Shown in pieces: positions 1 through 64,000 of a DNA stretch of 64,000 bases. The stretch spans positions 19,406 through 83,405 of IMG/VR virus record IMGVR_UViG_3300044617_002200. One strand, written 5' to 3'. Position numbers and translations under genes: made by a program. How positions within the stretch are numbered: the stretch's first letter is position 1; each line of letters begins with the position of its first letter. The DNA is from a virus. The notes below the pieces were generated by a model. That model ran no database searches, had not been told where the DNA came from, and was given only the letters and a program-made list of their open reading frames with translations.

Positions 1-3000
1 TCTATTTGACCGATAGAGTTTTTATAAATTTTACTGAAAATTGAGTTAAAAACAGAGCTATCTATTTGACCAGTAGCTTGTCCCATTTGTAAAGCGGCGA
101 TCTCTTTGGGATTGAATTGTTTTAAAGCATCAACAAAAGATCTATACTCTTGTCTAACATCATCTGGTAAAATAGCTCTTCCAGTATTCTGTCTAGAAAT
201 AGCATCATCCCGCAAGGCTTTTTCAAATTCTTTTATTTTATTTGAAATATCTTGAGTCAATCCCGCCATGGCTTTTTGGTAAGAATCAGATTGTGGATCT
301 ACCTCATATAGGCCTCCCGATAATGTTTGCAATGTCTTTATAAGAGATAAATAATTTCTTCCCAAATCAGGAATATCTGCAACTCTAGCATTTACAGATT
401 CTTTATTGTTATATCTAAAAGCACTTTTAGATTCTATGCCTTTGATTTCATTTACAAATGAATCTAAAGATTTTAAAGGGGTTATTTCATTACCAAATTC
501 GTCTTTTTGAGGAGATAAAAAACTTTCAGCACCTCCAAAAATACCAGTCGCCGATTGAAGTGTTTTTAAAACTAAATTTTGAGTAGCTCTATCAGCTAAA
601 CTTTTGTTAGCAAGTTTTTCTTGTTGGTTAATGCTGATTAATTCATTATTTGTTTTTTCAGCCAATATTTCAATATTTGTTAAAATTGAGTTTACATTTT
701 CTACACCAGCAGAAATCAAATAAGTTTTTAAACCTCTAAGTAAATTTTGAGTATCTATTTGTTCTCCTAAAGCTTTTCCAAGCAAAGTGTTAGAATTTTT
801 AAAACTTGATTCTAATTTCAAGTTCTGACTTTCTAACTGAAGACGGTTAGTACTAATTTGTTTGGGAGATAAATTTTCACCCGAAGCCTGGTCTATTATT
901 TTTTTTCTAACATCTTCAAAAGCAGACCCTAATAAAGTTGAGACTTGATTTTGAAAATCAAGATTTCTATTTTGAATAGAATTAATTCTATCATTGCTAT
1001 TTTTTAATATATCTTCCGCAATCTGGTATTGAGTTGCAATTCTAGAACCCTCGCCAGTTATTTGAGAAGCAGCCTCTCTTTTATTAGAAAAATTCTGTTC
1101 AATTATTCTATTTTGACTAAATTGTTGTAAAGCTAATTTAGATTGTTCTATACTAGAAATATAAGCTTGTGTTATTTCAATATTTTTTCGAATAGAATCT
1201 TTTGTTTTTTCTAATAATTGATTTTCAAAAGCCCTGCTCTTAGATAAATTTCGAATAGAATCATCATAATTTTTTTGAGCTGTAATAGAATCTTCAAAAG
1301 ATTTTTTAGAATTATCTAATCCAGCAGCAAAAGTTTTTACGATTACAGATAAAGAGTCGAAAGGTATTGTTGCTAATTCGTTTTTTAAACTTCTAACTTC
1401 TTCTGTGTCTGGCAATCCAGAAGCAAAAGCTTCCGCGAAATCTTGCGATGAATTAATATTCGAACTAAATCCTTGCCCACCACCAACAGCGTTAATCTTA
1501 CCAAGACCAGACCTCTCATCTAATCCTTGAAAAAATATTGATTGCAATGTTTTATTTAATTTTTCTAATTCTTTAGAATCATTTTCTAATAATCCTGATC
1601 CGAATAAACCGCCACTCACATTTCTAATATTAGCGTTTGATCTCTCCTGCCCAAGTATTTTTCCTACATCCTGTAAATTAGAAGTAAATTCAGTTACAAC
1701 TTGTTTATTTTGAAGTATTTTAGCTATTTTTTCTCTAGCTTCAGATAAACTTTTGGAACTTAGAATTGATTTTTTTTCTTCTTCTGAAACACCATTCAAA
1801 GATTCATTTAAAGCTTTTCTAGCTTTATTTACAGTATCTAAATCAGCGCCATCTTCAAGAAGTTTTTGGTAATTTTCAGATGCAGTTAAAAATTTAGAAG
1901 AACTGTCGGAAAAATTCTGAAGACTTTCTCTTGATTTTTCTGCTGCTGAAGAGAGTTCTGGAAAATTAGAATTTAATTCATCTAATAATGGGCCTAGCGA
2001 TAATAAACCACCAGCCACACCGCCTACAGCGGCTCCGATAGGTCCTCCTACTAAAAATCCCGCTCCTGCAAAAGATGCGGTTTGCCCGAGAGCACTTACA
2101 GCTGCACCAGTTCTTCTATCTTCTGGATTATTTCTACCTATAGAATTAGCAATTGTTTCAGCTATAATAGGAGCTGAAGTTAAACCTAATGCGCCACCAG
2201 AAGACAAGCCAGCTTTAATTCCAGCTCCAGAAAAAATTCTTTTAAAAGTCCCTGCCACACCGGAAGACCCGGCTATTTTTTCTAACTTCCCTAAAGAAGT
2301 TTCTGATTTAGATATTTGAGCTTCAAGTTTTCTGAATTGTTTACTATTCTTATCTAGAGAGGATAACTCTTCTTTTCTTATCGAAATAGAAGACCTTATT
2401 TTGTCGATTTCAGAATTAAACTCAGAATTAAAACTTCTAAATCCAATCGAAAGTAAAGCTAACTGAGTTAAAACAGCACCTATAGATCCAAAATCAGCCT
2501 GCTCTGCAAAGTTAGGAATATATCCAGTAGACTTGCTTTTTACAGCTTTATTTTCTTTTGATTTAGTCCCCTCGTCTCTACTATTAAAAACGCCCAAACC
2601 AAAAGGGTTAGATTTTGATACTAAATCTTTATTATTAGCTACATAAATTTTATTATTTGGTAATCCTGACTCATTAGTCTCTCTAATTATAGCATCTTTT
2701 AAGGCATTTGAAAAATTTGGAATAAAACCTTTAGAGCGCGACTTCATTTTTGGAACTCTAAAAATATTCTCTTTCAATCCTTTGCGTATAACATCAGGAG
2801 CTAAAGACTCGGAAATTTTTGCTTCATAGTCCCCAGGTGTATTATTAAATAATGACCTTAATTCTTGGTTTGGGTTAATAAAATCTATAACAGCACTAGC
2901 CCCGCCCTCTCTAGATGATTGAGCCATAACGGAATTAGTTCCTTTTGTGACAGCTGTTTCAAATACAGTTCCAGCTATACTAGGAAGCGAACCAAGATTT

Positions 3001-5276
3001 GATAATTCCGAAACATCTTTAATTCTTGCTAGCGAAGATTTATTTCCAAAAAAACTTACATAGCGATTTGTATAATCAACAATATAATCGCCAATTCCTC
3101 TAGCAAGATCCTGATCTTCTGGCTCGATAGCTTCTTTTGGATTAAATCCACTTGAATTAAAACGCGCTTTATATATTTGCCCTCTTGCCCCAAATTGCCC
3201 GTCTTTATCTTTCCAAGAAGCCTCTATTTTCTTATAAGAATTCGTTTGTTTACCATAGATTAGACTTAATCTATCTGTAGAGCCCAAGTCGATTGGAGGC
3301 GAGGCAACTTTATTATCCTGAGTTTTACCAATTTGATATTTTAACTGACTTAATCTTTGTTTTTCTTGATCAGTGAGGGTTTTCTTTCTTTCTAAATTAT
3401 AAAGTTCAGTTTTTGGATTTACAGCAAAATTAGGTATATAACCCAAAGCCATTGAGAGTCCCTTTTGCATTTCGCGAGTAAGAATTGCCGTTTCTTTGCT
3501 TCCTCCAAAATTTTCTACAAGCCTCTCTCCTGTATTTATTACAGTTGGTTCTCCATTTATATTGAATGGGCCAATTGGTTTATCACTAGGCTTTGCGCCC
3601 CCAACTCTTTTCTGTATATCTTTTTGTTCTTTTTTAAAAGCAGGTATATAACCATCCGCCCTAGTTTTAGGAGTCGGTGCGTTAGGAATTCCCTCTGAAA
3701 CTCTTACGCCTCTATTAAATAATTGAGAAGCAATTTTAGCCGTTAATATATCCTGTTTTTGTAATTCAGTTGTTTGTGCTCTTAAACTAGCCAATAGTTG
3801 TTCAGTTGCCTTAGCTACACCCTGAGTACCTTGCTGCATTAACTGAAGCAACTGTGGATTTTGACTAAGAATACTCGTTATACTTTTTTGTAAATCAGCT
3901 TGTTGTTTCGCAGCATTATTTAGACCCAGAAGTTCCTTAGAACTGCCTATTGCAAATTTAGAAAAATCCTTAAATAATTTAGCAAGAACACCTCCTATTA
4001 AAGCAATTCCTGGACCAGCTAATATTTTACCTATACCGTCTAAAATACCAGTACCTAGTTTAGCGCCGAATCCTTCACTATCTACATTGTTTAAATTTTC
4101 TAATATCAAATTACCCCCGCCTACCACTCTTTCAAACGATGGTCCAATTACTCTTTCCCCTGCTGCAGCAGCTAATTGCACAGCATTCTCTCTTAAAGCA
4201 TTCAATTGAGCTGCGTAGGTTTTATTTAATTCTTCATTTCTTCTTATAGCTTGATCAGTTGTCGATTCAGCAACTTTTAAAGCATTATTATATATAGAAA
4301 ATTCTTTACCTAAATCTGCAAGAGCAGACTTCAAAATATTTATTTGGAACACTCCGCCAACTTTTTCAGCAACTTCCGCCTGCTGAAGCGTACCTAACTT
4401 ATCATAAACCGACCCTAAGTCTTGGAGTAATGCTATTGTTGATTTCAATTGACCTGTTCCATCTGTAGTCGAAATCCCCAATCCTTCTAAAAGGTCTACT
4501 ACTTTTGTTCTTTGTAATCTTGTAAAAATAGTTTTAAAGGAGTTACCAATAACAGCTCCACCTCTAGCCGTAGTTTGTTGAGCGGCTGTAACAATTGCGA
4601 TTAATTCATTTAAACTAACTCCTGATTGAGCAGCGCTGCTACCTACACGGCTAATAGCGTCAGCTAAATCAGCTGAACTCACCGCGAAAGCTGCGTCAAC
4701 ATTTGCGAATTTATTGACTATTTCAGTTGCAGTTACGGCTTCTGAGGCGAAAGAATTTACTGCTGCTGTTAAAGCCTCGACGCTTTTAGCAGCATCTAGA
4801 CCGCTCAATCTAGACAATATTAAAGCTTCATTTGTTCTTTTTAAAGTTTCTGATATCCCTAAACCCTGTCTTGAAAATTCCGTAGCAGCTTTTGCTACAG
4901 CTTCAAAAGATTGACCCGTATTTTTAGCAATATTAAATAAATCTGCTCCAAATTTATTTAATTCAGTAGATGATGCATTTAAAATTACATTTATATCTTG
5001 TAAAGATTTTTGAACTTCAATAGTAGATGAGACTAAAGATTGAAAAGCTTTCTCAATACCAAAAATAATACCCGCACTTGCGCCGAAGGCTATAACTCTT
5101 GCGTTAGAAGCATCTAATGATTTGTTAAATTCATTAATTTTTCCAGTTATACGACCCAAAGGCTGCTCGCCTTTAGTTTTTAAGTCAATTTCAAAAACCT
5201 TATTAACGCTTTTTCGTATATCACGATCTAAGCGTTTTGTATTCCCACCAATATCTAAATCAATTGAAGCTGGCAT
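1..5276 (-). CDS. Tail tape measure protein (TP901-like core), 3' end runs off the window
   Basis: Missing from the ORF track because it is truncated. Read by eye from ATG at 5276: MPASIDLDIGG...SLDASNARVIAFGASAGII...GQSFEAVAKAATEFSRQG...FAVSSADLADAISRVGSSAAQSGVSLNELIAIVTAAQQTTARGGAVIGNSFKTIFTRL, with recurring G(Y/F)IPNF motifs; lies downstream of tail tube and chaperone genes. Confidence 0.9.
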   Translation of the reverse strand, partial: MPASIDLDIGGNTKRLDRDIRKSVNKVFEIDLKTKGEQPLGRITGKINEFNKSLDASNARVIAFGASAGIIFGIEKAFQSLVSSTIEVQKSLQDINVILNASSTELNKFGADLFNIAKNTGQSFEAVAKAATEFSRQGLGISETLKRTNEALILSRLSGLDAAKSVEALTAAVNSFASEAVTATEIVNKFANVDAAFAVSSADLADAISRVGSSAAQSGVSLNELIAIVTAAQQTTARGGAVIGNSFKTIFTRLQRTKVVDLLEGLGISTTDGTGQLKSTIALLQDLGSVYDKLGTLQQAEVAEKVGGVFQINILKSALADLGKEFSIYNNALKVAESTTDQAIRRNEELNKTYAAQLNALRENAVQLAAAAGERVIGPSFERVVGGGNLILENLNNVDSEGFGAKLGTGILDGIGKILAGPGIALIGGVLAKLFKDFSKFAIGSSKELLGLNNAAKQQADLQKSITSILSQNPQLLQLMQQGTQGVAKATEQLLASLRAQTTELQKQDILTAKIASQLFNRGVRVSEGIPNAPTPKTRADGYIPAFKKEQKDIQKRVGGAKPSDKPIGPFNINGEPTVINTGERLVENFGGSKETAILTREMQKGLSMALGYIPNFAVNPKTELYNLERKKTLTDQEKQRLSQLKYQIGKTQDNKVASPPIDLGSTDRLSLIYGKQTNSYKKIEASWKDKDGQFGARGQIYKARFNSSGFNPKEAIEPEDQDLARGIGDYIVDYTNRYVSFFGNKSSLARIKDVSELSNLGSLPSIAGTVFETAVTKGTNSVMAQSSREGGASAVIDFINPNQELRSLFNNTPGDYEAKISESLAPDVIRKGLKENIFRVPKMKSRSKGFIPNFSNALKDAIIRETNESGLPNNKIYVANNKDLVSKSNPFGLGVFNSRDEGTKSKENKAVKSKSTGYIPNFAEQADFGSIGAVLTQLALLSIGFRSFNSEFNSEIDKIRSSISIRKEELSSLDKNSKQFRKLEAQISKSETSLGKLEKIAGSSGVAGTFKRIFSGAGIKAGLSSGGALGLTSAPIIAETIANSIGRNNPEDRRTGAAVSALGQTASFAGAGFLVGGPIGAAVGGVAGGLLSLGPLLDELNSNFPELSSAAEKSRESLQNFSDSSSKFLTASENYQKLLEDGADLDTVNKARKALNESLNGVSEEEKKSILSSKSLSEAREKIAKILQNKQVVTEFTSNLQDVGKILGQERSNANIRNVSGGLFGSGLLENDSKELEKLNKTLQSIFFQGLDERSGLGKINAVGGGQGFSSNINSSQDFAEAFASGLPDTEEVRSLKNELATIPFDSLSVIVKTFAAGLDNSKKSFEDSITAQKNYDDSIRNLSKSRAFENQLLEKTKDSIRKNIEITQAYISSIEQSKLALQQFSQNRIIEQNFSNKREAASQITGEGSRIATQYQIAEDILKNSNDRINSIQNRNLDFQNQVSTLLGSAFEDVRKKIIDQASGENLSPKQISTNRLQLESQNLKLESSFKNSNTLLGKALGEQIDTQNLLRGLKTYLISAGVENVNSILTNIEILAEKTNNELISINQQEKLANKSLADRATQNLVLKTLQSATGIFGGAESFLSPQKDEFGNEITPLKSLDSFVNEIKGIESKSAFRYNNKESVNARVADIPDLGRNYLSLIKTLQTLSGGLYEVDPQSDSYQKAMAGLTQDISNKIKEFEKALRDDAISRQNTGRAILPDDVRQEYRSFVDALKQFNPKEIAALQMGQATGQIDSSVFNSIFSKIYKNSIGQI

Positions 5277-5304
5277 ACCTTTTTCCTATATAATTATTTA
5301 CACT

Positions 5305-6336
5305 TCAATTATTTTCTCGAACATTCAAATAATCAGACTTTTCTATAATCCCGCCGCTTTCCTTAGCCATTTCTAATAAACTTTTACCTTTTATTTTTTC
5401 AACTTTCACACCCATTTCTTTTAAGTCTTGTTGTGAAGCTCCAACGTAACTACCAACAGCATTTTTAGTATTAGTTTTATTAGATTTTTTTATAAATTTA
5501 TTTCCTTTACTAGGGGAGGAATTATAATTATCAAACCATTCTACTAATTTATCAGAATCATTTAAAATATCGTCGCTTATTTGTTTTCCAGTTTCTGACT
5601 GCATTTTGATAAAATTCTTAAACATTTTCCCATACATTAACAAATCTATCTGATATTTTGTACATTTAGAAGCTGCAATACCCCAAAAATTTAAAGCATC
5701 TTCGCTTAAAAACATTAAATTTTGAAAAAACCCACTAGCCCCGACTTTCTTTAAAGATTGGCTATTGAATATATCAGTATAATTAAAATAAGCATTACGT
5801 ATTTCTTCAGCGTCATTATCTGTTAAATCATAATAATCATTTTTATCTTTAAAATATTTATTCGTAAATTTAGAATCTTCAAATGTATATTCTATCAATA
5901 ATTCTTCTGTTAATTTGTTATTTGCATATTCTTCTAAACAAAAACCTATAAGCTCTCTTCTTTGTTTATTATAAGATATTAAAATAGAGTTATTTTTTTC
6001 TATCTGCTCATCTATAGATTTTTTTTGAGAAGGATAAAGAAGTTTATCTTTTGTAATTTTTAAGTTATTAATTGTTTTAATCAATAAATCTATTTTAGAT
6101 TCATACTCTAAACTCCACCAGCTATTTGAAATAGCCTCTTCTATTTTTTCTTTTTCAGAAACTAAGCCCTTTTTAGACCCTTCTTTTAAAAAGAATTCGT
6201 AGTTTGAATAATTCTTAAAATGTTCTGCTACGGTAGGGTGTTTGAAAAAAATTTTATTTTTGTTTTTTAATAAAACACCAGTAAAGCCATCGCATATATT
6301 GCTATACAGTATGCCTAATTCATAGCTTTTATCCAC
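5305..6336 (-). CDS. Hypothetical protein, likely tail assembly chaperone
   Basis: 343 aa helical/charged ORF immediately upstream of the tape measure gene (synteny only). Confidence 0.45.
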   Translation of the reverse strand: MDKSYELGILYSNICDGFTGVLLKNKNKIFFKHPTVAEHFKNYSNYEFFLKEGSKKGLVSEKEKIEEAISNSWWSLEYESKIDLLIKTINNLKITKDKLLYPSQKKSIDEQIEKNNSILISYNKQRRELIGFCLEEYANNKLTEELLIEYTFEDSKFTNKYFKDKNDYYDLTDNDAEEIRNAYFNYTDIFNSQSLKKVGASGFFQNLMFLSEDALNFWGIAASKCTKYQIDLLMYGKMFKNFIKMQSETGKQISDDILNDSDKLVEWFDNYNSSPSKGNKFIKKSNKTNTKNAVGSYVGASQQDLKEMGVKVEKIKGKSLLEMAKESGGIIEKSDYLNVRENN

Positions 6337-6342
6337 ATTTTA

Positions 6343-7152
6343 TCAACTAACTTGTATTTTTTCTATTACATTATCTGCTTCGTTAGGAGGAGTCGGTTGA
6401 CTTGAAGAAGCACTTTCTATGTTTTTATTCTCTTCAGTTTTATCTATGATGTTTTCTTCTTCGTTTTCACTAATATAATTTTTGTCAAATAAAGAGAAAT
6501 CCTCTTTAGTCTCGGCCCTACCCAAAAACCACAAAGTTATTAAATAAGTGAGTCTTCTTATTATTCCTAATAAAAACTCGTTTTTTTCAGAGTCATCTTC
6601 TAACGAATCATATTTTAATAATTTTTCATTAAATTCATTACCTTCGAATAAAGCAACAAAATTTCCGTTTTCATCTTGACGATAAGAAAGGAACATAACC
6701 CACCATAATATGGTTCTATTCCGAGCTTTTGCTTCAGCAGTATTTTCAAAAATTGCTATTTGAGAAGCCTCAAAAGCCTGTATATCTTTTTTTACAGAAT
6801 CAAGTTCTTCTATTAAAGAATCTACCCTGCTTTTTTCGACATCTGTTCTTTCTGATTCGCCCTTTATAAGAATAGATTGTAAATCAAAAGATTTATCTCT
6901 AAACTTTATAAGTAAACTTCCATATAACTCCCTGTCTTGCTCGCTAATGCTACCACCGCCATTTGAAAGAATGGTGTTCCATGCGGCTTTAGGCAAAACT
7001 CCGGCTTTTGCGAATCTAGATGTTTCGGTAGCATAAAACAACTCCCCGTCTTCTCTTAATTTACGATTAGGTTTTAATATAGCGAACTTCTTAGCACCGC
7101 CGCTATTTTTTGTTTCAAACTCATACATCCAAGAATTTTTATGTTTTTCCAT
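6343..7152 (-). CDS. Hypothetical protein, likely tail assembly chaperone
   Basis: 269 aa ORF between tail tube and tape measure. Confidence 0.45.
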   Translation of the reverse strand: MEKHKNSWMYEFETKNSGGAKKFAILKPNRKLREDGELFYATETSRFAKAGVLPKAAWNTILSNGGGSISEQDRELYGSLLIKFRDKSFDLQSILIKGESERTDVEKSRVDSLIEELDSVKKDIQAFEASQIAIFENTAEAKARNRTILWWVMFLSYRQDENGNFVALFEGNEFNEKLLKYDSLEDDSEKNEFLLGIIRRLTYLITLWFLGRAETKEDFSLFDKNYISENEEENIIDKTEENKNIESASSSQPTPPNEADNVIEKIQVS

Positions 7153-7161
7153 ATAAGAATA

Positions 7162-7386
7162 TTATTTGTCTTTTAATATAAAATCAAAAGAATTTACTTG
7201 TTCCTCTATATTTCTAGAGCAATCATTACCATAATCTAAGACCCGCTTTCTTAATTTAGAAAACTCTTCTTCAGAAATTTTTTTATCGTTTCTTAAATCT
7301 TCTAAAATATAGAGAAAACCCAAATAAAGTTTTTTTACGTCTCTATATATGAAAGTCCTTATAAGATTATTTAAATCTATGTTCAT
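7162..7386 (-). CDS. Hypothetical protein
   Basis: 74 aa ORF preceded by a GTGTAAATA motif at about 7415-7423. Confidence 0.6.
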   Translation of the reverse strand: MNIDLNNLIRTFIYRDVKKLYLGFLYILEDLRNDKKISEEEFSKLRKRVLDYGNDCSRNIEEQVNSFDFILKDK

Positions 7387-7427
7387 TTTCCTTTTAAAAA
7401 CCTTTACCTTTATTTATTTACACATCT

Positions 7428-7463
7428 AAAAAAAAACGACCACTTATATTTAAGTGGTCGTTT
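7428..7463 (-). terminator. Rho-independent terminator after the tail tube gene
   Basis: aaacgaccactta-tatt-taagtggtcgttt hairpin with an A-run on the left (U-tract on the minus strand). Confidence 0.8.
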
Positions 7464-7481
7464 ATATAATTTATTATTATT

Positions 7482-8561
7482 TTATAATACGCTTCCAGAA
7501 ATAAAGACGCCTCTAGCAGTATCTTGAGGACCACCGATTTGGACTTCGTAAGTTGCACTCATTGTTGCGTTACTTCCGATTGCTGAACTAAAATTCTGAG
7601 AAACAAGTTTTGCTTGTTTGAAAAGATAAGCTAAAGAAGCATCGCCTGTTCCATTACAGTTCGGTTTCTTTAGAATTATGTTAAAATCATAATTTGGATT
7701 CGAGCATAATAAATCGGCCAAATTAGCATTATCTAAATCTCCTACTTCGGCATTAACTTCTAAAGTAGCAGTAACAGGAAAATCTATTTCTCTAGAGAAA
7801 GCGAATCTACTACCTAATTTTTGCAGAGGAGTACGACTTAATTCGAAAGATAAAGTAAAATCTTGAACTTTTAAATTTGTTTCATCATAACCAAATGCAC
7901 TATTATTGGGCAGGCTGAAAACAATATCTCCAGGTTGAAGCGCTGTAGCTTGAGATGCATTGTCATCTTCTTTTGCCGATGGTAAAGAAAAGAAAACGTT
8001 ATTTAATGGTTGTCCAGTAGCAGGATCAACAGCAGGACTTGCGCCACTTTCCCCAATAGAAGAATAAACTCTAATATTTAAGCCTTCTATATCAACACTC
8101 GCTGTAGGTATATCTCCAACTGCAGCAGTAACGCTATAAGAAGTTAAGAAACCATTTCCAATAGCGATAACACCAGTATTGGGTAAGTTATAACCATTCG
8201 CATCATTTCCTTCGTCAGCAATTAAAAGATAATAATTTTTTTCATCAGTTGCTTTTTGTAAAAGTTGCGAAATACAAGACTGTACGCCACTTGTATTCAA
8301 GCCCAAATACTTTTCGTTACTTCCATCTGTAACATAATACGATAAACTAGCATTAACAGTTGGCGCTTCAGTTTCGATACGGTCAATAGCAGCAAGATTA
8401 CCGAACTGATTTACGTCTGTAAAATTACGACTAAAGTCTTCATCGAAAGATTGAACTCTAGTCAATTGTTTAATTGATCCGTCAATAGTTTGATCTATTT
8501 CAGGCTTGACTTGACTAGCATAGACAGCCAAAACGTTATATATAACTCTATTTCTGCTCAT
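7482..8561 (-). CDS. Major tail (tube) protein
   Basis: 359 aa beta-rich protein (RVQSFDEDFSRNFTDVNQFG, VQDFTLSFELSRTPLQKLG, REIDFPVTATLEV), own terminator, canonical position. Confidence 0.7.
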   Translation of the reverse strand: MSRNRVIYNVLAVYASQVKPEIDQTIDGSIKQLTRVQSFDEDFSRNFTDVNQFGNLAAIDRIETEAPTVNASLSYYVTDGSNEKYLGLNTSGVQSCISQLLQKATDEKNYYLLIADEGNDANGYNLPNTGVIAIGNGFLTSYSVTAAVGDIPTASVDIEGLNIRVYSSIGESGASPAVDPATGQPLNNVFFSLPSAKEDDNASQATALQPGDIVFSLPNNSAFGYDETNLKVQDFTLSFELSRTPLQKLGSRFAFSREIDFPVTATLEVNAEVGDLDNANLADLLCSNPNYDFNIILKKPNCNGTGDASLAYLFKQAKLVSQNFSSAIGSNATMSATYEVQIGGPQDTARGVFISGSVL

Positions 8562-8610
8562 AACAATAATTACATTATATTTAGATTGCCGACACTTAAT
8601 TTATAAAAAA

Positions 8611-9456
8611 TTATTTTCTAGGACTTCTCACAGAGGATAATTCAAAATCTACTAATGCAGCAAGACACTTTTTATTAATTTTAGAATTTTCAACTTCACT
8701 TAATTTCGAAACAGTAACGTTTTTAATAAAACTATAATCCTGAACAGAAACAAAAGATGCGTAATTTTTATAATTAAAATTAATACCACTTTTTATATCA
8801 CCATAAATATCAAAAGGCAATTCCTTGGAATCAAATATTGGTATGTTCTTCTTATTAGAATCATTAAGTAATGATAGCAAAGAATCTAAAGAAAAGCTAT
8901 TAGAAGCAAGAATTATACATCTAACCATCGACTCTGTAGAATCTTGTCCTCCGAAAGAAAAAGGATAATTTTGTATATTTGTATTTTTAATGAAAATACA
9001 AGGAAAAGGGCGATCTAAATAATTTAAAGACCCAGTAATTGCATTTATTTTTGGAGTTACAGAATAAGCGTTTTCAAAAATAAGTTTTTCTTCTTTTTCG
9101 TCTGTATAATATATATTATATTCTTTTAAAGCATAAGACGAAGTTATATTTTTCCCAATATTTTTAGAAACATAAATAGCTCGGCCTCTATTATAATCAA
9201 TTTTTAAGCCATTATTTTTTGGTTCGTATACGCCATTATTAAAAACCCCAGAAATAATATTCGCACCTGTTATACTAGTATCATAAACCCATTGGCGAAA
9301 AGGAGACCCATAAATAGAGCTTAATGCAAAATTTGGGTCAGCTGTTTCAAAAAGTTTACCACTATAGTTAGTATAAGCTTCTCCATGATATAAAATTTCA
9401 TGATCTAACCACAAATAGAAACTAGACATTAAATTATTTAAATAAGAATTTTTCAT
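8611..9456 (-). CDS. Putative tail terminator/completion protein
   Basis: 281 aa; FPCIFI...FSFGG motif; directly upstream of the tail tube gene. Confidence 0.45.
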   Translation of the reverse strand: MKNSYLNNLMSSFYLWLDHEILYHGEAYTNYSGKLFETADPNFALSSIYGSPFRQWVYDTSITGANIISGVFNNGVYEPKNNGLKIDYNRGRAIYVSKNIGKNITSSYALKEYNIYYTDEKEEKLIFENAYSVTPKINAITGSLNYLDRPFPCIFIKNTNIQNYPFSFGGQDSTESMVRCIILASNSFSLDSLLSLLNDSNKKNIPIFDSKELPFDIYGDIKSGINFNYKNYASFVSVQDYSFIKNVTVSKLSEVENSKINKKCLAALVDFELSSVRSPRK

Positions 9457-10031
9457 TTAATTTTTAAGTTATTTATATTTTTTATGAAATCATCATATAA
9501 CGCAGTAAAATAAGGGACTGATTTAAAAACAGCATTTCTAAAATCCGTCGCCTGTATACCGGTACCAGTACGAGAAGATTTGAACTTTCCATATAAATAA
9601 GCGCTCAAACCAGATATATATTTCTCTATATCGAACAACCAACTTCTACCATTCTCCCATGGCATTTTAGTAACTTTTTTAATTTCCGAAATAGAAGGTA
9701 TAAGTATCTTAAATTTATAAGAATCTTGTTTTCTTATAACACTTCCAATTTTTATATTTTTCAATAAACTTTTAACGCCTAATGTTGGATTGTTATCAGT
9801 AAACCCAATAAAAGAAAATAAATTTCCGTATCCACCTAAAGTAGAAGATATATTTTTGGCTAGCGGACCGCCTTCAATTTCTTTAGTTACAGGATGGTTG
9901 TTAAATTTTTTTATAAATATATTTTTTTCTTTTATAACTTCTTGTTCTACTATATTAGTAATTAATTTTTGAACATTTTTGTTAGCAAAAATTTCTTTGT
10001 TAAGTTGTTTTCTGTTTATTCTTGCCGCCAT
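9453..10031 (-). CDS. Putative neck/tail completion protein
   Basis: 192 aa basic protein in the head-tail joining block. Confidence 0.4.
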   Translation of the reverse strand: MAARINRKQLNKEIFANKNVQKLITNIVEQEVIKEKNIFIKKFNNHPVTKEIEGGPLAKNISSTLGGYGNLFSFIGFTDNNPTLGVKSLLKNIKIGSVIRKQDSYKFKILIPSISEIKKVTKMPWENGRSWLFDIEKYISGLSAYLYGKFKSSRTGTGIQATDFRNAVFKSVPYFTALYDDFIKNINNLKIK

Positions 10032-10033
10032 AT

Positions 10034-10465
10034 TTATTCACTTTCTTTAAAGTAAATTATATAAAAATATATATCAAATAACCCAATTGGACGACTAGTA
10101 CCTACTTGCTGAACTACACGCCCATCTATTTCTATTCGCTCAGCGTCTGAAATAAAATCTAGCATTTCTTTTTTTACCTTTACTCTGCAAAAGTTACCTC
10201 GAATTTCTTCTTTTATTTCGGGTATCCCACCTAATTCGGAAGCGTCGCCCCATTTTATTCTACAATCAAAAATTCCAGACACGGGCTGATAACTTACAGA
10301 AACAGAGTCTTGTTCATTATACAAAAAATTATAAGATATATCACTTGAGATAATAGTTCTCTCTGGTGTTTTCCAAACAATTACGGGTCTTGCAAAAGTA
10401 TCATGGATATCATTCATCAATGATGCATATACTAATTTAGAATTTTCATCAACTAAAGAAGGCAT
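10034..10465 (-). CDS. Putative head closure (stopper) protein
   Basis: 143 aa, beta-rich, ERIEIDGR motif, synteny. Confidence 0.45.
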   Translation of the reverse strand: MPSLVDENSKLVYASLMNDIHDTFARPVIVWKTPERTIISSDISYNFLYNEQDSVSVSYQPVSGIFDCRIKWGDASELGGIPEIKEEIRGNFCRVKVKKEMLDFISDAERIEIDGRVVQQVGTSRPIGLFDIYFYIIYFKESE

Positions 10466-10466
10466 A

Positions 10467-11384
10467 TCAAGTTATATTTCTAGGTTTTTCATTACTATAA
10501 TAGTAATTAACTCCAATAAAATCATCTCCAGATATTTGTTCCGCTGAGGATGTTTTCTTCAGATACATTTTAATTAAAAATTGCAACTCTTCATAACTAT
10601 CTTTATAAAGCGCTCTTAGATTTTTTGAAATTTCATTTTTATTAATTCTAGTTATAGAAGAATCCCCATCTTTTATAGATACCCAATCGCCCACCATGCT
10701 AACCGATTTTGCTATGTCAAAAGATTGTTTCTTATAAAAATTACATTCAAACAGTTTTTTATAAATAGCCATTTGATCATTATTAAGCTCTGGTTCTAAA
10801 TAATAATAAACAGGTATCTCGACTGTTGATCCATCTTCTGATATTTTTTCAGAACCGGAAGCGACTATTGGATAAAGACCTATCGAAGGAGGAACCGTAT
10901 TAAGCCACCAATTCCCAGTTATCTCAGTCACATCAAAAGCATCTGATTCTATAAGACCCCAAACTATAAAATCTACGCCAGGAACTCCTATTGAATCATC
11001 TTGAGAAACCCAGCCAGTAAAATTTGCTTTACCATAAACTGAATAATCTTGATTAACTACATACTTAATAACGTTTGAAACAATACTAGGGTCTGGATTT
11101 GTATAAATATAAACTGGACGATTATTTAAAAACGATGTTTGCGTATAAATTAAAGGCGAAGACGCGGGAAAGGTTTCTTCTATATATTTCGGAAATAAGC
11201 GCGGGCCAGGAGGAGTAGAACATCTTTGTATATCGGTACCTATTAAATTATTTAAATTACCTATATTAGAATCGTCTAAAAACCAGCTAGAGACTCTCGA
11301 AATAGGATACTCAGTTGGATTATTTAAATCCAAATAAACGCCTGAAACAAAATTATAAAAAGAATCTATAGCTGAATTATTCAC
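10467..11384 (-). CDS. Putative head-tail adaptor with an inserted beta domain
   Basis: 305 aa; WVSIKDGDSSITR motif near the C-terminus; synteny downstream of the capsid gene. Confidence 0.45.
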   Translation of the reverse strand: MNNSAIDSFYNFVSGVYLDLNNPTEYPISRVSSWFLDDSNIGNLNNLIGTDIQRCSTPPGPRLFPKYIEETFPASSPLIYTQTSFLNNRPVYIYTNPDPSIVSNVIKYVVNQDYSVYGKANFTGWVSQDDSIGVPGVDFIVWGLIESDAFDVTEITGNWWLNTVPPSIGLYPIVASGSEKISEDGSTVEIPVYYYLEPELNNDQMAIYKKLFECNFYKKQSFDIAKSVSMVGDWVSIKDGDSSITRINKNEISKNLRALYKDSYEELQFLIKMYLKKTSSAEQISGDDFIGVNYYYSNEKPRNIT

Positions 11385-11405
11385 ATAAGAAATTTACACA
11401 AAAAA

Positions 11406-11762
11406 TCAGGCCCCTTCTCTTAATATCTTGCGCGCTTTAGCTGGCAAATCATCCAGGTTTGTTTTTGCAACAGCTTGGACGCAAGAATTAGTTTTTGATT
11501 GCCATTTAATAAATTCAGCAACTAATCTATCGGTAAGAACTTTTCTATCTTGCGTTGGAACAAGGCCAATTTTATAAGCATGAGCTTGTAAATCAGTCAT
11601 ATTCATTTCTGATAAAAATTTAGAATATTCTTCTGTATTAGTTGTCTTATAAAGACATAAACTTTCTCCGAGTATCTCATCTAAGGAAGAAAAAGACTTT
11701 GGATTTAAAGTTTCATCTTTACCGTGAATTTCCATATTTTTTTTTGTTTTTTTTGATTTCAT
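11406..11762 (-). CDS. Hypothetical protein (short helical motif LSEMNMTDLQAHAYKIGL)
   Basis: 118 aa ORF after the capsid gene. Confidence 0.6.
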   Translation of the reverse strand: MKSKKTKKNMEIHGKDETLNPKSFSSLDEILGESLCLYKTTNTEEYSKFLSEMNMTDLQAHAYKIGLVPTQDRKVLTDRLVAEFIKWQSKTNSCVQAVAKTNLDDLPAKARKILREGA

Positions 11763-11808
11763 AAAAATAGACCTCTATTCTATTCTAGATATAAAGGCTT
11801 GTTTTTTC

Positions 11809-11840
11809 AAAAAAAAGAGCCGCGTAAAGCGGCTCTTTTA
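11809..11840 (-). terminator. Rho-independent terminator after the major capsid gene
   Basis: aaaagagccgc-gtaaa-gcggctctttt hairpin flanked by A/T runs. Confidence 0.8.
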
Positions 11841-11871
11841 AAGAATTAATTTCTTTTATGTTAGGTTCAGC

Positions 11872-12972
11872 TTAAACAATAAGTCCAACTGCAGCCTTAG
11901 CATCAACAGCCACGCGGCCCTCTTCTACAAAGCTGTAGAATCCAACCTTTTGACTGCGAGCTAAAAATTGGTCGTCTGGTAAAACCTTTACCTGTCCACG
12001 AGTTTCGCTTTGAATAGCGACTGGTCGCAAGAAAGCGTTACGAGTGGAATCGACACCAATAATTAATTCACTAGCAGCACTATTAAAAGCACTTCCACCG
12101 AATTGAGTATTACCAGCTAAAGCTCCAAATAAATCATTATATTTGCGAGATCTACCTAACTCTAAGAGTTCGTGAATTTTAACACCAAATATTTCATTTG
12201 TTCCGGCACTGCGGTAAATGTCTTCTCTAACATTATCTGGAAGAGCTACATTACCGGCACTGTTTCCAGCACCATTTCTGGTGTTCATTGGCTGATAAGC
12301 AAAACCACGAATTTGCTCTTTGATTTCGGGACTAACATAAATATCTGTTAGACCACGGCTTTGATTTCCAACAGGAGTACCTCCAGTGTAAGCAGTGTTT
12401 AATCTACGAACTAAAGTCCATAGCTTATTCATATCATCGAGCTGGAATGTTCCTGGAGTACCAGCGCGGAAAACGTGCTTAGAATTATTAGTTTCGGCGT
12501 CAGCCAAAAGCTTTAAAATAACAGCCCAAGCATTTCTCTCTTGCTTAACTAAAAGTTCATTGGCCATTCTCTCTAAACCTGCAGCGACAACATCTAATCT
12601 TGCTCTACGAACATATCTTTTATCCATAGAAATAGCGCTATCAAGACGATAAGTATTTACTTTCATTTCTTGAAGCCCTTGGACAAAATTAGTTGGAAGA
12701 CCACCACCAACAGTTTGGCTCCAAACGCTAATATGACCCTCATTTAAACCATAATAAAGGTCTAAAGGAATCGAGGGAGAGTCGTCCTCATCAAATTCTA
12801 CATCACGATAGAAAGCCGAGGCTGTAGATGATTGCAACAAAACTTGCTGAATGACATCTCCGATAAATGCAGCAAATGCTTCTTGAGCTTCAGCAGCGAC
12901 AATTTTATTGTCCGATGCCAAGGCTTTAATTAGTTCTATTTGCTCTGGATTTTTTTCAAATTGAATTTTCAT
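11872..12972 (-). CDS. Major capsid protein
   Basis: 366 aa, downstream of protease/scaffold and decoration genes, followed by a strong terminator; HK97-like layout (DIYVSPEIKEQIR, EIFGVKIHEL, VGFYSFVEEG). Confidence 0.8.
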   Translation of the reverse strand: MKIQFEKNPEQIELIKALASDNKIVAAEAQEAFAAFIGDVIQQVLLQSSTASAFYRDVEFDEDDSPSIPLDLYYGLNEGHISVWSQTVGGGLPTNFVQGLQEMKVNTYRLDSAISMDKRYVRRARLDVVAAGLERMANELLVKQERNAWAVILKLLADAETNNSKHVFRAGTPGTFQLDDMNKLWTLVRRLNTAYTGGTPVGNQSRGLTDIYVSPEIKEQIRGFAYQPMNTRNGAGNSAGNVALPDNVREDIYRSAGTNEIFGVKIHELLELGRSRKYNDLFGALAGNTQFGGSAFNSAASELIIGVDSTRNAFLRPVAIQSETRGQVKVLPDDQFLARSQKVGFYSFVEEGRVAVDAKAAVGLIV

Positions 12973-13006
12973 ATATTTTTTTCTTCTATTTTTTTTCTTC
13001 TATTTT

Positions 13007-13543
13007 TTAAAGTTCGATTTTTAAAAGTGCATATCCTTCTGCATCTTTAGGTCCTAAGAATTTGCCTACAGTCTTAGAAGAATAAGCAACAACTTTTAGA
13101 TCGCCGTTACCAGCATCAGCAACAGCGGCTCCACTACCAAAACCGGGGTTACCTTGTGCTACATGAGCTAAAACGATACCCTTGGTTAATATTGGAGCAG
13201 CCTGTCCACTAACAATAACGTCCATCTCAGCTGCTTTGCGGGGGTTAAATAACAAAACTTCTCCGTTTTCATCAAACTTACGAACATCTTTTAATAAAAG
13301 CCCAACAATATTGCCAGCAGTGGATCCAGAAGCGGCAGGCGCGACTGTCCAGGGAACATTAAATTGAGCGGAAAAAGTGTTATCATAAGCTGATAAATTA
13401 TCAACAGATGTGTTTGCTTTTAAATCGATGCCATTACCAACAGCTGTTACAACTGCTCCTTTATTAACGGATTCTGCATTAACAGCAAAAAGGTTAATAA
13501 CATCGTGTTCATCATAATCTCTAAATGGTTTTAAATTTGCCAT
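13007..13543 (-). CDS. Putative capsid decoration/cement protein
   Basis: 178 aa Gly/Ala/Val-rich ORF between scaffold and capsid; paralog at 46307-46867. Confidence 0.6.
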   Translation of the reverse strand: MANLKPFRDYDEHDVINLFAVNAESVNKGAVVTAVGNGIDLKANTSVDNLSAYDNTFSAQFNVPWTVAPAASGSTAGNIVGLLLKDVRKFDENGEVLLFNPRKAAEMDVIVSGQAAPILTKGIVLAHVAQGNPGFGSGAAVADAGNGDLKVVAYSSKTVGKFLGPKDAEGYALLKIEL

Positions 13544-13560
13544 AATTTTTTTATCTTTCT

Positions 13561-15414
13561 TTATTTAATTTTTACGCTATTTTTATTAAAAGCTGCATTG
13601 ATTTTTTCGACCAACGAGGCTTCTTGAGGAGAGGATGCGTTAGGAAGAACTTCTTCTTTCACCTCTGCACTCGAAATTATTTCTTCTACAGATTTATTTT
13701 CACTAGCTTTAACTTCTTCTTTAACTTTTTCTTCGTTAACTTTTTTACTTTCCATTTTCTTGTTGGATTTCTTTTTCGCGGCAGCTAGTGTTGAAAATTT
13801 CTTATACCACTTTTCAAATTGCTCATCGTTCTCTATAGTATTTAAATCTTCTGCTACTATAGAGCGATCTTCTTCAGACAATTCGAATTCTTCATCTATT
13901 AAAGACATTCTGTTTTGAAAGTTAACTTCAATCTCTTTTGCTCGCAAGTCTTCTTGAAGTTTTGAAAAATCATTTTTCACTTGTTCGCTTTCAGTTTTTA
14001 TTTTGTCTATTTCTGCATTTAAGGAAGAAAGTTTTTCTTCAGCTAATTGCAAAGCATTTTCTTTTTCTTCAACTTTAGTTTTCCATTCAGAAGCCAGCTC
14101 GTTAATTTTATTAGAAATAAAATCTCTAACTTCGCTAGCAGCCAATTCTTTAATGGAAGACTCCGTTATATCTTCAATAGTTTTTACTTGCATAGTATTT
14201 TTTACATTTTTATTTTCTTCTTGGACACTTTTTTTATTAATTTTAATTTCAGAAGATTCGATTTCATTTTCATCTAAACTATCTTCCTCGCTTTCATCCA
14301 TATCATCTTGCTTTTCTAATTTAATATATTCTTCGGCTTTCTCTTTAGAGTCAAAGCATTTTTCCATTTCACCATCTTCAAAAACAGCGTATCCATCACA
14401 ACCTTCTACATCTTGTTTAATTTCATAATTAGAAGCTTTAGATTGCTGGTCTTTATTTTTTTGAATATTCCTATCAGAAACAATCACTCCGCTTACTTCA
14501 GCTGCGGGGTTATTTGTAAACCCAATACCGAGAGGTAAAACATTTCCTGTTAAATTTAAAAGCAATAAATCTCCATCTTCCGCAAAACCATTACCGCCGA
14601 AAACTTTTAACTTGTCTTTCAAACTAACAATCTCTTTATCATTTTCTATGATAGTTGCTTCAGCTAGATTTTTATTACCTTTTGCTATATTAAATTCATT
14701 AAATCCAAGTTCCCAACTCGCACTTATAGATAAATATTTAGAAGAAGACGGGTCATTACTATCAATTAATTCAGATGCAAACTCTGGATTAGCTACTTTC
14801 CATATATATCCAGAAAGAACAACGTTAAATGGATCTTTCGTATTTTTAATATCTTCTAAAGATAATGGGCGACTACTACCAAATTCACTAAAACCATAAC
14901 CAGTACAAACGCCTACTATAACTCTACGATTATGCTCTATATTAAAAGGCTTGTTAACAAAATTTTCCACCATAGATAAAGCAACGTCTGTTCCTATAAT
15001 ATGTCCGTTTTTGTTTCCACGGTTTACAACAAATGCATCGAATGCAACTGCCATCAAATCCTTGTTAACATCTAAGTTTATATTTTCTGGGATATATTGT
15101 TTTAATTGATCTATAGAAGCCATTGCTAAATATTTATCTTCTTCTAGAGATATCATTGCTTGTACCAATATTCCGTCAAATTTAATTGAATATTTAAAAT
15201 CCTCAAATGCTCTCATTTTACAATTTACACTTCCATCTGATAAAAATGCAATATTTTTCAATTTATTATTAATTTTAATTCTATTATCTTTTAGATGATT
15301 TAACTCAAAGGCACAAACAGAAATAGGTCTCGAAAAAGAATATAAAACATCGGATAGATCAAACCCACTTTTAGGATCAATAATTTCTGTTATTGTTTCG
15401 TCATAAAAAGGCAT
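13561..15414 (-). CDS. Prohead protease fused to a coiled-coil scaffold
   Basis: NKNGH, KPFNIEH, SISASWEL, GIGFTNNPA motifs followed by a long acidic coiled coil. Confidence 0.75.
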   Translation of the reverse strand: MPFYDETITEIIDPKSGFDLSDVLYSFSRPISVCAFELNHLKDNRIKINNKLKNIAFLSDGSVNCKMRAFEDFKYSIKFDGILVQAMISLEEDKYLAMASIDQLKQYIPENINLDVNKDLMAVAFDAFVVNRGNKNGHIIGTDVALSMVENFVNKPFNIEHNRRVIVGVCTGYGFSEFGSSRPLSLEDIKNTKDPFNVVLSGYIWKVANPEFASELIDSNDPSSSKYLSISASWELGFNEFNIAKGNKNLAEATIIENDKEIVSLKDKLKVFGGNGFAEDGDLLLLNLTGNVLPLGIGFTNNPAAEVSGVIVSDRNIQKNKDQQSKASNYEIKQDVEGCDGYAVFEDGEMEKCFDSKEKAEEYIKLEKQDDMDESEEDSLDENEIESSEIKINKKSVQEENKNVKNTMQVKTIEDITESSIKELAASEVRDFISNKINELASEWKTKVEEKENALQLAEEKLSSLNAEIDKIKTESEQVKNDFSKLQEDLRAKEIEVNFQNRMSLIDEEFELSEEDRSIVAEDLNTIENDEQFEKWYKKFSTLAAAKKKSNKKMESKKVNEEKVKEEVKASENKSVEEIISSAEVKEEVLPNASSPQEASLVEKINAAFNKNSVKIK

Positions 15415-15464
15415 AAATAATATTAATTATATATAAAATTATACACTTATTAAATTTTAATATA

Positions 15465-15938
15465 CTATAAAAGTGCTGCTTGAAAATGCATCCAATCATA
15501 ATTTCTAGCTCTACCCAAGCTAACCCAGTTTTCTGATTCTACTATTTTCCAGAAATCTCTATACTCTGCTTTAGCAAAACTTGCTTGTTTATTGGTCATT
15601 TTCAAAGTATTTCTATCTGGATCTAAATCCACTGCAGCGCCCCAAGAATGAATAGACCAACTAGACCCACCCCTCATTTTTCTAACATTTAAACACCCGC
15701 CAAAAACATCAAGTCTTAGTCGTTGTATTTCTTTCAAACCATATGTTTTGAGTGTTTTTTCAAAAATTGTATGTAAAGATTCCGAAACTTTTTTATTACA
15801 AGTTAATCTTTTTATCACAGTGTTAGTATCCCATGCAAGCTTTAAAGAATACGGTAAATCTAATCTAGATTGGTTTTCGCCAACTGGACCATAATAATCT
15901 AGCATAGATTGTAAATTTTGTTTAGGCCAATTATTCAT
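15465..15938 (-). CDS. Endolysin, peptidase M15 family
   Basis: R-x-M-R, SIHSWGAAVD and DWMHFQ zinc-ligand motifs; likely start MNNWPKQ. Confidence 0.85.
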   Translation of the reverse strand: MNNWPKQNLQSMLDYYGPVGENQSRLDLPYSLKLAWDTNTVIKRLTCNKKVSESLHTIFEKTLKTYGLKEIQRLRLDVFGGCLNVRKMRGGSSWSIHSWGAAVDLDPDRNTLKMTNKQASFAKAEYRDFWKIVESENWVSLGRARNYDWMHFQAALL

Positions 15939-16404
15939 TATCTTTTTGTATCCACTCCAAAGGGGCATAAGAAGGATCATTCTTAAATTTTTCAGCGTAA
16001 TTTATTATAACGTTCTCATTTATTTCTTCACTTGTATATTTATGATCGCCTTCTAAATTTACACTGCTATTAGATTGCATTTTATAATCTAAAACCGTTT
16101 GAACACCTAAATAGCTAGCAATTATTACGGCTAATATTTTTATAGTTTCTGTAAATATAGAAACAAAAGGCAATGTCAAATTAGGGAAACTAGCAGTTAA
16201 AAACAAAACGACAATACTAGCTAAATAAAAAATTGCCAATATCACAACAGAGCAAAAAACAACATAAAACTTTTTTGAAGTAAAAAAATTAATTTTACTA
16301 AAATCTTCCTTATATTTTATGGGAGTATTTATTGGCGATTTATTAAACTGCAACATAGAAACGAGGGAAGATGCTATATTAGCTATGGAGCGTTGTAAGT
16401 ACAT
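15931..16404 (-). CDS. Putative holin (2 TM helices)
   Basis: Two hydrophobic segments, adjacent to the endolysin; ATG at 16404 follows a GTGTAATA motif. Confidence 0.6.
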   Translation of the reverse strand: MYLQRSIANIASSLVSMLQFNKSPINTPIKYKEDFSKINFFTSKKFYVVFCSVVILAIFYLASIVVLFLTASFPNLTLPFVSIFTETIKILAVIIASYLGVQTVLDYKMQSNSSVNLEGDHKYTSEEINENVIINYAEKFKNDPSYAPLEWIQKDNE

Positions 16405-16514
16405 GACTTTATTAATAATATTACACAACCTAATAATAATCCTGACATAAATAATAAAACATCAAGGTTTCTTTTTAAGAATTGTAAAATTACTTTTTTA
16501 AATAAAGTTTTCAT
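16383..16514 (-). CDS. Small membrane protein in the lysis cassette
   Basis: MKTLFKKVILQFLKRNLDVLLFMSGLLLGCVILLIKSCTYNAP; one TM helix. Confidence 0.4.
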   Translation of the reverse strand: MKTLFKKVILQFLKRNLDVLLFMSGLLLGCVILLIKSCTYNAP

Positions 16515-16519
16515 ATATT

Positions 16520-17206
16520 TTATAATACGCCCTTCATTCTTAAGTAAACTCCGCCTCCGATCATAAGACAAAGAAAAGCTATAACAATATATAATTTCAA
16601 AATATGAAGATCTTTTTTAATTGTTTCTTTTTGTAATTTATTTAAATCTTCAATCATTTTTGTATTGTATTTTTGTTGCTTTAATAACTCGTCGTCAATA
16701 TCTTGAGCTAATTGCTTAAGCCTGAGGTTGTCTTTTTCTAACTGCTCTTTAAATTCTTTGGTTTGTAAAAGTTCCTTCCATTCTTCCGAATTTTCAACCA
16801 GAAGTTTTGCGTGTTTAAGATTTTCTGGAATAACAAGTCTTAAAATAGTTTCTTCTTCGTCTTTATAAGAAGTAGAAGTAATAATGTTACTAACTAGCTT
16901 ATCGGTACGGCTCGAATTACCAGGCGAAGTTTTAATGTCGTTATTAGTATTTACAGAGCTAATAGATTTTATTTTTTTAGTTAAAATAGGAGGTATTTTT
17001 ATAGGATTTTTAGGAGGATAAGCTAATTTCTTAGCTTGTTCAGCGTATTCAAAAGCTTTTTCAAATCTAGCATTTTTAATTCCTTCGGAAGTAGCAAAAA
17101 CAGCTTGAGACAAAGCCTCGCTTCTTTTTTCTGTATAAATAGTACAAGAGCTACCAATAAAACAAAACAAAAATATAAGAATAAAAGTAAAATATTTCTT
17201 TTTCAT
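16520..17206 (-). CDS. Lipoprotein with C-terminal TM helix, putative unimolecular spanin
   Basis: Signal peptide with lipobox (FIGSS-C), coiled coil, C-terminal LYIVIAFLCLMIGGGVYL; located in the lysis cassette. Confidence 0.6.
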   Translation of the reverse strand: MKKKYFTFILIFLFCFIGSSCTIYTEKRSEALSQAVFATSEGIKNARFEKAFEYAEQAKKLAYPPKNPIKIPPILTKKIKSISSVNTNNDIKTSPGNSSRTDKLVSNIITSTSYKDEEETILRLVIPENLKHAKLLVENSEEWKELLQTKEFKEQLEKDNLRLKQLAQDIDDELLKQQKYNTKMIEDLNKLQKETIKKDLHILKLYIVIAFLCLMIGGGVYLRMKGVL

Positions 17207-17246
17207 AAAGATAATGTATATTACACTTTATTCTTTTTAAGATATA

Positions 17247-20099
17247 TTAATTATCCAAATCGGTTATTACTAATTGATCATTAGAATTATAGTAGGATAA
17301 ACGAGATTGGTTATTTGAATTTTTTAAAAATTTTACAGAATAAGACGAATAAACATGTGCATTCTGTGCAGCAAGATTCAAATTAGAACCAGAAAAAGAA
17401 CCTTCATTATATCTAAAATTATCACCAATTACATTTTTTTCGAAATTGTTGAAAATATTATTTTCAAAAAAATTACCTATTAATAAGTTACTATTAAAGT
17501 TTTGCCCTATGTAATTTTTATAGAAAGAACCCTTTATTAAATTTCCCGAAAAAGAGTTTGATATTTCATTATTAAAACACTTAGAAATATTATTTGAATT
17601 AAATTGGTCACCTACTGCATTAGAATAAAATCCACTTCCTATAATATTTGAAGAAAACTCGTCTCCTATTTTATTTCTATAAAAATATCGAGCATCAATA
17701 GTATTATTGCTAAAATCTGACCCTATTTCATTAGAATAACAATTAATGTTTTGACCGCTAGGAACATAAAAAACACTGTTTATTAATTTTTTAATATATA
17801 TATCTTTAACACCTGTAGAATTTAAAATCCCCGTATTAGTAATTGAGTTTGAAAAAATCGGCTGTTGTATCAAAGCTCCTGTTAAAACTGGTAGTGTCAA
17901 AATATTTGTTGAGCCATTTGATTTTATATTAAAAAAGTCTAACTCGTCACTTGTAGCAAAATAACTATCTGCTTCAATAAAAGGAGTTAACTGCTGCCAC
18001 CAATCAGAATTCTGATCTGGGCTTTTATTTATATTTGAATTTTTTAGAGAGATAAATAACTTACCAGCACTTGTTTTTACAACATCGTCTTTACTATAAT
18101 TATAGGATGTGCTGTATAAAACAACCGAGCTTAAATCTAATTTACCGCAATTTACGGTCAAATTTCTCCAATCACAAGATATATCAATACTATTTTTAGT
18201 GTCTATTCTTCTATAAATCCAACCCTTAAAATCATTTATTTCTGTATTATTATTGCTCTCCCAAGTATAACTGGTTTTAGCTTCGTCATCATAATATATA
18301 ATATCTTCTGGATATATTGTTGAAAAAGCATTTTTGGCGATGGAATTTTTGGTTAAAGCCATAACAACCAAAGGTTCAAAGTATTTCCCACTTTTTACTG
18401 TTTTATCTGTACTACTTTTGTTCCACCATTTAGAAATAAAATCGGTTATCTCATAATAAGAACCTTCTGTTAAAAGGTTGTTGTTTTTTAAATTTTTGAA
18501 CCCACTAAAAGTTAATTTATTATAATTTTGATAATTCTCTGATTCTATTACTTGTTGGTTTGAATAATTTTTAAGCCTCCACTCCGGAGAAATAAATACA
18601 AACTCCGCAAAATCGCCTATTTTAGGATTTTGTATATTATACAATGTTAAATTCTCGGAAAAAGAGTTTCCAGTTAAATATTTAAATCTAAAACTTAAAG
18701 AGTCTGGATTCTGAATATTTAAAGAAACATTGTAATATAATATATCTCCATTTTGAGCGTTTTGACCAGAAACATCTGGTAAATCAATTATACATGCTCC
18801 TGTCGTATCAAAAAGACAATCAATATATAAATTTCTAGATGCAGGCGTTTTCGAAATTAAAAAATCATCAACAAACCATGCGCTGTTAACTTTATCATAG
18901 CCAGTCAAATAATTTAGAGTTTCTTCTAATAAGAAGATATCCCCCATTTCATGCGGGTGTTCTGATTTAGCGTATTGTAGAAACGGAATAGACTCTAATG
19001 TCCAAAAATTCGAATTTTTATTCTTAAATTCTATAAAATAATCTCTATTAGAAATCTCTGAATATATATTATATAAAGAATAATAGTCAGGCCCCTCTAA
19101 TAAATTTTGCCCGTTAAAAGATATTTTGTATTCATAACCAGATTTAATTTTATTAATTAAAACTGGATCTACATATGACAATTTAAATTTTATATTATTT
19201 CCAGATTCAGATAAGTTCAAATCCGGTAAGTTTATATTAAAATCCCCAGTTTGGTAAATATAAATATCGTATTCAGTATTATTTTTATTCGTTAAAAAAA
19301 TATTTCTATTTCCACTCAAAAAAATACTTTCAAAGTTTATTTTATTTGAAAAGGCACTATTTGAACCCCAATTTATTTTTTTTAGCGCTCTTTTCTCATA
19401 AAGGGGATGAATGATAGGATAAACAAGATTAGGAATTAAAGGCCCATCATATTCTATCATCACATAAGATTCAAAATCTGAATTTAAATCTTGTTGATTT
19501 TGTTTTGATATATTAACGATATTTCCAGTTCTTATCCCTAAAGGTAAATCAACCGATTCAGTAAATGGTACTCCAAATAAATTATATATTCCAAAAGAAG
19601 TATGTCCGTTAATCGTATCAATATAAGAATTTCCCTCTAAAATTATATTAGAGTCTTTATCAAAAACTACGTCTACTCCAGAAAAATAAACTCCAGAAGT
19701 AAAAAAAGATTTTGACCCAGAAATAAAATTTTGAAGACCAACAATATCCCCTTCCAACAAGATTTTTTTACCGCTTATATATATTGCTTTATCAAATATT
19801 TTTTCTCCAGAAATTATTTGATCACCAGTTGTATAAACTACATTTTCTAAATTTATAATCCCGGTGCCAGAAATGATATTATTAGTGATATCGCCTTCAA
19901 GTAAAACTCTTTTGTTATCAACTATAGGTCTGTTCGAAAAAGTTTTTTGACCTTGTATATTTTGATTTCCAGTAGTATATACAACATCTTTAATTAAACT
20001 ATCAACTTGCCCAAAAGATGGGAAAAGTAATTGTCCATATTCATAAACTGCTCCGCTAATATCAGCGTCAATTTGTCTTCTTTTAATTAAACTTCTCAT
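17247..20099 (-). CDS. Virion fibre/structural protein with C-terminal Asn-rich beta-helix repeats
   Basis: VVYTTGNQ-I-G-KTF fibre repeats; NxIGxxF repeats; C-terminal half paralogous to 39077-41647. Confidence 0.65.
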   Translation of the reverse strand: MRSLIKRRQIDADISGAVYEYGQLLFPSFGQVDSLIKDVVYTTGNQNIQGQKTFSNRPIVDNKRVLLEGDITNNIISGTGIINLENVVYTTGDQIISGEKIFDKAIYISGKKILLEGDIVGLQNFISGSKSFFTSGVYFSGVDVVFDKDSNIILEGNSYIDTINGHTSFGIYNLFGVPFTESVDLPLGIRTGNIVNISKQNQQDLNSDFESYVMIEYDGPLIPNLVYPIIHPLYEKRALKKINWGSNSAFSNKINFESIFLSGNRNIFLTNKNNTEYDIYIYQTGDFNINLPDLNLSESGNNIKFKLSYVDPVLINKIKSGYEYKISFNGQNLLEGPDYYSLYNIYSEISNRDYFIEFKNKNSNFWTLESIPFLQYAKSEHPHEMGDIFLLEETLNYLTGYDKVNSAWFVDDFLISKTPASRNLYIDCLFDTTGACIIDLPDVSGQNAQNGDILYYNVSLNIQNPDSLSFRFKYLTGNSFSENLTLYNIQNPKIGDFAEFVFISPEWRLKNYSNQQVIESENYQNYNKLTFSGFKNLKNNNLLTEGSYYEITDFISKWWNKSSTDKTVKSGKYFEPLVVMALTKNSIAKNAFSTIYPEDIIYYDDEAKTSYTWESNNNTEINDFKGWIYRRIDTKNSIDISCDWRNLTVNCGKLDLSSVVLYSTSYNYSKDDVVKTSAGKLFISLKNSNINKSPDQNSDWWQQLTPFIEADSYFATSDELDFFNIKSNGSTNILTLPVLTGALIQQPIFSNSITNTGILNSTGVKDIYIKKLINSVFYVPSGQNINCYSNEIGSDFSNNTIDARYFYRNKIGDEFSSNIIGSGFYSNAVGDQFNSNNISKCFNNEISNSFSGNLIKGSFYKNYIGQNFNSNLLIGNFFENNIFNNFEKNVIGDNFRYNEGSFSGSNLNLAAQNAHVYSSYSVKFLKNSNNQSRLSYYNSNDQLVITDLDN

Positions 20100-22018
20100 T
20101 GTCTATCAAGATTTTTTTTACTGTGAAAAAGTACGATAGCAGTTTTTATATCAACGCCGAAATTCTCAGAAATCTTATTAATTTCTTCTAAATTATGCGC
20201 TTTAATAGTTTTTGGTTCTTTGCAATATTCTTCTATTTTTGAATTCCAATTAAGAGGGTCTTCATTTATTGCAATCATTTCCGAGACATCTTTTATTATG
20301 TTTCTTTGATCTGCTGTAAGTCTTTTTTTATTAAATTGATTCTTCAGTTTAGAAGTAATATTACTTTCTAATTGATCATACGATAGTAAATTTTTTGTAA
20401 CTAAATTTGCATCAATTAAATCATTATAGGAAGAAGCCGTACCTATTTTACCAGGAGTTTTAGTTGATTGCTTTACACCGGTTGTTCCACCTGGACGACC
20501 AGCTTCCGTATTTAAATTTTGAGCTTTGTTTAATAGAGGTTGATACAAACCGTCTTCTTGAAGTTTCGTAAACTTTTTTTGAGATTCTATACTTTCTTCA
20601 GGAAGCGGAAGTCTTCCTGTATCAATAGCGGTGAGTCCTTCTTCTGGAGTCAAAACTCCAAGTTCTATCAATCTAGAATATATCCGTGTTAAATTCGAAT
20701 CACTTTTGAAGTCAGCGTCTTTGAACCTTGGCGTCGGCAAGTTTTTAAAGTTTAAATTTTTACCTATTTTTTTAATTTCTGGTATTATAAACTCATTCAA
20801 AAAGGTTTCTCTAGCGTGTTTTAAACGTGACAAAAAAACTTCAATTTTCGTTGAGGTATTAGCATACTTTTCCTCTCCAAATAAAACATTGTTCAACCCA
20901 TATCTAATGTCCCTATCAACAACTTCATATTTTTTGGGATCCAGAATCTGGCCAATTTCGGGTATAATGAACTTTATATTAGTTGTGTAATCTGTAACTA
21001 AAATTCTACCAACGCTTTCGTTTTCAAAAATTTTTCTTAAGTTTCCAATTTGGTCTTTTGTCGGCATACCAACTTCGTCATTCCCCATAGTTACTAATAA
21101 AACAGCTTGCTGTATTGTTCTGCTAATAGCCATATCCATATTTTTAAGCTCCGCTTTCCAGTTAATATCTTCTAAAACAGGAAAACCCATTGGTACACTA
21201 AAAGGTTCGTAATCTTGTTTTTTATAAAAAATTGGTATAAATTTTTCTTCATCTAAATCAAAAACCATTTGTTGATGTAAGTTGGATGTTTTAGCGTCCT
21301 TAAATTTTTTAATATCAACTATTTTTTCAGATAATTGTTTATCCTGAGGAGTACTAGGATTTAATAAAACTTGCATTTCAAAATCATTTAGTATTTTAAT
21401 ATATTTTGGAGTTATAAAAGAAGCTGACCCTACAGCCTGTATATCGGCTGGATTCAATATAACATATCTAATTGGAATTTGATTAGATTTAGCCTCGCCA
21501 ATCATTAAGTCTGAAATAACACGCATATCTTGTTTATTAAATTCAGCGCTTAATTTATATAAAAATACGTTGCCACTTCTAAAAAACTCGCGAAAAAACA
21601 TATCCTGCAGTCTCCACAAATTAATTTTGTCTGACCAGCTTGTGAAAAATTTTCTTGATTGCTCGTTTCCTCCTGTAAAATATATTGGAGAACAGCTAAA
21701 TTCAGTCATTAAATCAATAGTATTTCTAAATATTGAAAAATTATAATAAGCTTTTTGACACAAAATAATAGTGTCTTTTATACTAATGTTAGAATTGTAT
21801 TTTCCTCCTCCACTTCCATAAGTAAAAGGTATAACCCCTCCCTCTATATTTGCATACTTATCAGATCTTGATATTGAGGCGGAACGATTCCTTCTTACCG
21901 AAGAAGATTGATTAGATGTAGACGTATCTACTGACCTAGAACCCTTAACTTGAATCAAAGAATCACTCGAGGCTTGTATTACTTGCGGAACCGGGAAATT
22001 AATATTTTTTTTATTCAT
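20096..22018 (-). CDS. Portal protein
   Basis: 640 aa directly downstream of the terminase; AYYNFSIFRNTIDLMTEF, FFREFFRSGNVFLY, YKKQDYEPFSVPMGFPVL. Confidence 0.8.
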   Translation of the reverse strand: MNKKNINFPVPQVIQASSDSLIQVKGSRSVDTSTSNQSSSVRRNRSASISRSDKYANIEGGVIPFTYGSGGGKYNSNISIKDTIILCQKAYYNFSIFRNTIDLMTEFSCSPIYFTGGNEQSRKFFTSWSDKINLWRLQDMFFREFFRSGNVFLYKLSAEFNKQDMRVISDLMIGEAKSNQIPIRYVILNPADIQAVGSASFITPKYIKILNDFEMQVLLNPSTPQDKQLSEKIVDIKKFKDAKTSNLHQQMVFDLDEEKFIPIFYKKQDYEPFSVPMGFPVLEDINWKAELKNMDMAISRTIQQAVLLVTMGNDEVGMPTKDQIGNLRKIFENESVGRILVTDYTTNIKFIIPEIGQILDPKKYEVVDRDIRYGLNNVLFGEEKYANTSTKIEVFLSRLKHARETFLNEFIIPEIKKIGKNLNFKNLPTPRFKDADFKSDSNLTRIYSRLIELGVLTPEEGLTAIDTGRLPLPEESIESQKKFTKLQEDGLYQPLLNKAQNLNTEAGRPGGTTGVKQSTKTPGKIGTASSYNDLIDANLVTKNLLSYDQLESNITSKLKNQFNKKRLTADQRNIIKDVSEMIAINEDPLNWNSKIEEYCKEPKTIKAHNLEEINKISENFGVDIKTAIVLFHSKKNLDRQ

Positions 22019-22062
22019 TACAATATTATATAGATTATAATCAAATTACACCTAAATACCTA

Positions 22063-23964
22063 TTACAGAAGCTCAGCTATAAAAGTAGTATTTTTTTTAA
22101 CAAAATTTTCTGGGTCTACAATATCAAAATATATCTTTAACCCCCAATTACTTAACATCAACGTGGTATAATTATCTTTTCTTGCTCTATTTATGCTAGT
22201 AGACCTTTTAAGATGATAAGGCAAATCAAAGCTCTGAGTTCCTCTAGAAGTAGTAGTAACTTCAATGTTTGCGCATTGTTCTTTCGTATCTTTTATTATA
22301 AAGTCCTGTTCTTCTATAAATTCTCTAACAGTCAATTTTTTTGTTTCATATTCGGTGTCTGCTTTATCTCCTATACCTCTAGGACAAATATCTGACATCG
22401 GTAAGTTCATTGAAAAAACATTTTCTAAAATGTCGGGGTGACAGCTAGCACGAGATGCAAACCATATTTTTTTATGGTCTATACATGTTTGAAGATAAGA
22501 GTTTGCTCTAGATAAAAAAGCAGAAGTAAAATATTGTTTCACACATATTGAACCAAAGTCTCTGTTATATTGAGACGCGCAATTTTTTACCATTTTTACG
22601 TAATCTTCATTTTCTTTATCTGAATCAAAATCTATAAAACCTATTTTTTTATTAATTTTTTTAAAAAATTCTGAATTATTTACTGCATCTATAAAAGTGT
22701 CTGCTCCGGCATGATCAATAATAACTAACGCTATATTAAAATGTTTATATAAATAATAAAAATATTTAATATGATCTTGCAATGAAGCTCCCGCTACTTG
22801 GTAACCATGAACTACGACTCCTTGTTTTTTTTCCTCATCTATTTCAACAACACTCATCGCAAAATAATCTGCTGTTTTAGAAGCAGAAAAATTAGGGTCT
22901 ATTCCTAAAATATATTTTTTGTCACTATCACCGACTATTTTCGTTGTAGGGTATTCTCCATCTGGTATAGTACACAAATGCATTTTTTGAGGAGAAAAAT
23001 AACTATCCCCACCATCAATGAATCTAGCGCAATATTCTCTTAAAAATGAATGATGAGAACTTCCCCCGCTTTTAGCTACTTGAATTGCAGCTTGGTCTAC
23101 CATATGAGAAGGTAAGGCCTCGTAACTCAATTGTGAAATAAAATAAGTTCCCGGCAATTCTCCATCTTTAGCTGTTTGAACGTCAGGATTTTCAATTAAA
23201 TGCGACCATTTTTGATAAACATTAAATAAATGCTCGAAAGTATAACTAGCGGAACTCAAAGCTAACATTTGAGAAGTGTTTTCAAAAATTTGACGATTAT
23301 CAGGATGTAGTAATCCTTTTTGAATTAATTCCTCTTCAAGTCTTCTAATTCGGATTCTTTCTCCAACATCACGAGGGGAACTTAAAAATGGAATCAATAC
23401 ATTATCAATAATATCTGCTGGTAATAATAAAAACTCATCCAGAATCAGAACATTAGCTCTGATACCTCTAATTTTTTCTCCAGTCAATGGAATTGCTGTT
23501 ATGCTACCCCCATTTATCTGCCATTCATATTGATCATTCCTCTTACTTTTTAAACCAAAACATTGCATAGCTAACCGGGCGACAGATGAACTCAAGAATT
23601 TTTCTATTTCATTAAAAACTCTACGGCTAGTTCTAAAATTTACAGAAGCTATTAATATTTTAGTTCCTGGTTCAAATATACATTTCAATATGCAATAAAT
23701 GGCCGCACAAAAACTTTTAGCGCACCCTCTTCCCCATATCAGCATACAATAATTCTTATTAAAAAAAGAATTAAGAGTTAGTTCTTGATATGATTCTAAC
23801 GTCAAACCTAATATTAAATCAGTCGTAAAGCCTAGATTATATCTCAAAAACTTCGCTAAAGAAATTCGAGCGTCCATATCAGAAAGCTCTCCTTTAAGAG
23901 ACAGGAGTTCTTTATTTACATTCTTTATATTTTTTTTATTTTGATTACCTATTATTAAACTCAT
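22063..23964 (-). CDS. terL: Terminase large subunit
   Basis: Walker A WGRGCAKS, Walker B LILDEF, coupling motif LSSA, RNase H-like ILGIDP...DYF...KDNYTT. Confidence 0.9.
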   Translation of the reverse strand: MSLIIGNQNKKNIKNVNKELLSLKGELSDMDARISLAKFLRYNLGFTTDLILGLTLESYQELTLNSFFNKNYCMLIWGRGCAKSFCAAIYCILKCIFEPGTKILIASVNFRTSRRVFNEIEKFLSSSVARLAMQCFGLKSKRNDQYEWQINGGSITAIPLTGEKIRGIRANVLILDEFLLLPADIIDNVLIPFLSSPRDVGERIRIRRLEEELIQKGLLHPDNRQIFENTSQMLALSSASYTFEHLFNVYQKWSHLIENPDVQTAKDGELPGTYFISQLSYEALPSHMVDQAAIQVAKSGGSSHHSFLREYCARFIDGGDSYFSPQKMHLCTIPDGEYPTTKIVGDSDKKYILGIDPNFSASKTADYFAMSVVEIDEEKKQGVVVHGYQVAGASLQDHIKYFYYLYKHFNIALVIIDHAGADTFIDAVNNSEFFKKINKKIGFIDFDSDKENEDYVKMVKNCASQYNRDFGSICVKQYFTSAFLSRANSYLQTCIDHKKIWFASRASCHPDILENVFSMNLPMSDICPRGIGDKADTEYETKKLTVREFIEEQDFIIKDTKEQCANIEVTTTSRGTQSFDLPYHLKRSTSINRARKDNYTTLMLSNWGLKIYFDIVDPENFVKKNTTFIAELL

Positions 23965-24898
23965 ATTTATTAAAGTAATATTGTAAATCTAAATTTTTAA
24001 GCTTATCTTTTTCAAGACTTAATATCTTCAAGGAATATTTAGTAGCCTCTTCTTTATTTTTGGCAAAAACAAATTGAAGATTATTAAAATCTTTATTTAA
24101 AACTCTCATTCGGTGAGCTATAAACTCACCTGAAGCTTTTCCAAAAAAATTTTTTTTGTATAATATGTCGTTTAAAGTTGACTCAACAACTACTATTAAA
24201 TACCCATCTAAATCCAAACTTCTTTTTATTTCGTTTTGAAAGCGTATAAAACCTTTACTTAAAGTATTTATAAAATCTGACGCGCTTTTTCTTTCTATTG
24301 AAACCGAAGGATCTTCCAAAGAAGCGTAATCTCCAAATTCTAACTTTTTATTTGTAACATTTACGCAACTGTCAAAAACAAAAGGCTTTTGCTCTCTAGT
24401 ATCGACAATTAAGTTAGAAACTTTATTAAATTTTAAACTTTTTAAAAATTTTTCATTATATTTAAATAATGATTTTAAACTTAAAATTTCACAAATTTCG
24501 TCGAAGTTCATATTAATAGACTCTTCGATATAAGAAATTGGTAATAAACAATTAACAGTGCTAATAATAGCTTCCGGCAACGCATTTTCTATATTTTTTA
24601 ATAATATATAATTTTTATATTTATTAAATATATAATCGCGCCTTTCTTCTACAGATTTAGACTTCAACCATAATTTTAAATTTTTTCTATTATTAAAATC
24701 GCTTAACAAGTATTGTTCTAATGATTTAAATTTTATAGCGCTTTTATCATAAAAGTCAAATTTTTTTTCGTATTTATTTATATAATCTTTTAAAGAAATA
24801 TTATGTTTAGATTTTAAATAATTTATAAAAGTTTTTACTTCTACCTCTTTATTATCAATCTTACAATAGATTTTATAATTATCCATAGACCATTTCAT
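23945..24898 (-). CDS. ERCC4/XPF-family nuclease
   Basis: VDTREQKP...GDY...SIERKS motif. Confidence 0.85.
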   Translation of the reverse strand: MKWSMDNYKIYCKIDNKEVEVKTFINYLKSKHNISLKDYINKYEKKFDFYDKSAIKFKSLEQYLLSDFNNRKNLKLWLKSKSVEERRDYIFNKYKNYILLKNIENALPEAIISTVNCLLPISYIEESINMNFDEICEILSLKSLFKYNEKFLKSLKFNKVSNLIVDTREQKPFVFDSCVNVTNKKLEFGDYASLEDPSVSIERKSASDFINTLSKGFIRFQNEIKRSLDLDGYLIVVVESTLNDILYKKNFFGKASGEFIAHRMRVLNKDFNNLQFVFAKNKEEATKYSLKILSLEKDKLKNLDLQYYFNKYEFNNR

Positions 24899-25973
24899 CT
24901 ATATCAATACCTTTTATTATAGCTTTTAATTCATCCATCGATGACAGACGCTTCGCTTCCTGTTCTAAATTTTGCTTCTGGGCCTCTGCTAAATTAATAA
25001 TAGATTTTCTTTTTTCTTCGTCTTTCCAAGCTTGAACCAAATTTAGAATACTCGCATTTTCTTCTTTTCGTTCTTGTAATTTTTTAGACCTATCATCCAC
25101 TAGAGATTTATAAAGTTTATTTTGTCTTCCGCGACATTGATTATATTCTGTCTGAAGATTATTAATAGCTTCATTTAACTGCATTTTTATGTTTCTACCC
25201 TCGTCTTCTTCAGAAGACTGCCTTAACATCTGCCTAAGTTCTTCAACTTGTTGTAAAATAGTAGAAGCAGTGACCACTTCTGTACATAATGTAATAAATT
25301 GATCTAATTCTTCTTGAGAAAGATCTTCTTTATTATAAGTATAACGAATAAAAGCGTCCTCAAACAACTTTCTATCATCTTCTCTTTTGTAGGTATTTAT
25401 TTGATAACAAAAACTAAAAGTATTCAAATATCTTTGAAGAGACTCTGCTTGTTTTAACTGTATTGCTTTTAATTCTAAAGTCCAATTTAAATTTAAGTAT
25501 CTATTAATTCTGGCTACAGTTTGGTCTAATCTTCTAGGTGGGAAATATTCAGTTATTATATTGTCGTTATCTTGTTTTTCTTCAGGGATATAATCAATTT
25601 GTTCAAAAGAATTTTCTTCTTTACTTTTTAATAAATTTATATATTTACTAACCTCTTTAGATTCTAAACTCAAATGTGTTAATTCTTTTTTAAAAATTAA
25701 TTTAGCGATATCTAAATAGTGCTGATCTTTAAAATTATTTTTTATAAACTCTTTTTGATCTTCTGTTAAAGAAATTCTTTCCCTTTGATAAACGGAACGA
25801 CTTTTATATTCAATATTGTTATCGATTATGAATTTTTTAATTTCCCTGCCCTGTTTGCTTCTCGTGTCTATATTTTTATTTTCATAAACAAAAGCTGTAA
25901 TCTCTGTAAGAGTCGCTTCTGGGTTCTTATTTAGTATTTCATAAATACGACTTTTATGATTTTCATTTAACAT
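24879..25973 (-). CDS. Hypothetical protein (N-terminal HTH-like region, C-terminal coiled coil); possible terminase small subunit
   Basis: 364 aa, upstream of ERCC4 and terL. Confidence 0.4.
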   Translation of the reverse strand: MLNENHKSRIYEILNKNPEATLTEITAFVYENKNIDTRSKQGREIKKFIIDNNIEYKSRSVYQRERISLTEDQKEFIKNNFKDQHYLDIAKLIFKKELTHLSLESKEVSKYINLLKSKEENSFEQIDYIPEEKQDNDNIITEYFPPRRLDQTVARINRYLNLNWTLELKAIQLKQAESLQRYLNTFSFCYQINTYKREDDRKLFEDAFIRYTYNKEDLSQEELDQFITLCTEVVTASTILQQVEELRQMLRQSSEEDEGRNIKMQLNEAINNLQTEYNQCRGRQNKLYKSLVDDRSKKLQERKEENASILNLVQAWKDEEKRKSIINLAEAQKQNLEQEAKRLSSMDELKAIIKGIDIDEMVYG

Positions 25974-25975
25974 AA

Positions 25976-26677
25976 TCAGATAACTTCTTTAACTAAAATC
26001 CTAGCTTTTTGTAAAATTCTAGATTTTATTTTACCTATCTGCCTATAAGCTGGGCGTCCTTCTTTTAAACTCAATTTATAGCCCATCTTACTTGCGACTT
26101 CATTTTCTTCTAAATTTTGCAAGAATAATAAGTCGTAAACTTTCCATTCTATTACTGTTAAATTTTTTTTCATTAATTCATGAAAATGAGGTAAAACCTT
26201 GTCTATATCAAAAAAAGATACAGACTCTTGTATCGAGTGCTCTAATGTTATTTCTGGAATATCTGAAATCGGAGTATGGATGCTTATTGGAAATTTTATA
26301 TCATAAGCGGGTTTTTTATTTTTTTCCCATTTTGAATAATCTTTGCATTGACTATTTTGCAATCCATATACAGCGCAATTATTTTCGCCCATGTTAAATT
26401 TGCATTTAAGGCACGGTCTAGAAAAATTTGAATAATAATTACGAATCATATTTGTCATCTGATGATTAATTACTTGGTTAAGCCAAGGTCTAAGGGGTCT
26501 AGACGCGTCCCATTTAACCCATTTTTTATAAATATGTAATTTTAGTTTTTGAGAAACATCTTCAAAATCCATCCAAGATATAGCTGTTAAGTGCCATCGA
26601 TGTTTTCTTTTTTGTATTTCTGAGTCAATTATTTCTATACTTTCTTCAAAAGAGGGTCTTAAAATTTTTTTTCTCAT
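25976..26677 (-). CDS. Phage RNA polymerase sigma factor (sigma70-like, regions 2 and 4)
   Basis: MDFEDVSQ...WDASRPLRPWLNQVINHQMTNMIR (region 2) and LTVIEWKVYDLLF...EEVASKMG-like HTH (region 4); Cys insertion between them. Confidence 0.75.
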   Translation of the reverse strand: MRKKILRPSFEESIEIIDSEIQKRKHRWHLTAISWMDFEDVSQKLKLHIYKKWVKWDASRPLRPWLNQVINHQMTNMIRNYYSNFSRPCLKCKFNMGENNCAVYGLQNSQCKDYSKWEKNKKPAYDIKFPISIHTPISDIPEITLEHSIQESVSFFDIDKVLPHFHELMKKNLTVIEWKVYDLLFLQNLEENEVASKMGYKLSLKEGRPAYRQIGKIKSRILQKARILVKEVI

Positions 26678-26680
26678 GTT

Positions 26681-27100
26681 TCATTTATTTCTAGAACAAC
26701 CGGCTTCATTTTTGAAAGCTTCTAAAATTTCGTTAGAAGACCTTGGTGAATCACTTATATATTGTTCGGTTTTAATTTTAATTGAATCAGTTCCCTCATT
26801 ATTTTCATCAAAATAATCTGAATTTTCATTAGCATTGATTAAATCTCCTAAAGTATGATTTGATTTACTTATATCTGCTTGAAAAGTAAAAGACGGTTTT
26901 ACACGTTTAAAATTTACAAATTGAGAAACTTCTATCGAATCTTCTTTATAAAGATTATCTTTATAAGCTAAAGTATTAGGTAAAACTGGTTTATTTTTTT
27001 CTAAAACTGAAGAAAAAATTGTTTTACAAAAACTACACACATCAGGCCTTTTTGAGAAAAAAGTATTACCTTTACCGCATTTATAGCAATAATATTTCAT
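26681..27100 (-). CDS. Zinc-ribbon protein
   Basis: CYKCG...CSFC at the N-terminus. Confidence 0.65.
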   Translation of the reverse strand: MKYYCYKCGKGNTFFSKRPDVCSFCKTIFSSVLEKNKPVLPNTLAYKDNLYKEDSIEVSQFVNFKRVKPSFTFQADISKSNHTLGDLINANENSDYFDENNEGTDSIKIKTEQYISDSPRSSNEILEAFKNEAGCSRNK

Positions 27101-27171
27101 TATATTAATTATAATGTGTACACTTTACTTTAACAAAATTTTTCTTTCTATAAAAAGTGTAATTAATAAAC

Positions 27172-27774
27172 ATGAAAGATTTTTTAAAATCTGATTTATA
27201 TCAATATATATTAAACGATATCGAAGACTACGATGGGAAAATTGTTTTTTGTAAAGGCAAGTATTGCGGAGGAGATAATCAGTGCGCAGGTATTTTCTAT
27301 ATTGATTCAAAAGACCAACCAGTTTTAAAAGTAGCTACAAAAACAACCCTTCCAGAAGAGTGGATCGGAGCTTTAATACATGAATATTGTCATTTCATAC
27401 AATGGAGAGATGATTGTAAAGAATGGAGAGATTTTGAATTAAAAGGTCTAGCTTTCTCAGAAATAATACAAACGCCGAAAAAATATAAAAAAGAATTATT
27501 AGTTTTGTTAAATCTAGAATTAGATTGCGAAAAAAAAGTTGTATCTATACTAGGGAAAAAAAATCTCTTTTTGGATAAAAAAAAATATGTTCAAACAGCA
27601 AACGCAATTCTTTATAAATATGGATTCCTTTATAAGGAAGGCAAGTGGCCAATAATAAACAAAAATAGATTTGAAAAAATTACCGAGCTTTGTAATACAA
27701 AATTATTTTCAGATCCACTCCAATACACAGATCTGCCGATAAAAATAAAAGATTTTTTTAAAAATAAAAGTTAA
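27172..27774 (+). CDS. HEXXH zinc metallopeptidase-like protein (IrrE/ImmA-like)
   Basis: LIHEYCHFIQW with downstream ELDCE. Confidence 0.65.
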   Translation: MKDFLKSDLYQYILNDIEDYDGKIVFCKGKYCGGDNQCAGIFYIDSKDQPVLKVATKTTLPEEWIGALIHEYCHFIQWRDDCKEWRDFELKGLAFSEIIQTPKKYKKELLVLLNLELDCEKKVVSILGKKNLFLDKKKYVQTANAILYKYGFLYKEGKWPIINKNRFEKITELCNTKLFSDPLQYTDLPIKIKDFFKNKS

Positions 27775-28505
27775 TTAATTTTTAATTTCTCAAATTCATC
27801 AATAATAAAGCTTAATATTTCAGATCTAACTATATCTGTTTTGTCAAATTCAAAAGTGTAAATACCATTTTTTTTAGCTTCTTCTGTATTAAATAAAGAG
27901 AATATTTTTTCAAATCCACTATTTTTAATATCGGATTGCTTAACATCACCACAAATAAATAAATTAGAAAATTTAGCCATGCGTGTCATAACTAATAAAA
28001 AATCTTCCACACGGCAATTTTGAGCTTCATCCAGAATAAAACAGGCATTTGATATATTAAGACCTCTTAAAAACCCCAAAGGAACTCCTATAATTCTATT
28101 ATCTGACATTAAAGATTTAATTTGATTTTCTGGTATTAATTCATTTAATTTATCAGTTAAAGGCTGGAGATAAGGATTCATTTTTTCCTCCGTAGATCCT
28201 TTTATATATCCGATACCATGGACAGAAGATTCAACGGGAACACGACTATAATAAATTTCGCTAATTTTTTTATTTTTTATCTTATTTAATGCCGTATAAA
28301 CAGATAATAAAGTTTTTGCAGTTCCAGCGACGCCCTTCACTATAAGAATCTTAACGTCTTTTTTTTCAGCTAGCTCCAAAAATATTTTTTGTTTTTCTGT
28401 CCAAGGTAGTTCTTTTATTTTTAAATCTACAGAGTAAAATTTGTTTCTTTTTTTTTCTGTATATGGAGAAGTATCTTTTTGATTTTCTTTAGTTTCTTTT
28501 TTCAT
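27771..28505 (-). CDS. phoH: PhoH-family ATPase
   Basis: GVAGTAKT, IGYIKG, FLRGL, ILDEAQN, CGDVKQSD, DIVRS. Confidence 0.92.
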   Translation of the reverse strand: MKKETKENQKDTSPYTEKKRNKFYSVDLKIKELPWTEKQKIFLELAEKKDVKILIVKGVAGTAKTLLSVYTALNKIKNKKISEIYYSRVPVESSVHGIGYIKGSTEEKMNPYLQPLTDKLNELIPENQIKSLMSDNRIIGVPLGFLRGLNISNACFILDEAQNCRVEDFLLVMTRMAKFSNLFICGDVKQSDIKNSGFEKIFSLFNTEEAKKNGIYTFEFDKTDIVRSEILSFIIDEFEKLKIN

Positions 28506-28577
28506 GCAAACTATAAATATAATTACACTGGTATTTTTTATTGAACATATTTAGTATTAAATAGTCTAATAGAGTCT

Positions 28578-28994
28578 ATGAATATAAATACTACACTTAT
28601 TCCTAAATCTTATATCAGCGGTAATAATTCTTGGGACATTATAGATAGGTTAACAAATGCCTTCCCAAAATGGGATTCAATGTTTGATTTAATAGCTAGC
28701 CCTACCTATAGTTTTTCAGAAGCTTTCGGTTTTACCGAAAATCCAAAAATAAAAAATCAATTTAATTTAGAAATCGAAATACCTCGATTTAGAAAAGAAA
28801 ATATCAAAATAACAACAGAAAATAATAAACTTTTTATAAATGCTGAACAAGATGGGCTTAAATTTTATCACTCTATTAATATCCCAGATCATTTAGATCA
28901 AGAGTCTATTGAAGCAGAATTAGATCATGGTGTTTTGACTATAAAAGCAGACAAAATTCAAAAATTCAGAAGTAAAAAAGTCAATATTAAATAA
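28578..28994 (+). CDS. Small heat shock protein (Hsp20)
   Basis: EIPRFRKENIKIT...IEAELDHGVLTI alpha-crystallin motif. Confidence 0.85.
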   Translation: MNINTTLIPKSYISGNNSWDIIDRLTNAFPKWDSMFDLIASPTYSFSEAFGFTENPKIKNQFNLEIEIPRFRKENIKITTENNKLFINAEQDGLKFYHSINIPDHLDQESIEAELDHGVLTIKADKIQKFRSKKVNIK

Positions 28995-29012
28995 GTAAAA
29001 AAATAAATTAAT

Positions 29013-29053
29013 AAAAAAACGCGCTTATCCTTAATAGAGGTAAGCGCGTTTTT
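29013..29053. terminator. Bidirectional terminator between convergent hsp20 and phoD
   Basis: aaaaacgcgctta...taagcgcgttttt hairpin with A/T tracts on both sides. Confidence 0.8.
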
Positions 29054-30482
29054 ACTTATATAAAAATGACAGAGGGTTAACAAATAAATTTTGTTTATTA
29101 TGACAAACGTTTATAAAAGATACAATACTACCACATAAAATTTGCTGATCAGCACCTTCTGAAGAACCCGAGGAACTTGACGAACTTGACGAACTTGACG
29201 AACTTGACGAACTTGACGATATAGGAATACCAGCAATTAAATCAAAACTAACATCTATTGCAATAGATTCTGTAAAATCTATTTTACTAACAACTATACC
29301 TTTAAAATTAATATTTATACTAGTATTGCCCGTATCGTTTATTTCTATTACGCCATATTGTGTAACCCATCCAGTTCCAGAATCATTTGTTATCGGACCT
29401 AATGTGTATGGACCACCTTTAGGGCGAGCTTGTTGATCTAAAGCTGCGGCATGACATACTTTTAAAGAACCATAATTGTTAATACTAGATCCATCATCAA
29501 AAGCCAGAGCATGCATGTCTCCTGATAAAATAACTATTCTATCACGTAAATTATTTTGATTGATGAAATCTACTATCTCTAGCCTCGCTGCATGATATCC
29601 ACCCCAATCATCTTTCCCGTCTCCTGTTGAAGAAATCCAAGGCTTGGTATTTACCCAAACAATTATTTGAGAATTATTTTTAGCCGCCAGCATTTCTGAA
29701 AAAAACCAAGATTTTTGATCTGGAGATAATACTTGCTGTCGAGAATCTGTAGATGGATAGGTACCTTTTTCTTCACGTTCACTTCTAATATCTGTAACTA
29801 TAAACCTTGCACGACCTCTAACAAAACTATAATATGGGGAATCTGTATTTCCATTCTTAGCTAGTATCGATGAATATGGAACCCTTCGTCTATATGCAGC
29901 TATAGCTGCATTTCGTGAAGGATTTAATTTACTGCCATCATTGGGACCATAATCATGATCATCCCACATATAATACATTGGGAGATTTTTCCAACAATTA
30001 TTTTGACGAGGAGCATTAAATACCCCGTCATAAGATTGATGAAAAAGGGCTTCATTATTTGTACTTATATCGCTATAATGCATGTCCCCCAAATGCAAAA
30101 ATAAATCAATTTCATTATTAATAGCTTTTTGGGCTATTCTATCGTATATAATTTGATTTGAAGCGGTTACCCCCGGACCTGGGACAGAAGAAGAAAAAGA
30201 ACACGAAGCAAATCCTAATTTAAAACTATAAACACCACTCACCGGGGTTTTAAAACTTCCTACATAATTATCGATAGGCACTCCATTACTATAACAAATT
30301 CTAACATAATATTTAGTATTTGGTAATAAGTTTGAAATTTGAAATTTAGCTAAATTAAAATTATCAACTGACGCAGCAGAACTCGTTAAATTTATTATTG
30401 AAAAATTATTAAAAATAGAGCATTGGGCAATATAAAAATTATCACTTGCATTTAAAATTTTAGCCGTAATATTTATTGTCAT
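29052..30482 (-). CDS. phoD: PhoD-like alkaline phosphatase with FN3-like N-terminus and poly-Ser tail
   Basis: FASCS, HLGDMHY, WDDHDY, DIRSER, LSGDMH motifs; LLPNTKYY in the N-terminal domain. Confidence 0.85.
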   Translation of the reverse strand: MTINITAKILNASDNFYIAQCSIFNNFSIINLTSSAASVDNFNLAKFQISNLLPNTKYYVRICYSNGVPIDNYVGSFKTPVSGVYSFKLGFASCSFSSSVPGPGVTASNQIIYDRIAQKAINNEIDLFLHLGDMHYSDISTNNEALFHQSYDGVFNAPRQNNCWKNLPMYYMWDDHDYGPNDGSKLNPSRNAAIAAYRRRVPYSSILAKNGNTDSPYYSFVRGRARFIVTDIRSEREEKGTYPSTDSRQQVLSPDQKSWFFSEMLAAKNNSQIIVWVNTKPWISSTGDGKDDWGGYHAARLEIVDFINQNNLRDRIVILSGDMHALAFDDGSSINNYGSLKVCHAAALDQQARPKGGPYTLGPITNDSGTGWVTQYGVIEINDTGNTSININFKGIVVSKIDFTESIAIDVSFDLIAGIPISSSSSSSSSSSSSSSSSGSSEGADQQILCGSIVSFINVCHNKQNLFVNPLSFLYK

Positions 30483-30487
30483 AAGAT

Positions 30488-32062
30488 TTATCCTATCCAG
30501 AGCGATTGAGTTTGAGGTAATTGTAATAAAGATGAAGAGCTACCGCTTGTTGAAGAACTGTCTGTTACAGAACTAACGCTAGAAGAAGAACTACTTTTCG
30601 AAGAAGAAGAAGAACTACTTCTCGAAGAAGAGGAAGAACTTCTCGAAGAAGAGGAAGAACTTCTCCTCAAAGGTTGTTCGGAAGACGAGCTTGAAGATTC
30701 ATCGCCAGGAAGATCTCCTCCTGATCCTGAAGAACCATCGAAAAAAGAACTAGACGAAGAACTAGACGAAGAACTAGACGAAGAACTAGACGAAGAACGA
30801 GACGAAGAACGAGACGAAGAACTAGACGAAGAACGAGACGAAGAACTAGATAAAGAGCGAGAAGAAGATCCAAGAAAAGATATCGACGATGGAGCGTTAG
30901 AATCTCCGTCACCTCCTAATATTTCTGGTGTCACGCAATCTCCACCACAACCAGATTCTGTTTGTAATATCCAAGCAGTTCCAGGGTTATTTGTTTGAAC
31001 TTCTATTTGAAGTTGTCTTATATTAGCAGGAACTTCAATGCATCCAGTAACAGGAGTACCATTAGTAGAAATAAAACCCGTATCTCCTAAAAAAGAAAGA
31101 GAAGACGCTGTTGAAGTTGAAGATGAACCAGCGCAAATACAATTTAACGCTTGGGGATCATCACTTTCAGTACCGACAATTAATAATCTATCCGGAACAG
31201 AAAAAGTCTCAAAGTTTACTTTTATCCATCTTTTCGGGCAACCTTCGCTTTGATTTTTTTGGTTATTAGGAACACCATTTGTAGGAGGATCAAAAGCTTG
31301 ATTCAGATTAATGGGTATTCTTGTGTGTTCTTCTTCGAGATCAATCCCTAAAAAATTTAAATCTTCTATTATTAAATCATCTAATAATGATAATATTTGT
31401 TCTTGGGAAAAAGTACTATTCCCGATTCCAGAAGAGCTTGAATTATTATTGTTTGAGGAGCTACTCCCTCCACTTGAAGAGCTACTGCTTGAAGAGCTAC
31501 TGCTTGAAGAGCTACTGCTTGAAGAGCTACTGCTTGAAGAGCTACTGCTTGAAGAATCTGAAAAGCTACTGCTTGAAGAAGAACCTCTGCCACTACTCGA
31601 AGACGAACGAGAAGAAGAAGATGACGAACGAGAAGAAGAAGATGACGAACGAGAAGAAGAAGATGACGAACGAGATGATGATGATGATGAACGAGAAGAA
31701 GAAGAAGAAGAAGACGAAGAACTAGAAGAAGATGAGCATATATAACAATAAATTTCACAGAGACCCTCTACACCGCCACTAGTTTCTATAGGAGGAGGTA
31801 GAGCATTACAGTCTGGACATCCACTACTACTACTACTACTACTATTAGGACATGAAAAAATAGGTATACACGGAGGCGGGCAAGGAGTTTGTGACTGAAC
31901 AACTAGGTTAGGAGGAGTATTTAAAAAAGATCCTGCCGCTGAATTATAATCTGGGTCTGCAAAAATTCTATTCAAGAAAGAACGCTTTGCGAATTCATAC
32001 TTGGTCGGAAGATTATATACGAAGTCAAGAGCTTCGTCTCTAGTTTGGAATTTATCGAACAT
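30488..32062 (-). CDS. Ser-rich low-complexity protein with Cys clusters and a central beta domain
   Basis: 524 aa; two long poly-Ser tracts; FETFSVPDRL...NNPGTAW domain; GTGTAAATA motif upstream. Confidence 0.7.
   Translation of the reverse strand: MFDKFQTRDEALDFVYNLPTKYEFAKRSFLNRIFADPDYNSAAGSFLNTPPNLVVQSQTPCPPPCIPIFSCPNSSSSSSSGCPDCNALPPPIETSGGVEGLCEIYCYICSSSSSSSSSSSSSSRSSSSSSRSSSSSSRSSSSSSRSSSSSSRSSSSSGRGSSSSSSFSDSSSSSSSSSSSSSSSSSSSSSSSSSSSSGGSSSSNNNNSSSSGIGNSTFSQEQILSLLDDLIIEDLNFLGIDLEEEHTRIPINLNQAFDPPTNGVPNNQKNQSEGCPKRWIKVNFETFSVPDRLLIVGTESDDPQALNCICAGSSSTSTASSLSFLGDTGFISTNGTPVTGCIEVPANIRQLQIEVQTNNPGTAWILQTESGCGGDCVTPEILGGDGDSNAPSSISFLGSSSRSLSSSSSRSSSSSSSRSSSRSSSSSSSSSSSSSSSSSFFDGSSGSGGDLPGDESSSSSSEQPLRRSSSSSSRSSSSSSRSSSSSSSKSSSSSSVSSVTDSSSTSGSSSSLLQLPQTQSLWIG
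30580..30870. repeat. Tandem 12-bp (gacgaagaacta/cga) and 21-bp repeats encoding poly-Ser
   Basis: Directly visible tandem arrays. Confidence 0.9.
31474..31735. repeat. Tandem 15-bp (gaagagctactgctt) and 21-bp (gacgaacgagaagaagaagat) repeats encoding poly-Ser
   Basis: Directly visible tandem arrays. Confidence 0.9.
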
Positions 32063-32148
32063 TTTTCATGTATTTACACTTTTTTTGGCTAGTTTAAAGT
32101 TATTTTATTTTTTTATAAAAAAACTGCATTCATACTATAATATAGTAA

Positions 32149-33195
32149 ATGTTAACAAATTTATATTTTTTCCATTGGCCTTCCGATTTAGGTGGAGCAG
32201 ACACAAGATTAAAAGAATTAATTCAATTATTTAGCTCTAATAAAAACTATAAATTGTACTGCATCCCAAATGACAATTTTAGATTGAAAGAACAACATCA
32301 TGTTGATTTTTTAAAAAAAAATAATGTAGAAATTTTAACTTGGGAAAGTCTGCCCGAAAAAACACATGGCTATGCTATAGCATTTTGTAATTTTCGAATC
32401 TTTACAGAAAAATGGAGATTAGAAAAAATTAAGAGTATAGGTTTAAAATTTCTTTGGTCGAATGATATGATGTGGGTGACTAACGAAGAATTAGCAGTAA
32501 TTGAAAATAATCTTGTAGATGCCCATTTATATACAAGTCAATTTCACCAATTCACTCTAGAAAAAAAATACCCTAAACTAAAGGATGTTAAAAATAGTTT
32601 CATAATACCAAACTACTTTCATCTTGAAAATTATAAAACAAAAAAAATAAAAAAGAAATATCCTAATAAATTTGTAGTAGGAAAGTTAAGCAGAGCCGAT
32701 TTTGGTAAATTTAGCGAAAATTTCCCGCTTTTCTATGAAAAAATGCCTATAAAAAACCCATTATTTAGAGTAATGGGTGTCGATAAAAAAATACTCGAAA
32801 AATATTCTTGGCATTCTTTTGAAAATCAAAAATGGGAATTACTTCCAGAAAATTCTGAAAATTCTATAGATTTTTTATCTCAATTAGATCTTTATGTATT
32901 TAATGCTAATCATAATTATACAGAAAATCAAACACGTGCAATGGTAGAGGCGCTATTATGCGGCGTTCCCGCTATCGCTCCTAATTATGGAAATTTTCCA
33001 AATATAATTTGGCACGGCAAAAATGGTTTTATATATGATTCTATAGAGGAATGTTACGAATATATTAAACTCTTGTCTTCTAATAAAGCTTTATTAAAAT
33101 TTATGAAAACAAACAGTGAAATTTTCGCCAAACAAATTTGGTGCAACAAAGAATTACAAACATTGGAGTGGGAATCTATTTTTAAAAATTTATGA
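32149..33195 (+). CDS. Glycosyltransferase, GT-B fold (GT4-like)
   Basis: GGAD, ENQTRAMVEALLCGVPAIA, IWHGKNGF. Confidence 0.85.
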   Translation: MLTNLYFFHWPSDLGGADTRLKELIQLFSSNKNYKLYCIPNDNFRLKEQHHVDFLKKNNVEILTWESLPEKTHGYAIAFCNFRIFTEKWRLEKIKSIGLKFLWSNDMMWVTNEELAVIENNLVDAHLYTSQFHQFTLEKKYPKLKDVKNSFIIPNYFHLENYKTKKIKKKYPNKFVVGKLSRADFGKFSENFPLFYEKMPIKNPLFRVMGVDKKILEKYSWHSFENQKWELLPENSENSIDFLSQLDLYVFNANHNYTENQTRAMVEALLCGVPAIAPNYGNFPNIIWHGKNGFIYDSIEECYEYIKLLSSNKALLKFMKTNSEIFAKQIWCNKELQTLEWESIFKNL

Positions 33196-33983
33196 AAAAA
33201 TATTGTTATTGGTCAATAGCTTGGGGAGATTATAGCTATATGCTACAATCTTTAGTTAATTCAGCCAGAAGCGTAGGAGTAGAAGAAGATTTTATAACTT
33301 TCAGTGATATACCAATATCTAATTCTATAAATTACGAACTAGATAAAAATATTGAACTAGATCAACTTCAGTTTTTTAAATTTGAATATTTAGTAAAAAA
33401 AATGAAAGAAATGGACTATGAATATTTTATATTTATAGATGCAGATCATTTCTTTTTAAGAAAACCCGAAATGGATTTAAATGAAATAATGCGCAATTCT
33501 CCATGGCATTCTTTTCTAGAAAGTCCTATTAATGGCATTAAAACGCAAAGAAAAGATTGGTGGAGCGTACAGAATAAAATAATGGTTCAGTACATGAAAT
33601 TAATGGGAGTACAATGCGAAGAAATGCGGAATACAAACGGCGGTTTTTGGATTTGTCATAAAAATTTTTGCCAGCAAGCGCATACTCTTGCTTACGAATT
33701 TCATAATAAATTAAAAAACATGGGGCTTATTGTTCCAGAAGAAGTTTCGATTGGTTATCTTTCTCATTTAATGAGTCCCAATGTATCAGATCGTTTCGCA
33801 GAACGGTTTACAAAATACTGGGCAAGCGATTGGACTGGGATTTTTCAAGATAAACTTCCTGAAGATATAGAGTGGGAAAGCACTTCTTATATGACTTTTG
33901 AAAAAATACCGGTTCAACCAGCAATCATTCATGCGATGAGAAGTAAAAAAGCTTTAATAGATAAAAGTAAAATTACTCAATAA
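33192..33983 (+). CDS. Glycosyltransferase, GT-A fold
   Basis: FIFIDADH (DxD), NGGFW, EE motif, IIH. Confidence 0.7.
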   Translation: MKKYCYWSIAWGDYSYMLQSLVNSARSVGVEEDFITFSDIPISNSINYELDKNIELDQLQFFKFEYLVKKMKEMDYEYFIFIDADHFFLRKPEMDLNEIMRNSPWHSFLESPINGIKTQRKDWWSVQNKIMVQYMKLMGVQCEEMRNTNGGFWICHKNFCQQAHTLAYEFHNKLKNMGLIVPEEVSIGYLSHLMSPNVSDRFAERFTKYWASDWTGIFQDKLPEDIEWESTSYMTFEKIPVQPAIIHAMRSKKALIDKSKITQ

Positions 33984-34334
33984 TTATAAATTATCATCGG
34001 CCCACTTCTTAAGGAATGACCTGCTATCATAGCCCGACTGTACAGTAGTAAATAAAGAAACTCCGTTACCTCCTAGAAGAGGTTCTCCGCTATCATCTAA
34101 AATTGATTGGTTAGATGTAATATATGTATTTTCGCCACTAATAAAAGGTTGAATTATTTCTGATATTTCTTCTTTTCTATTCAGTCTTAAAAGAGCTTCT
34201 GCTTTAATAAAGGCTTCAACTTCTTCAATCGAATATTCAGAAAAAAGCATATTCCAAAAATTAACTTTTTCTCCTTCATATTCTGCAACTGAATGAGTTT
34301 TATTTTTTTCATCTATAAATAAATAGTTTATCAT
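33984..34334 (-). CDS. Hypothetical protein (possible fibre assembly chaperone)
   Basis: About 116 aa acidic ORF after a fibre-like gene. Confidence 0.5.
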   Translation of the reverse strand: MINYLFIDEKNKTHSVAEYEGEKVNFWNMLFSEYSIEEVEAFIKAEALLRLNRKEEISEIIQPFISGENTYITSNQSILDDSGEPLLGGNGVSLFTTVQSGYDSRSFLKKWADDNL

Positions 34335-34336
34335 AA

Positions 34337-35995
34337 TTATTCCTCCCAAAGCGAAACATTCCAGTTTGTATCAATTACCCCTCCTCCACATTGGTTCACA
34401 ACTCGAATCGAACCGCCTGTTGTATTAGAAAGAATACCATTCGGAAATTGCAAAGTATGTGGCTGACCACTTTTTAACCGAGTTTTTAATATCTCTAAAC
34501 TAAAAGTTCCTGCTTGATTAAAATATTGAAAAATAAATTGACCGAACAAATCTACAGCAGTACTTCCCTGATACATCCATGAGAATATTATTTGGTTCAA
34601 ACGGATTCGGCGAAAACTAGCAGAGCTAGTATAGATTGTTGCTATAGAATTATTAGCTAAAGAATTCCACTCTCCGGCTAGAGAAATATCCGGCAATCTT
34701 GAGTCAACATAAGTCTCGGAGCTTAAACGATTAACATTTATATTTTTAACAACAAGGCCTACATCAGTACTAAGCATCCCGTCATTTAAATTTCTTAAAG
34801 CAGCACTTAATAATCTACCATTATTTTGAATAACGACCCCAAGAGCAGAATTAGTAGCTGATTGTACAATCAAAGGATTCGAATCGCTTATAGGATTATT
34901 ATTCCTTATAATTTCCGCTTGTGTTTTAAGATTTGATGCTGTAGACTGAGTCGCTATAAGCATACCAGTAACAGGTATATCACTTGCGCGAAGCTGTTGA
35001 TTTGTTATCGGGCCACTTACAGGCTGTGTTGCCTGCCAAAAAACGCCTGAAACCCCAATAGGAGTATCTCTGAGTTGTGTATTAGTAAGCGGGCCAGTAA
35101 CAGCTTGAGATAAAGGGAAAACTACATCAGCATTAACGGATCCTGTAACTATAACCGGATTTGAGTTTGGACTTAAAGCAACAACTAATGATCTATCCGA
35201 AGCTTGAGCATTTTGCCCCGATGGTTTTACAGATACTTCGATACCATCTCTATCAACCAGTTGTATTTTTTTTGGTAATGTAGGACTAATATTTGCACCA
35301 TACACTTGTAAACTAGCAGAACCAGAACCATTACCTACAAGCCTAAGGGATCCGCGTTTTGCTTTAATTAAAATCCATAAAGGGTCCGCATCAGAACCAA
35401 ATACAATATTTCCATTTAGTTCGGGATACTTTTCTCCATTAATCCAATATTCTGTTTCTGAATAATTTGATGAAAAATCAGAAGGATTAGCTGACCATTG
35501 AATTTGTAAAGAGTAAGCTTCTTGAATGCTGCTAGAAGCCTTTAAAGCAACCCATTCATATTCAAAAGAAGAAACCGAAACAGCTGTAGAGGATTGGTTC
35601 CCAAGCGTAGAAAGCGTTCCTAATAAATTTCCTATTTGAATATCTGACGAGAATGTTTTTATGGAAGCTGCATTAAAACTAGGATGAGTATCAAAACTAT
35701 ATTGCTGTATTTGAAATTTATCTCTAAGCGATCTATCATCATAATGTATAGCTAGAATATCAGTAGATTGATGTCCAGCACTAGCGGTATCAAAATTTAA
35801 AGTAAAAACCGTATTACCACCAGAATAAGATCTGTTACTAACCCCTAACCCAGGCTGAGCTAAATTATAAAGAATTGTATTATCCCTAGTTTTATTTATT
35901 ATTAGAGAAAGACCTTCAGTAGATACGTCCTGACCAACAATCGTAACTGTCTTTAAAGTCGGATTAAAAGTATAATTTGTTGCTATTTGTTTCAT
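34337..35995 (-). CDS. Virion structural/fibre-associated protein
   Basis: YTFNPTLKTVT N-terminus; repeated VTGPLTNTQLR / VSGPITNQQLR motifs. Confidence 0.55.
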   Translation of the reverse strand: MKQIATNYTFNPTLKTVTIVGQDVSTEGLSLIINKTRDNTILYNLAQPGLGVSNRSYSGGNTVFTLNFDTASAGHQSTDILAIHYDDRSLRDKFQIQQYSFDTHPSFNAASIKTFSSDIQIGNLLGTLSTLGNQSSTAVSVSSFEYEWVALKASSSIQEAYSLQIQWSANPSDFSSNYSETEYWINGEKYPELNGNIVFGSDADPLWILIKAKRGSLRLVGNGSGSASLQVYGANISPTLPKKIQLVDRDGIEVSVKPSGQNAQASDRSLVVALSPNSNPVIVTGSVNADVVFPLSQAVTGPLTNTQLRDTPIGVSGVFWQATQPVSGPITNQQLRASDIPVTGMLIATQSTASNLKTQAEIIRNNNPISDSNPLIVQSATNSALGVVIQNNGRLLSAALRNLNDGMLSTDVGLVVKNINVNRLSSETYVDSRLPDISLAGEWNSLANNSIATIYTSSASFRRIRLNQIIFSWMYQGSTAVDLFGQFIFQYFNQAGTFSLEILKTRLKSGQPHTLQFPNGILSNTTGGSIRVVNQCGGGVIDTNWNVSLWEE

Positions 35996-35999
35996 ATTA

Positions 36000-38801
36000 T
36001 TATAATGCCAACGCCATCGCGGTTGATATATTTGTTATATTGTTTGTTATATATGTTACACTTTCTACATTTTTATTTGTCCATAAATTGTTTTCAAAAA
36101 CTAAAATCTGGCCAGATTGAGGATTAACAATTTTTACATCATGAAGTTCATCTATTTCATACCCATTTTGCACTTTAACGTACATAATGCCATTATTACC
36201 ATTACTTGGTCTTTCTACTACACCAAGAAATACAGCATGTTGCGGAGCTTGTGGTTTTGTTTTTGTAAGAGTACCATCTCCAGAACCTAACCAAACCATA
36301 TCGCCAGTATCAAATCCGGTTAATATACTTAAATTTTGCAGTTGTCCGTTAGTAAGAATATATCCATCAGCGCCACTAGCGATAGATTGTGCAGCCAAAC
36401 CGAAAGTTCTTGCTGATGTTCCTTCACTGAGATTATTTGCTTTTTTAACTGTTGCTCTATCACCTTGCGCACCAGCAATATAAACAGTTTCTCCTTTAGT
36501 TAAATTTGCTCCGTTGTTTCTTACATAAGCAACCGTAGAAAAACCAAGAGGCACGCGAACATCACTATTCGGTAGTGAACTAGTTAGCACTCCAGTTATA
36601 TCTTGGTCTCCTGATTTAGAAAGAGCATTGATATCATTTGGAGTAATATTTATATTAGCTTGTTTTACTAATGAATTAAAAGTATAACCTCCTAAAACTG
36701 AAACCCAGCCAGTAGCTAAATCCGGGGTCGCGACATCGCTAGAGGATCTAAAGAATAGAGTCTGAAAAGAACTGAGGCCTATTTCCCATCTAGAAGATGT
36801 AGAGTTCCACCCAATTTGGGTTGTGTTTGATAATCCATCTTTTGAATATAAAGGTCTTCCATTTCTAGTTCCTATTATTTTATAAATACCAGCACCAGAG
36901 GACCAACTAATATTTAAAATTAAATTATCAGTATAATAATTCGAACCAATTGAAACAGCGTTAATGTCTTTAGGGTATATTGGATCGTTTCCACCAACAA
37001 AATGAGAATCTGCATGTCTTGTTACGGGTTCAATTAACCATTGATTTTCAAATCTTTCTCCGTAAATAAATCTAGCAGATTGATTAAAATAAAGCGTAGT
37101 AAGCAAACCTTGCTCAACATCGTACGCTGCGAAAGTAGGATATACGCGTAGTTCTCTATACAAATCATTGCTAAAATCAGAAGTCAAAGTGACCTCTACA
37201 AAAGAACCTTTTTCTAAATTTGTTTCTGGTAAAACTAAAAAAGAATGCCCTTCAACATTCATGAAGATATTAGCATAAGTATCTTTATTTTGAATTTGAA
37301 AGACATCTCCGCTACCGAGGTTCGCTCCAGTATAAACGGGAGATAAAGCCACTCTATTATTACCAACAATTATTCTATTATTAAAAGTTTTTATTCCATT
37401 AATAGTTTGATTTCCAGTTATATAAACTAAATCTTGAGAATTTATTTCTGCAGGATTGATTTGAAAATAACTAGATCCGCCCCATCTATATGTTTTTGCG
37501 TCTCCGGTTGTTACATAAATTTTGCCAGCTTCTCCAGAAACCCCAGTAAGAGTGCTATAGTTTGGATATTCTATAACATCATCTACATAACTAGGTAATT
37601 GGCTAGAAGGAATTTTCCCATTTATTAATGATGCTGCATTAGAATCTCTAACAGGTACCTCTTTCTTCCATCGTAAATCTGATCCATTATATAATAATCT
37701 ATAAACTCTGCTTTCGTATTGATTTGTAAAATCATAATAATCCCAATTGTCTACAGTAGTACTATTATAATTTCTTATGTTAAAAGAAACCATACCATTT
37801 ATTTGAGTTCTTATTTCAATTCTATCTCCAAATCTAGCAGTACCACCTGAAAGTATATCTCTAGGCAATGCAATAACAGCTGATGCAAAGGCAAGCGATG
37901 CTGGACTATGATTAACTTCAACAATAGCATTTCTTCCAATATCTGGGCCATTAAAATTTTGGAGTGTAGATGTCAAGGATACTTCTTCATTAGGAGAAGT
38001 TAAGATAGCTGTTTTGTAATATACAGGTAAAGATTCAGATTCCCCAACAAGAGCTATCCCAGTATTATTAACTGTAGGTCTATTTAAAAAATTCCAATTA
38101 TCATATAAGGTATGATTACCACTTTGTCTTAATTCAAAAACCGAGGGTTCACCAGGTGCATTTAAACGCTTTATAGTTAAATTTTGATCATAATTAGCCG
38201 AAGGATCTTGTATAACACCCCATAATCTTTTAAAACCACTAGAATCACCGCTAGCGCCGAAATCGATTCCAATTCTATTATGAGCGCCAGACGGAGAATA
38301 AAGTCTTAATGCTGTATCGTTTTTTATACAATTAATATTTCCATCTTTATCAATATAAAATGGAGTCGTGTCTGGATTATTAGAATCTTCAACCAGAAAT
38401 ACATGACCATTTCCGGTTGTTCTCTGCGTTAACCTTAATACAGGATCCGCAGACTCATTTTCAAATATAACAGAACCACCAGATACATGAAGCTTTGCTT
38501 TTGGATCTGATGTATTTACGCCAACATTTCCATTATCAGAAACAAAAAACGATATATTGCCCGTACCTATTTGTAAAGGATCTAGAAATGTTTTTACCCC
38601 GCTAATGTTTTGATTACCCGTAGTATAAACGATTGTATTAGGTAATTGAATACCATTAGTAGAAGAAACCTCCCCGATTAATAAAACTCCAGTGCCATTT
38701 ACTCTGGGTCTACTGGCGAAATCTTTAATCCCACTTATATTAGACTGGTCACCAGTTGTCGAAACAACTTGGTCTATATGGGCATGTATTTTTGTTGGCA
38801 T
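36000..38801 (-). CDS. Tail fibre-like multidomain protein
   Basis: VYTTGNQNISGVKTF repeats, GNVGVNTSDPKAKLHV, GKIPSSQLPSYVDDVIEY, ELHDVKI...GQILVF. Confidence 0.75.
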   Translation of the reverse strand: MPTKIHAHIDQVVSTTGDQSNISGIKDFASRPRVNGTGVLLIGEVSSTNGIQLPNTIVYTTGNQNISGVKTFLDPLQIGTGNISFFVSDNGNVGVNTSDPKAKLHVSGGSVIFENESADPVLRLTQRTTGNGHVFLVEDSNNPDTTPFYIDKDGNINCIKNDTALRLYSPSGAHNRIGIDFGASGDSSGFKRLWGVIQDPSANYDQNLTIKRLNAPGEPSVFELRQSGNHTLYDNWNFLNRPTVNNTGIALVGESESLPVYYKTAILTSPNEEVSLTSTLQNFNGPDIGRNAIVEVNHSPASLAFASAVIALPRDILSGGTARFGDRIEIRTQINGMVSFNIRNYNSTTVDNWDYYDFTNQYESRVYRLLYNGSDLRWKKEVPVRDSNAASLINGKIPSSQLPSYVDDVIEYPNYSTLTGVSGEAGKIYVTTGDAKTYRWGGSSYFQINPAEINSQDLVYITGNQTINGIKTFNNRIIVGNNRVALSPVYTGANLGSGDVFQIQNKDTYANIFMNVEGHSFLVLPETNLEKGSFVEVTLTSDFSNDLYRELRVYPTFAAYDVEQGLLTTLYFNQSARFIYGERFENQWLIEPVTRHADSHFVGGNDPIYPKDINAVSIGSNYYTDNLILNISWSSGAGIYKIIGTRNGRPLYSKDGLSNTTQIGWNSTSSRWEIGLSSFQTLFFRSSSDVATPDLATGWVSVLGGYTFNSLVKQANINITPNDINALSKSGDQDITGVLTSSLPNSDVRVPLGFSTVAYVRNNGANLTKGETVYIAGAQGDRATVKKANNLSEGTSARTFGLAAQSIASGADGYILTNGQLQNLSILTGFDTGDMVWLGSGDGTLTKTKPQAPQHAVFLGVVERPSNGNNGIMYVKVQNGYEIDELHDVKIVNPQSGQILVFENNLWTNKNVESVTYITNNITNISTAMALAL

Positions 38802-38810
38802 AAAATGATA

Positions 38811-39071
38811 TTACACTATATTTATTTTATTTTCCCATGTTAAACGATTAGACTCTATTTGATTATCTAATTCACTTTCTTCTTCTATCCAATTTAACCT
38901 TTCACAAAATAAAAGATAATCATCTATCTTTTCAATTTCTTTTTGTTCTGGTTTATTGGATTCCTTGTTAAATTCGAATTCTTTGATTTTAAAAACATGA
39001 TCTTTTTCCCAGTAATTAACTCTTACTGTGTTGTCTATATATGCGTCTTTTGTAACAAAAACATTTTTCAT
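38811..39071 (-). CDS. Hypothetical protein (possible fibre chaperone)
   Basis: 86 aa ORF directly after the fibre gene. Confidence 0.55.
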   Translation of the reverse strand: MKNVFVTKDAYIDNTVRVNYWEKDHVFKIKEFEFNKESNKPEQKEIEKIDDYLLFCERLNWIEEESELDNQIESNRLTWENKINIV

Positions 39072-39076
39072 AAATT

Positions 39077-41647
39077 TTAAGCTGTTGGATCTGTTACTAC
39101 CAATTGATCAGTTGTGTTAAAGTAACTTAAACGAACCGTGTTATTAGAATTTGAGAAGATTCTAGTATTATAATTGTTATATACGTGAGTTGCTCCTGTA
39201 ACATCACCTATACTATTATTATTTTCTATAGTATTTCTTCTAAAATTGTTTCCAACGGCGTTGTTGGTGAAGCTGCTTCCAACGGCGTTGTCGGTGAAGC
39301 TGCTTCCAATGGTGTTGGAGTTGAAGTAGTTTCCAATGGTGTTGTAGCTGAAGTTGTTTTCAACGGTGTTGTAGCTGAAGTTGTTTTCAATGGTGTTGGT
39401 GTAAAAGGACTCGTTTCCAATGGTGTTGGAGTTGAAGTAGTTTCCAATGGTGTTGGAGTAGAATAAGTTTCCAATGGTGTTGGAGTTGAAGTTGTTTCCA
39501 ATGGTGTTGTAGTAGAAGCTGCTTCCAATGGTGTTGGATTGGAAGTCGACTCCAATGGTGTTGCGGTTGAAGTTGTTTCCGATGGTGTTGGAGATGAAGT
39601 TGTTTCCAATGGTGTTATGTAAGAAGTAGTTTCCAACAGCGTTATTGGTGAAGTCTTTTCCAATATTATTATAATTAAAATCACTTCCTATTTTGTTTTC
39701 TAAAAAGAAAATATCTACAGAATTAAATATAAAAGGCCCGCTAGTGGTATTAAAATAAAAATTAGCGACTATATTATTACCGTAAAAACTGTTACTGATA
39801 ATATTAGAATAAAAAGCTTCTCCGATTGTATTGGTGGTAAAACCATTACCGATAACATTAGTATCAAAGCGATTACCAATCGAGTTTACCTGAAAACCTT
39901 CTCCGATTGTATTGGAGTGAAAACCTTCTCCGATTGTATTGGAATAAAAATTATTACCAATAATAACATTTTGAAAACCGTTTTGTATTTTTATATTATT
40001 GACGTTTTCGATATTTAATTGACTTTCTTGATCTAAAGATGTTACAAAAGTAGGTTGTTGAATTCTTGTTTGATACAAAGGAGGTAATGAAACTGATATA
40101 TTATTATTTGTTTTAAACGCAAGCTCACCGTCTTCCGTTATGTAAGTTGCAAAATAAGTTTGAGATTCATTAAACGGAGAAACCGGCAACCAGAAATTAG
40201 TGTTTGTTAAATTATTATTTGTATTTGAATTAACCACAGAATAATAAAGCTTACCACTAACATCTTTTACGACATTATGTAAATTATATGTAGTACCAGA
40301 ATTGTATAAATTAACCGATGACATATCTGGACGGCAGCAGTTATTAGTTATATATCTCCAGTCCCAACCGATATCAATATTTTTCTTTGTATCATTTCTT
40401 CTATAAATCCAACCCTTAAAATTGGGTATTGGTGTATTGATATTTCTTGTGCCCCAAGTATTTGAACTTGTTGCATCTATATCATAATACACAATATCTT
40501 CTGGGTGGAGTGTAGATTTCGCTTCAGTATGAATTCCACTCGCATTAACAGCTGTGACAACCAGTGGTTCTATTGCGCTACCAGTTAAAACAACAGTATT
40601 GTTTACAGATTGGTTCCACCATCTTAATTGGAAGTCATTGATAATGTAATTTTGCCCACTCTTTAATAGACCGCTATTTTTTAAATTTTTTAAATCATTA
40701 TAAGGTAATGAAATTGCAGATTGAATAGAAGAAATATCTACACCAGTTATAAATCCGCTAGGATTTGAAGCTGGGTATGCACCGATTTCTTGAGGAGTAT
40801 GGAGGTGATTACCAGAAGCGACCGTGCCTGCAGTATCGCCTTTTCTTATAAATCTATCTTCAATAAAAGCACCCAGTGGAGTGTTTAAAAGAATTGGTAT
40901 ACCTCCACCAACATTAATAGGGAAAGTATTTAAAATTTCAGGACCTAGAGATTGAAAAAACGCATACCCCTCAAAAAAACCGCCATCCTCATTGTAAATG
41001 TTTGTTTGTATTCGAGGAATATCTTTAATTTTTAAATTATTTAAAGTATTATTATTCCCAGTTATTATTGAATGAGTTCTGATATAATTACTATTAAAAC
41101 CAACTTTAGAAGGCGTTGGAGGAGAACCGCTAACAAAAAAACAACTTATATATGTCCCACTAGCAGGAACAATTGGGCTATTTGAAGCTGAAACCTCAAA
41201 ATCTAAAGCAAATGTAGATCCTGGTAAAACAACTGCTGAACCGAGAGACTCAAAATTAAGAACATCTCCGGCTTCCCATCCTGTTCTGGGTATTTTTATT
41301 TTTGTGTTTCCGTTAGGAATACTTGACAAAATATACTTAGCGTATCTTTTAGGCTGTATTAAAAATTCATTATTTAAAAAATTGCTAGAATTTATCTCGA
41401 TATATTCATATTCGTGAGAATGTAATTTTTTAGCAGCACCAATATTCTCAGGATTAATTGGGTCTGTTCCACTTAAACTATGGACATAAGCATGAGAAGG
41501 TAAACTCCCAGAAGGTAAAACGCCGCTAATATCATTTAGCTTTAAATCAACATTTCCATTAATAGGTAATTTTCCGTTTACCGATAGTAATGCAGAATCA
41601 GGAACTGATGAATTTTCTATTGTCGAAATACCTATTTGATTAATCAT
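39077..41647 (-). CDS. Tail fibre/receptor-binding protein with C-terminal 9-aa beta-helix repeats
   Basis: SVNGK, HxH...PENIGAA motifs; many xxNTIGNxF repeats. Confidence 0.75.
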   Translation of the reverse strand: MINQIGISTIENSSVPDSALLSVNGKLPINGNVDLKLNDISGVLPSGSLPSHAYVHSLSGTDPINPENIGAAKKLHSHEYEYIEINSSNFLNNEFLIQPKRYAKYILSSIPNGNTKIKIPRTGWEAGDVLNFESLGSAVVLPGSTFALDFEVSASNSPIVPASGTYISCFFVSGSPPTPSKVGFNSNYIRTHSIITGNNNTLNNLKIKDIPRIQTNIYNEDGGFFEGYAFFQSLGPEILNTFPINVGGGIPILLNTPLGAFIEDRFIRKGDTAGTVASGNHLHTPQEIGAYPASNPSGFITGVDISSIQSAISLPYNDLKNLKNSGLLKSGQNYIINDFQLRWWNQSVNNTVVLTGSAIEPLVVTAVNASGIHTEAKSTLHPEDIVYYDIDATSSNTWGTRNINTPIPNFKGWIYRRNDTKKNIDIGWDWRYITNNCCRPDMSSVNLYNSGTTYNLHNVVKDVSGKLYYSVVNSNTNNNLTNTNFWLPVSPFNESQTYFATYITEDGELAFKTNNNISVSLPPLYQTRIQQPTFVTSLDQESQLNIENVNNIKIQNGFQNVIIGNNFYSNTIGEGFHSNTIGEGFQVNSIGNRFDTNVIGNGFTTNTIGEAFYSNIISNSFYGNNIVANFYFNTTSGPFIFNSVDIFFLENKIGSDFNYNNIGKDFTNNAVGNYFLHNTIGNNFISNTIGNNFNRNTIGVDFQSNTIGSSFYYNTIGNNFNSNTIGNLFYSNTIGNYFNSNTIGNESFYTNTIENNFSYNTVENNFSYNTIGNYFNSNTIGSSFTDNAVGSSFTNNAVGNNFRRNTIENNNSIGDVTGATHVYNNYNTRIFSNSNNTVRLSYFNTTDQLVVTDPTA
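39243..39677 (-). repeat. About 16 tandem 27-bp repeats, coding consensus NNC NNC AAC ACC ATT GGA AAC AAC TTC
   Basis: Period-27 array read directly (one unit is 30 bp). Confidence 0.92.
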
Positions 41648-41653
41648 AACTTT

Positions 41654-41965
41654 TTAATTTTGATATGTTACTGCTGCCCAAAAATTGCCATTACCACTTG
41701 CGACAGCCCTAATAATACCAAAAGGAGTAGTCATGTATGCTGGAGTCGCATATCCACTGGATAGGTTATTAAATCTATAAAAATCAATGAAATCTTTTTC
41801 AAAAAATGGACTTTGATATTGTAAAGTTATGTTTGCTGGAGAATTTCCGCTATAGAAAACTGAAAAAGCGGCGTCTCTTGCTCTAGAAATATTAACATAT
41901 TCGCCAGTAACAGGTCCGGATTGACCACTCAATAATAGATCCGGTTTAAATAAAAAACTATTCAT
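41654..41965 (-). CDS. Hypothetical small beta protein
   Basis: 103 aa; GTGTATTA motif upstream. Confidence 0.6.
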   Translation of the reverse strand: MNSFLFKPDLLLSGQSGPVTGEYVNISRARDAAFSVFYSGNSPANITLQYQSPFFEKDFIDFYRFNNLSSGYATPAYMTTPFGIIRAVASGNGNFWAAVTYQN

Positions 41966-41987
41966 ACTATATTAATACACTATAATT

Positions 41988-42875
41988 TTAATATTTAATA
42001 TTATATTTTTGTATGTAAGTATTAATAGTAGACATAAATTTATACTTGTCACACACAAGGTGGCACATACCTGTACCAGTTATCGTATAGGGCATTGTAT
42101 AATGATTAATATTTTTTTCATTTTCATCTACTAGACTGTCCTCTGAATTAAAAGACGGAAGTAAAACAATTTTTTCTCCAATTTTTAAAGGTCTTTCGCA
42201 CATTAATCTATAACATACCTGCTCTAAGCTAACTGGAAAATACGCAGTAAATGTTTTGTGGGAATCGACTATTCTCTGAAATTTATTACTTTCAAAAAAG
42301 AATTTATTTTGTTTTACATAATTCAAGATTATATTTGCATTATTTTTTAATACATTTAAATATTCTGGACAACTAGTTCCGAATACTCCGAAATTTCTCG
42401 ATATAAAAATATCTTTTTCCATATTCATATTCGGTAAAAATCCTGTATTTTCGAACATATCTTGAACGAAATTTTTCATCACCTTATGTTTTACCCAAGG
42501 CTCATCGTTCAAAGTAAAAAATTTAGAATTTTCTACTTTTTTAAAGATTTCTTTGTGAAATAAAAAAAAGTCAAAATCTACATGAACAAAGGGTCTTTCA
42601 TGGTTTTTTATAGCAATAAATTTTCCGCCACTCCAAAATGGGATAGGAATTAAAGATAAATCTGATAATGACATTATGCGGACTTCATCATAAGGAATAT
42701 TTTTAAAAATATGAGAACTTAATTCATCCACATACAAAATAGTTTTATACCCCTGTCTTCTCATTAAAAAGTTACTAAACGCGGCTAATTTTTTTTGTGT
42801 TTCTAATTCTTCTTGTTGATTAAAATCCCACCTATCTTTTCTATCTACTGTCCACCAGCTATAAATTGCGTCCAT
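41988..42875 (-). CDS. Glycosyltransferase-like protein (DUF6734-like)
   Basis: LYVD...PYDEV...FWSGGK...PFVHVDFDFFL, NFGVFG, LEQ motifs. Confidence 0.55.
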   Translation of the reverse strand: MDAIYSWWTVDRKDRWDFNQQEELETQKKLAAFSNFLMRRQGYKTILYVDELSSHIFKNIPYDEVRIMSLSDLSLIPIPFWSGGKFIAIKNHERPFVHVDFDFFLFHKEIFKKVENSKFFTLNDEPWVKHKVMKNFVQDMFENTGFLPNMNMEKDIFISRNFGVFGTSCPEYLNVLKNNANIILNYVKQNKFFFESNKFQRIVDSHKTFTAYFPVSLEQVCYRLMCERPLKIGEKIVLLPSFNSEDSLVDENEKNINHYTMPYTITGTGMCHLVCDKYKFMSTINTYIQKYNIKY

Positions 42876-42878
42876 ATA

Positions 42879-43976
42879 TTATATTACAAATTCAAAAGTT
42901 AAAGATTTATGTAAAATTTCTCCATAATTAACGAATTCTTTTTTACAAAAATCTAATTTTTCGGGCCACTTTGGTTTTGGGCTGTCAATAACCCTGCCAT
43001 CTGGATGCACATAGTATATATGCAATTTATATTTATTTTTATTTTTTAAAATTAATTTTAAGTCTTTAAAGGTGACTGTTACCGCCGTTGGTATTTTTGG
43101 ACAGTCTTCAAAATTCAATTTAATATGGTTGTCTATAGGTATTATATTTTTTTCAGAATCTTCTATTAAGAATTTAAAAACGCGATATTTATCTACATCT
43201 AAAATCATGTTGGGATGAATTTGGATTTCTATTTTGGAAAAATCGCATAAATACTTGATTAATTCATGATCAACTATATTAAATAAATAAGAAATATTTG
43301 GCGCGTTTATATATTTTCGCAACGATACGGGTTTGTCACCGCTTGCTTTTAATTCCGGATTTAAAAGATAACTATTTAGACTTGGATTAAAGCCACCAAT
43401 AGTATTATTGTCTATAGTATCTTTTAACGGTAAAAGAGTATTTATTATATGATCTATTTTTCGCCCATTAACAAAATATGTATACGTTCCCCAAGCATCG
43501 CCCTTTTGAAGAGTGTCTTTTGTTATTTTTTTTAAATTCGGCTGAACTTCTTCGTCCAAAAATTCGTAACACTTTTTACACCAAGTAAACATATGTAAAA
43601 AATCATAATCGGGAGGAAAAGATGGTATTAAATTTAAAAAGTTAGGGTGCAAGATACAATCATCCTCTATGACTAAGACATCTTCTTGTAAGTTAAGTCT
43701 TTTAATTTCATGTAATATTTTTAAATGACTCAACGCACATCCAAGAGTCCCCTTTAATTGTATCAATCCGTTGTCAAACCATTTTGGTCCTAGCCATTTA
43801 TTATAATCCATAGTAAAGTCTTCGCCATGAATCCCTAATATATGTAAATTTTCAACCTTATCAACTAAATTGGCTCGCTTTATTTCTTTGAATAAATCCT
43901 TTAAACGTTTTTTGTAAGAATTTTTCCAAAAGACATTGACAGTACTAAAATATGGAGATACTATAAATATATGCAC
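42879..43976 (-). CDS. Glycosyltransferase family 25-like protein
   Basis: GTLGCALSH, LVIEDD, GTYTYFV, IDN. Confidence 0.8.
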   Translation of the reverse strand: MHIFIVSPYFSTVNVFWKNSYKKRLKDLFKEIKRANLVDKVENLHILGIHGEDFTMDYNKWLGPKWFDNGLIQLKGTLGCALSHLKILHEIKRLNLQEDVLVIEDDCILHPNFLNLIPSFPPDYDFLHMFTWCKKCYEFLDEEVQPNLKKITKDTLQKGDAWGTYTYFVNGRKIDHIINTLLPLKDTIDNNTIGGFNPSLNSYLLNPELKASGDKPVSLRKYINAPNISYLFNIVDHELIKYLCDFSKIEIQIHPNMILDVDKYRVFKFLIEDSEKNIIPIDNHIKLNFEDCPKIPTAVTVTFKDLKLILKNKNKYKLHIYYVHPDGRVIDSPKPKWPEKLDFCKKEFVNYGEILHKSLTFEFVI

Positions 43977-44029
43977 TTAATAATTATATTGATTTTATTA
44001 AACAAGTCAAATACAGATAATAAATAATT

Positions 44030-45352
44030 TTATGCGGTTATTGCTTTAGAGGCGCTGCCAATAAGGGTTGCATACGCTCTACGTTCATCATCATATTGAT
44101 TACCAGATCTGAACCAAGAATTTTTATTAGTTTTTATATTAACATTAACTCTAACTGCAATATTAGAAGAAGATTTACCTGCTTGGTTTGGGTTAATGAA
44201 ATCAAATTTATCCCCTATATAAATAGAATTTGGGTCTCGTCTCATGCAATAATATAGTTCAATATTATCAGATAAAGCTTCATAAGCGCCATCATGAATA
44301 CCCATGTTAGATTCTATATATATATTAGCTTGTCCGCCCGTCACGCCGGTATTTTCTAATATATTAGACCCATTAATTAAACTATCTGTAGCCGCCAGGA
44401 AGGGTTGTGGGAAACTAGCTGTATGTATCCTTGGCTCTAAGAGCAACTTACGATAAGAATTTCTAACTCTTACTCTTCTCGTTACCCCTCCAGCAAATGT
44501 CGCATCGACCAACCTAGTTTGATTCAATTTATCGTAGTTAGTTATATCTATCGTCTTACTTAAAGAGGTAAACGAGCCATCGGTTCTTGTAATATTGTTA
44601 GTATATGGATTGAAAATACCACCACTATTAAACTCGCTGTCATTAACCCTTGATTGGCCGTCCGTGGTGGAAAAAATACCTCTTCTTTGTAAACTTGAAT
44701 TAATAATTGATATTGGAAGCCAAGTTCCATACATGGGCTGTTTAATAGATGTATTTAAAAAAGCATCTAATCTAGGAATGGTTCCATTTACTGACTTTAC
44801 CGTCCCTGCCGTGCGAATAGGGTTCGTAAAAGCGTCAATTTGCGTTGGTAGTTTTATAATTCTAAACAGTATTGGCTTAAATGCACTTTGATATGGCGAT
44901 GTGGGATGACTGGAAAAAGAAGGTATGGCTGTTGCTGATAAAGCCCTTGTTTCGCATCGACAAATATCCTCGCCCGAACATCGAAATGGACTTATATTAG
45001 GGTCAAAATTTATGCATACCGTGCTAACCCCAACTGGACCATCTATAAAAGCTGATAAGTTATTGGTTAACATTCTAATATTACGACCACCACCGTAAGG
45101 GTTGATATTAACAGCTCCTGTAGATGTAATATAAAAATTTGAATTATTTAAAAGATAATTAATTCGATTCTCATTCATGGGGCGCATCAAAGTTAAATTA
45201 AGGCCATTAACGAAAAACTCTTCCACAAGAAGATTTAAAAAATCACTTACAAGAGTCCTTGTAGCACTTTGGTTTGATACATTCCCAGCGATTATTATAT
45301 TTTTATTTCCGCCGTATAGTACGCGACAACTTTTTTTGATATGAGTAGACAT
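44030..45352 (-). CDS. Hypothetical protein, probably virion structural
   Basis: 440 aa open frame, Ser/Thr/Asn-rich. Confidence 0.55.
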   Translation of the reverse strand: MSTHIKKSCRVLYGGNKNIIIAGNVSNQSATRTLVSDFLNLLVEEFFVNGLNLTLMRPMNENRINYLLNNSNFYITSTGAVNINPYGGGRNIRMLTNNLSAFIDGPVGVSTVCINFDPNISPFRCSGEDICRCETRALSATAIPSFSSHPTSPYQSAFKPILFRIIKLPTQIDAFTNPIRTAGTVKSVNGTIPRLDAFLNTSIKQPMYGTWLPISIINSSLQRRGIFSTTDGQSRVNDSEFNSGGIFNPYTNNITRTDGSFTSLSKTIDITNYDKLNQTRLVDATFAGGVTRRVRVRNSYRKLLLEPRIHTASFPQPFLAATDSLINGSNILENTGVTGGQANIYIESNMGIHDGAYEALSDNIELYYCMRRDPNSIYIGDKFDFINPNQAGKSSSNIAVRVNVNIKTNKNSWFRSGNQYDDERRAYATLIGSASKAITA

Positions 45353-45371
45353 AAATTTATTGTTTTAGATA

Positions 45372-46298
45372 TTACATGGGGTCTTCCATCGAAGTAGACG
45401 TCCCTGCTGCAGGGTGACCATACGCGAAGCCATTAAATTGATTGTTAGACGTTATTATCAAACTTACATCCGTAATCCTTGAAGCAGAAGGAGAGCCTGT
45501 GTTTATAAAATTTGAAAAAACAAAACCTCCGTTTGATCCAGGGTCGTATTCCAGTGCAAAAGGCGATACGGGGCTAGGTCTTTGTCTTGGGATTAAATCT
45601 CCACTTGAATTTCTGGCAAATCTGTCATGGGTGGTGATTACTTTAGTTAGACCAGACTGAGATACTACTTGTCTTATTATTTCGCATTTAGGTAAATCAG
45701 ATCCTGTAAAATTTTGACCAGTTAATTTATTTCCTGTAAGATTTTCGCAGCCCGCCATTAAAACCCGAATAGTCCACTGACCAACTCCATTTGGAACGCT
45801 AATCGTGGAAAATAATGTCGAAGAGAAACCTGGAAGTTGAGCTCCAGTTGAGCTATTACATAGCGGAGAAGGGGGCTCATGACCCATTGTTCCGGCTCTT
45901 ATAAATCGACTTGAGGAGGGCATTGTACAATTTCCCCATTTTGTAATTCCGATTGAAACTTGAGACTTGGCTTGTTCTTTTGTAAGATTAGATGGCCATG
46001 TTAATAGATCCCAATAAGCTAGAACTTTTACAGTTGAACTTCTAGGGTCTTGTATTCCCCATCCCCATGCACCCCATGCCGATTGTCTATATGCAGATAT
46101 ATTAAGATCTATACCTCCGGGAGGGGGTATTAAGGCAGGAAAGATGGGACCTGGATTTTCAACAATATCTCTAATTTCTTCTTCTGTTATTCCTCCATCA
46201 AAAAAATTTGATAAATAAGCATAATCAGTTTGTATATCTGGCTCTGAAATAGCAAGAGCCGGCAACCCTAGTTTTCTAAATTTTAGTCTTTTGCTCAT
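45372..46298 (-). CDS. Hypothetical protein, probably virion structural
   Basis: 308 aa open frame, Gly/Pro/Ser-rich. Confidence 0.55.
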   Translation of the reverse strand: MSKRLKFRKLGLPALAISEPDIQTDYAYLSNFFDGGITEEEIRDIVENPGPIFPALIPPPGGIDLNISAYRQSAWGAWGWGIQDPRSSTVKVLAYWDLLTWPSNLTKEQAKSQVSIGITKWGNCTMPSSSRFIRAGTMGHEPPSPLCNSSTGAQLPGFSSTLFSTISVPNGVGQWTIRVLMAGCENLTGNKLTGQNFTGSDLPKCEIIRQVVSQSGLTKVITTHDRFARNSSGDLIPRQRPSPVSPFALEYDPGSNGGFVFSNFINTGSPSASRITDVSLIITSNNQFNGFAYGHPAAGTSTSMEDPM

Positions 46299-46306
46299 AA
46301 GCGTGG

Positions 46307-46861
46307 TTAAAAATTAATTTTAATTATAGCGTAACCGTCATTATCGATGGTGCTTAAAAATTTACCCACAACAACCAGTCCGTCTGTGGCAAAAGACCCG
46401 TTATTGCCCATGTAAGCTGCGTCGCCAGGACTTGGAGCCCCTCCTCCTAGACCTCTATCGTTAGTATCAATTTCATTTACACATATAATACCTTTAGTTA
46501 AAATTGGCACAGCTTGAGTTGGAATTACGACATCCATTTCGGCCGCCTTGCGAGTATTATGGATTAATAAGTTTCCATTTTCATCCTCAGTTGCAACAGA
46601 TTTTAATATAATTCCTATTACATTCTCGTCGTCATAATTTTGTACTGTTTCTACTTTCCCAATAGGCGAAAAAATAGCAGAAAGAGTATTGGGAACGCCT
46701 GACATATTTTCAAGATCGAAAATATTGTTACCAGAGTTATCTTTATAATTTGAAGTAATTCTAACAATAGATCCTGCTGCAGCTGAATTACCATTATAAG
46801 AAAACAACCCGTTTATTACATCATACTCACCGTACTGTCTAAAAGGCTTTAAATTAATCAT
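46307..46861 (-). CDS. Second copy of the capsid decoration-like protein
   Basis: Shares NLKPFR, DENG..L..N.RKAAEMDV, PILTKGI, VGKFL...GYA..KI with 13007-13543. Confidence 0.75.
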   Translation of the reverse strand: MINLKPFRQYGEYDVINGLFSYNGNSAAAGSIVRITSNYKDNSGNNIFDLENMSGVPNTLSAIFSPIGKVETVQNYDDENVIGIILKSVATEDENGNLLIHNTRKAAEMDVVIPTQAVPILTKGIICVNEIDTNDRGLGGGAPSPGDAAYMGNNGSFATDGLVVVGKFLSTIDNDGYAIIKINF

Positions 46862-47144
46862 AATCAAAATATATATACACCCAAACTATTATGAATATAC
46901 ATTGCTATTTTAAATATGATAAAACTAAGATATATTAGTTCATAAGGTTTAGCGAGGTTAAATTAAATTAATAAAATAAAAATATCCTGAGATTGAAATT
47001 AGACCCTCCCGGCAACTCTTTTATAAAAGTCAAGTAAAAAATTTTCAAAAATAGGGGGGGGTTGGCATGATTCTTGCTCTAAAAAAAATACAATCGCACG
47101 AAAATAGTTGTTGTGTTTTTGGCGATCTGTGATACATTAAAACC

Positions 47145-47312
47145 ATGAACAACGAACCAACCAAAGAACAGAAAGACGAAATCGCGAAAGCTCTCATGCA
47201 ACGCGCCAGCATGGGCAAACGCTCCGGCTGGGGCTACGCAATCAAGTGGTTCGCCGCTTGGGAAAAGAATTTCTGGGAAAAAGAAAATCAAAAAAAATCC
47301 TTGCAATCCTAA
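47145..47312 (+). CDS. Small hypothetical protein (55 aa)
   Basis: MNNEPTKEQKDEIAKALMQRASMGKRSGWGYAIKWFAAWEKNFWEK...; ATG at promoter +1; below the ORF-track size cut-off. Confidence 0.65.
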   Translation: MNNEPTKEQKDEIAKALMQRASMGKRSGWGYAIKWFAAWEKNFWEKENQKKSLQS

Positions 47313-47335
47313 TCTGAATCTATAAAATAAACACC

Positions 47336-47563
47336 ATGCAAATCAAATCCACAATCGAGTTCAACGCCACCCGTTCCGTGTCTGCTAGCGGCAACACCGA
47401 ATGGTGGAAATTCACCATCACCGCGAACCGCTCGCTTTCCAAGGCGTCAGTCGAACACATCTGTCAAATCCACGGATGCTTCGGCCAGTCATTCAGCTAC
47501 AACGAAAACAAAGACAATGGCATCTTTACCTACTCTGGTGAAGCCACTTGCTACTGCGACTAA
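47336..47563 (+). CDS. Small hypothetical protein, paralog family A
   Basis: Near-identical to 48255-48482. Confidence 0.85.
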   Translation: MQIKSTIEFNATRSVSASGNTEWWKFTITANRSLSKASVEHICQIHGCFGQSFSYNENKDNGIFTYSGEATCYCD

Positions 47564-47574
47564 GGAATAAAAAT

Positions 47575-47784
47575 ATGTATTGTCCTCATAATGAACATGA
47601 TGAAGTCTTCGACAAAGTCGAAGGAGGTTGGTTCCATGTTAGCCACTATGAACTGAGCAAAAACAAATATCGCTATGTGTATGCAGGCGATACTTTTACA
47701 AGCCCCAAAACGGGTAAGAAGTGGCAATACTACCGGAAAGGAAATGAGCTTAAAGTTCGTCCTTTCAAGGAGTTAGCTAGTTAA
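47575..47784 (+). CDS. Small hypothetical protein, paralog family B
   Basis: MYCPHNEHD...GDTFTSPKTGKKWQYY; paralog of 50406-50648. Confidence 0.85.
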   Translation: MYCPHNEHDEVFDKVEGGWFHVSHYELSKNKYRYVYAGDTFTSPKTGKKWQYYRKGNELKVRPFKELAS

Positions 47785-48020
47785 ATAAAAAACTCCTCAT
47801 AAGTAACTCAAACACAATGAGTTGCGCAAGGCCGCCCCCCCGCCGGTTGCAAGTTGTTGAAAATAAAATAGTTATAATGAAAACACTAGCAGGAATCATG
47901 CCAGCCATACCGAGTATGGTTGCCATATCAAGTATGGTTGGCACGGGAGTTGCTTCAAAAAAAATGCAATCGCACGAAAAAATTTGTTGCATTCGAGACG
48001 ATCTGTGATAGATTAGAACC

Positions 48021-48215
48021 ATGAAAGACACCATAACACTCGACCACGGACACCACATCGCCATCCGCGTTGCTCTCATGCAACACATCCGCACTCAATT
48101 CGGGATTCGTCGCTTGCTCAATAATCGCGAGTCAATCACCGATGCAATCTCGGCCCTTCGTCTCGTCCGCAACTCGGACAAGCTGGAATCCACACCCTAC
48201 TCTTTCAAAAAATAA
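48021..48215 (+). CDS. Small hypothetical protein, family C
   Basis: Leaderless start; weak similarity to 49185-49382. Confidence 0.7.
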   Translation: MKDTITLDHGHHIAIRVALMQHIRTQFGIRRLLNNRESITDAISALRLVRNSDKLESTPYSFKK

Positions 48216-48254
48216 TTCTTGCAATCAATCAATCAACCCACTAATCTCTAAACA

Positions 48255-48482
48255 ATGAACATCAAATCCACAATCCAATTCGACGCCACTCGTTCCGTGT
48301 CCTCTTCGGGAAATACAGAATGGTGGAAATTCACCATCACCGCCAATCGTTCTTTGTCCAAGAACACCATCGAACACATCTGCCAGATTCATGGGTGCTT
48401 CGGTCAGTCTTTCAGCTACACCGATAGCAAAGTCGAAGGCGTGTTTACCTATTCGGGCGAAGCCACTTGCTACTGCGACTAA
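48255..48482 (+). CDS. Small hypothetical protein, paralog family A
   Basis: GNTEWWKFTITANRSLSK...GEATCYCD. Confidence 0.85.
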   Translation: MNIKSTIQFDATRSVSSSGNTEWWKFTITANRSLSKNTIEHICQIHGCFGQSFSYTDSKVEGVFTYSGEATCYCD

Positions 48483-48949
48483 TATGATCGCCACTATAAT
48501 CTTCGCATTACTAATGCTTTTACTCTTCAGATTGTTAGATTCTAACTACTAAAAACATGGATAACATCATAAAAACTATAGCCTTCTGCGTGTTTGGGTA
48601 TGCGATGGTAAGCCTCTTCTTTGAGCTTGCCGATTACATAGGCAGGCACGGGCTGTAGGTTGGCACGATTCTTGCTAGCAAAAATAACTCAAATAAGTTA
48701 CTATAAACCAATGACTTGCAGAGGGCCGCCCCCCGCGCAGTCGTAAGTCTTTGAGAATAAGTTGTTTATACTTGGCACGCTTCTTGCTGTGGTAGGTGGA
48801 AGTGTTAGCAGAAACCATGCCAACCATATCCGATATGGCAACCATACAGCGTATGGCATTACTACCTTGGCACGCTTCTTGCTTCAAAAAAATGCAATCA
48901 CACAAAAAAATTTGTTGCGTTCGCGGTGCTTCCGTGGTAGTCTATAAAC

Positions 48950-49180
48950 ATGAAAGTGAAAAACACAAAGACCACCGAACTGAAACCCTTCGTCCTCCGC
49001 GCTCAATTCGGGCTGATGCCAGTTGCCATGAAGCGGGTTTACTTGCCTTGCTACCGCAAGGCGACACGCAATCACCCGCAATGGGACGCCGCCGTTGCGG
49101 CCAGCATCTCCGCTCTTGCCGAAGACCTCGGCTTGTCAGCTTCCTTCCGTCCTGCTTTCTATCAAATCAACTCCCTCTAA
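48950..49180 (+). CDS. Small hypothetical protein
   Basis: ATG 6 nt after the TAGTCT -10 box. Confidence 0.7.
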   Translation: MKVKNTKTTELKPFVLRAQFGLMPVAMKRVYLPCYRKATRNHPQWDAAVAASISALAEDLGLSASFRPAFYQINSL

Positions 49181-49184
49181 TATA

Positions 49185-49382
49185 ATGAAATACAACCTCG
49201 ACTTCAACGAAAAAATTGCATTGCAAGTCTCTCTTATCCGTCAAGTTAGGGAGCTTAATTCTCTCCGCAATACTTGGGTTGTTAGCTCTCGCGCCAGCAT
49301 TCGCGCTGATCTTCGCCGGACAATCTCGATCCTTCGCAAAGTTCAGAAATCTGTAAATGTGCAACTCGAAACTGTTGAATAA
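49185..49382 (+). CDS. Small hypothetical protein, family C
   Basis: MKYNLDFNEKIALQVSLIRQVRE... Confidence 0.6.
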   Translation: MKYNLDFNEKIALQVSLIRQVRELNSLRNTWVVSSRASIRADLRRTISILRKVQKSVNVQLETVE

Positions 49383-49385
49383 CTT

Positions 49386-49556
49386 ATGAACATAACACAA
49401 AAAGAAAAACTGATGCGTAAACTTCATGAAAGCGCGCAATGTTTTGCAAACAAAGCACATAAAGCAGATAGAAATGGTAAAATGGTATCTTCTTTTATAA
49501 ATCTCAATCTTTATAATCTGTGCTATAATCTTAGAGACATAATCCGTTCAAAATAA
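49386..49556 (+). CDS. Small hypothetical protein, paralog family D
   Basis: MNITQKEKLMRKLHESAQCFANKAHKADRNG...FINLNLYNLCYNLRD; paralog of 51231-51386. Confidence 0.75.
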   Translation: MNITQKEKLMRKLHESAQCFANKAHKADRNGKMVSSFINLNLYNLCYNLRDIIRSK

Positions 49557-49569
49557 ACAATATAAAAAT

Positions 49570-49779
49570 ATGACAAAAATACTAAAAGCAATAGTGCCGG
49601 CAACAAAAAACCAAGGAAGTTGTTGCATTCTAGGAACTTGTAGTTTTTTTGAAACATACAAGCAAAATGTCCTGTGGCAATATAACAAGATGAGAGAACA
49701 TGATGGTTTTCCGCCTGTAATGAGGATGCCGTCTGGGACAAAATACGCATACAAACCATACTTGGGGGTAATTGTATAA
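49570..49779 (+). CDS. Small hypothetical protein
   Basis: 69 aa ORF (LWQYNKMREHDG). Confidence 0.55.
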   Translation: MTKILKAIVPATKNQGSCCILGTCSFFETYKQNVLWQYNKMREHDGFPPVMRMPSGTKYAYKPYLGVIV

Positions 49780-50063
49780 TGATTTTTGTAATTGCTTCTA
49801 TCGTAGGTGTTTACCTAATGAGTAAATGAACATAAACCCCTCTACAACAACAACTTGCAGAGGGCCGCCCCCCGCGCGATTACAAGTCATTAAAAATAAA
49901 CAACTTATAAAAAATCTGATAGCAGGATTCATGCCAGAGTTGTTGCCATACTAAGTATGTATTGCCATACTCGATATGGTTGGCACGAAAACTGCTTCAA
50001 AAAAAATGCAGCCGGATAAAAATAATTGTTGTGTTTCCGATCATCCCGTGATACCTTTTAACC

Positions 50064-50363
50064 ATGAACAACACGAACACCGAAGCCAGCAACGAAATCC
50101 TCGACTCCGAAATCTCCGCTCTCGCCGCTCATGCACCACAAGAGCAACCTTTCCCCAATGACGACGATTATAGCGACGATTCCTATGGGGTCACTCGCGA
50201 CGACGACACAACTGATGGCGACGATTGTTCGGAGTTCGACGGGGAACCCGAACCACGCGAAGATCACTTCCGCGACGATGTGGACGCTGACGCCGACACT
50301 CTCGCGAGTGCTGGCTACGGCACGGACGAGGACTACGGATACTTCGGGGGCGAAGATTACTAA
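50064..50363 (+). CDS. Highly acidic small protein
   Basis: 99 aa, D/E-rich, ends ASAGYGTDEDYGYFGGEDY; leaderless start. Confidence 0.75.
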   Translation: MNNTNTEASNEILDSEISALAAHAPQEQPFPNDDDYSDDSYGVTRDDDTTDGDDCSEFDGEPEPREDHFRDDVDADADTLASAGYGTDEDYGYFGGEDY

Positions 50364-50405
50364 TCAACTAACTCACTCAACATCAACCAATAACTAATAA
50401 AATAT

Positions 50406-50648
50406 ATGTATTCACCTCATACTGAACACGATCAAGTTTGGGACAAATGGAACAACGAATGGGCGTATGTCAGCCACTTCGAGCTTGAGAAACGCCAAAA
50501 TCGTTTCCGCTTTGTTTACCACGGCGACACTTTCACAAGTTCCAAGACTGGAAAGGTTTGGCAATACTACAAGAAGGGCGACGAACTTGGAGTCCGTCCT
50601 TACAAACCCGCCTCTTCAACCCCTTCTCTTGCAACTACTAATGCTTAA
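50406..50648 (+). CDS. Small hypothetical protein, paralog family B
   Basis: MYSPHTEHD...GDTFTSSKTGKVWQYY. Confidence 0.85.
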   Translation: MYSPHTEHDQVWDKWNNEWAYVSHFELEKRQNRFRFVYHGDTFTSSKTGKVWQYYKKGDELGVRPYKPASSTPSLATTNA

Positions 50649-51029
50649 TAATATGAAAACAAAACTAATCCATCTACTGTTTGGATCTCCCGAAATTGTT
50701 GGCACGCTTCTTGCTTGCAACATTGCATGGTTCACGCAATCAACTTGGCTGCAACGGCTTGAGCGCAATGGCGAACTCTACAGATACCTTATGAAGTAAA
50801 TCTTTAATATTCAATAACTTACGCAAGCGCGCCCCCCCGTCAGTTGCAAGTCATTGAAAACAAAACACTTGACCATCCAAATTGCTAGCAGGATTCATGC
50901 CAAGAATCAAGCCATACGCTATATGGCAAGCCATACTTGGTATGGTTGGCACACTTTTTGCTTCAAAAAAAATTCAACCGCATGAAAATAATCGTTGCTT
51001 TTCTGTGAGTCCCGTGATACCTTTACAGC

Positions 51030-51185
51030 ATGAAAGTTGAAATGATTGAACGCTACGCTGAAGCCTTCCGCAAGTTTGAAGCGGGTGAAATCACCCTCCA
51101 GCAATGGACTGATCTTTGTCTTTTGGTTCTTGAGGAAATTATGAACGAGCACAAGGAAATGTTTGTTCGGTTGAAAAACCGCTAA
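51030..51185 (+). CDS. Small hypothetical protein (51 aa)
   Basis: MKVEMIERYAEAFRKFEAGEITLQQWTDLC...; leaderless start. Confidence 0.7.
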   Translation: MKVEMIERYAEAFRKFEAGEITLQQWTDLCLLVLEEIMNEHKEMFVRLKNR

Positions 51186-51230
51186 AATTCTCTGGACACA
51201 TAACAAAAAACCAATTAAATTCTAACCACC

Positions 51231-51386
51231 ATGAAAAACAAACTGCTCCTCGCCCTTCATCAAAACGCTCAACGCTTCATCAACCGCTCTCATCTCGCTG
51301 ATCGCCGTGGGAACCAAGTCTGCGCGTTTATCAACTTTCACCTCTACAATCTTTGCTACAATCTCCGCAATGCAATCCGCAACTAA
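51231..51386 (+). CDS. Small hypothetical protein, paralog family D
   Basis: MKNKLLLALHQNAQRFINRSHLADRRG...FINFHLYNLCYNLRN. Confidence 0.75.
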   Translation: MKNKLLLALHQNAQRFINRSHLADRRGNQVCAFINFHLYNLCYNLRNAIRN

Positions 51387-51393
51387 TAAAAAA

Positions 51394-51573
51394 ATGAAAA
51401 TATCTTTTGCACATCTTTTGACGGCTCTTTTTATCGGATTAAAACTCACGGGATACATCAACTGGTCGTGGGTTTGGGTTCTGTCTCCCATCTGGATCAC
51501 ATTGTTGTTTGCGCTTACTTTTATCGCCATAGGTGCGACGCTTGGCGTAATCATAAAAAAAAGGGAAAAATAG
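51394..51573 (+). CDS. Small phage membrane protein
   Basis: LFIGLKLTGYINWSWVWVLSPIWI motif, common in phage membrane proteins. Confidence 0.75.
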   Translation: MKISFAHLLTALFIGLKLTGYINWSWVWVLSPIWITLLFALTFIAIGATLGVIIKKREK

Positions 51574-51617
51574 TTCTTTACCCCCACTCTTAAAATTAGT
51601 AAAATAAAACTCACACC

Positions 51618-52112
51618 ATGAAGCTAACCACCAAAACCAAAGACCCGTTGAACTACATCGAAGCAAACTTGATCCTTCACAAGATCGGCAATCAGCTTCC
51701 ATACTTTTCCCTCACGGGGCGCATTGTTAAGCACGGACACGAGACTACAAGCGGAGCAATCCACAAAGAAATTCTTGAGGCATTCCCGCAACTCGAAGAT
51801 GCCGCCGCACTTCACCTTTCCGATATGAACGGCAAACCGATGCACTCTTTCGAGAATGGAAAGTATTGGGCTGGGTTTACAAAGTTGAACGAATGCAGTA
51901 GCAAAAACCTTGCAAGCCTTTGGAGAATTAGTCAAAATCGTGCGGCGGGTCTTACTCGTGACGCGCTCATGGCTCAACTCTGGCAGGATGGCGACAGCGA
52001 CACTTTGCCGGAAACTCTTCTCAAAGACTTTCACGATAGACAGTTGCGCCGTTGGAAGCAGGAAGCTGATAATGTCATCAAGAAGTATAATCTGGAAATT
52101 GTTCTTTCTTAA
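51618..52112 (+). CDS. Hypothetical protein
   Basis: 164 aa; PYFSLTG...SGAIHKEIL..FP.L...LHLSD.NG.PMH..ENG.YW; own promoter. Confidence 0.75.
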   Translation: MKLTTKTKDPLNYIEANLILHKIGNQLPYFSLTGRIVKHGHETTSGAIHKEILEAFPQLEDAAALHLSDMNGKPMHSFENGKYWAGFTKLNECSSKNLASLWRISQNRAAGLTRDALMAQLWQDGDSDTLPETLLKDFHDRQLRRWKQEADNVIKKYNLEIVLS

Positions 52113-52165
52113 TGAGTTCAATCGTCTATCAAATTATAGTAAGCAAAAAACAAAAACAAAACACC

Positions 52166-52429
52166 ATGAAAAAACTAATACAAAACATCAAACGCAAGGT
52201 CATTCTTATCTCATTCTGTATCAATTTGATGCTATGCTTTGCTTCATGTGCATACTTTAGCGCGGCAGAAACTAAAATGCGAGAAGTTCGTGATATTCAA
52301 CGAGATGCAAAAGAAGTTCTTGACACGCCTGATCTTACTGGTTGGAGCATTGATGAATTAGAGGATGCTGTCAATAAAGACATTAAAACTTTAGAAAAGG
52401 CGTATAAACAGAGAGGGGGAAAAATATGA
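52166..52429 (+). CDS. Hypothetical membrane-anchored protein
   Basis: MKKLIQ... with one TM segment. Confidence 0.55.
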   Translation: MKKLIQNIKRKVILISFCINLMLCFASCAYFSAAETKMREVRDIQRDAKEVLDTPDLTGWSIDELEDAVNKDIKTLEKAYKQRGGKI

Positions 52430-52726
52430 ATACTCGCTAACGCAAAGCTCTCGTAATCAATGGGTTGCGAGAGCGCGCCCCCCCCGCCCGACGCAACTCA
52501 TTGAAATACAATAACTTATGCAAAAGTTAAAGTTTTGAAATTAAAAAACTTATATCGCAAACCGCTTTCGTTCAATTATTTGCGGCTTTCAAGATTCTTA
52601 TTTGTCTATTTAGTATTTTACTATTTCACTATTTGTCGCTCGATTGGCACGGAACTTGCTTGCAAAAAAATAATTTTTTTGTAAAAAAACTTGTCCTCAC
52701 GAAAAAAAATGAGATAATAAAAAACG

Positions 52727-53401
52727 ATGAAACTCCTATCTGCTAACAACACCAAAATCAAAAAAGGCGAGAAACTTGGATGGCGCACTCTCGGGTTGTC
52801 GCTTGCTCCTGCTAATCTGTCCGGCAAACAACTTTGCCCTCATCGCTCTGCTGGCTGTGAAGCGGCTTGCCTCAATACTTCTGGAATGGGGGCTTTCTCG
52901 AATGTTCAAGAGGCACGAATTAAAAAAGCAAAACTGCTGATTGAAAACCGCGCTGTTTTTCTTGCTCAACTCGAAAAAGAGCTTGTCAATCTAAACAAAC
53001 GCGCTGGCAAAGGAAATCAAACCGCCGTGCGTCTTAATGTGCTTTCCGATCTTCCTTGGCATAATTTGATTGACATGGAAAAATTTCCAAACCTCAAATT
53101 TTATGATTACACGCCAAACCCTGCGCGAATGATTCAATTCCTGCGCGGGGAACTTCCTGCAAATTATCACTTGACATTTTCTCGCAAGGAAAGCAATCAA
53201 GCGCAAGTTCAACTAATCTCCAGCATGGGCGGCAATGTAGCCGTTGTTTTTGACAATCTCCCGGAAACCTATCTCGGCAAGCCTGTTATAGATGGAGATG
53301 AAACCGATTTGCGTTTTCTTGACCCTAAAAATGTAGTAATTGGCTTAAAAGCAAAGGGTAAAGCCAAAAAAGATTATTCTGGATTTGTTGTCAAAATCTG
53401 A
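52727..53401 (+). CDS. GP88-like Cys-cluster protein (radical-SAM-related)
   Basis: CPHRSAGCEAACL, VRLNVLSD, FYDYT, NYHLTFS, GDETDLRFLD, GLKAKG. Confidence 0.7.
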   Translation: MKLLSANNTKIKKGEKLGWRTLGLSLAPANLSGKQLCPHRSAGCEAACLNTSGMGAFSNVQEARIKKAKLLIENRAVFLAQLEKELVNLNKRAGKGNQTAVRLNVLSDLPWHNLIDMEKFPNLKFYDYTPNPARMIQFLRGELPANYHLTFSRKESNQAQVQLISSMGGNVAVVFDNLPETYLGKPVIDGDETDLRFLDPKNVVIGLKAKGKAKKDYSGFVVKI

Positions 53402-53765
53402 TACGATATGGCATGGAAACATGGATAACGCTTTTATGTATAGCATTGGTTTTCTTTGCTTTAATCAAATCAAAAAAATAATGCGATAAGAAAAAAATAG
53501 TTGGCACGATTCTTGCTTGTGTCTCGCGTTTAAGTAAACCACTAAACGCCAACGACTTGCGGCGGGCCGCCTCCCGCGCAAAAGCAAGTTCTTGAAAGAG
53601 AATGACTTATGTAAAATGCATTAGCAAGAACCATGCCAAGATTCAAACCATATCTAGTATGGCAAGCCATATTGAGTATGGTTGGCACGATACCTGCTAT
53701 AAAAAAAATTCAAAAATAAAAAAATAATTGTTGCGCTTCAACAAGGGCTGTGATAAATTTTAATC

Positions 53766-53957
53766 ATGCTGAACACAATGACTATTGAACTCGATGATTT
53801 CATCACTCATTCTCATTCAGACGAATTTTCTTCCGAATGGGAGGAACAACAAAAAATTCTGAAAGCCTGTGCCTATGAGGCATGGCTTGACGAACAAGAA
53901 AGAAAATACTGGGAAAATCTTTCGCTAAAAAGTGAAGGTTTCTCTTGCACACACTAA
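53766..53957 (+). CDS. Small acidic hypothetical protein
   Basis: Leaderless start after TAAATT. Confidence 0.65.
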   Translation: MLNTMTIELDDFITHSHSDEFSSEWEEQQKILKACAYEAWLDEQERKYWENLSLKSEGFSCTH

Positions 53958-53981
53958 AACAAAACACTAATATCACCACTT

Positions 53982-54527
53982 ATGAAAAAAGCCAACATCA
54001 TCATCAGCACATACGGAAACGGAATCGCGGTCGGACTCCAAGGAACTAAGGATCAGATCGAACAATCTTTCAACCGCTTTTTTAATTGGGGCGCGGCGGC
54101 TCCAAATATAACATTCATGCGCTCAAACGAGGATTGCGAAACCAATATCGGTGACATGGGCGATTCTTACTTGCATGAAATTTTCGATGGTTTTTGCTAC
54201 TTCCTTTCTACTGAACAAGATATGATCAAAGCTCTTGCAAGTGAATATCTTTTTAACTGGCAAGATACTTCTATATCAAAACAATACAAAGGCGTTCGCA
54301 ATAACAAAAAAATTGCTGGATTAAAATTCCGAGAAGATGCCCAAAATGCTGCTCGCGAAGAGTTTAACAGCTACACTAAAGAAAACTTTATGCTTTACAA
54401 TAAATCAGAGTCACCCCTTTTCAAAGTCTCTGATGGAGGCGCGCCTTCATATGACTCATCATCAATGACTTTTGGAGAAGTCGCAAGAACTTATGGATAC
54501 AAAAGCCGATTAGCTCCAGCAGTATAA
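53982..54527 (+). CDS. Hypothetical protein
   Basis: 181 aa ORF. Confidence 0.7.
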   Translation: MKKANIIISTYGNGIAVGLQGTKDQIEQSFNRFFNWGAAAPNITFMRSNEDCETNIGDMGDSYLHEIFDGFCYFLSTEQDMIKALASEYLFNWQDTSISKQYKGVRNNKKIAGLKFREDAQNAAREEFNSYTKENFMLYNKSESPLFKVSDGGAPSYDSSSMTFGEVARTYGYKSRLAPAV

Positions 54528-54898
54528 GCTGGCACGATAATTGCTAGGCTGGCGAGTGCGTAGCGCGGACCAGCCTGGCACGCTTTTTGCTTACAGTTTT
54601 TAAAGCAAATGATTGAATATCAATGACTTGCAAAAGTTGGGCCACCCCCGCGCACGCAACTCTTTGAAAGCAAACAAGTTATGACTTGAAATCACAAAAT
54701 GTGATTTTCACAATACTTTGGCGTTCATCTTGTTATACAACTGGTCGAAATTTGCGACCAGTTATACAAAACACATATTTGCTTATTATTAGATTCTTAT
54801 TTGGTCACGAATACGTTCCTATTTGATTTTAAATCTTTTAGCAATTCTAAAAACAATTGACATTTTATAAAAATTAATTTATATTAAACATATATTTG

Positions 54899-54973
54899 GG
54901 GTTGGTAGCTCAATGGTAGAGCAGTGCCCTTTTAAGGCATTGGTTCTGGGTTCGAGTCCCAGTCAACCCACCA
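54899..54973 (+). tRNA. tRNA-Lys(TTT)
   Basis: Cloverleaf; loop CTTTTAA; GGTTCGAGTCC; encoded CCA. Confidence 0.92.
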
Positions 54974-55066
54974 TAGCAAGATTCATGCCAATTTTTTTTT
55001 CATAAAAATTATTTTTTGAAAAAATCTATTGACTCGATATTCAAGATAGACTACTATGAGGTTGTC

Positions 55067-55315
55067 ATGAAAAACATCATCAATCAAATCAAACTCGCAG
55101 TTGCTGATTCCAAACTTGGTTCATTTATGAATCCCGTGTATGATCTGAAATACTGCCGAGAAGACGGAGTGGTCAAGAATTATTCTACCTCTCGTCCCTT
55201 TGACAAATTTAACGATGGTTTCGTAGCTTATTCTTTCGGAAACGGCATTCGACGCTTTCGTTTTGATCGAATCCTTGACCGCAGGGTGAGAACCTTGTTT
55301 GCAAAAAATGCTTGA
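55067..55315 (+). CDS. WYL-like small protein
   Basis: KY..EDG...VAYSF..GIRRFRFDRI motif; TTGACT-17-TACTAT promoter. Confidence 0.55.
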   Translation: MKNIINQIKLAVADSKLGSFMNPVYDLKYCREDGVVKNYSTSRPFDKFNDGFVAYSFGNGIRRFRFDRILDRRVRTLFAKNA

Positions 55316-55349
55316 CCTCGATTGAAAATTTGTGTAAAAAATAGTTTGT

Positions 55350-55486
55350 AGGAGCGGGTTGGTTCCCGATGAACCAATAGGCAGGTGTGTCACTTGCGAA
55401 ACAAAATCGGAAACCTTAAGTCTCTACCAAAGGTAGGAACTCCATAGAGGTTTGACCGCTGAACCAGCAATGCAAATCAGCGGTAA
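55350..55486 (+). ncRNA. Putative structured ncRNA
   Basis: Multiple hairpins (ttggttc/gaaccaa, gcaggtg/cacttgc, ctacc/ggtag, aaacct/aggttt, accgctga/tcagcggt) downstream of a TTGACC promoter. Confidence 0.45.
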
Positions 55487-55591
55487 TGATCTTTGAAAAT
55501 TTTAATATATGGTCGTCGGCTGAAGTGCAAGCGTCTGATTGGATCACCAGAGGGCACAATAATGCCGAGTTAACACGGCCACCTTTTAGTA

Positions 55592-55663
55592 TGCGATTTA
55601 GCTCAAATAGTAGAGTCCTGCATAGTAGGCAGGAGGCTATCGGTGCAATTCCGATAATCGCAG
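55592..55663 (+). tRNA. Atypical tRNA, apparent anticodon AGT (Thr)
   Basis: TGCGATT/AATCGCA acceptor stem, cctgc-ATAGTAG-gcagg, T-loop GTGCAAT. Confidence 0.55.
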
Positions 55664-55668
55664 AAAAG

Positions 55669-55742
55669 TAACTCGTGGTGTAACCGCAAGCATCCTGCGC
55701 ATGAACGCGGGGGTGAGGGTTAAAGTCCCTCCGAGTTATCCA
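55669..55742 (+). tRNA. tRNA-like RNA with non-canonical anticodon loop
   Basis: TAACTCG/CGAGTTA acceptor stem plus T-CCA; T arm gaggg-TTAAAGT-ccctc; loop CATGAA (6 nt) or 8 nt. Confidence 0.55.
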
Positions 55743-56010
55743 ATTTTAGCTTGCTAGGGGACAAGAGGCTCCATGCCTCGTCCTGTAAGTGCGTAGCGCG
55801 ACAAAGGCTTACCCTAGCGTGGCTAGTTTTTTTGGTAAATAGAGTAGTAATACCTATTCCGGTGCCTCGAAAGCGGGGCGGTGCTTAATAAGGTGTTTCG
55901 AGAATATACACAGCCGCCTACCATTCATTTTCATAGAAACTAAAAAATAGTTAAAAGAATACTTGATGTATAGTGTAATTTATAGGTATCGCAATTTGCG
56001 ATACCAAAAC

Positions 56011-56086
56011 TGCGATGGGCTAGGCCAGGTGGTCTGATGTGTCTCATAAGCACATAAACTGGGTTCGAGTCCCAGCGTCGCTACCA
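56011..56086 (+). tRNA. tRNA-Met/Ile2 (CAT)
   Basis: Loop CTCATAA, GGTTCGAGTCC, CCA; 1:72 mismatch. Confidence 0.8.
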
Positions 56087-56169
56087 ATTTGGGGTAAACA
56101 TTAAACCGAGCCGCGACCCAAATACAGGGTGTTTATTCCAGAAGCGTCGCGGGTAAACGCTTCTACTTT

Positions 56170-56241
56170 TGAAGTATAGCTCAATGGTAGAGCGGGGCGC
56201 TGTTAACGCCTAGGTTGTAGGTTCGAGTCCTACTACTTCAG
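56170..56241 (+). tRNA. tRNA-Asn(GTT)
   Basis: Cloverleaf, loop CTGTTAA. Confidence 0.9.
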
Positions 56242-56250
56242 TATTTATAT

Positions 56251-56323
56251 GTGGCTCGTGGTGTAGCGGCTAGCATTACTCACTGTGACTGAGTCGGGAC
56301 GGGTTCAAATCCCGTCGAGCCAA
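56251..56323 (+). tRNA. tRNA-His(GTG)
   Basis: actca-CTGTGAC-tgagt, GGTTCAAATCC, G at -1. Confidence 0.85.
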
Positions 56324-56326
56324 TAC

Positions 56327-56400
56327 GCGGAATTAGTTTAATGGTAGAACTGGACTCTTCCAAAGTCAGGACGAGGGTTCGATTCCCTCATTCCGCACCA
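56327..56400 (+). tRNA. tRNA-Gly(TCC)
   Basis: GCGGAAT/ATTCCGC acceptor stem, loop CTTCCAA, CCA. Confidence 0.9.
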
Positions 56401-56401
56401 T

Positions 56402-56474
56402 ACCGAGATAGCATAATTGGTAGTGCAACAGAATTTGGATCTGTCGGTTGATCGTTCGAGTCGATCTCTCGGTG
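56402..56474 (+). tRNA. tRNA-Gln(TTG)
   Basis: acaga-ATTTGGA-tctgt, GTTCGAG T-loop. Confidence 0.8.
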
Positions 56475-56486
56475 CTTTTAATTTTT

Positions 56487-56585
56487 GCCGGTGTAGCTCA
56501 GCGGTAGAGCAGCAACCCACTCATGGTGAAGGACCTAATGCCGTGGGATAAAAGCAAGCCGTTGGTTCGAATCCAACCACTGGTT
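56487..56585 (+). ncRNA. tRNA-like RNA with expanded anticodon domain
   Basis: Canonical acceptor stem, D arm (TAGCTCAGCGGTAGAGC) and T arm (GGTTCGAATCC), but about 25 extra nt in the anticodon region. Confidence 0.7.
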
Positions 56586-56866
56586 CTCTGTAAATCTTTA
56601 TTAATAAGAGAGATGCGAATGCAAGCCTGCCCGCCGCGCGCAAGTCTTTGAAAGAGAAGATCTTATCAAAATGGCTTGACAAAAAAATAAAAATTAATTA
56701 AAATTCGGCATGAAGATTAAAACTTTTTATCTTATTATTAGCACCCCGAAGGTTCAGAAAACCATGCCCAAGCCTTGTCGTCCTATTTCAAAAAAAGGTT
56801 ACTCTCGAAAAATAAAACACAAAAATCTTCTTGCATTGGACTAAAAAATCAGCTATCTTAATAAAG

Positions 56867-57556
56867 ATGATCACCACTAACATCACCACGGAAAATATCG
56901 TTGCACCATTTATTCTCGCTCCAGTCGAGAGTTTTTTTGCGTCTATCACCGATTCTGAACGCACTTTTCAAACAGACTACTGGAAGGAAGTTTCTCCAGA
57001 AAATGATTCCGAATGTTTTCGGAGATTTTTGTTTGCGTATTGTAGCGTTCATACTACTTGGGAATCGAATATCAAAGCATACAATCTTATCAAGAATTGG
57101 TGGGAGTGGATCAATCAATGGGATGAATTAGAGAACCGCATCAAACAAAGCGGGGCGGGTCTTTATAGAAATCGTGTTCGTTTCATCAAAGATTTTTGTG
57201 CCAAGTTTTGGGCGAACCCTTGCTTTTATACCAAGCAGACAGAAAACGAATCTTGGACTGATTTTCGCAATCGCATTGAGAAAGCAATTCTCGGTCTTGG
57301 TATGGCAAAATCCAGCTTTGCAATCGAAATGATGTATCCTACAATCGGTCAAGTTTTTTGTGCCGATACTCATATGTTTCAACTCTATGGTTGTAATCAA
57401 ACCAAAGATTCTAAAAAATACCAAGACATCGAGAAACATTGGGTTCGTATGTCTTTCGAGTATGAAATCTCTCCATACATTGCTCGTTGCATTTTCTGGG
57501 ACAGAAAACAAAAGCAAGAAAATTCTCGCTACTGGTCGTATGTTTTGGAAAAATAA
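56867..57556 (+). CDS. HhH-type DNA glycosylase-like protein
   Basis: ILGLGMAKSSF HhH-like motif and CADTHM; GAGLYRNRVRFI. Confidence 0.55.
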   Translation: MITTNITTENIVAPFILAPVESFFASITDSERTFQTDYWKEVSPENDSECFRRFLFAYCSVHTTWESNIKAYNLIKNWWEWINQWDELENRIKQSGAGLYRNRVRFIKDFCAKFWANPCFYTKQTENESWTDFRNRIEKAILGLGMAKSSFAIEMMYPTIGQVFCADTHMFQLYGCNQTKDSKKYQDIEKHWVRMSFEYEISPYIARCIFWDRKQKQENSRYWSYVLEK

Positions 57557-57594
57557 TCCTTGAATTTAAAATCAAAAAAATATATTCTTTCAAT

Positions 57595-57789
57595 ATGATC
57601 ATCACACGCAAATCACCATTCAGCGGTAAAATTAACAAGATGGATATCAATGTCACAGCGGGTCAAATTGTCCGTTGGGAAATGGGAGAGTTGATTCAAA
57701 ATGCCATGCCGAATTTAACCCCATCAGAACGCGAGTTCATTAAAACTGGGATAACTGATGAAGAATGGCAAGCAGCTTGTGGTGAATAA
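57595..57789 (+). CDS. Small conserved-looking phage protein
   Basis: MIITRKSPFSGK...LIQNAMPNLTPSEREFIKTGIT..EW. Confidence 0.7.
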   Translation: MIITRKSPFSGKINKMDINVTAGQIVRWEMGELIQNAMPNLTPSEREFIKTGITDEEWQAACGE

Positions 57790-58201
57790 TATAAACAAAC
57801 AAAACAAACAAACAAAAAACATATGAAAATAATCGAAGGCGCAATCTATAAATATAATGATGAACTCGTCCGCTTGCGTAAGCGAGTCGGAATCATGGCT
57901 GTCTTGTCTCGTCGCAAGAAAGCAGGGTTTATTGGTGTTACTAGCAAGCTTGAAAAGGTCAATAAGAAACAGGTAGCTAAATTTCTAGGACACACATGAA
58001 ATAAATACTTGAAACTCAAGGCCTTGCGAAAGGCCGCCCCCCCCGCGCGCCGCAAGTCCTTATAAATAAAGGGTTTATAAAATAACCTCTAGCAAGAATC
58101 ATGCCAACTTCTGAAGTCGAAAAATACGGCTTCAAACTTTAATAAAAAAAATCAAAAAAAAATCTTGCCGTGCGTTCAAATCATAGTATGATGAAATCTC
58201 A

Positions 58202-58993
58202 ATGAAAGCACTAAACCTAACACTACATTGCGGCGGCCACTCCGTCGAATCCACCGAAGTTCAACAGGTCGCCACTCCTATGGCTACCGACTCATGGCAT
58301 CCGATTCCTCACTTTTCGCTCATCGAGCGTCTTCGTGAGATTGTTTCTGACGCTGGAATGACAATCACGCAAGAAGCTCATGCCCTTGCTCGTAATGGAC
58401 TCCGCTATTTTGGGCTTTTCCAAGTGGCGGGAATCCCTAACTTCTCTCAAGAAGACAACATTGGAACTGTAATCGGGCTTCGCAATTCCCATGACAAGTC
58501 TTTTCCAGCCGGAATCAACGCGGGGTCTGCTCCGTTCGTTTGTGATAATCTTGCGTTCCATAACGAAATCAAGATTGCTCGTCGTCACACCAAGTTCATC
58601 ATGCGCGATTTACCGACGCTTTTAGCAGGAGCATTTGGTAAGCTGACTACAACTTGGGGCAACAATGCGGCACGAATCGAAGCCTATCAATCGCGTCAGC
58701 TTAATAACCCAGAAGCTCACGATATTCTTGCTAGAGCATATCGTTGCGGTGCAGTAAGTAAGACTCATCTTGCGGATGTGCTTGACCAATGGCATAATCC
58801 AGAACATGAGGAATGGAAACCAGAGCGTAATCTGTGGGGTCTGCATAATGCCTTCACTAATGTCATGCGTGGCAATGTGTTAGCACTACCAAAGCGTAGC
58901 GATGCCCTACATGGTCTGCTCGACCCGCTGGCGGGAGTAAAGTTCGCCAGAGCAGAAGAAGTTGGCGATGAGGCACTTGCCCTCCCTGCTTAA
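58202..58993 (+). CDS. DUF932-family protein
   Basis: PIPH, GLRNSHDKS, FVCDNLAF, RRHT, LWGLHNAFT. Confidence 0.75.
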   Translation: MKALNLTLHCGGHSVESTEVQQVATPMATDSWHPIPHFSLIERLREIVSDAGMTITQEAHALARNGLRYFGLFQVAGIPNFSQEDNIGTVIGLRNSHDKSFPAGINAGSAPFVCDNLAFHNEIKIARRHTKFIMRDLPTLLAGAFGKLTTTWGNNAARIEAYQSRQLNNPEAHDILARAYRCGAVSKTHLADVLDQWHNPEHEEWKPERNLWGLHNAFTNVMRGNVLALPKRSDALHGLLDPLAGVKFARAEEVGDEALALPA

Positions 58994-59008
58994 CCTATAA
59001 GCAATTAA

Positions 59009-59043
59009 GTTTAAGGCTCCAAATCGGAGCCTTAAATTTTTTT
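59009..59043 (+). terminator. Rho-independent terminator
   Basis: tttaaggctcc-aaatc-ggagccttaaa followed by a T-run. Confidence 0.8.
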
Positions 59044-59190
59044 GCGACTAGGTTCTTTTACAAGTCATTTAACAGTAATGAGTTGCGTGCGAGCGCCCCC
59101 CGGCCCGCCGCAAGTCTTTGCTAATCAAGGCGTTATAGCTGATTTTTTTTATTTGACACCGAGTAGAAATAACAATACTTTTATTTCGAT

Positions 59191-59535
59191 ATGTCACCAC
59201 AAGAAATCCAATCAATCGCAGACTTGACCGCTAAATTTTTAGGCTTGACAATTAGACCAAAAGCTATAATCAAAGAAACCAGCAGGGGCTATGCTTGGAC
59301 TGATAAAGGTTGGTTTACAATGCCACAATGGGCGATTGATCATAGCGAAGAATGTGCGATGTATATAATCATCCATGAAATTTGTCATTTTTTGAATGGA
59401 GGGTTAGATCATGGCACGGAATTTGCTTCCGTAGAAGATCGCGCTCTTGAATTTTGGAATTTGAAAATAGAAAGAACAAAAAAAAATGTATATGCAAAGA
59501 AAATAATTTCCAAACGAGGGGTTTTTTCTATTTGA
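59191..59535 (+). CDS. SprT/M48-like HEXXH metalloprotease
   Basis: YIIIHEICH...HGTEF. Confidence 0.7.
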   Translation: MSPQEIQSIADLTAKFLGLTIRPKAIIKETSRGYAWTDKGWFTMPQWAIDHSEECAMYIIIHEICHFLNGGLDHGTEFASVEDRALEFWNLKIERTKKNVYAKKIISKRGVFSI

Positions 59536-59569
59536 CTTCTACCAAAAATAAAATTAAATTTATATTCCT

Positions 59570-59752
59570 ATGCCAAAACTAAAATCCTACAAAATTATTA
59601 GCGATACTGACGGAAACGATTTTTTCAAAGTTTCTGCAAGAGACGAGTGCGATGCCGCGATGGAGGGCTTGGAGCAACTTGGATGGTTTGTTTCTGAATC
59701 TAACTCCGAAGACGAAGAAGAAGACGAAAACCAATATCAATTTAATTTCTAA
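59570..59752 (+). CDS. Small acidic hypothetical protein
   Basis: 60 aa with own TTGACT promoter. Confidence 0.6.
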   Translation: MPKLKSYKIISDTDGNDFFKVSARDECDAAMEGLEQLGWFVSESNSEDEEEDENQYQFNF

Positions 59753-59795
59753 AAAAACATTGACTCAATCATAAAAAAATACTATTCTAAAAAAG

Positions 59796-60611
59796 ATGAA
59801 AACACTAACTGCCTTTATCAAAACCGACGACTCACTTACCATCGTTATCGACAACACCCCGAAAACGATGTCTGTTAATCACCCCTCTTTCGACGATGCA
59901 ATCTCTGCTCTTGAGAATGGCGACATCGACTTGCTCGACTCTCTTTTCGATGTGAAAAACAAAATCCAAAAAGAGTTTGTTTCTACAAGTTCCCGATTTG
60001 GTGGGGTTGAAATTTGTGATGATGGAACAATCCTCTATAATGGAGAAGTTATCCATAATTACATTGTTGACAAAATCTTCGAGTTCATGGATTGCCGACT
60101 GCCTTTCCAACCTCTTGTCAACTTCTTGGAGAAACTGATGGAGAACCCTTCTAAACGCGCAGTTGATGAACTTTACAAGTTCTTGGAACACAAGCATCTT
60201 CCTATCTGCGAAGATGGTGATTTCCTTGCCTACAAGAGTGTTCGCGAAGATTATATGGATCACCACTCTGGAAAGTTCAGTAATCATGTGGGGTCAGTTC
60301 TTGCGATGCCTCGCAATGCAGTCTGCGACGATGCTGATGTTGGTTGCTCTTATGGTTTCCATGCTGGTAGCTATGAATACGCTTCGACATTCGGCGGAAG
60401 TGGTTCTCGCCTTGTGATTGTCAAGATCAATCCTGCTGATGTTGTTAGTGTTCCGCGTGATTGTAATTGTCAGAAACTCCGCACTTCTCGATATGAAGTT
60501 ATGAAGGATTTCGAGGAAATCTACAATAAGCCTCTGAATACAGAGTTTAAGTCGAAAAACTCTCATAATCAACGAGATAGTAAGGGCAGGTTTGTTGCGA
60601 AAGCAAAATAG
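59796..60611 (+). CDS. rIIB-like protein
   Basis: NPSKRAVDELYKFL, DGDFLAYKSV, MPRNAV.DD....CSYGFHAG, VKINPADVVSVP.D....KLRT.RYEV. Confidence 0.85.
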   Translation: MKTLTAFIKTDDSLTIVIDNTPKTMSVNHPSFDDAISALENGDIDLLDSLFDVKNKIQKEFVSTSSRFGGVEICDDGTILYNGEVIHNYIVDKIFEFMDCRLPFQPLVNFLEKLMENPSKRAVDELYKFLEHKHLPICEDGDFLAYKSVREDYMDHHSGKFSNHVGSVLAMPRNAVCDDADVGCSYGFHAGSYEYASTFGGSGSRLVIVKINPADVVSVPRDCNCQKLRTSRYEVMKDFEEIYNKPLNTEFKSKNSHNQRDSKGRFVAKAK

Positions 60612-60657
60612 TTTCAATACCGAGTAAGTATTGAAAGTTGGTTAGTGGTGGGTCAGC

Positions 60658-60697
60658 GGCGGCAAGACTTGTGGTGGGTCTTGCCGCCTTTTTTTTG
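60658..60697 (+). terminator. Rho-independent terminator
   Basis: ggcggcaagac...gtcttgccgcc followed by T8. Confidence 0.85.
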
Positions 60698-60900
60698 TGC
60701 CACAGCTTTTGTTGTAAATTACTCCAAGTCAAAGAGTTGCGGCTGCCGCCCCCCCCGCGCTGTGCAAGTTGTTGATAATCATGCTTTTATACTAAAACCT
60801 GTAAGCAAGAATCGTGCCATAAAAAAATAAATAAAAATTAAAAAAAAATGCTTGCGCGGTGTTCAAATTATAGTAATATGAGATTTCACCAATACCACAC

Positions 60901-63165
60901 ATGATTATAGCTCAATCCAAAGCAAATGTTGTCACTAACGGAATCCAAGGTGCTGTTTCTTTCGGCATCAAAAACGATGGTCTTGCTCACATTTTTAATG
61001 TGCTACGCAACCAACTTTATTCCGATAAAATTCTTGCCATTCTCCGCGAGTATTCTTGCAATGCCGTGGATGCCCATGTTGAAAACGGATGCGGTTCTCG
61101 ACCTATTGAGGTCACGCTTCCGAATCGTCTTGAACTCTCTCTCAAAATCCGTGACTTTGGTGCTGGATTGAGTGAAGAAGATATTCAAGAAATCTATGCG
61201 TTTTATGGAGAGTCCACTAAACGCCAAAGTAATTCTCTAATCGGTCAACTCGGTCTTGGTAGTAAATCCGCGTTTTCTTATGGTGACAATTTTGTAATCA
61301 ATAGTTTTAACAACGGACTAAAAACAACTTACAACGCATATATCGACCCTTCCCAAATCGGTCAAATTGCTAAACTTGCGAGTGTTAGTTCTAAAGAGGA
61401 AAGCGGAGTCGAGATTGTTATTCCTGTTAAACCTTCTGATGTTGAAACTTTTGCTGAAAAAGCCAAGCAGGTATTCAAATACTTTGCAGTAAAGCCTATC
61501 ATTAAGGGTGTTGCTCCTATTGACTTTGGAAATAGAGCATCTTCCTTGGAGGGTCAAAATTGGCGCATCGTTAGTAATGATAGAAGTGTTTATGGTAGCT
61601 CGCAAAAGTCCGTAGCTATAATGGGTAATATCGGTTATGTTATTAACCCTTCTTCATTGAAACTCGATGAGAATGTTTCTGATGATTCTATCTGCCAGAA
61701 ACTTGTGTCTAACTCTAATCTTGATTTTGAAGTTAAGTTCAATATCGGTGATTTGGACATTGCCGCATCCCGCGAAGGATTGCAATATACAGATAGGACT
61801 ATCAATGCTATCAAATCTAAATTCGTAGGAATCCACAACGAAATCGTTGATAAGGTTTCTAAAGAAATGGATACAGCACATAGCGAGTTTGCTTTCAAAA
61901 AAATGATTGGCAATATGTCTGATATGTCCAGTCCTTACTACTTTGTTAGTCGTGCTGTTAAGAATTTGAAGTGGAAAAACAAGGTTGTTTCTTCCAATAT
62001 GTTTACCTTTCCTTCTCCGAGTCGTGCTATTCGATATACTCCGAGGCGTGGATATGTGGGTGGTAATTATACTACAAAAGGCGGAGATTTAATTACTGAT
62101 ATGGATAATAAAAATATCCATCTCAACGACAAAGAAGTTTTTATTGAAAATACCCGTAAACTTCGTTCTTGTTTAGTTAATTATGCTTACAACTTTCTAA
62201 AGGATGGTAAATCTGTTTGTATTCTTACTTTCGATAATAAAACTCAACGCGACAATTATCTGAAAGCGAATGGGTTGGTTGATAGTGACTTGGTTGACAT
62301 TTCTACTCTCCAAAAAATCATCCTGCCTCGCAATACTCGCAGTCGTGTGAATACTAATGTTTCGACTGCTGTTCGTAGCAAGCACACTAAAAATGTTTTT
62401 CAGCTTAAAACTCAAAACATTCCTTCTTACACTTCTGTTCGTTCGGACTATTGGGAAGAAGTAAATGTCGATCTGGATGACAAAAACCTTAAATCCGAAT
62501 ACGCTTGGGTTGACATCGAAAGATTTGAAGCGGTTCTTAACAAAACCCGCGACATTGTAATCGCCCCTTCTTCCCTTGTTGCTCTTAATCGCCACATGGA
62601 AACAATTAAAAAGCAATATCCTTCTTTTGTTATTCCTAAAATCATTGGCGTTAAGTTCGGAAAAACAGATGGAGATTCTATTCGTAAAGCAACTCAAAAC
62701 CTAAAAGACTTTGTGACCGATCAACTTAAAAGTTTGTATGGCAAAGATAATCTTTCGGATAAGTTTTGGGCGGGAGAAATGAGTAGCAAGTTTTCTTCTG
62801 ACAATTATGTTCTATTCCGTTGCGTGTTTCCTTTGCTAAAAGAAACCATTGCTCCTAACGCTTTTAAGATTTTGAACGAGCTTAAAGATGCCTCTACCCC
62901 CTCTCAAAAAGAGACTCATCTTCTTACTCCTTCACGGGATATAAAGCAAATCTTGAAAATCAAAGATTCTGAAATTTACAAAAATCAATCAGACAATCTG
63001 AATAAACTTTCTGACAAATTAAACAAAGTTGAGAAAGCCCTTCCATTGCTGAAAGTTGTAGATCAATATGACTTCAATCAGTATCGTGATAAAAAAGATA
63101 TTGCAAAAAATGCTTCTATTGATTATGTTCAGACAAGAGACTTTATGCTATGTGGTGTAGCGTAA
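60901..63165 (+). CDS. rIIA-like protein (GHKL/Hsp90-type ATPase N-terminus)
   Basis: LYSDKILAILREYSCNAVDAH, IRDFGAGLS, YGESTK, IGQLGLGSKSAFSY, DIAASREGL. Confidence 0.88.
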   Translation: MIIAQSKANVVTNGIQGAVSFGIKNDGLAHIFNVLRNQLYSDKILAILREYSCNAVDAHVENGCGSRPIEVTLPNRLELSLKIRDFGAGLSEEDIQEIYAFYGESTKRQSNSLIGQLGLGSKSAFSYGDNFVINSFNNGLKTTYNAYIDPSQIGQIAKLASVSSKEESGVEIVIPVKPSDVETFAEKAKQVFKYFAVKPIIKGVAPIDFGNRASSLEGQNWRIVSNDRSVYGSSQKSVAIMGNIGYVINPSSLKLDENVSDDSICQKLVSNSNLDFEVKFNIGDLDIAASREGLQYTDRTINAIKSKFVGIHNEIVDKVSKEMDTAHSEFAFKKMIGNMSDMSSPYYFVSRAVKNLKWKNKVVSSNMFTFPSPSRAIRYTPRRGYVGGNYTTKGGDLITDMDNKNIHLNDKEVFIENTRKLRSCLVNYAYNFLKDGKSVCILTFDNKTQRDNYLKANGLVDSDLVDISTLQKIILPRNTRSRVNTNVSTAVRSKHTKNVFQLKTQNIPSYTSVRSDYWEEVNVDLDDKNLKSEYAWVDIERFEAVLNKTRDIVIAPSSLVALNRHMETIKKQYPSFVIPKIIGVKFGKTDGDSIRKATQNLKDFVTDQLKSLYGKDNLSDKFWAGEMSSKFSSDNYVLFRCVFPLLKETIAPNAFKILNELKDASTPSQKETHLLTPSRDIKQILKIKDSEIYKNQSDNLNKLSDKLNKVEKALPLLKVVDQYDFNQYRDKKDIAKNASIDYVQTRDFMLCGVA

Positions 63166-63193
63166 TCGTGGAGTGTTAGTCATGGTGAAGACT

Positions 63194-63222
63194 GGGGGCG
63201 GGAAACCGCCCCCTTTCTTTTT
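63194..63222 (+). terminator. Rho-independent terminator
   Basis: ggggcgg-gaaa-ccgcccc hairpin followed by a T-rich tail. Confidence 0.85.
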
Positions 63223-63392
63223 GCCTTGGGGAAGACTGACGCAAAGTCCTCAATATAAAAGAGTTGCGACTGGCCGGGGGGGCGCGGCTCCGCAACTCAT
63301 TGGTATTCAATGCTTTATACAAACTTTAAAACAGTGATCTAGAAAAGGGTTGACATCGGCTTCAGGATGTATTATTATAGGTTGTATTATAA

Positions 63393-63468
63393 GTCTCCAT
63401 AGTGTAATCGGTTAGCACAGCACCCTTTCACGGTGTTAGTAGGGGTTCGAATCCCCTTGGGGATGCCA
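63393..63468 (+). tRNA. tRNA-Glu(TTC)
   Basis: Cloverleaf, loop CTTTCAC, CCA; TTGACA-17-TATTAT promoter upstream. Confidence 0.9.
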
Positions 63469-63621
63469 ATACTTGTACGGGTTGGGGCTATTTAAGGGGA
63501 TCGGGTTCGCTAATATTGCCTATTTACTTCAGGGTAGTTCGCTAATCCCTACTTACCTGTAAGGATAGCGAGTGCCACATGGATCACAGTGCTGATTAAT
63601 ATAAAAATTTTTAAATCCATA

Positions 63622-64000
63622 TTAATCCTCCTCCATGTAATCTAGATCATCAACACCAAGGGCTTCTTTCCACGATTGAGGTGCTTCGCTGAAATTATCA
63701 AAGCACTCATCGAAATCACCATCAGGCCCAGATATATACTTTCCGATATATGCGCCCCCCTTATCAACATAATCTAAAACAAATACTTTTCCAGTAAGCT
63801 TCGACAGTTCCTTGATAACGGGCAGAGGAGGAGACCAAGCTGTATAAAAAGAAAGGCTGGTATCGATTAGATGGCCATCATAGGAATTCCATTTAGTTCC
63901 CCAGTTAGCTACTGCCCACTCATACCAGTTCGAGTAGCCATACTTCTCTGCATTCTGACGATACTTTTCCCTAAGCTCCTCTTCTCCTACTGAACCAAGT
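63622..64000 (-). CDS. DUF1281/YubB-like protein, 5' end outside the window
   Basis: WYEWAVANWGTKWN and FYTAWSPP motifs read on the minus strand. Confidence 0.75.
   Translation of the reverse strand, partial: LGSVGEEELREKYRQNAEKYGYSNWYEWAVANWGTKWNSYDGHLIDTSLSFYTAWSPPLPVIKELSKLTGKVFVLDYVDKGGAYIGKYISGPDGDFDECFDNFSEAPQSWKEALGVDDLDYMEED

Follow-up and report, generated by a model that had tools for sequence, protein, structure and literature searches.

Composite cassettes of a double palindrome, sigma54-type boxes and an ordinary promoter border gene modules in the putative early arm of an uncultured freshwater phage

The window, the whole 64-kb stretch of DNA that was analysed, belongs to an 83-kb contig of an uncultured phage from freshwater (a lake). 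We studied the arm spanning 47.0–63.4 kb of the window, in which small genes accompany rIIA and rIIB. Approximately 30 ORFs, most of them small, lie on the + strand between 47145 and 63165, and include paralogue pairs, a GP88-family protein, DUF932, rIIB, rIIA and 8–9 tRNA genes. They form modules of one to five small genes, each headed by a promoter of the host sigma70 family. The position beside rIIA/rIIB and the small ORFs suggest that the region is expressed early. Only 1 of 10 large ORFs matched PHROGs. The sequence was present in none of the RNA sequencing runs looked up.

The modules are separated by copies of a non-coding cassette, whose elements follow the order dyad, R box, two palindromes, F box, A-tract, extended -10 and ATG, in some copies with an additional F box before the dyad. 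F and R denote sigma54-type boxes on the + and - strands, the dyad is a 75-bp double palindrome, and the palindromes have the form CCATAY-N3-RTATGG. The array of stereotyped, multi-part kits bounding gene modules described by the first-pass annotation is thus confirmed by the ordered layout and by box and palindrome counts far above expectation, and the five places that it named as most complete all carry the full layout with near-fixed spacing. The first of these (47798–48020) comprises a dyad (47798–47875), an R box (47888–47903), palindromes at 47905–47919 and 47923–47937, an F box (47939–47954), A-tracts and an extended -10 preceding the ATG at 48021. In the second (48661–48949), an F box (48661–48676) precedes the dyad (48692–48768), an extra F box (48773–48788) is inserted before the R box (48807–48822), and palindromes (48824–48838 and 48842–48856), an F box (48868–48883), an A-tract and an extended -10 lead to the ATG at 48950. 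The third (49831–50063) contains a dyad (49831–49907), an R box (49921–49936), one degenerate and one intact palindrome (49965–49979), an F box (49981–49996), an A-tract and an extended -10 before the ATG at 50064. The fourth (50700–51029) begins with an F box (50700–50715) lying within an ORF (50654–50799), followed by a dyad (50796–50872), an R box (50887–50902), palindromes (50912–50926 and 50931–50945), an F box (50947–50962), an A-tract, an extended -10 and the ATG at 51030. The fifth (53502–53765) consists of an F box (53502–53517), a dyad (53533–53610), an R box (53623–53638), palindromes (53648–53662 and 53667–53681), an F box (53683–53698), A-tracts and an extended -10 before the ATG at 53766.

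The remaining copies on this strand are incomplete. Where the array meets the divergently oriented virion genes of the - strand (47054–47144), a G8 run, an F box (47063–47078), an A-tract and an extended -10 (47128–47138) precede the ATG at 47145; this start of the array is also present in G001. A partial cassette (52442–52726) has a dyad (52442–52520), an F box (52645–52660), several A-tracts and a TGnGATAAT promoter before the ATG at 52727. The tRNA-Lys block (54530–54990) carries tandem F boxes (54530 and 54576), a dyad (54605–54683), a TTGACA-17-TATATT promoter (54857–54885) and the tRNA gene (54899–54973), with an R box (54975–54990) immediately 3' of it. At 56590–56704, the dyad is degenerate and a TTGACA-17-TAAAAT promoter lies 3' of it. 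The DUF932 cassette (58001–58201) combines a dyad (58001–58078), an R box (58091–58106), A-tracts and a promoter (58165–58192) before the ATG at 58202, and a lone dyad lies at 59059–59136. The rIIB–rIIA junction (60658–60900) contains a canonical terminator 3' of rIIB (60658–60696), a dyad (60713–60790), an R box (60804–60819), A-tracts and a promoter, with the rIIA ATG at 60901. Finally, a canonical terminator (63194–63221), an inverted dyad (63243–63319), the + strand of which carries the G-rich core, and a TTGACA-17-TATTAT promoter 5' of tRNA-Glu lie 3' of rIIA (63194–63378). The loss of parts in later copies was also correctly noted earlier, as these copies are dyads alone or dyads with R boxes and no palindrome occurs after 53681.

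The strict box, TGGCAYN5TTGCW, was matched 16 times in the 64-kb window, where 0.12 matches would be expected (maximum of 1 in 100 shuffles), all within 47063–60819. The relaxed form GGCAY-N5-YTGCW occurs 22 times over the full 83.4 kb of the contig, with 14 + strand and 8 - strand copies, none of them outside the same 14 kb. The gap is rigid: nine other gap lengths yielded six matches in total, compared with 22 for N5. GG and GC lie 10 bp apart, as in TGGCAC-N5-TTGCW, in all 22 contig boxes, and all 23 boxes counted in the window have the TTGCT form. The logo of 40 boxes from three phages is TTGGCACGATTCTTGCT, with a flanking T in 39, a G in 32 and the final T in 40. The sigma54 consensus is reportedly TGGCACG-N4-TTGCW (attributed to Barrios et al., 1999), and the logo agrees in sequence with this consensus beyond what the search pattern demanded. 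The bipartite sequence and spacing are identical to those of bacterial RpoN -24/-12 promoters, whereas the density is not: about 15–16 strict (22 relaxed) boxes lie in 14 kb, compared with one to five strict boxes in whole genomes of 2.4–4.4 Mb. Of the 14 boxes on the + strand, seven are placed 81–82 nt 5' of a module ATG with an A-rich start region; downstream of the eight R boxes, no gene runs in the same direction. Two boxes are intragenic, that at 50700–50715 and an F-type box at 59412–59427 on the + strand inside ORF 59191–59535.

The other elements are held at similarly constant distances. Nine palindromes (0.01 expected) lie at 47905–53681, adjoining the -24 element of a box with 0–1 nt between, and three phages retain the junction TATGG(T)TGGCA. 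In the five candidate-host-phylum MAGs that were searched, such palindromes are scarce. The R box starts 68–70 nt past the left inner arm of the dyad in six of seven dyad–R pairs, the seventh containing the inserted extra F box. In all six cassettes with a promoter-proximal F box, its GG lies 66–67 nt 5' of the TG of the extended -10. In six cassettes, the promoter combines phased A-tracts with a TTG and an extended -10 of the form TGnTAnnnT, and exactly 6 nt separate the latter from the ATG. The sigma70 promoter of the first-pass annotation therefore stands as to family, its precise type being extended -10, and the promoter placement puts the predicted mRNA start at, or a few bases 5' of, the ATG.

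The window contains 12 dyads (two repeat families, D1 and D10), each built from two 27-bp palindromic units, RYAAGT-N15-ACTTRY, flanking a GC-rich core. Since canonical terminators lie 5' of two dyads (60658 and 63194), we rejected the dyad as the terminator; it also has no U-tract. The conserved symmetric blocks are complementary and the stretches separating them are not; at one central position, 11 of 17 copies can form the pair, without compensation. Folding z-scores are mostly 0 to -2, with + strand values of -3 or below in only 4 of 12 dyads. RNAalifold predicted no consensus structure for the dyads, and an Rfam search returned tRNAs and nothing else. The dyad resembles a site at which a protein binds duplex DNA rather than a terminator or an RNA hairpin. 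The IHF site proposed earlier is not supported at the dyad, as the exact consensus WATCAANNNNTTR has 11 matches in the window (four in dyads) against 10.2 expected, and the dyad arms have only CAA-N4-TTR in common with it. Enterobacterial REP/BIME are extragenic repeats, palindromic and rich in GC, that lie where transcription units end and are presumed to bind nucleoid or topology proteins. The dyad shares these traits, including the presumed protein binding. Unlike REP/BIME, to which it has no sequence relation, it is carried by a phage, restricted to one region and linked to promoters, and the IHF consensus is not enriched.

Dyads are family-wide, with five to nine per locus in the seven closest rIIA loci. 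A complete 178-kb relative with terminal repeats has nine dyad sites, all at 20.1–32.3 kb; because the dyad region thus lies internally (20–32 kb of 178 kb) and not at an end, the earlier designation of the array as first-injected DNA is not supported. The dyad cores are homogenised inside each genome and differ between genomes. Although cassette copies are only 60–80% alike, their spacing is held to 1–3 nt, also across genomes. The expectation that order and spacing persist in relatives is borne out for the distances: dyad-to-R is 67–70 nt in G000 and four box-poor relatives (L024, L026, L027 and L030), and F-to-promoter is 66–67 nt in G001. It does not extend to the full set of parts. By sequence comparison, the cassette is a composite of parts with different histories, with the dyad family-wide, the boxes clade-specific and the palindromes rarer.

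The box itself varies among the nearest relatives. A TTGAA variant, TGGCACG-N4-YTGAA, often takes the same spot in these phages; in the four box-poor relatives, all eight variant boxes are at +67. This class is well conserved (TTGGCACGATTCTTGAAT) and common in L304–L307, and in L305–L307 it outnumbers TTGCT (8–10 versus 5–6 copies). The -12 GC is thus not retained at orthologous sites, being replaced at the R position in the box-poor relatives and in the majority of sites in L305–L307. A sigma54 site should tolerate this loss poorly, and the variant therefore argues against a pure sigma54 reading. Beyond the close relatives, 61 other viral stretches have boxes 13–18 nt away from the 27-bp unit of the dyad; of these stretches, 39 have at least three boxes and one has 22. 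Box density is 0.50 per kb in these stretches, compared with 0.012 per kb in 80 rIIA loci. C is retained at -12 in 296 of their 337 motifs and only one is of the AA type, though the search pattern itself demanded the CT type in at least 61 motifs. Apart from the locus on G002's own contig, only 3 of the 61 loci share an early gene with this phage. A shared phage-encoded binder is therefore not evident, and a common host factor, such as sigma54-RNA polymerase, is favoured as the candidate binder of the box–unit modules. Consistently, all five MAGs with binned family rIIA contigs encode rpoN (PF04552), binning being weak evidence for a host.

Sigma54-RNA polymerase binds its promoters and fires only once an ATPase activator acts. 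In this clade, cassettes offer one to four sites that match sigma54 -24/-12 promoters exactly in sequence and spacing, at fixed distances from the double palindrome and the promoter, some with abutting CCATAY-N3-RTATGG operators. These features suggest a mechanism that we put forward tentatively, at a little under even confidence. A protein would dock on the duplex DNA of the double palindrome, and the boxes would dock host sigma54-RNA polymerase, which, on one side of the palindrome or on both, would be parked 13–17 nt away and oriented towards it. The parked polymerase and the palindrome-bound protein would together close each module, shielding it from antisense transcription and from read-through. 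At the promoter-proximal F box, a second, conditional start may lie approximately 55 nt 5' of the ATG, with the dyad then in the enhancer position. Because the same cassette of approximately 200 bp is repeated, recombination between copies could reshuffle the modules, as proposed for the promoter-early stem-loop (PeSL) cassettes discussed below. The insulator role is speculative. Precedent for parking comes from E. coli, in which an excerpted report describes sigma54 holoenzyme sitting inactive at many non-promoter sites (PMC4591121); many of the bound sites there are not known promoters, and, as with the boxes here, sites occur in both orientations and also inside genes. Features that set the array apart from bacterial sites are its fixed-distance coupling to a double palindrome and the TTGAA variant in relatives. 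The earlier observation is confirmed, and its interpretation as a system that organises, gates or rearranges early DNA through host sigma54-RNA polymerase and IHF is partly supported.

A possible but unlikely alternative holds that the boxes are productive, enhancer-dependent sigma54 promoters, with the dyad as enhancer for a host or phage activator and the palindromes binding an auxiliary or repressor protein; only when that activator is active would the modules fire, or be silenced by antisense RNAs that start at the R boxes. The perfect -24/-12 sequence with its fixed spacing and the seven F boxes placed before module ATGs are in line with this arrangement, as is the dyad centre, which lies approximately 128–164 nt 5' of the predicted promoter-proximal F start in the five complete cassettes. 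Furthermore, metagenome contig L166 has the same box and A-run directly 5' of an SD and ATG. Pseudomonas phage YuA has a single promoter region tied to sigma54 and is reported, in the portion of the source available, to depend partly on host sigma54 (PMC10914365); a box array at module borders with dyad coupling is not described for YuA in that portion. Against productive promoters, the R boxes and the pre-dyad F boxes aim into the dyad and not at genes, the footprint expected for the polymerase runs into the palindromes, and the dyad is kept 5' of promoters in relatives with 0–1 TTGCT boxes; the TTGAA variants of the nearest relatives also count against it. Moreover, neither rpoN nor an enhancer-binding protein gene was found in the available phage DNA, which is incomplete in that the 83.4-kb contig represents 55% of a genome; a PF00158 activator was not found in G000–G003, and G004 yielded only a RuvB-like AAA+ protein.

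Less probable still is that the boxes are sites of a phage-encoded or other non-sigma54 protein, with the real target TTGGCAYG-N4-YTG and a convergent or partial likeness to sigma54. The conserved TTGAA class and the shared palindrome–box junction would fit such a protein. A phage-specific binder could read the whole palindrome–box composite, since the palindromes abut the -24 element and are rare in the candidate-host-phylum MAGs. Genes H, I, K, M and N are limited to the box-bearing contigs of this clade, with gene M at 10 of 10 loci, but the co-occurrence of gene M is confined to this single clade. The motif is asymmetric and agrees at every conserved sigma54 position, and the retention of C at -12 and the scarcity of shared early genes among the 61 stretches also count against this explanation.

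A mainly selfish or neutral nature of the cassettes, as repeats dispersed by recombination or by MITE-like means and with no regulation beyond the promoter, is very doubtful. The homogenised cores, the shuffled gene order and the F...R pairs resembling 16-bp inverted ends around the dyad (48661/48822, 50700/50902 and 53502/53638) would suit such repeats, whereas the three F–dyad–R units have no target-site duplication in their flanks, for which we rejected a MITE-like element, the spacing is constant despite divergent copies, and the elements are limited to one genome region. It is scarcely credible that transcription from the flanking boxes turns the dyad into a small hairpin RNA, or that the dyad acts as an RNA stabiliser or terminator: the predicted sigma54 starts meet its outer edges from both sides, and other phages (L297 and L251) have a near-perfect long hairpin between convergent boxes, but the folding, Rfam and terminator results above all speak against it.

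The closest known kind is the PeSL cassette of T4-type phages (PMC2839356, PMC4122927). As in the portions available of these reports, a small, repeated non-coding cassette carries a strong sigma70-type early promoter, as do six cassettes here, and lies between small dispensable ORFs of a hyperplastic region whose gene content and order vary among relatives. The PeSL stem-loop is described there as a terminator, whereas the dyad is separate, 3' of canonical terminators, and folds weakly; sigma54-type boxes or operators are not described in those portions. Unlike the T4-type PeSL phages, this phage combines rIIA/rIIB with virion genes that are not recognisably T4-like. We read the region as a hyperplastic, probably early-expressed gene arm of a large phage, PeSL-like in build with a richer boundary cassette. 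A cassette that unites an ordinary promoter with a conserved double palindrome and with numerous perfect sigma54-type sites is not known to have been described for phages.

Gene order is strongly shuffled between relatives, as anticipated by the first-pass annotation. The breaks in gene order tend to coincide with cassettes, a tendency that is not statistically significant. Compared with G001, broken junctions are 7/7 with a dyad and 1/3 without (p=0.067); compared with G002, they are 9/11 and 4/7 (p=0.27). Under a looser junction rule, the counts are 8/8 with a dyad and 0/4 without.

The window is the final 64 kb of an 83,405-base contig with a CheckV completeness of 55%. Genes up to 46,867 lie on the minus strand in DNA of about 30% GC, and those from 47,060 through the end of the contig lie on the plus strand at 40–45% GC. 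The minus-strand genes are highly diverged, and among the ten large ORFs scanned, the terminase large subunit alone has a PHROG match. The plus-strand region carries about 30 mostly small ORFs, 8–9 tRNA genes, rIIB (59796–60611, plus strand) and rIIA (60901–63165, plus strand). Strong sigma70 promoters are typical of phage early regions, and the promoter type, the small ORFs and the adjoining rIIA and rIIB suggest that the region from 47,060 onward is early. The difference in GC content, 40–45% in the early region against 28–34% elsewhere, is the same in three related contigs (window 46001–64000; G001 1–10000; G002 5001–25000). No Pfam family was found for any of ten small early proteins, nor a PDB relative for the protein of gene M, a clade-specific early gene. 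Three DNA runs, described as lake water or freshwater metagenome, contain 80–98% of the sampled words from the stretch, and two of them may be its source; no RNA run with the stretch is listed.

The first-pass annotation described a stereotyped series of elements between the genes of this region, in which an optional forward sigma54-type box is followed by a 75-bp dyad, a reverse box, two CCATAY-N3-RTATGG palindromes (operators), a forward box, an A-tract, a sigma70 promoter and one or more leaderless genes. The promoter has an extended −10 element. The order is as described and complete at all five places named there, and the counts of boxes and palindromes far exceed expectation. The strict box TGGCAYN5TTGCW occurs 15–16 times in the window, compared with 0.12 expected, and every occurrence falls within 47063–60819 (pattern count). 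A relaxed form is found 22 times in the entire contig, 14 times forward and 8 times reverse. The gap is fixed, with 22 boxes having N5 against 6 summed over nine other gaps tried. The logo of 40 boxes, drawn from this phage and two relatives, is TTGGCACGATTCTTGCT, and positions left free by the search are also conserved: the preceding T (39/40), the G after GGCAY (32/40) and the final T rather than A (40/40). In this phage, GGCAC is used by 13 of the 14 forward boxes and GGCAT by 7 of the 8 reverse boxes. The palindrome is found nine times against 0.01 expected, and the dyad is present in 12 copies. The spacing is likewise constrained: in six of seven dyad–reverse box pairs, the distance from the dyad's left inner arm to the start of the reverse box is 68–70 nt, the forward box precedes the extended −10 by 66–67 nt in all six cassettes, and 6 nt separate the −10 (TGnTAnnnT) from the ATG. 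One sigma54-type box (50700–50715) lies inside an ORF (50654–50799) and is retained in the homologous ORF of G002.

The dyad consists of two 27-bp palindromic units around a GC core. In an alignment of 17 copies, the blocks AA, T, CAA and GACTTRC are conserved and symmetric, recurring in mirror image on the opposite side. The stretches between the blocks are non-complementary, pairing in 3 to 11 of the 17 copies, and one central position pairs in just 11 of 17 without compensation. Rfam at E ≤ 1 returned tRNAs and two chance-level matches but no other RNA, RNAalifold predicted no consensus structure, and single-copy fold z-scores are mostly 0 to −2, reaching −3 or below on the plus strand in just 4 of 12 copies. 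A role as terminator is ruled out by the canonical terminators, a GC hairpin with a T-run, which adjoin two dyads: they follow rIIB and rIIA and lie 5′ of the dyads there. The terminator–dyad–promoter order also occurs in L024, a locus whose rIIA is 46% identical and whose element comprises two 27-bp units GTAAGT-N15-ACTTAC, 50 nt apart, with a 23-bp GC core between them. Since separate terminators precede the dyads and the folds are weak, the dyad is neither a terminator nor a convincing RNA hairpin. The proposal in the first-pass annotation that IHF acts here found no footing, as the exact IHF consensus matches 11 times against 10.2 expected, without enrichment. Integron attC sites and site-specific recombination cores fit poorly, the spacer being too long and no R′/R″ motif being seen, and a MITE origin of the cassettes was rejected because no target duplication was seen in the flanks. 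We infer that a protein recognizes the dyad as duplex DNA. Within any one genome the dyad cores resemble one another, and they vary from genome to genome (a C-run here, GGGCCCAGGGCCC in the related contig G001 and GCGCGCCCCGCC in L024), a pattern that fits exchange between copies.

An rIIA profile recovered 80 viral loci, and the seven closest (45–49% identity) contain 5–9 dyads each. In the complete relative G004 (178,478 bases, with terminal repeats), all nine strict dyad sites fall within 20.1–32.3 kb, and thus the dyad region is not at a genome end; this argues against the earlier suggestion that the array organizes first-injected DNA. TTGCT boxes number 0–1 in the closest rIIA loci, with the exception of L025 on G002, which has four. 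The gene M clade comprises seven contigs (this one, G001, G002 and L304–L307), each with at least four boxes; TTGCT boxes thus mark this clade. Four box-poor rIIA relatives (L024, L026, L027 and L030) carry the variant TGGCACG-N4-YTGAA, which lies 67 nt past the dyad arm in all eight cases, and in L305–L307 the TTGAA variant (8–10 copies) outnumbers TTGCT (5–6 copies), while all 23 motifs in the window are TTGCT. This variant forms a second well-conserved box class, TTGGCACGATTCTTGAAT, which lacks the −12 GC; across L304–L307 and the four box-poor loci it stands in tandem before promoters and also at the reverse position after dyads. Palindromes number nine here, two in G001, one in G003 and none in G002. 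This distribution of parts indicates a layered kit: an old dyad with its fixed-offset box came first, the boxes then multiplied in the clade, and operators were added last. Megablast against cultured phages gave no match, tblastn with rIIA reached a best identity of about 32%, and neither a single-protein rIIA scan of viral contigs nor a double-palindrome DNA pattern search gave a match. The palindrome-plus-box pattern matched 15 stretches, near chance by a rough estimate, one of them being the true relative L017 on G001.

Beyond the family, 61 viral stretches match a pattern consisting of a box followed by ACTTRC 30–37 nt later. Selection by this pattern accounts for only about one box in each locus, and 39 of the stretches have three or more, one having 22. 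Box density is 0.50/kb in these stretches (293 in 590,799 bases) against 0.012/kb in the rIIA loci (18 in 1,477,119 bases). In L297 and L251, convergent boxes surround a long hairpin centred on the 27-bp unit of the dyad. Setting aside L261, which lies on the G002 contig, early genes shared with this phage were detected by tblastn in only three of the 61 loci (L264, L278 and L296). C occupies −12 in 296 of the 337 motifs of these loci and the AA type occurs once, the search pattern itself having imposed no fewer than 61 of the CT motifs. That phages of 29–55% GC with no early genes in common carry one asymmetric 16-bp motif points to a conserved host factor as the box binder, for which the sigma54 holoenzyme would be the obvious candidate. 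A first metagenome scan for palindrome, box and A-run returned nothing; a second returned at least 116 stretches, nearly all of those listed being single matches and none resembling the early region by tblastx. For L211 and L166, only the layout is of note; in L166 (1088–1180), convergent boxes overlap and have a common TTGCTATAGCAA centre. Denser arrays also occur, as in L259 (1–1500), with 22 boxes and dense CATAGC/GCTATG repeats.

Shine-Dalgarno sequences are absent at all 34 gene starts inspected, and six genome contigs with the family rIIA are titled Bacteroidota (three), Proteobacteria (one) or unclassified MAGs (two), binning being weak evidence. The gene starts and the MAG titles suggest a Bacteroidota host. 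The TTGACA-17-TATAAT promoters found before tRNAs here would be unusual in Bacteroidota, and an Atlas glycosyltransferase look-up gave no usable host taxon. All five MAGs searched encode a sigma54 DNA-binding domain. At equal stringency they contain 1–5 strict boxes per 2.4–4.4 Mb (reversed control 0–3), fewer in a whole bacterial genome than the 15–16 in 14 kb of the window. Outside phage-like contigs, these MAGs contain few copies of either the 27-bp unit or the palindrome. Observations that weigh against the proposed sigma54 docking are the TTGAA variants, the reverse boxes with no gene behind them, and the absence of an activator in the phage DNA searched, as no rpoN or sigma54-activator domain was found in this contig (55% complete), G001–G003 or the complete G004. 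The sole PF00158-like match, in G004, is a RuvB-like AAA+ protein.

What is established comprises the modules, their promoters and the layout, a dyad present across the family, and boxes of sigma54-like sequence in fixed geometry. We propose that the dyad is bound by a protein and that the boxes are putative docking sites for the host sigma54 holoenzyme; together, the two would delimit the modules, and the promoter-proximal box may provide a second, conditional promoter, for which the dyad would lie in enhancer position. The sigma54 holoenzyme occupies DNA while inactive, often away from genes (PMC4591121), and a preprint describes insulation encoded within bacterial sigma54 promoters (10.1101/086108). 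It is possible, although we consider it doubtful, that many unrelated uncultured phages set putative sigma54 docking sites of consensus sequence at a fixed 13–18 nt from the conserved 27-bp palindromic unit at early module borders as a form of control by parked polymerase. Sigma54 is nearly absent from phage biology: the literature searched yielded only single promoters in phage YuA, described as sigma54-like (PMC10914365), and a Pectobacterium phage is reported to encode a putative sigma54-like protein, supported solely by a weak HHpred match (PMC7693777). No sigma54-box array in a phage early region was found in the literature, in a search whose coverage left out most subscription journals. 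If the sites bind silent holoenzyme, parked polymerases would be programmable boundary elements or conditional switches, the tens of sites per genome copy could form a sink draining sigma54 from the host regulon, and this mode of phage–host transcription control would be without described precedent. It would also raise the issue of how phages exploit a bound but not firing polymerase, with insulation, timing, antisense shut-off and host-factor titration as candidates. The box-plus-palindrome module recurs in dozens of unrelated viral contigs. If the boxes bind something else, a widespread phage DNA-binding system would await discovery.

The cassettes are also candidate boundary elements, compact and natural, and offer a handle on the shuffling of phage accessory genes. 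The order of homologous early genes differs among this phage, G001 and G002, and separate modules hold paralogues with 81% DNA identity. The DUF932 gene lies 5′ of rIIB here and between rIIB and rIIA in G002, each block being bounded by dyads. A junction was counted if each of its two successive genes had a homologue in the genome compared. For G001, a loose rule gave breaks at 8/8 junctions with a dyad and 0/4 without (p = 0.002), and a stricter rule, with paralogue duplicates dropped, gave 7/7 and 1/3 (p = 0.067); against G002, the counts were 9/11 and 4/7 (p = 0.27). Thus, of the rearrangement at module junctions foreseen earlier, the shuffled order stands, and the location of breaks at cassettes is a tendency, not proof, being non-significant under the stricter count and against G002. 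Repeated promoter-early stem-loop (PeSL) cassettes occur in T4-type phages. The likeness to them, compared by description and not by PeSL consensus sequence, lies in the repeated cassettes and the proposed recombination; PeSL repeats are described as promoting recombination (PMC2839356, PMC4122927), and the cassettes here may favour it likewise.

Three paralogous mini-gene pairs have members in different modules, with protein identities of 58–83% (window 47336–47563 and 48255–48482; 47575–47784 and 50406–50648; 49386–49556 and 51231–51386). A G8 run lies directly 5′ of the first early-region box in the window (47054–47061) and in G001 (L017, about 10010–10020), and the G003 contig begins with C9 (L116, 1–9); such runs may break assemblies. 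On the virion side, many minus-strand genes (window 5305–46298) have a GTGTAATAT-like motif 10–20 nt upstream of the ATG, a candidate late promoter. An Rfam tRNA match of 99 nt and 45 bits at 56487–56585, not called by ARAGORN, may contain an insertion or intron. At 54857–54990, a tRNA-Lys gene lies under its own TTGACA-17-TATATT promoter, with a reverse box immediately past its 3′ end, and is thus located between a dyad and the reverse box of that dyad.

Follow-up and report, generated by a model that had tools for sequence, protein, structure and literature searches.

Boxes and cassettes in the early region

The window, the whole stretch of 64,000 nucleotides that was analysed, belongs to an 83,405-bp contig of an uncultured lake phage. 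Its late (-) and early (+) arms diverge at a run of eight G residues (47055..47062, +), which abuts the first of a series of short bipartite boxes. An exact pattern search for TGGCAYR-N4-YTGCT found 22 matches in the window, 14 on the plus and eight on the minus strand, where the earlier note had counted about 21; after dinucleotide shuffling, the same pattern averaged 0.07 matches and never exceeded 1, and 0 of 100 shuffles reached 22. All 22 boxes lie within 47063-60819. The remainder of the contig has none, and its best consensus score is at most 9/12, which agrees with the earlier statement that the late arm lacks such sites. The pattern read backwards had no matches (0/0) in the 83,405-bp contig. 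Scored over the 12 positions of TGGCACG-N4-TTGCW, eleven boxes reached 12/12, seven 11/12, and four 10/12.

The boxes occupy fixed places in a cassette that is repeated at the boundaries between early gene modules; of the 20 early proteins scanned, 15 were orphans with no Pfam match. The cassette opens with a 75-bp dyad whose arms are IHF-like; 14-16 bp past the dyad comes a reverse box (class R), and then follow two palindromes, a forward box, and a sigma70-type promoter that stops 6 nt short of the ATG. Seven promoter-proximal forward boxes (class P) lie 82-83 nt ahead of the first ATG of their module, and a TTG(-35)-N19-TAnnTT(-10) promoter can be read from the sequence between box and ATG. 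Forward boxes ahead of the dyad are referred to as class A. IHF-like sites number 52 in 24 dyads, compared with 0.31 in shuffles. TGGCA/TGCCA-like half-sites are present within the palindromes adjoining the boxes.

The first class-P box (47063..47078, +; 11/12) lies 82 nt ahead of ATG 47145. It is followed by a dyad with a poly-C core and IHF-like arms (47815..47873, +; repeat family D1), a class-R box 14 nt to its right (47888..47903, -), two palindromes of the form CCATAY-N3-5-RTATGG that separate it from the next, divergent box (47904..47938; repeat family D16), a class-P box 82 nt from ATG 48021 (47939..47954, +; 12/12), and an A-tract with the sigma70-type promoter TTGCAT-N16-TGnTAGATT, 6 nt, and the ATG (47955..48020, +; repeat family D6), the geometry of which suggests a leaderless transcript. 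At the next boundary, a class-A box (48661..48676, +) stands 32 nt ahead of the dyad register, and the dyad (48709..48767, +; D1) is followed after 5 nt by an extra forward box (48773..48788, +), which has shifted the class-R box (48807..48822, -) to 39 nt from the dyad; these two boxes face each other, just 18 bp apart. A palindrome pair (48823..48867; D16) and a class-P box 82 nt from ATG 48950 (48868..48883, +) complete this copy. The following boundary has a dyad (49848..49906, +; D1), a class-R box 14 nt to its right (49921..49936, -), a palindrome pair (49937..49980; D11), and a class-P box 83 nt from ATG 50064 (49981..49996, +). A class-A box in a doubtful 48-codon ORF (50700..50715, +) then lies 96 nt ahead of a dyad (50812..50870, +; D1), to the right of which are a class-R box at 16 nt (50887..50902, -), a palindrome pair (50903..50946; D16), and a class-P box 83 nt from ATG 51030 (50947..50962, +).

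Further right, a dyad with no reverse box behind it (52458..52516, +; D1) is followed by a class-P box (52645..52660, +) 82 nt from ATG 52727 of a GP88-family gene. The next copy has a class-A box 32 nt ahead of the dyad register (53502..53517, +), a dyad (53550..53608, +; D1), a class-R box 14 nt to its right (53623..53638, -), a palindrome pair (53639..53682; D16), and a class-P box 83 nt from ATG 53766 (53683..53698, +). Two class-A boxes, 76 nt ahead of the dyad (54530..54545, +) and 30 nt ahead of the dyad register (54576..54591, +), precede a dyad (54622..54682, +) that includes repeat family D3 (54641-54682). Module ends between 47 and 54.6 kb, the left half of the region, lack a convincing intrinsic terminator on the plus strand. 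A reverse box (54975..54990, -) begins 2 nt past the 3' end of tRNA-Lys and is aimed into the tRNA, and a boxless dyad (56606..56664, +; D1) lies behind the tRNA cluster. The dyad at 58017..58075 (+; D1) has a class-R box 15 nt to its right (58091..58106, -), upstream of the promoter of a DUF932 gene. The dyad at 59076..59134 (+; D1) follows an ordinary hairpin-plus-T-run terminator. A perfect box (59412..59427, +) lies inside a conserved, YgjP-like gene of 114 aa, in codons HGTEFA; the orthologs in the relatives G002 and G003 read HGKLFC, a poorer consensus match, and the box was perfected via two amino-acid changes. The last dyad (60730..60788, +; D1), preceded by a strong intrinsic terminator (60658-60688), has a class-R box 15 nt to its right (60804..60819, -), upstream of the rIIA promoter.

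The sites had been described as intergenic, which is true of about 20 of the 22; box 59412 in the YgjP-like gene and box 50700 in the doubtful ORF are the exceptions. Eight boxes had been said to point antisense with no gene to transcribe, and the ORF list gives no credible minus-strand gene downstream of any of them (47888, 48807, 49921, 50887, 53623, 54975, 58091, and 60804). The convergent pairs across the dyad (50700 with 50887, 53502 with 53623) are real, with 48661 and 48807 as an additional one. Five boxes are aimed into the non-coding dyad. A sigma70 promoter about 30 bp downstream, proposed for the forward boxes in general, follows seven of the 14 and is missing at the other seven, so that redundancy as promoters can be argued for the former only.

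Sequence conservation and recurrence

Among the 22 boxes, conservation is limited to the sigma-54 consensus positions, and the 4-nt spacer and the flanks have diverged between copies. At sites with at most two mismatches, tolerated changes concentrate at four positions, -21 (C to T), -20 (G to A), -15, and -11, and positions -26 to -22 and -14 to -12 are spared. This pattern is seen for 74 sites in the family of the phage studied here (G000), where chance would give 9.6, and for 127 sites in 19 unrelated multi-box loci, where chance would give 14.7. We take these changes to be the known degeneracy of sigma-54 promoters. The sigma-54 consensus is given as TGGCAC-N5-7-TTGCT in a passage of PMC12316311. 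Judged by sequence, it is very probable that the 22 boxes are sigma-54 sites.

What the relatives have in common is the dyad, one reverse box, and the promoter. G002 and G003, both complete, have one and no strict box, respectively; they retain all three of these elements, the promoter being the same, and their early modules run without forward boxes. G006 has seven strict boxes, six of which are aimed with the genes, and a similar G8 run near its first box; the box-to-ATG distance of 82-83 nt is retained between G000 and G006, and the order of the early modules differs between them. In five genomes, with early proteins only about 56% identical, the reverse box can be read 12-13 nt from the dyad arm. 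The GC at -12 is kept in all 22 boxes of G000 and in the reverse boxes of G006 (3/3) and G008 (6/6). In six of the nine reverse boxes of G002 and G003, A replaces C at -12 and the sequence reads TGGCACG-N4-(C/A/T)TGA, so that the invariant part is TGGCAYG...TG and not the full -12 GC. Another relative (L175) has four tandem boxes spaced 26-28 nt. Box multiplication is confined to the lineage of this phage.

Similar clusters were found in other viruses. In IMG/VR, the seed TTGGCACG-N4-TTGCTT gave 114 loci, and the same pattern backwards, used as the control, gave 117; at least three boxes were present in 21 of the former and in none of the latter. By tblastx, the 21 multi-box loci group into 15 clusters, 14 of which do not contain G000, and GC contents range from 0.31 to 0.65. 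At least 15 viral groups thus have box clusters, and they are unrelated in the sense that no shared gene was detectable within the fetched loci. Recurrence over such a range of clusters and GC contents speaks for a conserved factor of the host rather than for a phage-encoded one.

Docking sites, promoters, and other readings

Sigma-54 polymerase forms a stable, inactive closed complex at its sites, and an ATP-driven activator is required for the start of transcription. Neither Sigma54_DBD, Sigma54_activat, nor a GAFTGA motif was found in the 83-kb contig, which is about 55% complete, and the sole PF00158 match above the cut-off in the relatives was a RuvB-like protein; either an activator or a binder of phage origin could be encoded in the part of the contig's genome that is missing. 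Since no activator is encoded in the visible sequence, most boxes most likely hold the enzyme and do not make RNA. The explanation that we favour, tentatively, is that the boxes are predicted high-affinity docking sites that would keep host sigma-54 polymerase inactive, as a sponge or as a competitor. The interpretation given in the earlier note is partly supported. The 22 near-perfect predicted sites in this phage suggest docking or trapping of the host enzyme.

In this reading, the host sigma-54 RNA polymerase holoenzyme, or sigma-54 alone, would bind the boxes. The array would act as a sponge, by which scarce sigma-54 is drawn away from the host's own regulon, and the docked polymerase may compete with sigma70 polymerase near the early promoters. 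The reverse box, fixed 12-16 bp from the IHF-like dyad arm, is the oldest of the set and probably cooperates with a dyad-bending protein, and the seven class-P boxes could additionally fire as activator-gated second promoters. A decoy role would fit the perfect consensus, the occurrence of boxes in both orientations, their multiplication in one lineage, a box that arose in a gene, compact arrays in relatives and in unrelated phages, and the lack of an activator gene. Multiplication here, compared with one and no box in G002 and G003, and the perfecting of 59412 within a gene suggest that more boxes may be better. However, the fixed geometry (82-83 nt to the ATG, 12-13 nt to the dyad arm) suits a position-dependent job better than a free sponge. 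The gene-wise aim of six of the seven strict boxes in G006 is promoter-like and also speaks against a sponge, which would, moreover, sequester core polymerase needed by the phage; the A at -12 in six of the nine G002 and G003 reverse boxes is off the sigma-54 consensus and may point to another binder. For E. coli, the cited part of PMC4591121 documents inactive binding of sigma-54 holoenzyme and sigma competition at intergenic sites, and proposes decoy roles. In the literature, no description was found of a phage that docks or traps host sigma-54 polymerase in this way.

A possible, though doubtful, alternative is that the boxes function as true enhancer-dependent promoters for sigma-54 polymerase. 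Class-P boxes would then be second promoters in tandem with sigma70 promoters, an arrangement known from glnAp1/p2; class-A boxes would drive transcription across the dyad into the next module, and class-R boxes would begin short antisense RNAs at the dyad edge. The activator would come from the host or be a phage protein that escaped recognition; it would bind the GCCATA-N5-TATGGC palindromes or else the dyad's GC core, and the IHF-like arms would provide the bend. This agrees with the exact -24/-12 spacing and consensus, the gene-wise orientation of 14 of 22 boxes here and six of seven in G006, the 82-83 nt to the ATG held between G000 and G006, the predicted class-R +1, which coincides with the first base of the arm in 5/5 genomes (12-13 nt spacer), and the IHF-like sites and paired palindromes, which are usual companions. 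A sigma54-like promoter is also reported for phage YuA (PMC10914365). However, the visible sequence has no activator gene, class-A and class-R boxes have the IHF-like sites downstream of them and not between enhancer and promoter, and the -12 C is missing in six of the nine G002 and G003 reverse boxes. The palindromes are at -30 to -65, and the usual sigma-54 enhancers lie farther out. Convergent, face-to-face, and tRNA-aimed boxes are senseless as promoters, and the modules are also expressed in the complete relatives, where forward boxes are lacking. The claim that most boxes are not ordinary promoters is supported by the eight reversed boxes, the five aimed into the non-coding dyad, the face-to-face pair, the box aimed into the tRNA, the four tandem boxes of L175, and these relatives.

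The loss of the -12 GC in six of the nine G002 and G003 reverse boxes, which leaves TGGCAYG...TG as the invariant part, the TGGCA/TGCCA-like half-sites in neighbouring palindromes, and the many orphan early proteins (15 of 20 scanned without a Pfam match) would suit a phage-encoded or other host protein that recognises TTGGCAYG and a downstream TG, with the sigma-54 likeness as partial convergence. Such a binder is unlikely, since the GC is kept in 22/22 boxes here and in 3/3 and 6/6 reverse boxes of G006 and G008, and a lineage-specific phage protein explains poorly the same 12-position motif and tolerance pattern in 14 further tblastx clusters. It is very improbable that the boxes are functionless passengers of a duplicated mobile cassette, or that TTGGCA is the -35 of a weak sigma70 promoter: they do belong to repeat families, seven forward boxes read as TTGGCA-N16-AAAAAT in a consensus scan, and early ORFs of T4-type phages are reportedly shuffled by PeSL (promoter/stem-loop) cassettes, but the 12 consensus positions have been held while flanks and spacer diverged, a -35 role leaves the TTGCT half unaccounted for, the A-tract is missing at reverse and class-A boxes, one box arose in a gene through amino-acid changes, and the clustering is repeated in unrelated phages and not for the control motif. 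Closed sigma-54 complexes could also be roadblocks or insulators against read-through between early modules, as the position of boxes at module boundaries, often convergent around a dyad, and the lack of convincing plus-strand terminators at module ends in 47-54.6 kb might suggest. This idea, also raised in the earlier note, is weakened and seems improbable: in the E. coli work, as far as the cited passages go, of 85 genes inside which sigma-54 polymerase was bound, only 3 were down-regulated, which does not exceed chance, and roadblock repression was considered effectively ruled out by the authors (PMC4591121). Furthermore, dyads 59076 and 60730 and several G003 dyads already stand behind ordinary terminators. 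For the earlier note's third idea, handles for RNAP-assisted DNA entry, the analysis gave evidence neither in favour nor in contradiction.

Comparison with known systems

Bacterial enhancer-dependent sigma-54 (RpoN) promoters of the -24/-12 type include glnAp2, pspA, and nifH. The phage boxes share with them the bipartite motif, its spacing, the tolerant positions, and nearby IHF-like sites and paired palindromes, as well as, with glnAp1/p2, the tandem with a sigma70 promoter. They differ in that 22 sites, nearly all at or near perfect consensus, occupy 14 kb on both strands, many with nothing to transcribe, with no visible activator gene and with the IHF-like sites on the transcribed side. 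The PeSL cassettes, reported from T4-type phages, are similarly repeated regulatory units (early promoter and dyad) flanking small orphan early genes, with a module order that varies among relatives (here G000 and G006), whereas the present cassette has sigma-54 boxes, IHF-like arms, a poly-C core, and promoters ending 6 nt before the ATG. The lytic Pseudomonas phage YuA likewise has a sequence read by host sigma-54 polymerase, one of its two identified promoters having been assigned to a sigma54-like region (Ceyssens et al. 2008, cited in PMC10914365); the citing passage describes no two-strand array or cassette architecture. In E. coli, 135 sigma-54 sites, mostly intragenic, were mapped over the 4.6-Mb chromosome (Bonocora et al. 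2015, PMC4591121). According to the cited passages, the inactive sites among them resemble the phage boxes in being untied to gene starts, and holoenzyme is bound there without transcription, whereas the 22 phage sites are consensus sites, packed in intergenic cassettes and amplified in one lineage.

Sigma-54-type boxes in the early block

The 83,405-bp IMG/VR viral contig is estimated to be ~55% complete. The left 47 kb of the window forms a minus-strand late arm with the large terminase subunit (TerL) and a cement protein, and the region to the right of 47 kb is a plus-strand block of small, mainly orphan genes with a tRNA cluster and rIIA. GC content is ~0.30 in the late arm and climbs to 0.39-0.45 across the early block. 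The sigma-54-type -24/-12 pattern TGGCAYR-N4-YTGCT, here called the box, occurs 22 times in the window (14 on the plus strand and 8 on the minus strand), as compared with a mean of 0.07 sites in shuffled sequences, none of 100 of which held more than one. All 22 boxes are confined to 47063-60819; the rest of the whole contig contains none, and the pattern read backwards has no match anywhere in the contig. Therefore, the earlier note's estimate of about 21 sites in 14 kb, with none in the late arm, is borne out by the exact count. Scored against TGGCACG-N4-TTGCW, eleven sites match at 12/12 positions, seven at 11/12 and four at 10/12, and the best score outside the block does not exceed 9/12. 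The GG at -24/-25, the GC at -12/-13, and the 4-nt distance between TGGCAC and TTGC that characterise sigma-54 promoters are present at all 22 sites. TGGCA-Y-G and TTGCT have near-maximal information content, as against low values for the 4-nt spacer and the flanks; therefore, the motif itself is conserved, beyond the repeat that carries it.

Seven forward boxes (47063, 47939, 48868, 49981, 50947, 52645, and 53683; plus strand), the promoter-proximal class, precede the first ATG of a module by 82-83 nt; the interval from box to ATG contains an A-tract and also a promoter of the sigma70 type (TTG-N19-TAnnTT plus an upstream TG). The note had placed a sigma70 promoter downstream of the forward boxes in general, which holds for these seven and fails for the others. 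The -10 element ends 6-7 nt before the ATG, and exactly 6 nt in six of the seven cases; ATGs at this distance of 6-7 nt from the end of an early promoter lie at 47145, 48021, 48950, 50064, 51030, and 53766, and also at 47336 and 48255. This promoter-to-ATG geometry implies that the early mRNAs are probably leaderless. Shine-Dalgarno sequences are scarce, being found at 2 of 28 late and 1 of 26 early genes in a count that left out one gene with GAGG. A GTGTAATAT-like motif is often found 10-25 nt upstream of late-gene starts.

Another five forward boxes precede a dyad element, three of them 30-32 nt and two 76-96 nt from the repeat register. Among the eight reverse boxes, six are found at 14-16 nt on the right side of a dyad, a displaced copy is faced across 18 bp by an extra forward box at 48773, and one adjoins the 3' end of tRNA-Lys and is aimed into the tRNA. 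Two palindromes of the GCCATA-N5-TATGGC type are found between each of five reverse/forward box pairs (repeat family D16). Box orientation suits the downstream gene at the seven promoter-proximal boxes; it does not at the eight reverse boxes, which the note had already recognised as antisense, nor at the five dyad-upstream boxes, 48773, and 59412. The last of these is located inside a YgjP-like gene, where the phage under study encodes HGTEFA with a perfect box, whereas the orthologs in its relatives G002 and G003 encode HGKLFC with a poorer match; therefore, two amino-acid changes completed this box.

The dyad cassette and its history in the phage family

The dyad is present in eleven copies between 47815 and 60788, ten in repeat family D1 and one at 54622-54682 (of which 54641-54682 belongs to family D3). 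It spans ~75 bp free of gaps in the relatives G002, G003, and G008, and has a GC-rich core containing a polar C run. The dyad core of the relative G006 differs, being a perfect palindrome, CGGGGCCC-N-GGGCCCG. The consensus for IHF is WATCAANNNNTTR, with the core TCAA-N4-TTR. This core occurs 52 times, at four fixed positions, in the 24 dyads of G002, G003, and G008, versus 0.31 in shuffles, and the full 13-mer consensus occurs 22 times in the same dyads. Thus the dyad arms match the consensus at fixed positions and leave the N4 free, as predicted for IHF sites. By eye, the N4 is variable and unpaired between arms; therefore, the arms are read as predicted protein sites and not as RNA stems. 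In the eleven copies of the window, as in three loci of relatives (L092, L093, and L095), the four IHF-consensus-like arms alternate in orientation around the core. An RNA hairpin or small RNA was considered for the dyad and rejected, since single folds have similar energy on both strands and the N4 is unpaired by eye. Since ordinary terminators precede several dyads, the dyad is not simply a terminator. We take it to resemble the IHF-binding repeat elements of bacteria (BIME/RIP).

The repeated cassette has the features of a PeSL-like element, in that a promoter and a dyad flank variable small ORFs in shuffled order; its mobility is putative. Five to seven copies of the cassette promoter are present, paralogous mini-genes are found in repeat families D5 and D17, and orthologous modules are arranged in another order in G006 than in the phage under study. 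Mini-gene paralogs in different modules include 47336-47563 and 48255-48482 (231 nt, 81% identity), and 47575-47784 and 50406-50648 (98 nt, 72% identity). The repeated mini-genes are likewise ordered otherwise by module in G006, which was the sole match in an IMG/VR protein scan with a mini-gene.

Of 179 candidate stretches from a TerL scan, 171 proved to be relatives, and the best 80 of the 171 were retained; 60 of these 80 have 80-87% TerL identity, and some come from genome-length contigs. Strict boxes, i.e. exact pattern matches, number one in the complete genome of G002 (178 kb) and zero in that of G003 (166 kb), zero or one each in G001, G004, G005, G007, G009, and G010, two in G008, and seven inside 5 kb in G006. 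G003 has ten dyads and shares the early promoter with the identical 6-nt gap to the ATG. When the -12 position is relaxed, a reverse TGGCAYG-N4-NTG box is found 12-13 nt past the last dyad arm in all five genomes examined (eight in the phage under study, four in G003, five in G002, three in G006, and six in G008). Of these 26 boxes, 20 have C and six have A at position -12, and all six A are in G002 and G003, where GA replaces GC in 6 of the 9 reverse boxes; position -13 is G in 26/26 because the search pattern demanded it. Since a reverse box stands beside the dyad in every member of the family, one dyad-adjacent reverse box is ancestral. The forward boxes and palindromes were added in the lineage of G006 and the phage under study. 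Two loci are related by tblastx: L175, with 15 boxes, four of them in tandem at 26-28 nt spacing, and L131, with 5 boxes. In G006 (locus L094, ~6840-7060, minus strand), a forward box and sigma70 promoter are followed by a ~130-nt leader with several GC-rich hairpins and then the ATG; this leader could be a structured RNA or riboswitch-like.

The binder of the boxes and their possible function

IMG/VR was searched with the seed TTGGCACG-N4-TTGCTT and, as a control, with the same pattern backwards, which gave at least 114 and at least 117 loci, respectively. Among the 114 seeded loci listed, 39 have at least two relaxed boxes, 21 at least three, and 15 at least four, while among the 117 backwards-seeded loci listed, three have two boxes and none has more. 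The 21 loci with at least three boxes, among the 114 listed, form 15 tblastx clusters with GC from 0.31 to 0.65. Tolerated changes in the box fall at -21, -20, -15, and -11, alike in the phage family and in the unrelated loci, and sigma-54 promoters are degenerate at the same positions. Box clustering in many viral contigs together with common tolerated positions argues for a conserved host factor as the binder. That something other than sigma-54 binds the boxes appears unlikely in view of this recurrence, and is retained as a reading because of the GA variants in G002 and G003.

To our knowledge, sigma-54 is the sole bacterial sigma factor that parks polymerase inactive on DNA. Flagella and pili, which serve as receptors, belong to its regulon, as do nitrogen control and the Psp and Rtc stress or repair responses. 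By multiplying perfect sigma-54 parking sites, a virus would exploit this inactive parking. The boxes may be a sponge or competitor for host sigma-54 polymerase, a reading to which we give somewhat less than an even chance. Their alternative role as sigma-54 promoters agrees with the fixed geometry, the gene-direction bias of the G006 boxes, and the IHF-like companions. It is opposed by the orientation of the reverse, dyad-upstream, 48773, and 59412 boxes, and by the activator search that the note had named: neither a GAFTGA-like string, in six frames, nor a Sigma54_activat (PF00158) match, and hence no AAA+ activator with GAFTGA, was found in the ~55% complete 83-kb contig, although the host may supply an activator; overall, promoter function seems possible but doubtful. 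Docking fits better than ordinary transcription, given perfect sites on both strands, many without a transcribable target, the lineage-specific gain, the in-gene box, and the lack of a visible activator. Passive hitch-hiking of so conserved a motif is highly improbable. The note had also proposed that bound polymerase acts as a roadblock; this was graded very low because, according to PMC4591121, in which the sigma-54 holoenzyme is described as sitting at promoters in an inactive state, down-regulation in E. coli affected only 3 of 85 genes with bound sigma-54 sites.

If the boxes are a sponge, DNA of the phage would, immediately on entry, capture the small host pool of sigma-54 or its holoenzyme, and the sigma-54 regulon would thereby be switched off. 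In the older architectural site, a sigma-54 complex would be clamped beside a dyad bent by IHF, at each boundary between early modules. The array would then be an anti-host strategy that acts through cis-acting DNA and needs no protein. It is conceivable, although we would not expect it, that many unrelated phage lineages carry such regulon-silencing DNA sponges, grown here from one older architectural site. Sites that trap sigma-54 would constitute a new kind of host takeover, by non-coding DNA, with a bearing on phage silencing of host responses and receptors. If the boxes fire, early programmes would be coupled to enhancer-binding proteins of the host and, through them, to its physiology, e.g. 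nitrogen status and stress. A sigma-54-like promoter is reported for Pseudomonas phage YuA (PMC10914365), and no description of arrays of sigma-54 sites in phages turned up in the article texts searched. The phage under study adds a dispersed, cassette-borne array of 22 boxes, and its family adds the build-up of an array from a single ancestral box and the fixed link of boxes to IHF-like dyads.

A Sigma54_DBD gene was not found in the phage under study or in G002, G003, G006, and G008. In G002 and G003, the sole PF00158 match over the cut-off is a RuvB-like protein. This AAA+ protein (G003, locus L096, 919-1857; G002, locus L097) has 312 aa and a winged-helix C-terminus and is encoded ~7 kb beyond rIIA; the counterpart of this region in the phage under study falls past the contig end. 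The cassette palindromes are candidate activator-binding sites. A TerL scan of GTDB genomes gave one MAG contig, from a distant relative (56% identical). Its AT-rich bin, labelled as an uncultured Pseudomonadales MAG, contains a Sigma54_DBD gene (rpoN); as a link by binning, it is a weak hint of the phage host. In a homology search for the host, the DUF6734 protein matched itself, one 77% relative, and nothing else.

Compact arrays and genome setting

Four unrelated contigs have compact arrays of 5-9 sigma-54-type boxes ~23-55 nt apart (L143 5936-6146, L129 8236-8447, L164 2913-3106, and L183 4811-4929). The boxes mainly alternate in strand in L143 and L129, a G-rich run follows the array in three of the four, and promoter-like hexamers lie just downstream of the L143 array, less clearly at L129. 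G/C runs of at least 6 are weakly associated with boxes of other phages (17 of 111 boxes versus 4% of random positions).

Three lake or freshwater metagenome runs, each from a different study, contain the window nearly whole (0.80-0.98 of its words), and two of them are possibly the source; no RNA run is among the sequencing runs listed as containing the window. No close cultured relative was found among 50,697 phage records by blastn of a 7.9 kb region, one cassette, and one unrelated array (1% coverage or nothing), and tblastn of TerL and rIIA gave distant matches only (<32% identity). A Pfam scan of 20 early proteins gave four weak matches in three proteins (RmuC, Ogg-HhH, HhH-GPD, and YgjP-like), all below curated cut-offs and none a DNA-binding domain. 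An Rfam scan of 46000-64000 found tRNAs and nothing else. Inside the tRNA cluster, ~600 bp between early genes (55300-55900) lack a long ORF and look structured; one tRNA-Thr was called there, and the Rfam match in this interval is the tRNA alone. At 56487-56585, Rfam called a 99-nt tRNA that ARAGORN did not report, which may be a tRNA carrying an insertion or intron.

Follow-up and report, generated by a model that had tools for sequence, protein, structure and literature searches.

The window, i.e., the whole stretch of 64,000 nucleotides analysed here (positions 19,406 to 83,405 of IMG/VR record IMGVR_UViG_3300044617_002200, a lake-water phage), carries 12 dyads between positions 47799 and 63318, with start-to-start distances of 894-2527 bp. 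All twelve copies described in the first-pass annotation were recovered, at the spacing of 0.9-2.5 kb given there, and the rest of the 83-kb virus record holds no further dyad. Each dyad is composed of a 27-bp arm (not 26 bp, as first described), a GC-rich core of 23-24 nt and a second 27-bp arm, i.e., about 77 bp in total. The geometry, said earlier to be constant, is indeed so for the core of 11 of the 12 copies; the exception is c08, which is degenerate (17-nt core, left arm lost).

Detection was made independent of the window with a weight matrix for which 57 arms, all from other phages, were the only input (threshold 8 bits). The whole record of 83,405 bases contains 25 matches above 8 bits vs. 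a mean of 0.7 in 20 shuffles (maximum 2). The 12 dyads account for 22 of these 25 matches, and the other three are weak single matches inside early ORFs (49615, 52282 and 58954). No match above 8 bits is found in the late arm, from which copies had been reported missing, or in the 19 kb to the left of the window.

The copies are numbered from left to right: c01 (47799-47875, core of 23 nt), c02 (48693-48769, right arm under the threshold), c03 (49832-49908, detected by the matrix), c04 (50796-50872), c05 (52442-52519, core of 24 nt, upstream of a GP88-family gene), c06 (53534-53610), c07 (54605-54682, with the best-scoring left arm at 30.4 bits, preceding a tRNA cluster), c08 (about 56596-56666, right arm at 56640-56666, after the tRNA cluster), c09 (58001-58078, core of 24 nt, upstream of a DUF932 gene), c10 (59060-59136), c11 (60714-60790) and c12 (63241-63318). 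All are on the + strand except c12, which is on the − strand. The dyads lie 0-15 nt past stop codons. They are intergenic, as claimed before, with one exception: c04 shares its first bases with the stop codon of a small ORF. The polar poly-C core of the earlier description holds for nine copies, including c01, which have a run of at least five C on the + strand (exactly five in c07); it is interrupted in c06 (CCTCCC), absent from c08 and inverted in c12, where the run is G on the + strand.

Symmetry of the arms and neighbouring sigma-54-type boxes

A single arm is itself a palindrome, as had been noted on first inspection; its consensus is RYAAGT-nn-TTGA-nnn-TCAA-nn-ACTTRY, and two arms carry four half-sites of the form ATCAA-SG-ACTTRC. 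In both arms, AA (positions 3-4), T10, A18 and TT (positions 24-25) show no or almost no variation (44 copies, 8 sources). It must be noted that the outer boxes of the arms were no part of the finder's selection, yet they are conserved. The length of the spacer is fixed at 21-24 nt across phages, with a C-run of 5 to 8 and a sequence that differs between phages. The arm centres are 49-51 bp apart, i.e., a non-integer number of helical turns. The dyad lies in a longer repeated regulatory unit of about 230-300 bp, of which the conserved part is the dyad plus sigma-54 boxes.

The tight coupling of the dyads to sigma-54-type promoters is a new point, absent from the first-pass annotation. Twenty-two sigma-54-type boxes were found vs. 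0.56 expected, all inside 47063-60819. Among inward boxes within 160 nt of a dyad, 20 of 30 are at 12-16 nt from the arm edge, on either side. On the − strand, such a box points into c01 (47888-47903, 12 nt from the arm), five others are at 12-14 nt (49921-49936, 50887-50902, 53623-53638, 58091-58106 and 60804-60819) and one is at 37 nt (48807-48822). On the + strand, inward boxes enter c02 from the left (48661-48676, 16 nt), c06 (53502-53517, 16 nt), which thus has inward boxes on both flanks, and c07 (54576-54591, 13 nt). Four window copies (c05, c08, c10 and c12) are without a box in the flanking 30 nt. In three near-identical loci from a later viral scan, the inward box is at 10 nt.

Outward boxes, i.e., in gene sense, are at 60-74 nt from the arm in 12 of 22 cases, so that the centres of the arms come to lie near −100 and −150. 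In the window these + strand boxes are located right of c01 (47939-47954, 63 nt), at 72-74 nt (49981-49996, 50947-50962 and 53683-53698), at 125 nt (52645-52660) and at 3 nt (48773-48788). Palindromic sites are thus found at enhancer (UAS) distance from a −24/−12 promoter. A constant sigma-54 promoter with a cognate enhancer-binding protein is not found: five of the eight dyad-bearing sources (G003, G004, L035, L040 and L048) have no strict sigma-54 box, and no bEBP domain (PF00158) is above cut-off in five partial records (13-67% complete). In these five sources the dyads precede sigma-70-type promoters at a variable distance. A role restricted to sigma-54 is therefore not general. The sigma-54 coupling is physical in the present phage and its closest relatives.

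Tests for RNA structure and for IHF sites

The predicted transcription start of 20 of 30 inward boxes is at the arm edge, and the symmetric arms mean that RNAs from both sides would start with one consensus. An RNA-level element, i.e., a leader or small RNA made from the inward promoters or a bidirectional terminator or processing hairpin, could be read from these observations, and a position 0-15 nt past stop codons is where a terminator is expected. This reading is unlikely. Compensatory changes are absent from the 44 copies: (i) for the inter-arm helix the share of paired cells is 70.8%, vs. 73.6 ± 0.7 when the arms are given shuffled partners (all 500 shuffles equal or exceed the observed value), with a covariation score of 0.110 vs. 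0.138; (ii) in the intra-arm hairpins pairing is 73.5% vs. 73.9% (equalled or exceeded in 394 of 500 shuffles); (iii) the outcome is the same at variable positions when the near-identical G001 copies are left out (0.269 vs. 0.355 ± 0.028 in shuffles). Wobble-type cells show no strand bias (65 G-U vs. 84 A-C). Moreover, conservation extends to both the sequence and its reverse complement, a requirement that an unpaired RNA would not impose.

The folds of the 12 copies on both strands have z above −2 in 15 of 24 cases, only 5 reach −3, and the structures vary from copy to copy. The 20 nt after a dyad contain no T-run (U-tract) on either strand; the terminator scan flags 0 of 12 dyads on the gene strand. 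Separate terminators already precede c11 (60658-60696) and c12 (63194-63222), both of classical type and confirmed by the scan; a hairpin with a T-run at about 59010-59044 before c10 was seen by eye and is absent from the scan list. An Rfam search of the window returned tRNAs only. With no covariation, weak and inconsistent folds and no U-tract, the dyad is neither an RNA hairpin nor an intrinsic terminator. Conservation is positional, as at a protein site, which supports a docking site on DNA over RNA and agrees with the preference for a protein-bound site expressed in the first-pass annotation.

The resemblance to IHF sites is partial. CAANNNNTTR fits 131 of 184 half-sites overall (23 of 44 in the window), and the full consensus WATCAANNNNTTR is matched exactly by 59 of 184 overall and by 4 of 44 in the window. 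The four exact matches reported earlier (52455, 54618, 59123 and, on the − strand, 60765) are present, but over the whole window the pattern occurs at chance level (11 matches vs. 10.2 expected). Four of these 11 are in dyads, which make up 1.4% of the window. Both consensus matches in one arm overlap at its centre, so two IHF-type bends per element would be more plausible than the maximum of four first suggested.

IHF is a usual partner of sigma-54 promoters. The architectural site with IHF/HU-type bends of the first-pass annotation corresponds to a plain array for IHF or another nucleoid protein, which would need no specific regulator and would act only as a bend, an insulator or a supercoil sink, and the IHF binding described for the BIME-1 repeats of E. 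coli (PMC2817692) goes in the same direction, as do the half-site counts and the share of exact matches that falls in dyads. Such an array is nevertheless rather doubtful as a full account. Positions 22, 23 and 27 of the half-site (A, C and C) are conserved in 160, 139 and 151 of 184 cases, although the IHF consensus asks for none of them; exact matches occupy few of the window half-sites; and no HU/IHF gene (PF00216) is found in the five partial records. These records also contain no sigma-54 DNA-binding domain (PF04552), and the ORFs examined for an HTH protein, 28 in the window and 113 in two relatives, gave none.

Distribution of the element and permutation of cassettes

The same element is present in 14 other IMG/VR contigs, i.e., in at least 15 contigs with the present record. 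A scan of the genomes of 185,579 species gave 54 loci, of which only three have the full element and one has the arms around a core that is AT-rich; these four belong to MAG contigs 1.1-15.4 kb long. A host REP/BIME was rejected as the identity of the dyad, as the scan gave no copies on bacterial chromosomes and the element was found only on phage contigs and these four short MAG contigs. The dyad is retained next to the GP88 and DUF932 genes even though their identity from one phage to another is only 46-56%. The core sequence lacks conservation across phages, and in one orthologous pair of copies the polarity of the core is reversed.

Numerous intergenic copies whose outer boxes form terminal inverted repeats (GTAAGT ... 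ACTTAC) would also be expected of a selfish miniature mobile element, MITE-like or Correia-like and without function for the phage. It is highly improbable that the dyad is of this kind. Identical flanks are at chance level (2 nt in 4 of 44 copies vs. 2.4 expected, 4 nt in 0 of 44), i.e., there are no target-site duplications beyond chance; the position beside orthologous genes is kept across distant phages; the copies are embedded in the longer regulatory units; and bacterial chromosomes lack them.

Permutation of gene cassettes, with homology blocks ending at the dyads or within about 30 nt of them, is a second new point. The GP88 and DUF932 cassettes stand in swapped order in L048 relative to G003, L035 and L040, with four block ends at most 1 nt from a dyad edge (993/994, 2062/2063, 2324/2325 and 3716/3717). 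In the G003 group, a block comprises a gene together with the whole dyad upstream of it, the distal edge of this dyad being the block boundary. Between the window and G002, it is the DUF932 and rIIB cassettes that have changed order, each junction having a dyad; here the blocks end inside c10, or 19 nt before and 30 nt after c11. Two independent swaps with junction dyads are thus observed, as in module reordering of the PeSL type.

These swaps, together with orthology that is higher in one arm and the core than in the other arm (0.89/0.96/0.74 and 0.93/0.70/0.74), could come from a dedicated recombination site, where a phage recombinase would exchange cassettes as at integron attC or circles would be excised as for PeSLs. 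We consider this quite unlikely. No tyrosine or serine recombinase is found in the five partial records, target-site duplications are absent, and ordinary homologous recombination at any dispersed 77-bp repeat yields like junctions. It must be noted that a BLAST alignment will reach the dyad end irrespective of the crossover position. The core sequence is also not kept from phage to phage. The recombination site with an asymmetric core that had been proposed earlier retains the permuted cassettes; it loses the directional core, against which the polarity flip argues, and no recombinase for it was found in the partial records.

A predicted protein docking site and its relation to known systems

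With a confidence that we place midway, the dyad is read as a docking site on double-stranded DNA for a sequence-specific symmetric protein, and not as a folded RNA. Its most likely role is that of an enhancer or architectural site. The GC-rich spacer holds the two palindromic arms 21-24 bp apart, and one element lies where one early transcription unit gives way to another, upstream of the promoter that follows. Transcription from the inward promoters would start at the outer edge of an arm, and the outward gene promoters, 60-74 nt away, would see the arms at about −100 and −150. A putative activator and/or an IHF-like bending protein, of host or phage origin, would then control the adjoining promoters, by activation or possibly by repression, and separate neighbouring units. 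As a side effect, the dispersed copies may serve as homology and become points of cassette exchange and reordering.

Six points stand against a docking site of this kind: (i) no candidate binder was found in the records and ORFs searched; (ii) spread by copying or gene conversion would likewise leave little covariation; (iii) the inward-firing promoters have no explained purpose; (iv) the spacing of the arm centres is off whole helical turns; (v) the dyads of five sources come without strict sigma-54 boxes; (vi) four of the window copies lack a nearby box.

A more specific form of the docking site is a portable, loop-free sigma-54 enhancer, where an activator bound to the dyad would reach the −12 region of a holoenzyme located 12-16 bp from either arm. 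We regard it as speculative and rather improbable. If true, (i) one 77-bp element would drive or gate promoters on both sides; (ii) the dyad would travel from phage to phage with its promoter and gene, the three forming a self-contained expression cassette; (iii) the early or middle programme of this phage group would run on host sigma-54. Phages redirect the sigma-70 polymerase, and our literature search returned no phage with gene cassettes bearing sigma-54 promoters and a common cis-element. If a protein binds the dyads, the element would be a regulatory grammar of an uncultured freshwater phage group of at least 15 contigs. The dyad is also a concrete short DNA bait toward the regulator.

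The NtrC sites at glnAp2 are a sigma-54 enhancer. Like such enhancers, the dyad has paired palindromic sites about 100-150 bp upstream of −24/−12 promoters. Work by Correa and Klose from 2005 is said to place FlrC sites downstream of the start site, so that enhancers in the initial transcribed region have a precedent. Unlike sigma-54 enhancers, whose usual sites are of roughly 17 bp, the dyad has arms of 27 bp with two nested palindromes, promoters that abut it at 12-16 nt and occurrences without sigma-54 boxes; an enhancer-binding protein was not found in the records searched. The stoperators of cluster A mycobacteriophages and the C1 operators of P1 are short (13-17 bp), asymmetric and bound by a known repressor. 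They share with the dyad the dispersal of one protein site (predicted in our case) in many copies across phage intergenic regions, whereas the dyad is of 77 bp and symmetric, with a binder that is only predicted.

RIB and RIP elements enter the comparison with the repeats of E. coli. As far as BIME-1 is described in PMC2817692, both it and the dyad are mosaic repeats located outside genes, where transcription units end, with GC-rich and IHF-consensus parts in inverted layout; the layout of the dyad is reversed, since in BIME-1 the IHF site is central and is flanked by GC-rich REP hairpins as arms. BIMEs are also chromosomal in the host and present in hundreds of copies, unlike the dyad.

The PeSLs of T4-type phages combine a strong sigma-70-like promoter with a stem-loop acting as an effective terminator, and PeSL mini-circles have been demonstrated there (PMC2839356, PMC4122927). 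From what these two sources describe, PeSLs and dyads are both small regulatory repeats that are conserved, lie between early genes of the non-essential or ORFan kind and are paired with promoters, and in both recombination between copies shuffles gene modules among related phages. Unlike PeSLs so described, the dyad is a double palindrome with no sign of folding or termination, and its partners are sigma-54-type boxes rather than a sigma-70 promoter and a terminator. The dyads would extend past the T4-like phages the view that phage genome shuffling is driven by mobile regulatory cassettes.

Dyad copies, anatomy and distribution

The twelve dyads (c01-c12) reported in the first-pass annotation are all present, at window positions 47799-63318 and separated by 0.9-2.5 kb; the full element is a pair of 27-bp palindromic arms around a GC-rich core. 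The core is 23-24 nt in 11 of the 12 copies; in c08 the left arm is lost and the core is 17 nt. C6 runs are more frequent than expected (22 found vs. 5.6), and the core run of c12 appears as G on the + strand. A weight matrix trained solely on 57 arms from other phages was used to scan the whole record and shuffles of it, with a threshold of 8 bits. It gave 25 matches above 8 bits (0.7 in the shuffles), of which 22 lie within the twelve dyads and none outside the early region, in agreement with the reported lack of copies in the 47-kb late arm. The first-pass observation is confirmed. Two scans of IMG/VR recovered the element in 14 other contigs, mostly with several copies each; in the second scan, 25 of 27 loci are genuine and 2 are due to chance. 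The element is a real, conserved phage cis-element, previously undescribed: no description was found in the open-access literature searched.

Once relatives are included, the arm is clearly a 27-bp palindrome, RYAAGT-nn-TTGA-nnn-TCAA-nn-ACTTRY (consensus among relatives: GTAAGTCGTTGATWATCAAGCACTTGC). Its half-sites (four per dyad) end with TTGC on the inner side and with TTAC or TTAT on the outer side. The core is GC-rich, 21-24 nt long and frequently (R)GGCCG-C5-8-GCGC. Its sequence varies between phages, one having a core itself palindromic and one a less GC-rich core. Selection accounts in part for the GC-rich cores among the collected copies, since the copy finder demanded such a core; in the pattern scans, which imposed none, all copies with true arms have GC-rich cores except for one core with 59% GC and one AT-rich core from a metagenome-assembled genome (MAG). 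A variant with recognisable arms and an AT-rich core of 22 nt is carried by L117, a MAG contig labelled Opitutae. At the late/early boundary (47011-47061), an arm-like GCAACTC...AAGTAAA is followed by a run of eight G abutting the first sigma-54 box; this stretch, which is below the matrix threshold, may be a decayed thirteenth copy.

Several other identities were considered for the element. A host REP repeat is rejected: one scan of the genomes of 185,579 species gave 54 loci, with the full element in only 3 and the arms with an AT-rich core in 1, and these four loci with true arms are all on short MAG contigs whose taxon labels disagree (Bdellovibrionota, Puniceicoccaceae, Flavobacteriaceae and Opitutae). 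A MITE is rejected as well, no target-site duplications flanking the dyads. The fixed gap of 17 nt between GCAAGT and TTAT, which suggested a sigma-70 promoter within the element, corresponds to the arm's own outer half-site. A small ORF spanning the dyad was also discarded: the likeness of the peptides is due only to the repeated DNA, and the length of the C run shifts the frame.

Duplex protein site or RNA hairpin

Covariation was analysed on an alignment of 44 sequences, with shuffled partners as controls. For the helix between the two arms, 70.8% of the cells pair vs. 73.6 ± 0.7 after shuffling (500 of 500 shuffles are at least as high), and the covariation score is 0.110 vs. 0.138, it being noted that near-invariant stems leave such tests little power. 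Pairing within the hairpins of single arms is 73.5% vs. 73.9%. At the seven variable positions, own partners pair in 0.269 of the cells vs. 0.355 ± 0.028. If anything, the two arms of one copy are alike as direct repeats (0.424 vs. 0.341, a value reached by 1 shuffle in 1000). Wobble pairs have no strand bias (65 G-U vs. 84 A-C cells). Separate pairing counts agree with or without eleven near-identical copies of G001, a related source. There is thus no compensatory change, the point on which an alignment had been proposed to decide, and the dyad as a hairpin is rejected, with pairing and covariation at or below the shuffled controls.

The predicted structures of the window copies vary among copies, with z above −2 for 15 of 24 folds. 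No T-run follows the window dyads, none of the 12 is flagged on the gene strand by the terminator scan, and the Rfam search returned only tRNAs; with its mostly weak folds, the dyad is not a terminator. The two top matches of that scan are classical terminators, one immediately before c11 and one immediately before c12. Reading by eye also gave a hairpin with a T-run before c10, which is missing from the scan list. Pairing being no better than shuffled and folds being inconsistent, all the complementarity comes from invariant palindromic positions, the signature of a putative symmetric protein site on duplex DNA and not of a hairpin. The earlier preference for a protein-bound site over an RNA hairpin is supported in this way by the lack of covariation, the weak folds without T-run and the unflagged gene strand. 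A short 5' hairpin inside one arm may nevertheless exist, and is conceivable because near-invariant stems weaken the covariation tests. The element is best read, from its sequence, as a putative protein docking site belonging to early regulatory cassettes.

The half-site logo is W-W-T-C-A-A-S-G-A-C-T-T-R-C. CAANNNNTTR is present in 131 of 184 half-sites (23 of 44 in the window) and the full IHF consensus in 59 of 184 (4 of 44 in the window). Over the entire window this consensus is at chance level (11 vs. 10.2 expected); 4 of the 11 matches are inside the dyads, i.e., 1.4% of the window, and the four named in the first-pass annotation are all exact. Two matches per arm overlap at the arm centre, so at most one bend per arm would be formed. 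Positions A22, C23 and C27 are conserved beyond the IHF consensus, and the putative binder may or may not be IHF-like. As to candidate proteins, neither a bEBP, HU/IHF or sigma-54 DNA-binding domain nor a tyrosine or serine recombinase was found in five partial records, and the suggested search for a recombinase or HU/IHF homolog was therefore negative there. The lone weak match to PF00158 is not a bEBP but a Clp-type AAA protein.

Promoters associated with the dyads

The sigma-54-type box TGGCAYG-N4-YTGCT has 22 matches in the early region (0.56 expected), spanning 47063-60819, and no match elsewhere in the whole record. Boxes are on both strands, including back-to-back pairs, and face-to-face pairs occur in G001; the spelling is TGGCACG on the + strand and mostly TGGCATG on the minus strand. 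Considering all sources, 20 of the 30 inward boxes (i.e., firing into the arm) within 160 nt are 12-16 nt from the outer edge of the arm, and the start site is thus expected at the arm edge. They are found on either side of a dyad; transcription would be of the G-rich core strand for 16 and of the C-rich one for 6. Outward boxes are at 60-74 nt in 12 of 22 cases and at 3 nt in 3. In the window, eight dyads are contacted by nine inward boxes, c06 on both sides. The genes of G001 are reversed, so that there the «inward» boxes read in the gene sense, and a later viral scan gave an inward box at 10 nt in three near-identical loci. Inward sigma-54 boxes are the sole partner at fixed geometry.

The element is tightly coupled to sigma-54-type promoters in part of the group. 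This coupling is not universal, since five related sources (G003, G004, L035, L040 and L048) have dyads and no strict box; read by eye, their dyads are followed by A/T-rich DNA, then TTGACA-type promoters at 68-92 nt. Sigma-70-type promoters of the window are 9-92 nt from dyads. At other sites, TTGACA-17-TAnnnT promoters are 5-15 nt upstream of start codons. Shine-Dalgarno sequences are not visible, and the mRNAs may have little or no leader.

Two tandem palindromes of 18-19 bp, GCCATAC-N4-GTATGG, occupy the space that separates divergent sigma-54 boxes in five cassettes (47904-47939, 49945-49981, 50908-50945, ~48823-48860 and ~53640-53680). They were not seen in the relatives examined and may be a second protein site. 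A conserved leader at 47955-48023, with similar stretches after each sense sigma-54 box, consists of an A-run, an inverted repeat TGCAA...TTGCA, GTGATAnnTT and, a few bases on, ATG; differences between copies of the inverted repeat look compensatory. In G002, another related source, a protein with sigma-70 region 2 is encoded between PhoH and an ERCC4 nuclease (L065:15410-16096). An unannotated window ORF of 233 aa (25979-26677, minus strand) is syntenic with it, and this protein is possibly a late-gene sigma factor of the phage.

Cassette order, core polarity and relatives

The record is estimated to be ~55% complete, the window being the right-hand 64 kb of 83,405 b. AT content is high over the left 47 kb of the window (26-37% GC), where ORFs are called mostly on the minus strand; the majority have no PHROG family, and those assigned include terminase, endolysin and PhoH. 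From ~47060, the early region (GC ~40%) has + strand genes, predominantly small ORFans, together with a GP88-family gene, a DUF932 gene, rIIB, rIIA and a tRNA cluster. Among cultured phages, the early region gave no megablast match, and terminase and rIIA gave only tblastn matches below 30% identity, i.e., no near relative; rIIA as lone protein query gave no relative among viral contigs. Of the sequencing runs listed as containing the phage, seven are DNA runs, each a lake or freshwater metagenome, and none is an RNA run. In G001 (genes L063:11197-12375, L062:6983-7909 and L063:12736-14631), a tubulin/FtsZ-like protein and a RuvB-like AAA+ protein with a winged-helix end are encoded, and PhoH is split by a LAGLIDADG homing-endonuclease domain.

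Paralogous small ORFans are found in separate cassettes (47336-47560 and 48255-48479; 47575-47781 and 50406-50645; 49386-49553 and 51231-51383), as expected if cassettes duplicate. The tRNA cluster (54899-56585 and 63393-63468) is bounded by c07 and c08. Its tRNA of 99 nt (56487-56585), called by Rfam and absent from the ARAGORN calls, possibly has an anticodon-arm insertion. Two stretches, 55300-55590 and 55670-56000, appear structured and match no Rfam family.

The dyad sits inside a longer repeated regulatory unit, of ~230 bp with 69-73% identity in the window and of 260-300 bp with 88-97% identity in G001. Cassette order varies among related phages, with dyads at the junctions. L048 has GP88 cassette, dyad, DUF932 cassette, dyad, X, and G003 has DUF932 cassette, dyad, GP88 cassette, dyad, X, a relative order shared by L035 and L040; in this swap the orientation is unchanged and four block ends are at most 1 nt from a dyad edge. 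The window order is DUF932, c10, rIIB, c11, rIIA, that of G002 being rIIB, dyad, a stretch of ~1.3 kb and a further dyad, DUF932, dyad, rIIA; block ends are inside c10, or 19 nt before and 30 nt after c11. The element marks cassette exchange points. In orthologous dyads, one arm and the core are more similar than the other arm, and these few bases hint at crossovers inside the element.

Core polarity is 11 to 1 in the window. For eight dyad pairs of the window and G002, matched through flanking genes, it is kept in 6 (including the inverted c12), ambiguous in 1 and flipped in 1 (c11 vs. G002 9835-9911); further relatives contain copies with the core flipped relative to the promoter side. A strictly directional role is thus unlikely, and the core looks like a GC-rich spacer of fixed length. 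Of the recombination site with an asymmetric core also envisaged in the first-pass annotation, what holds is the permutation of cassettes with dyads at the junctions; the polarity flip argues against a directional core, and no tyrosine or serine recombinase was found in the five partial records. Dispersed homology by itself could account for the shuffling. Cassette reordering as at these dyads is also the behaviour described for the promoter-early stem-loops (PeSLs) of T4-type phages (PMC2839356 and PMC4122927).
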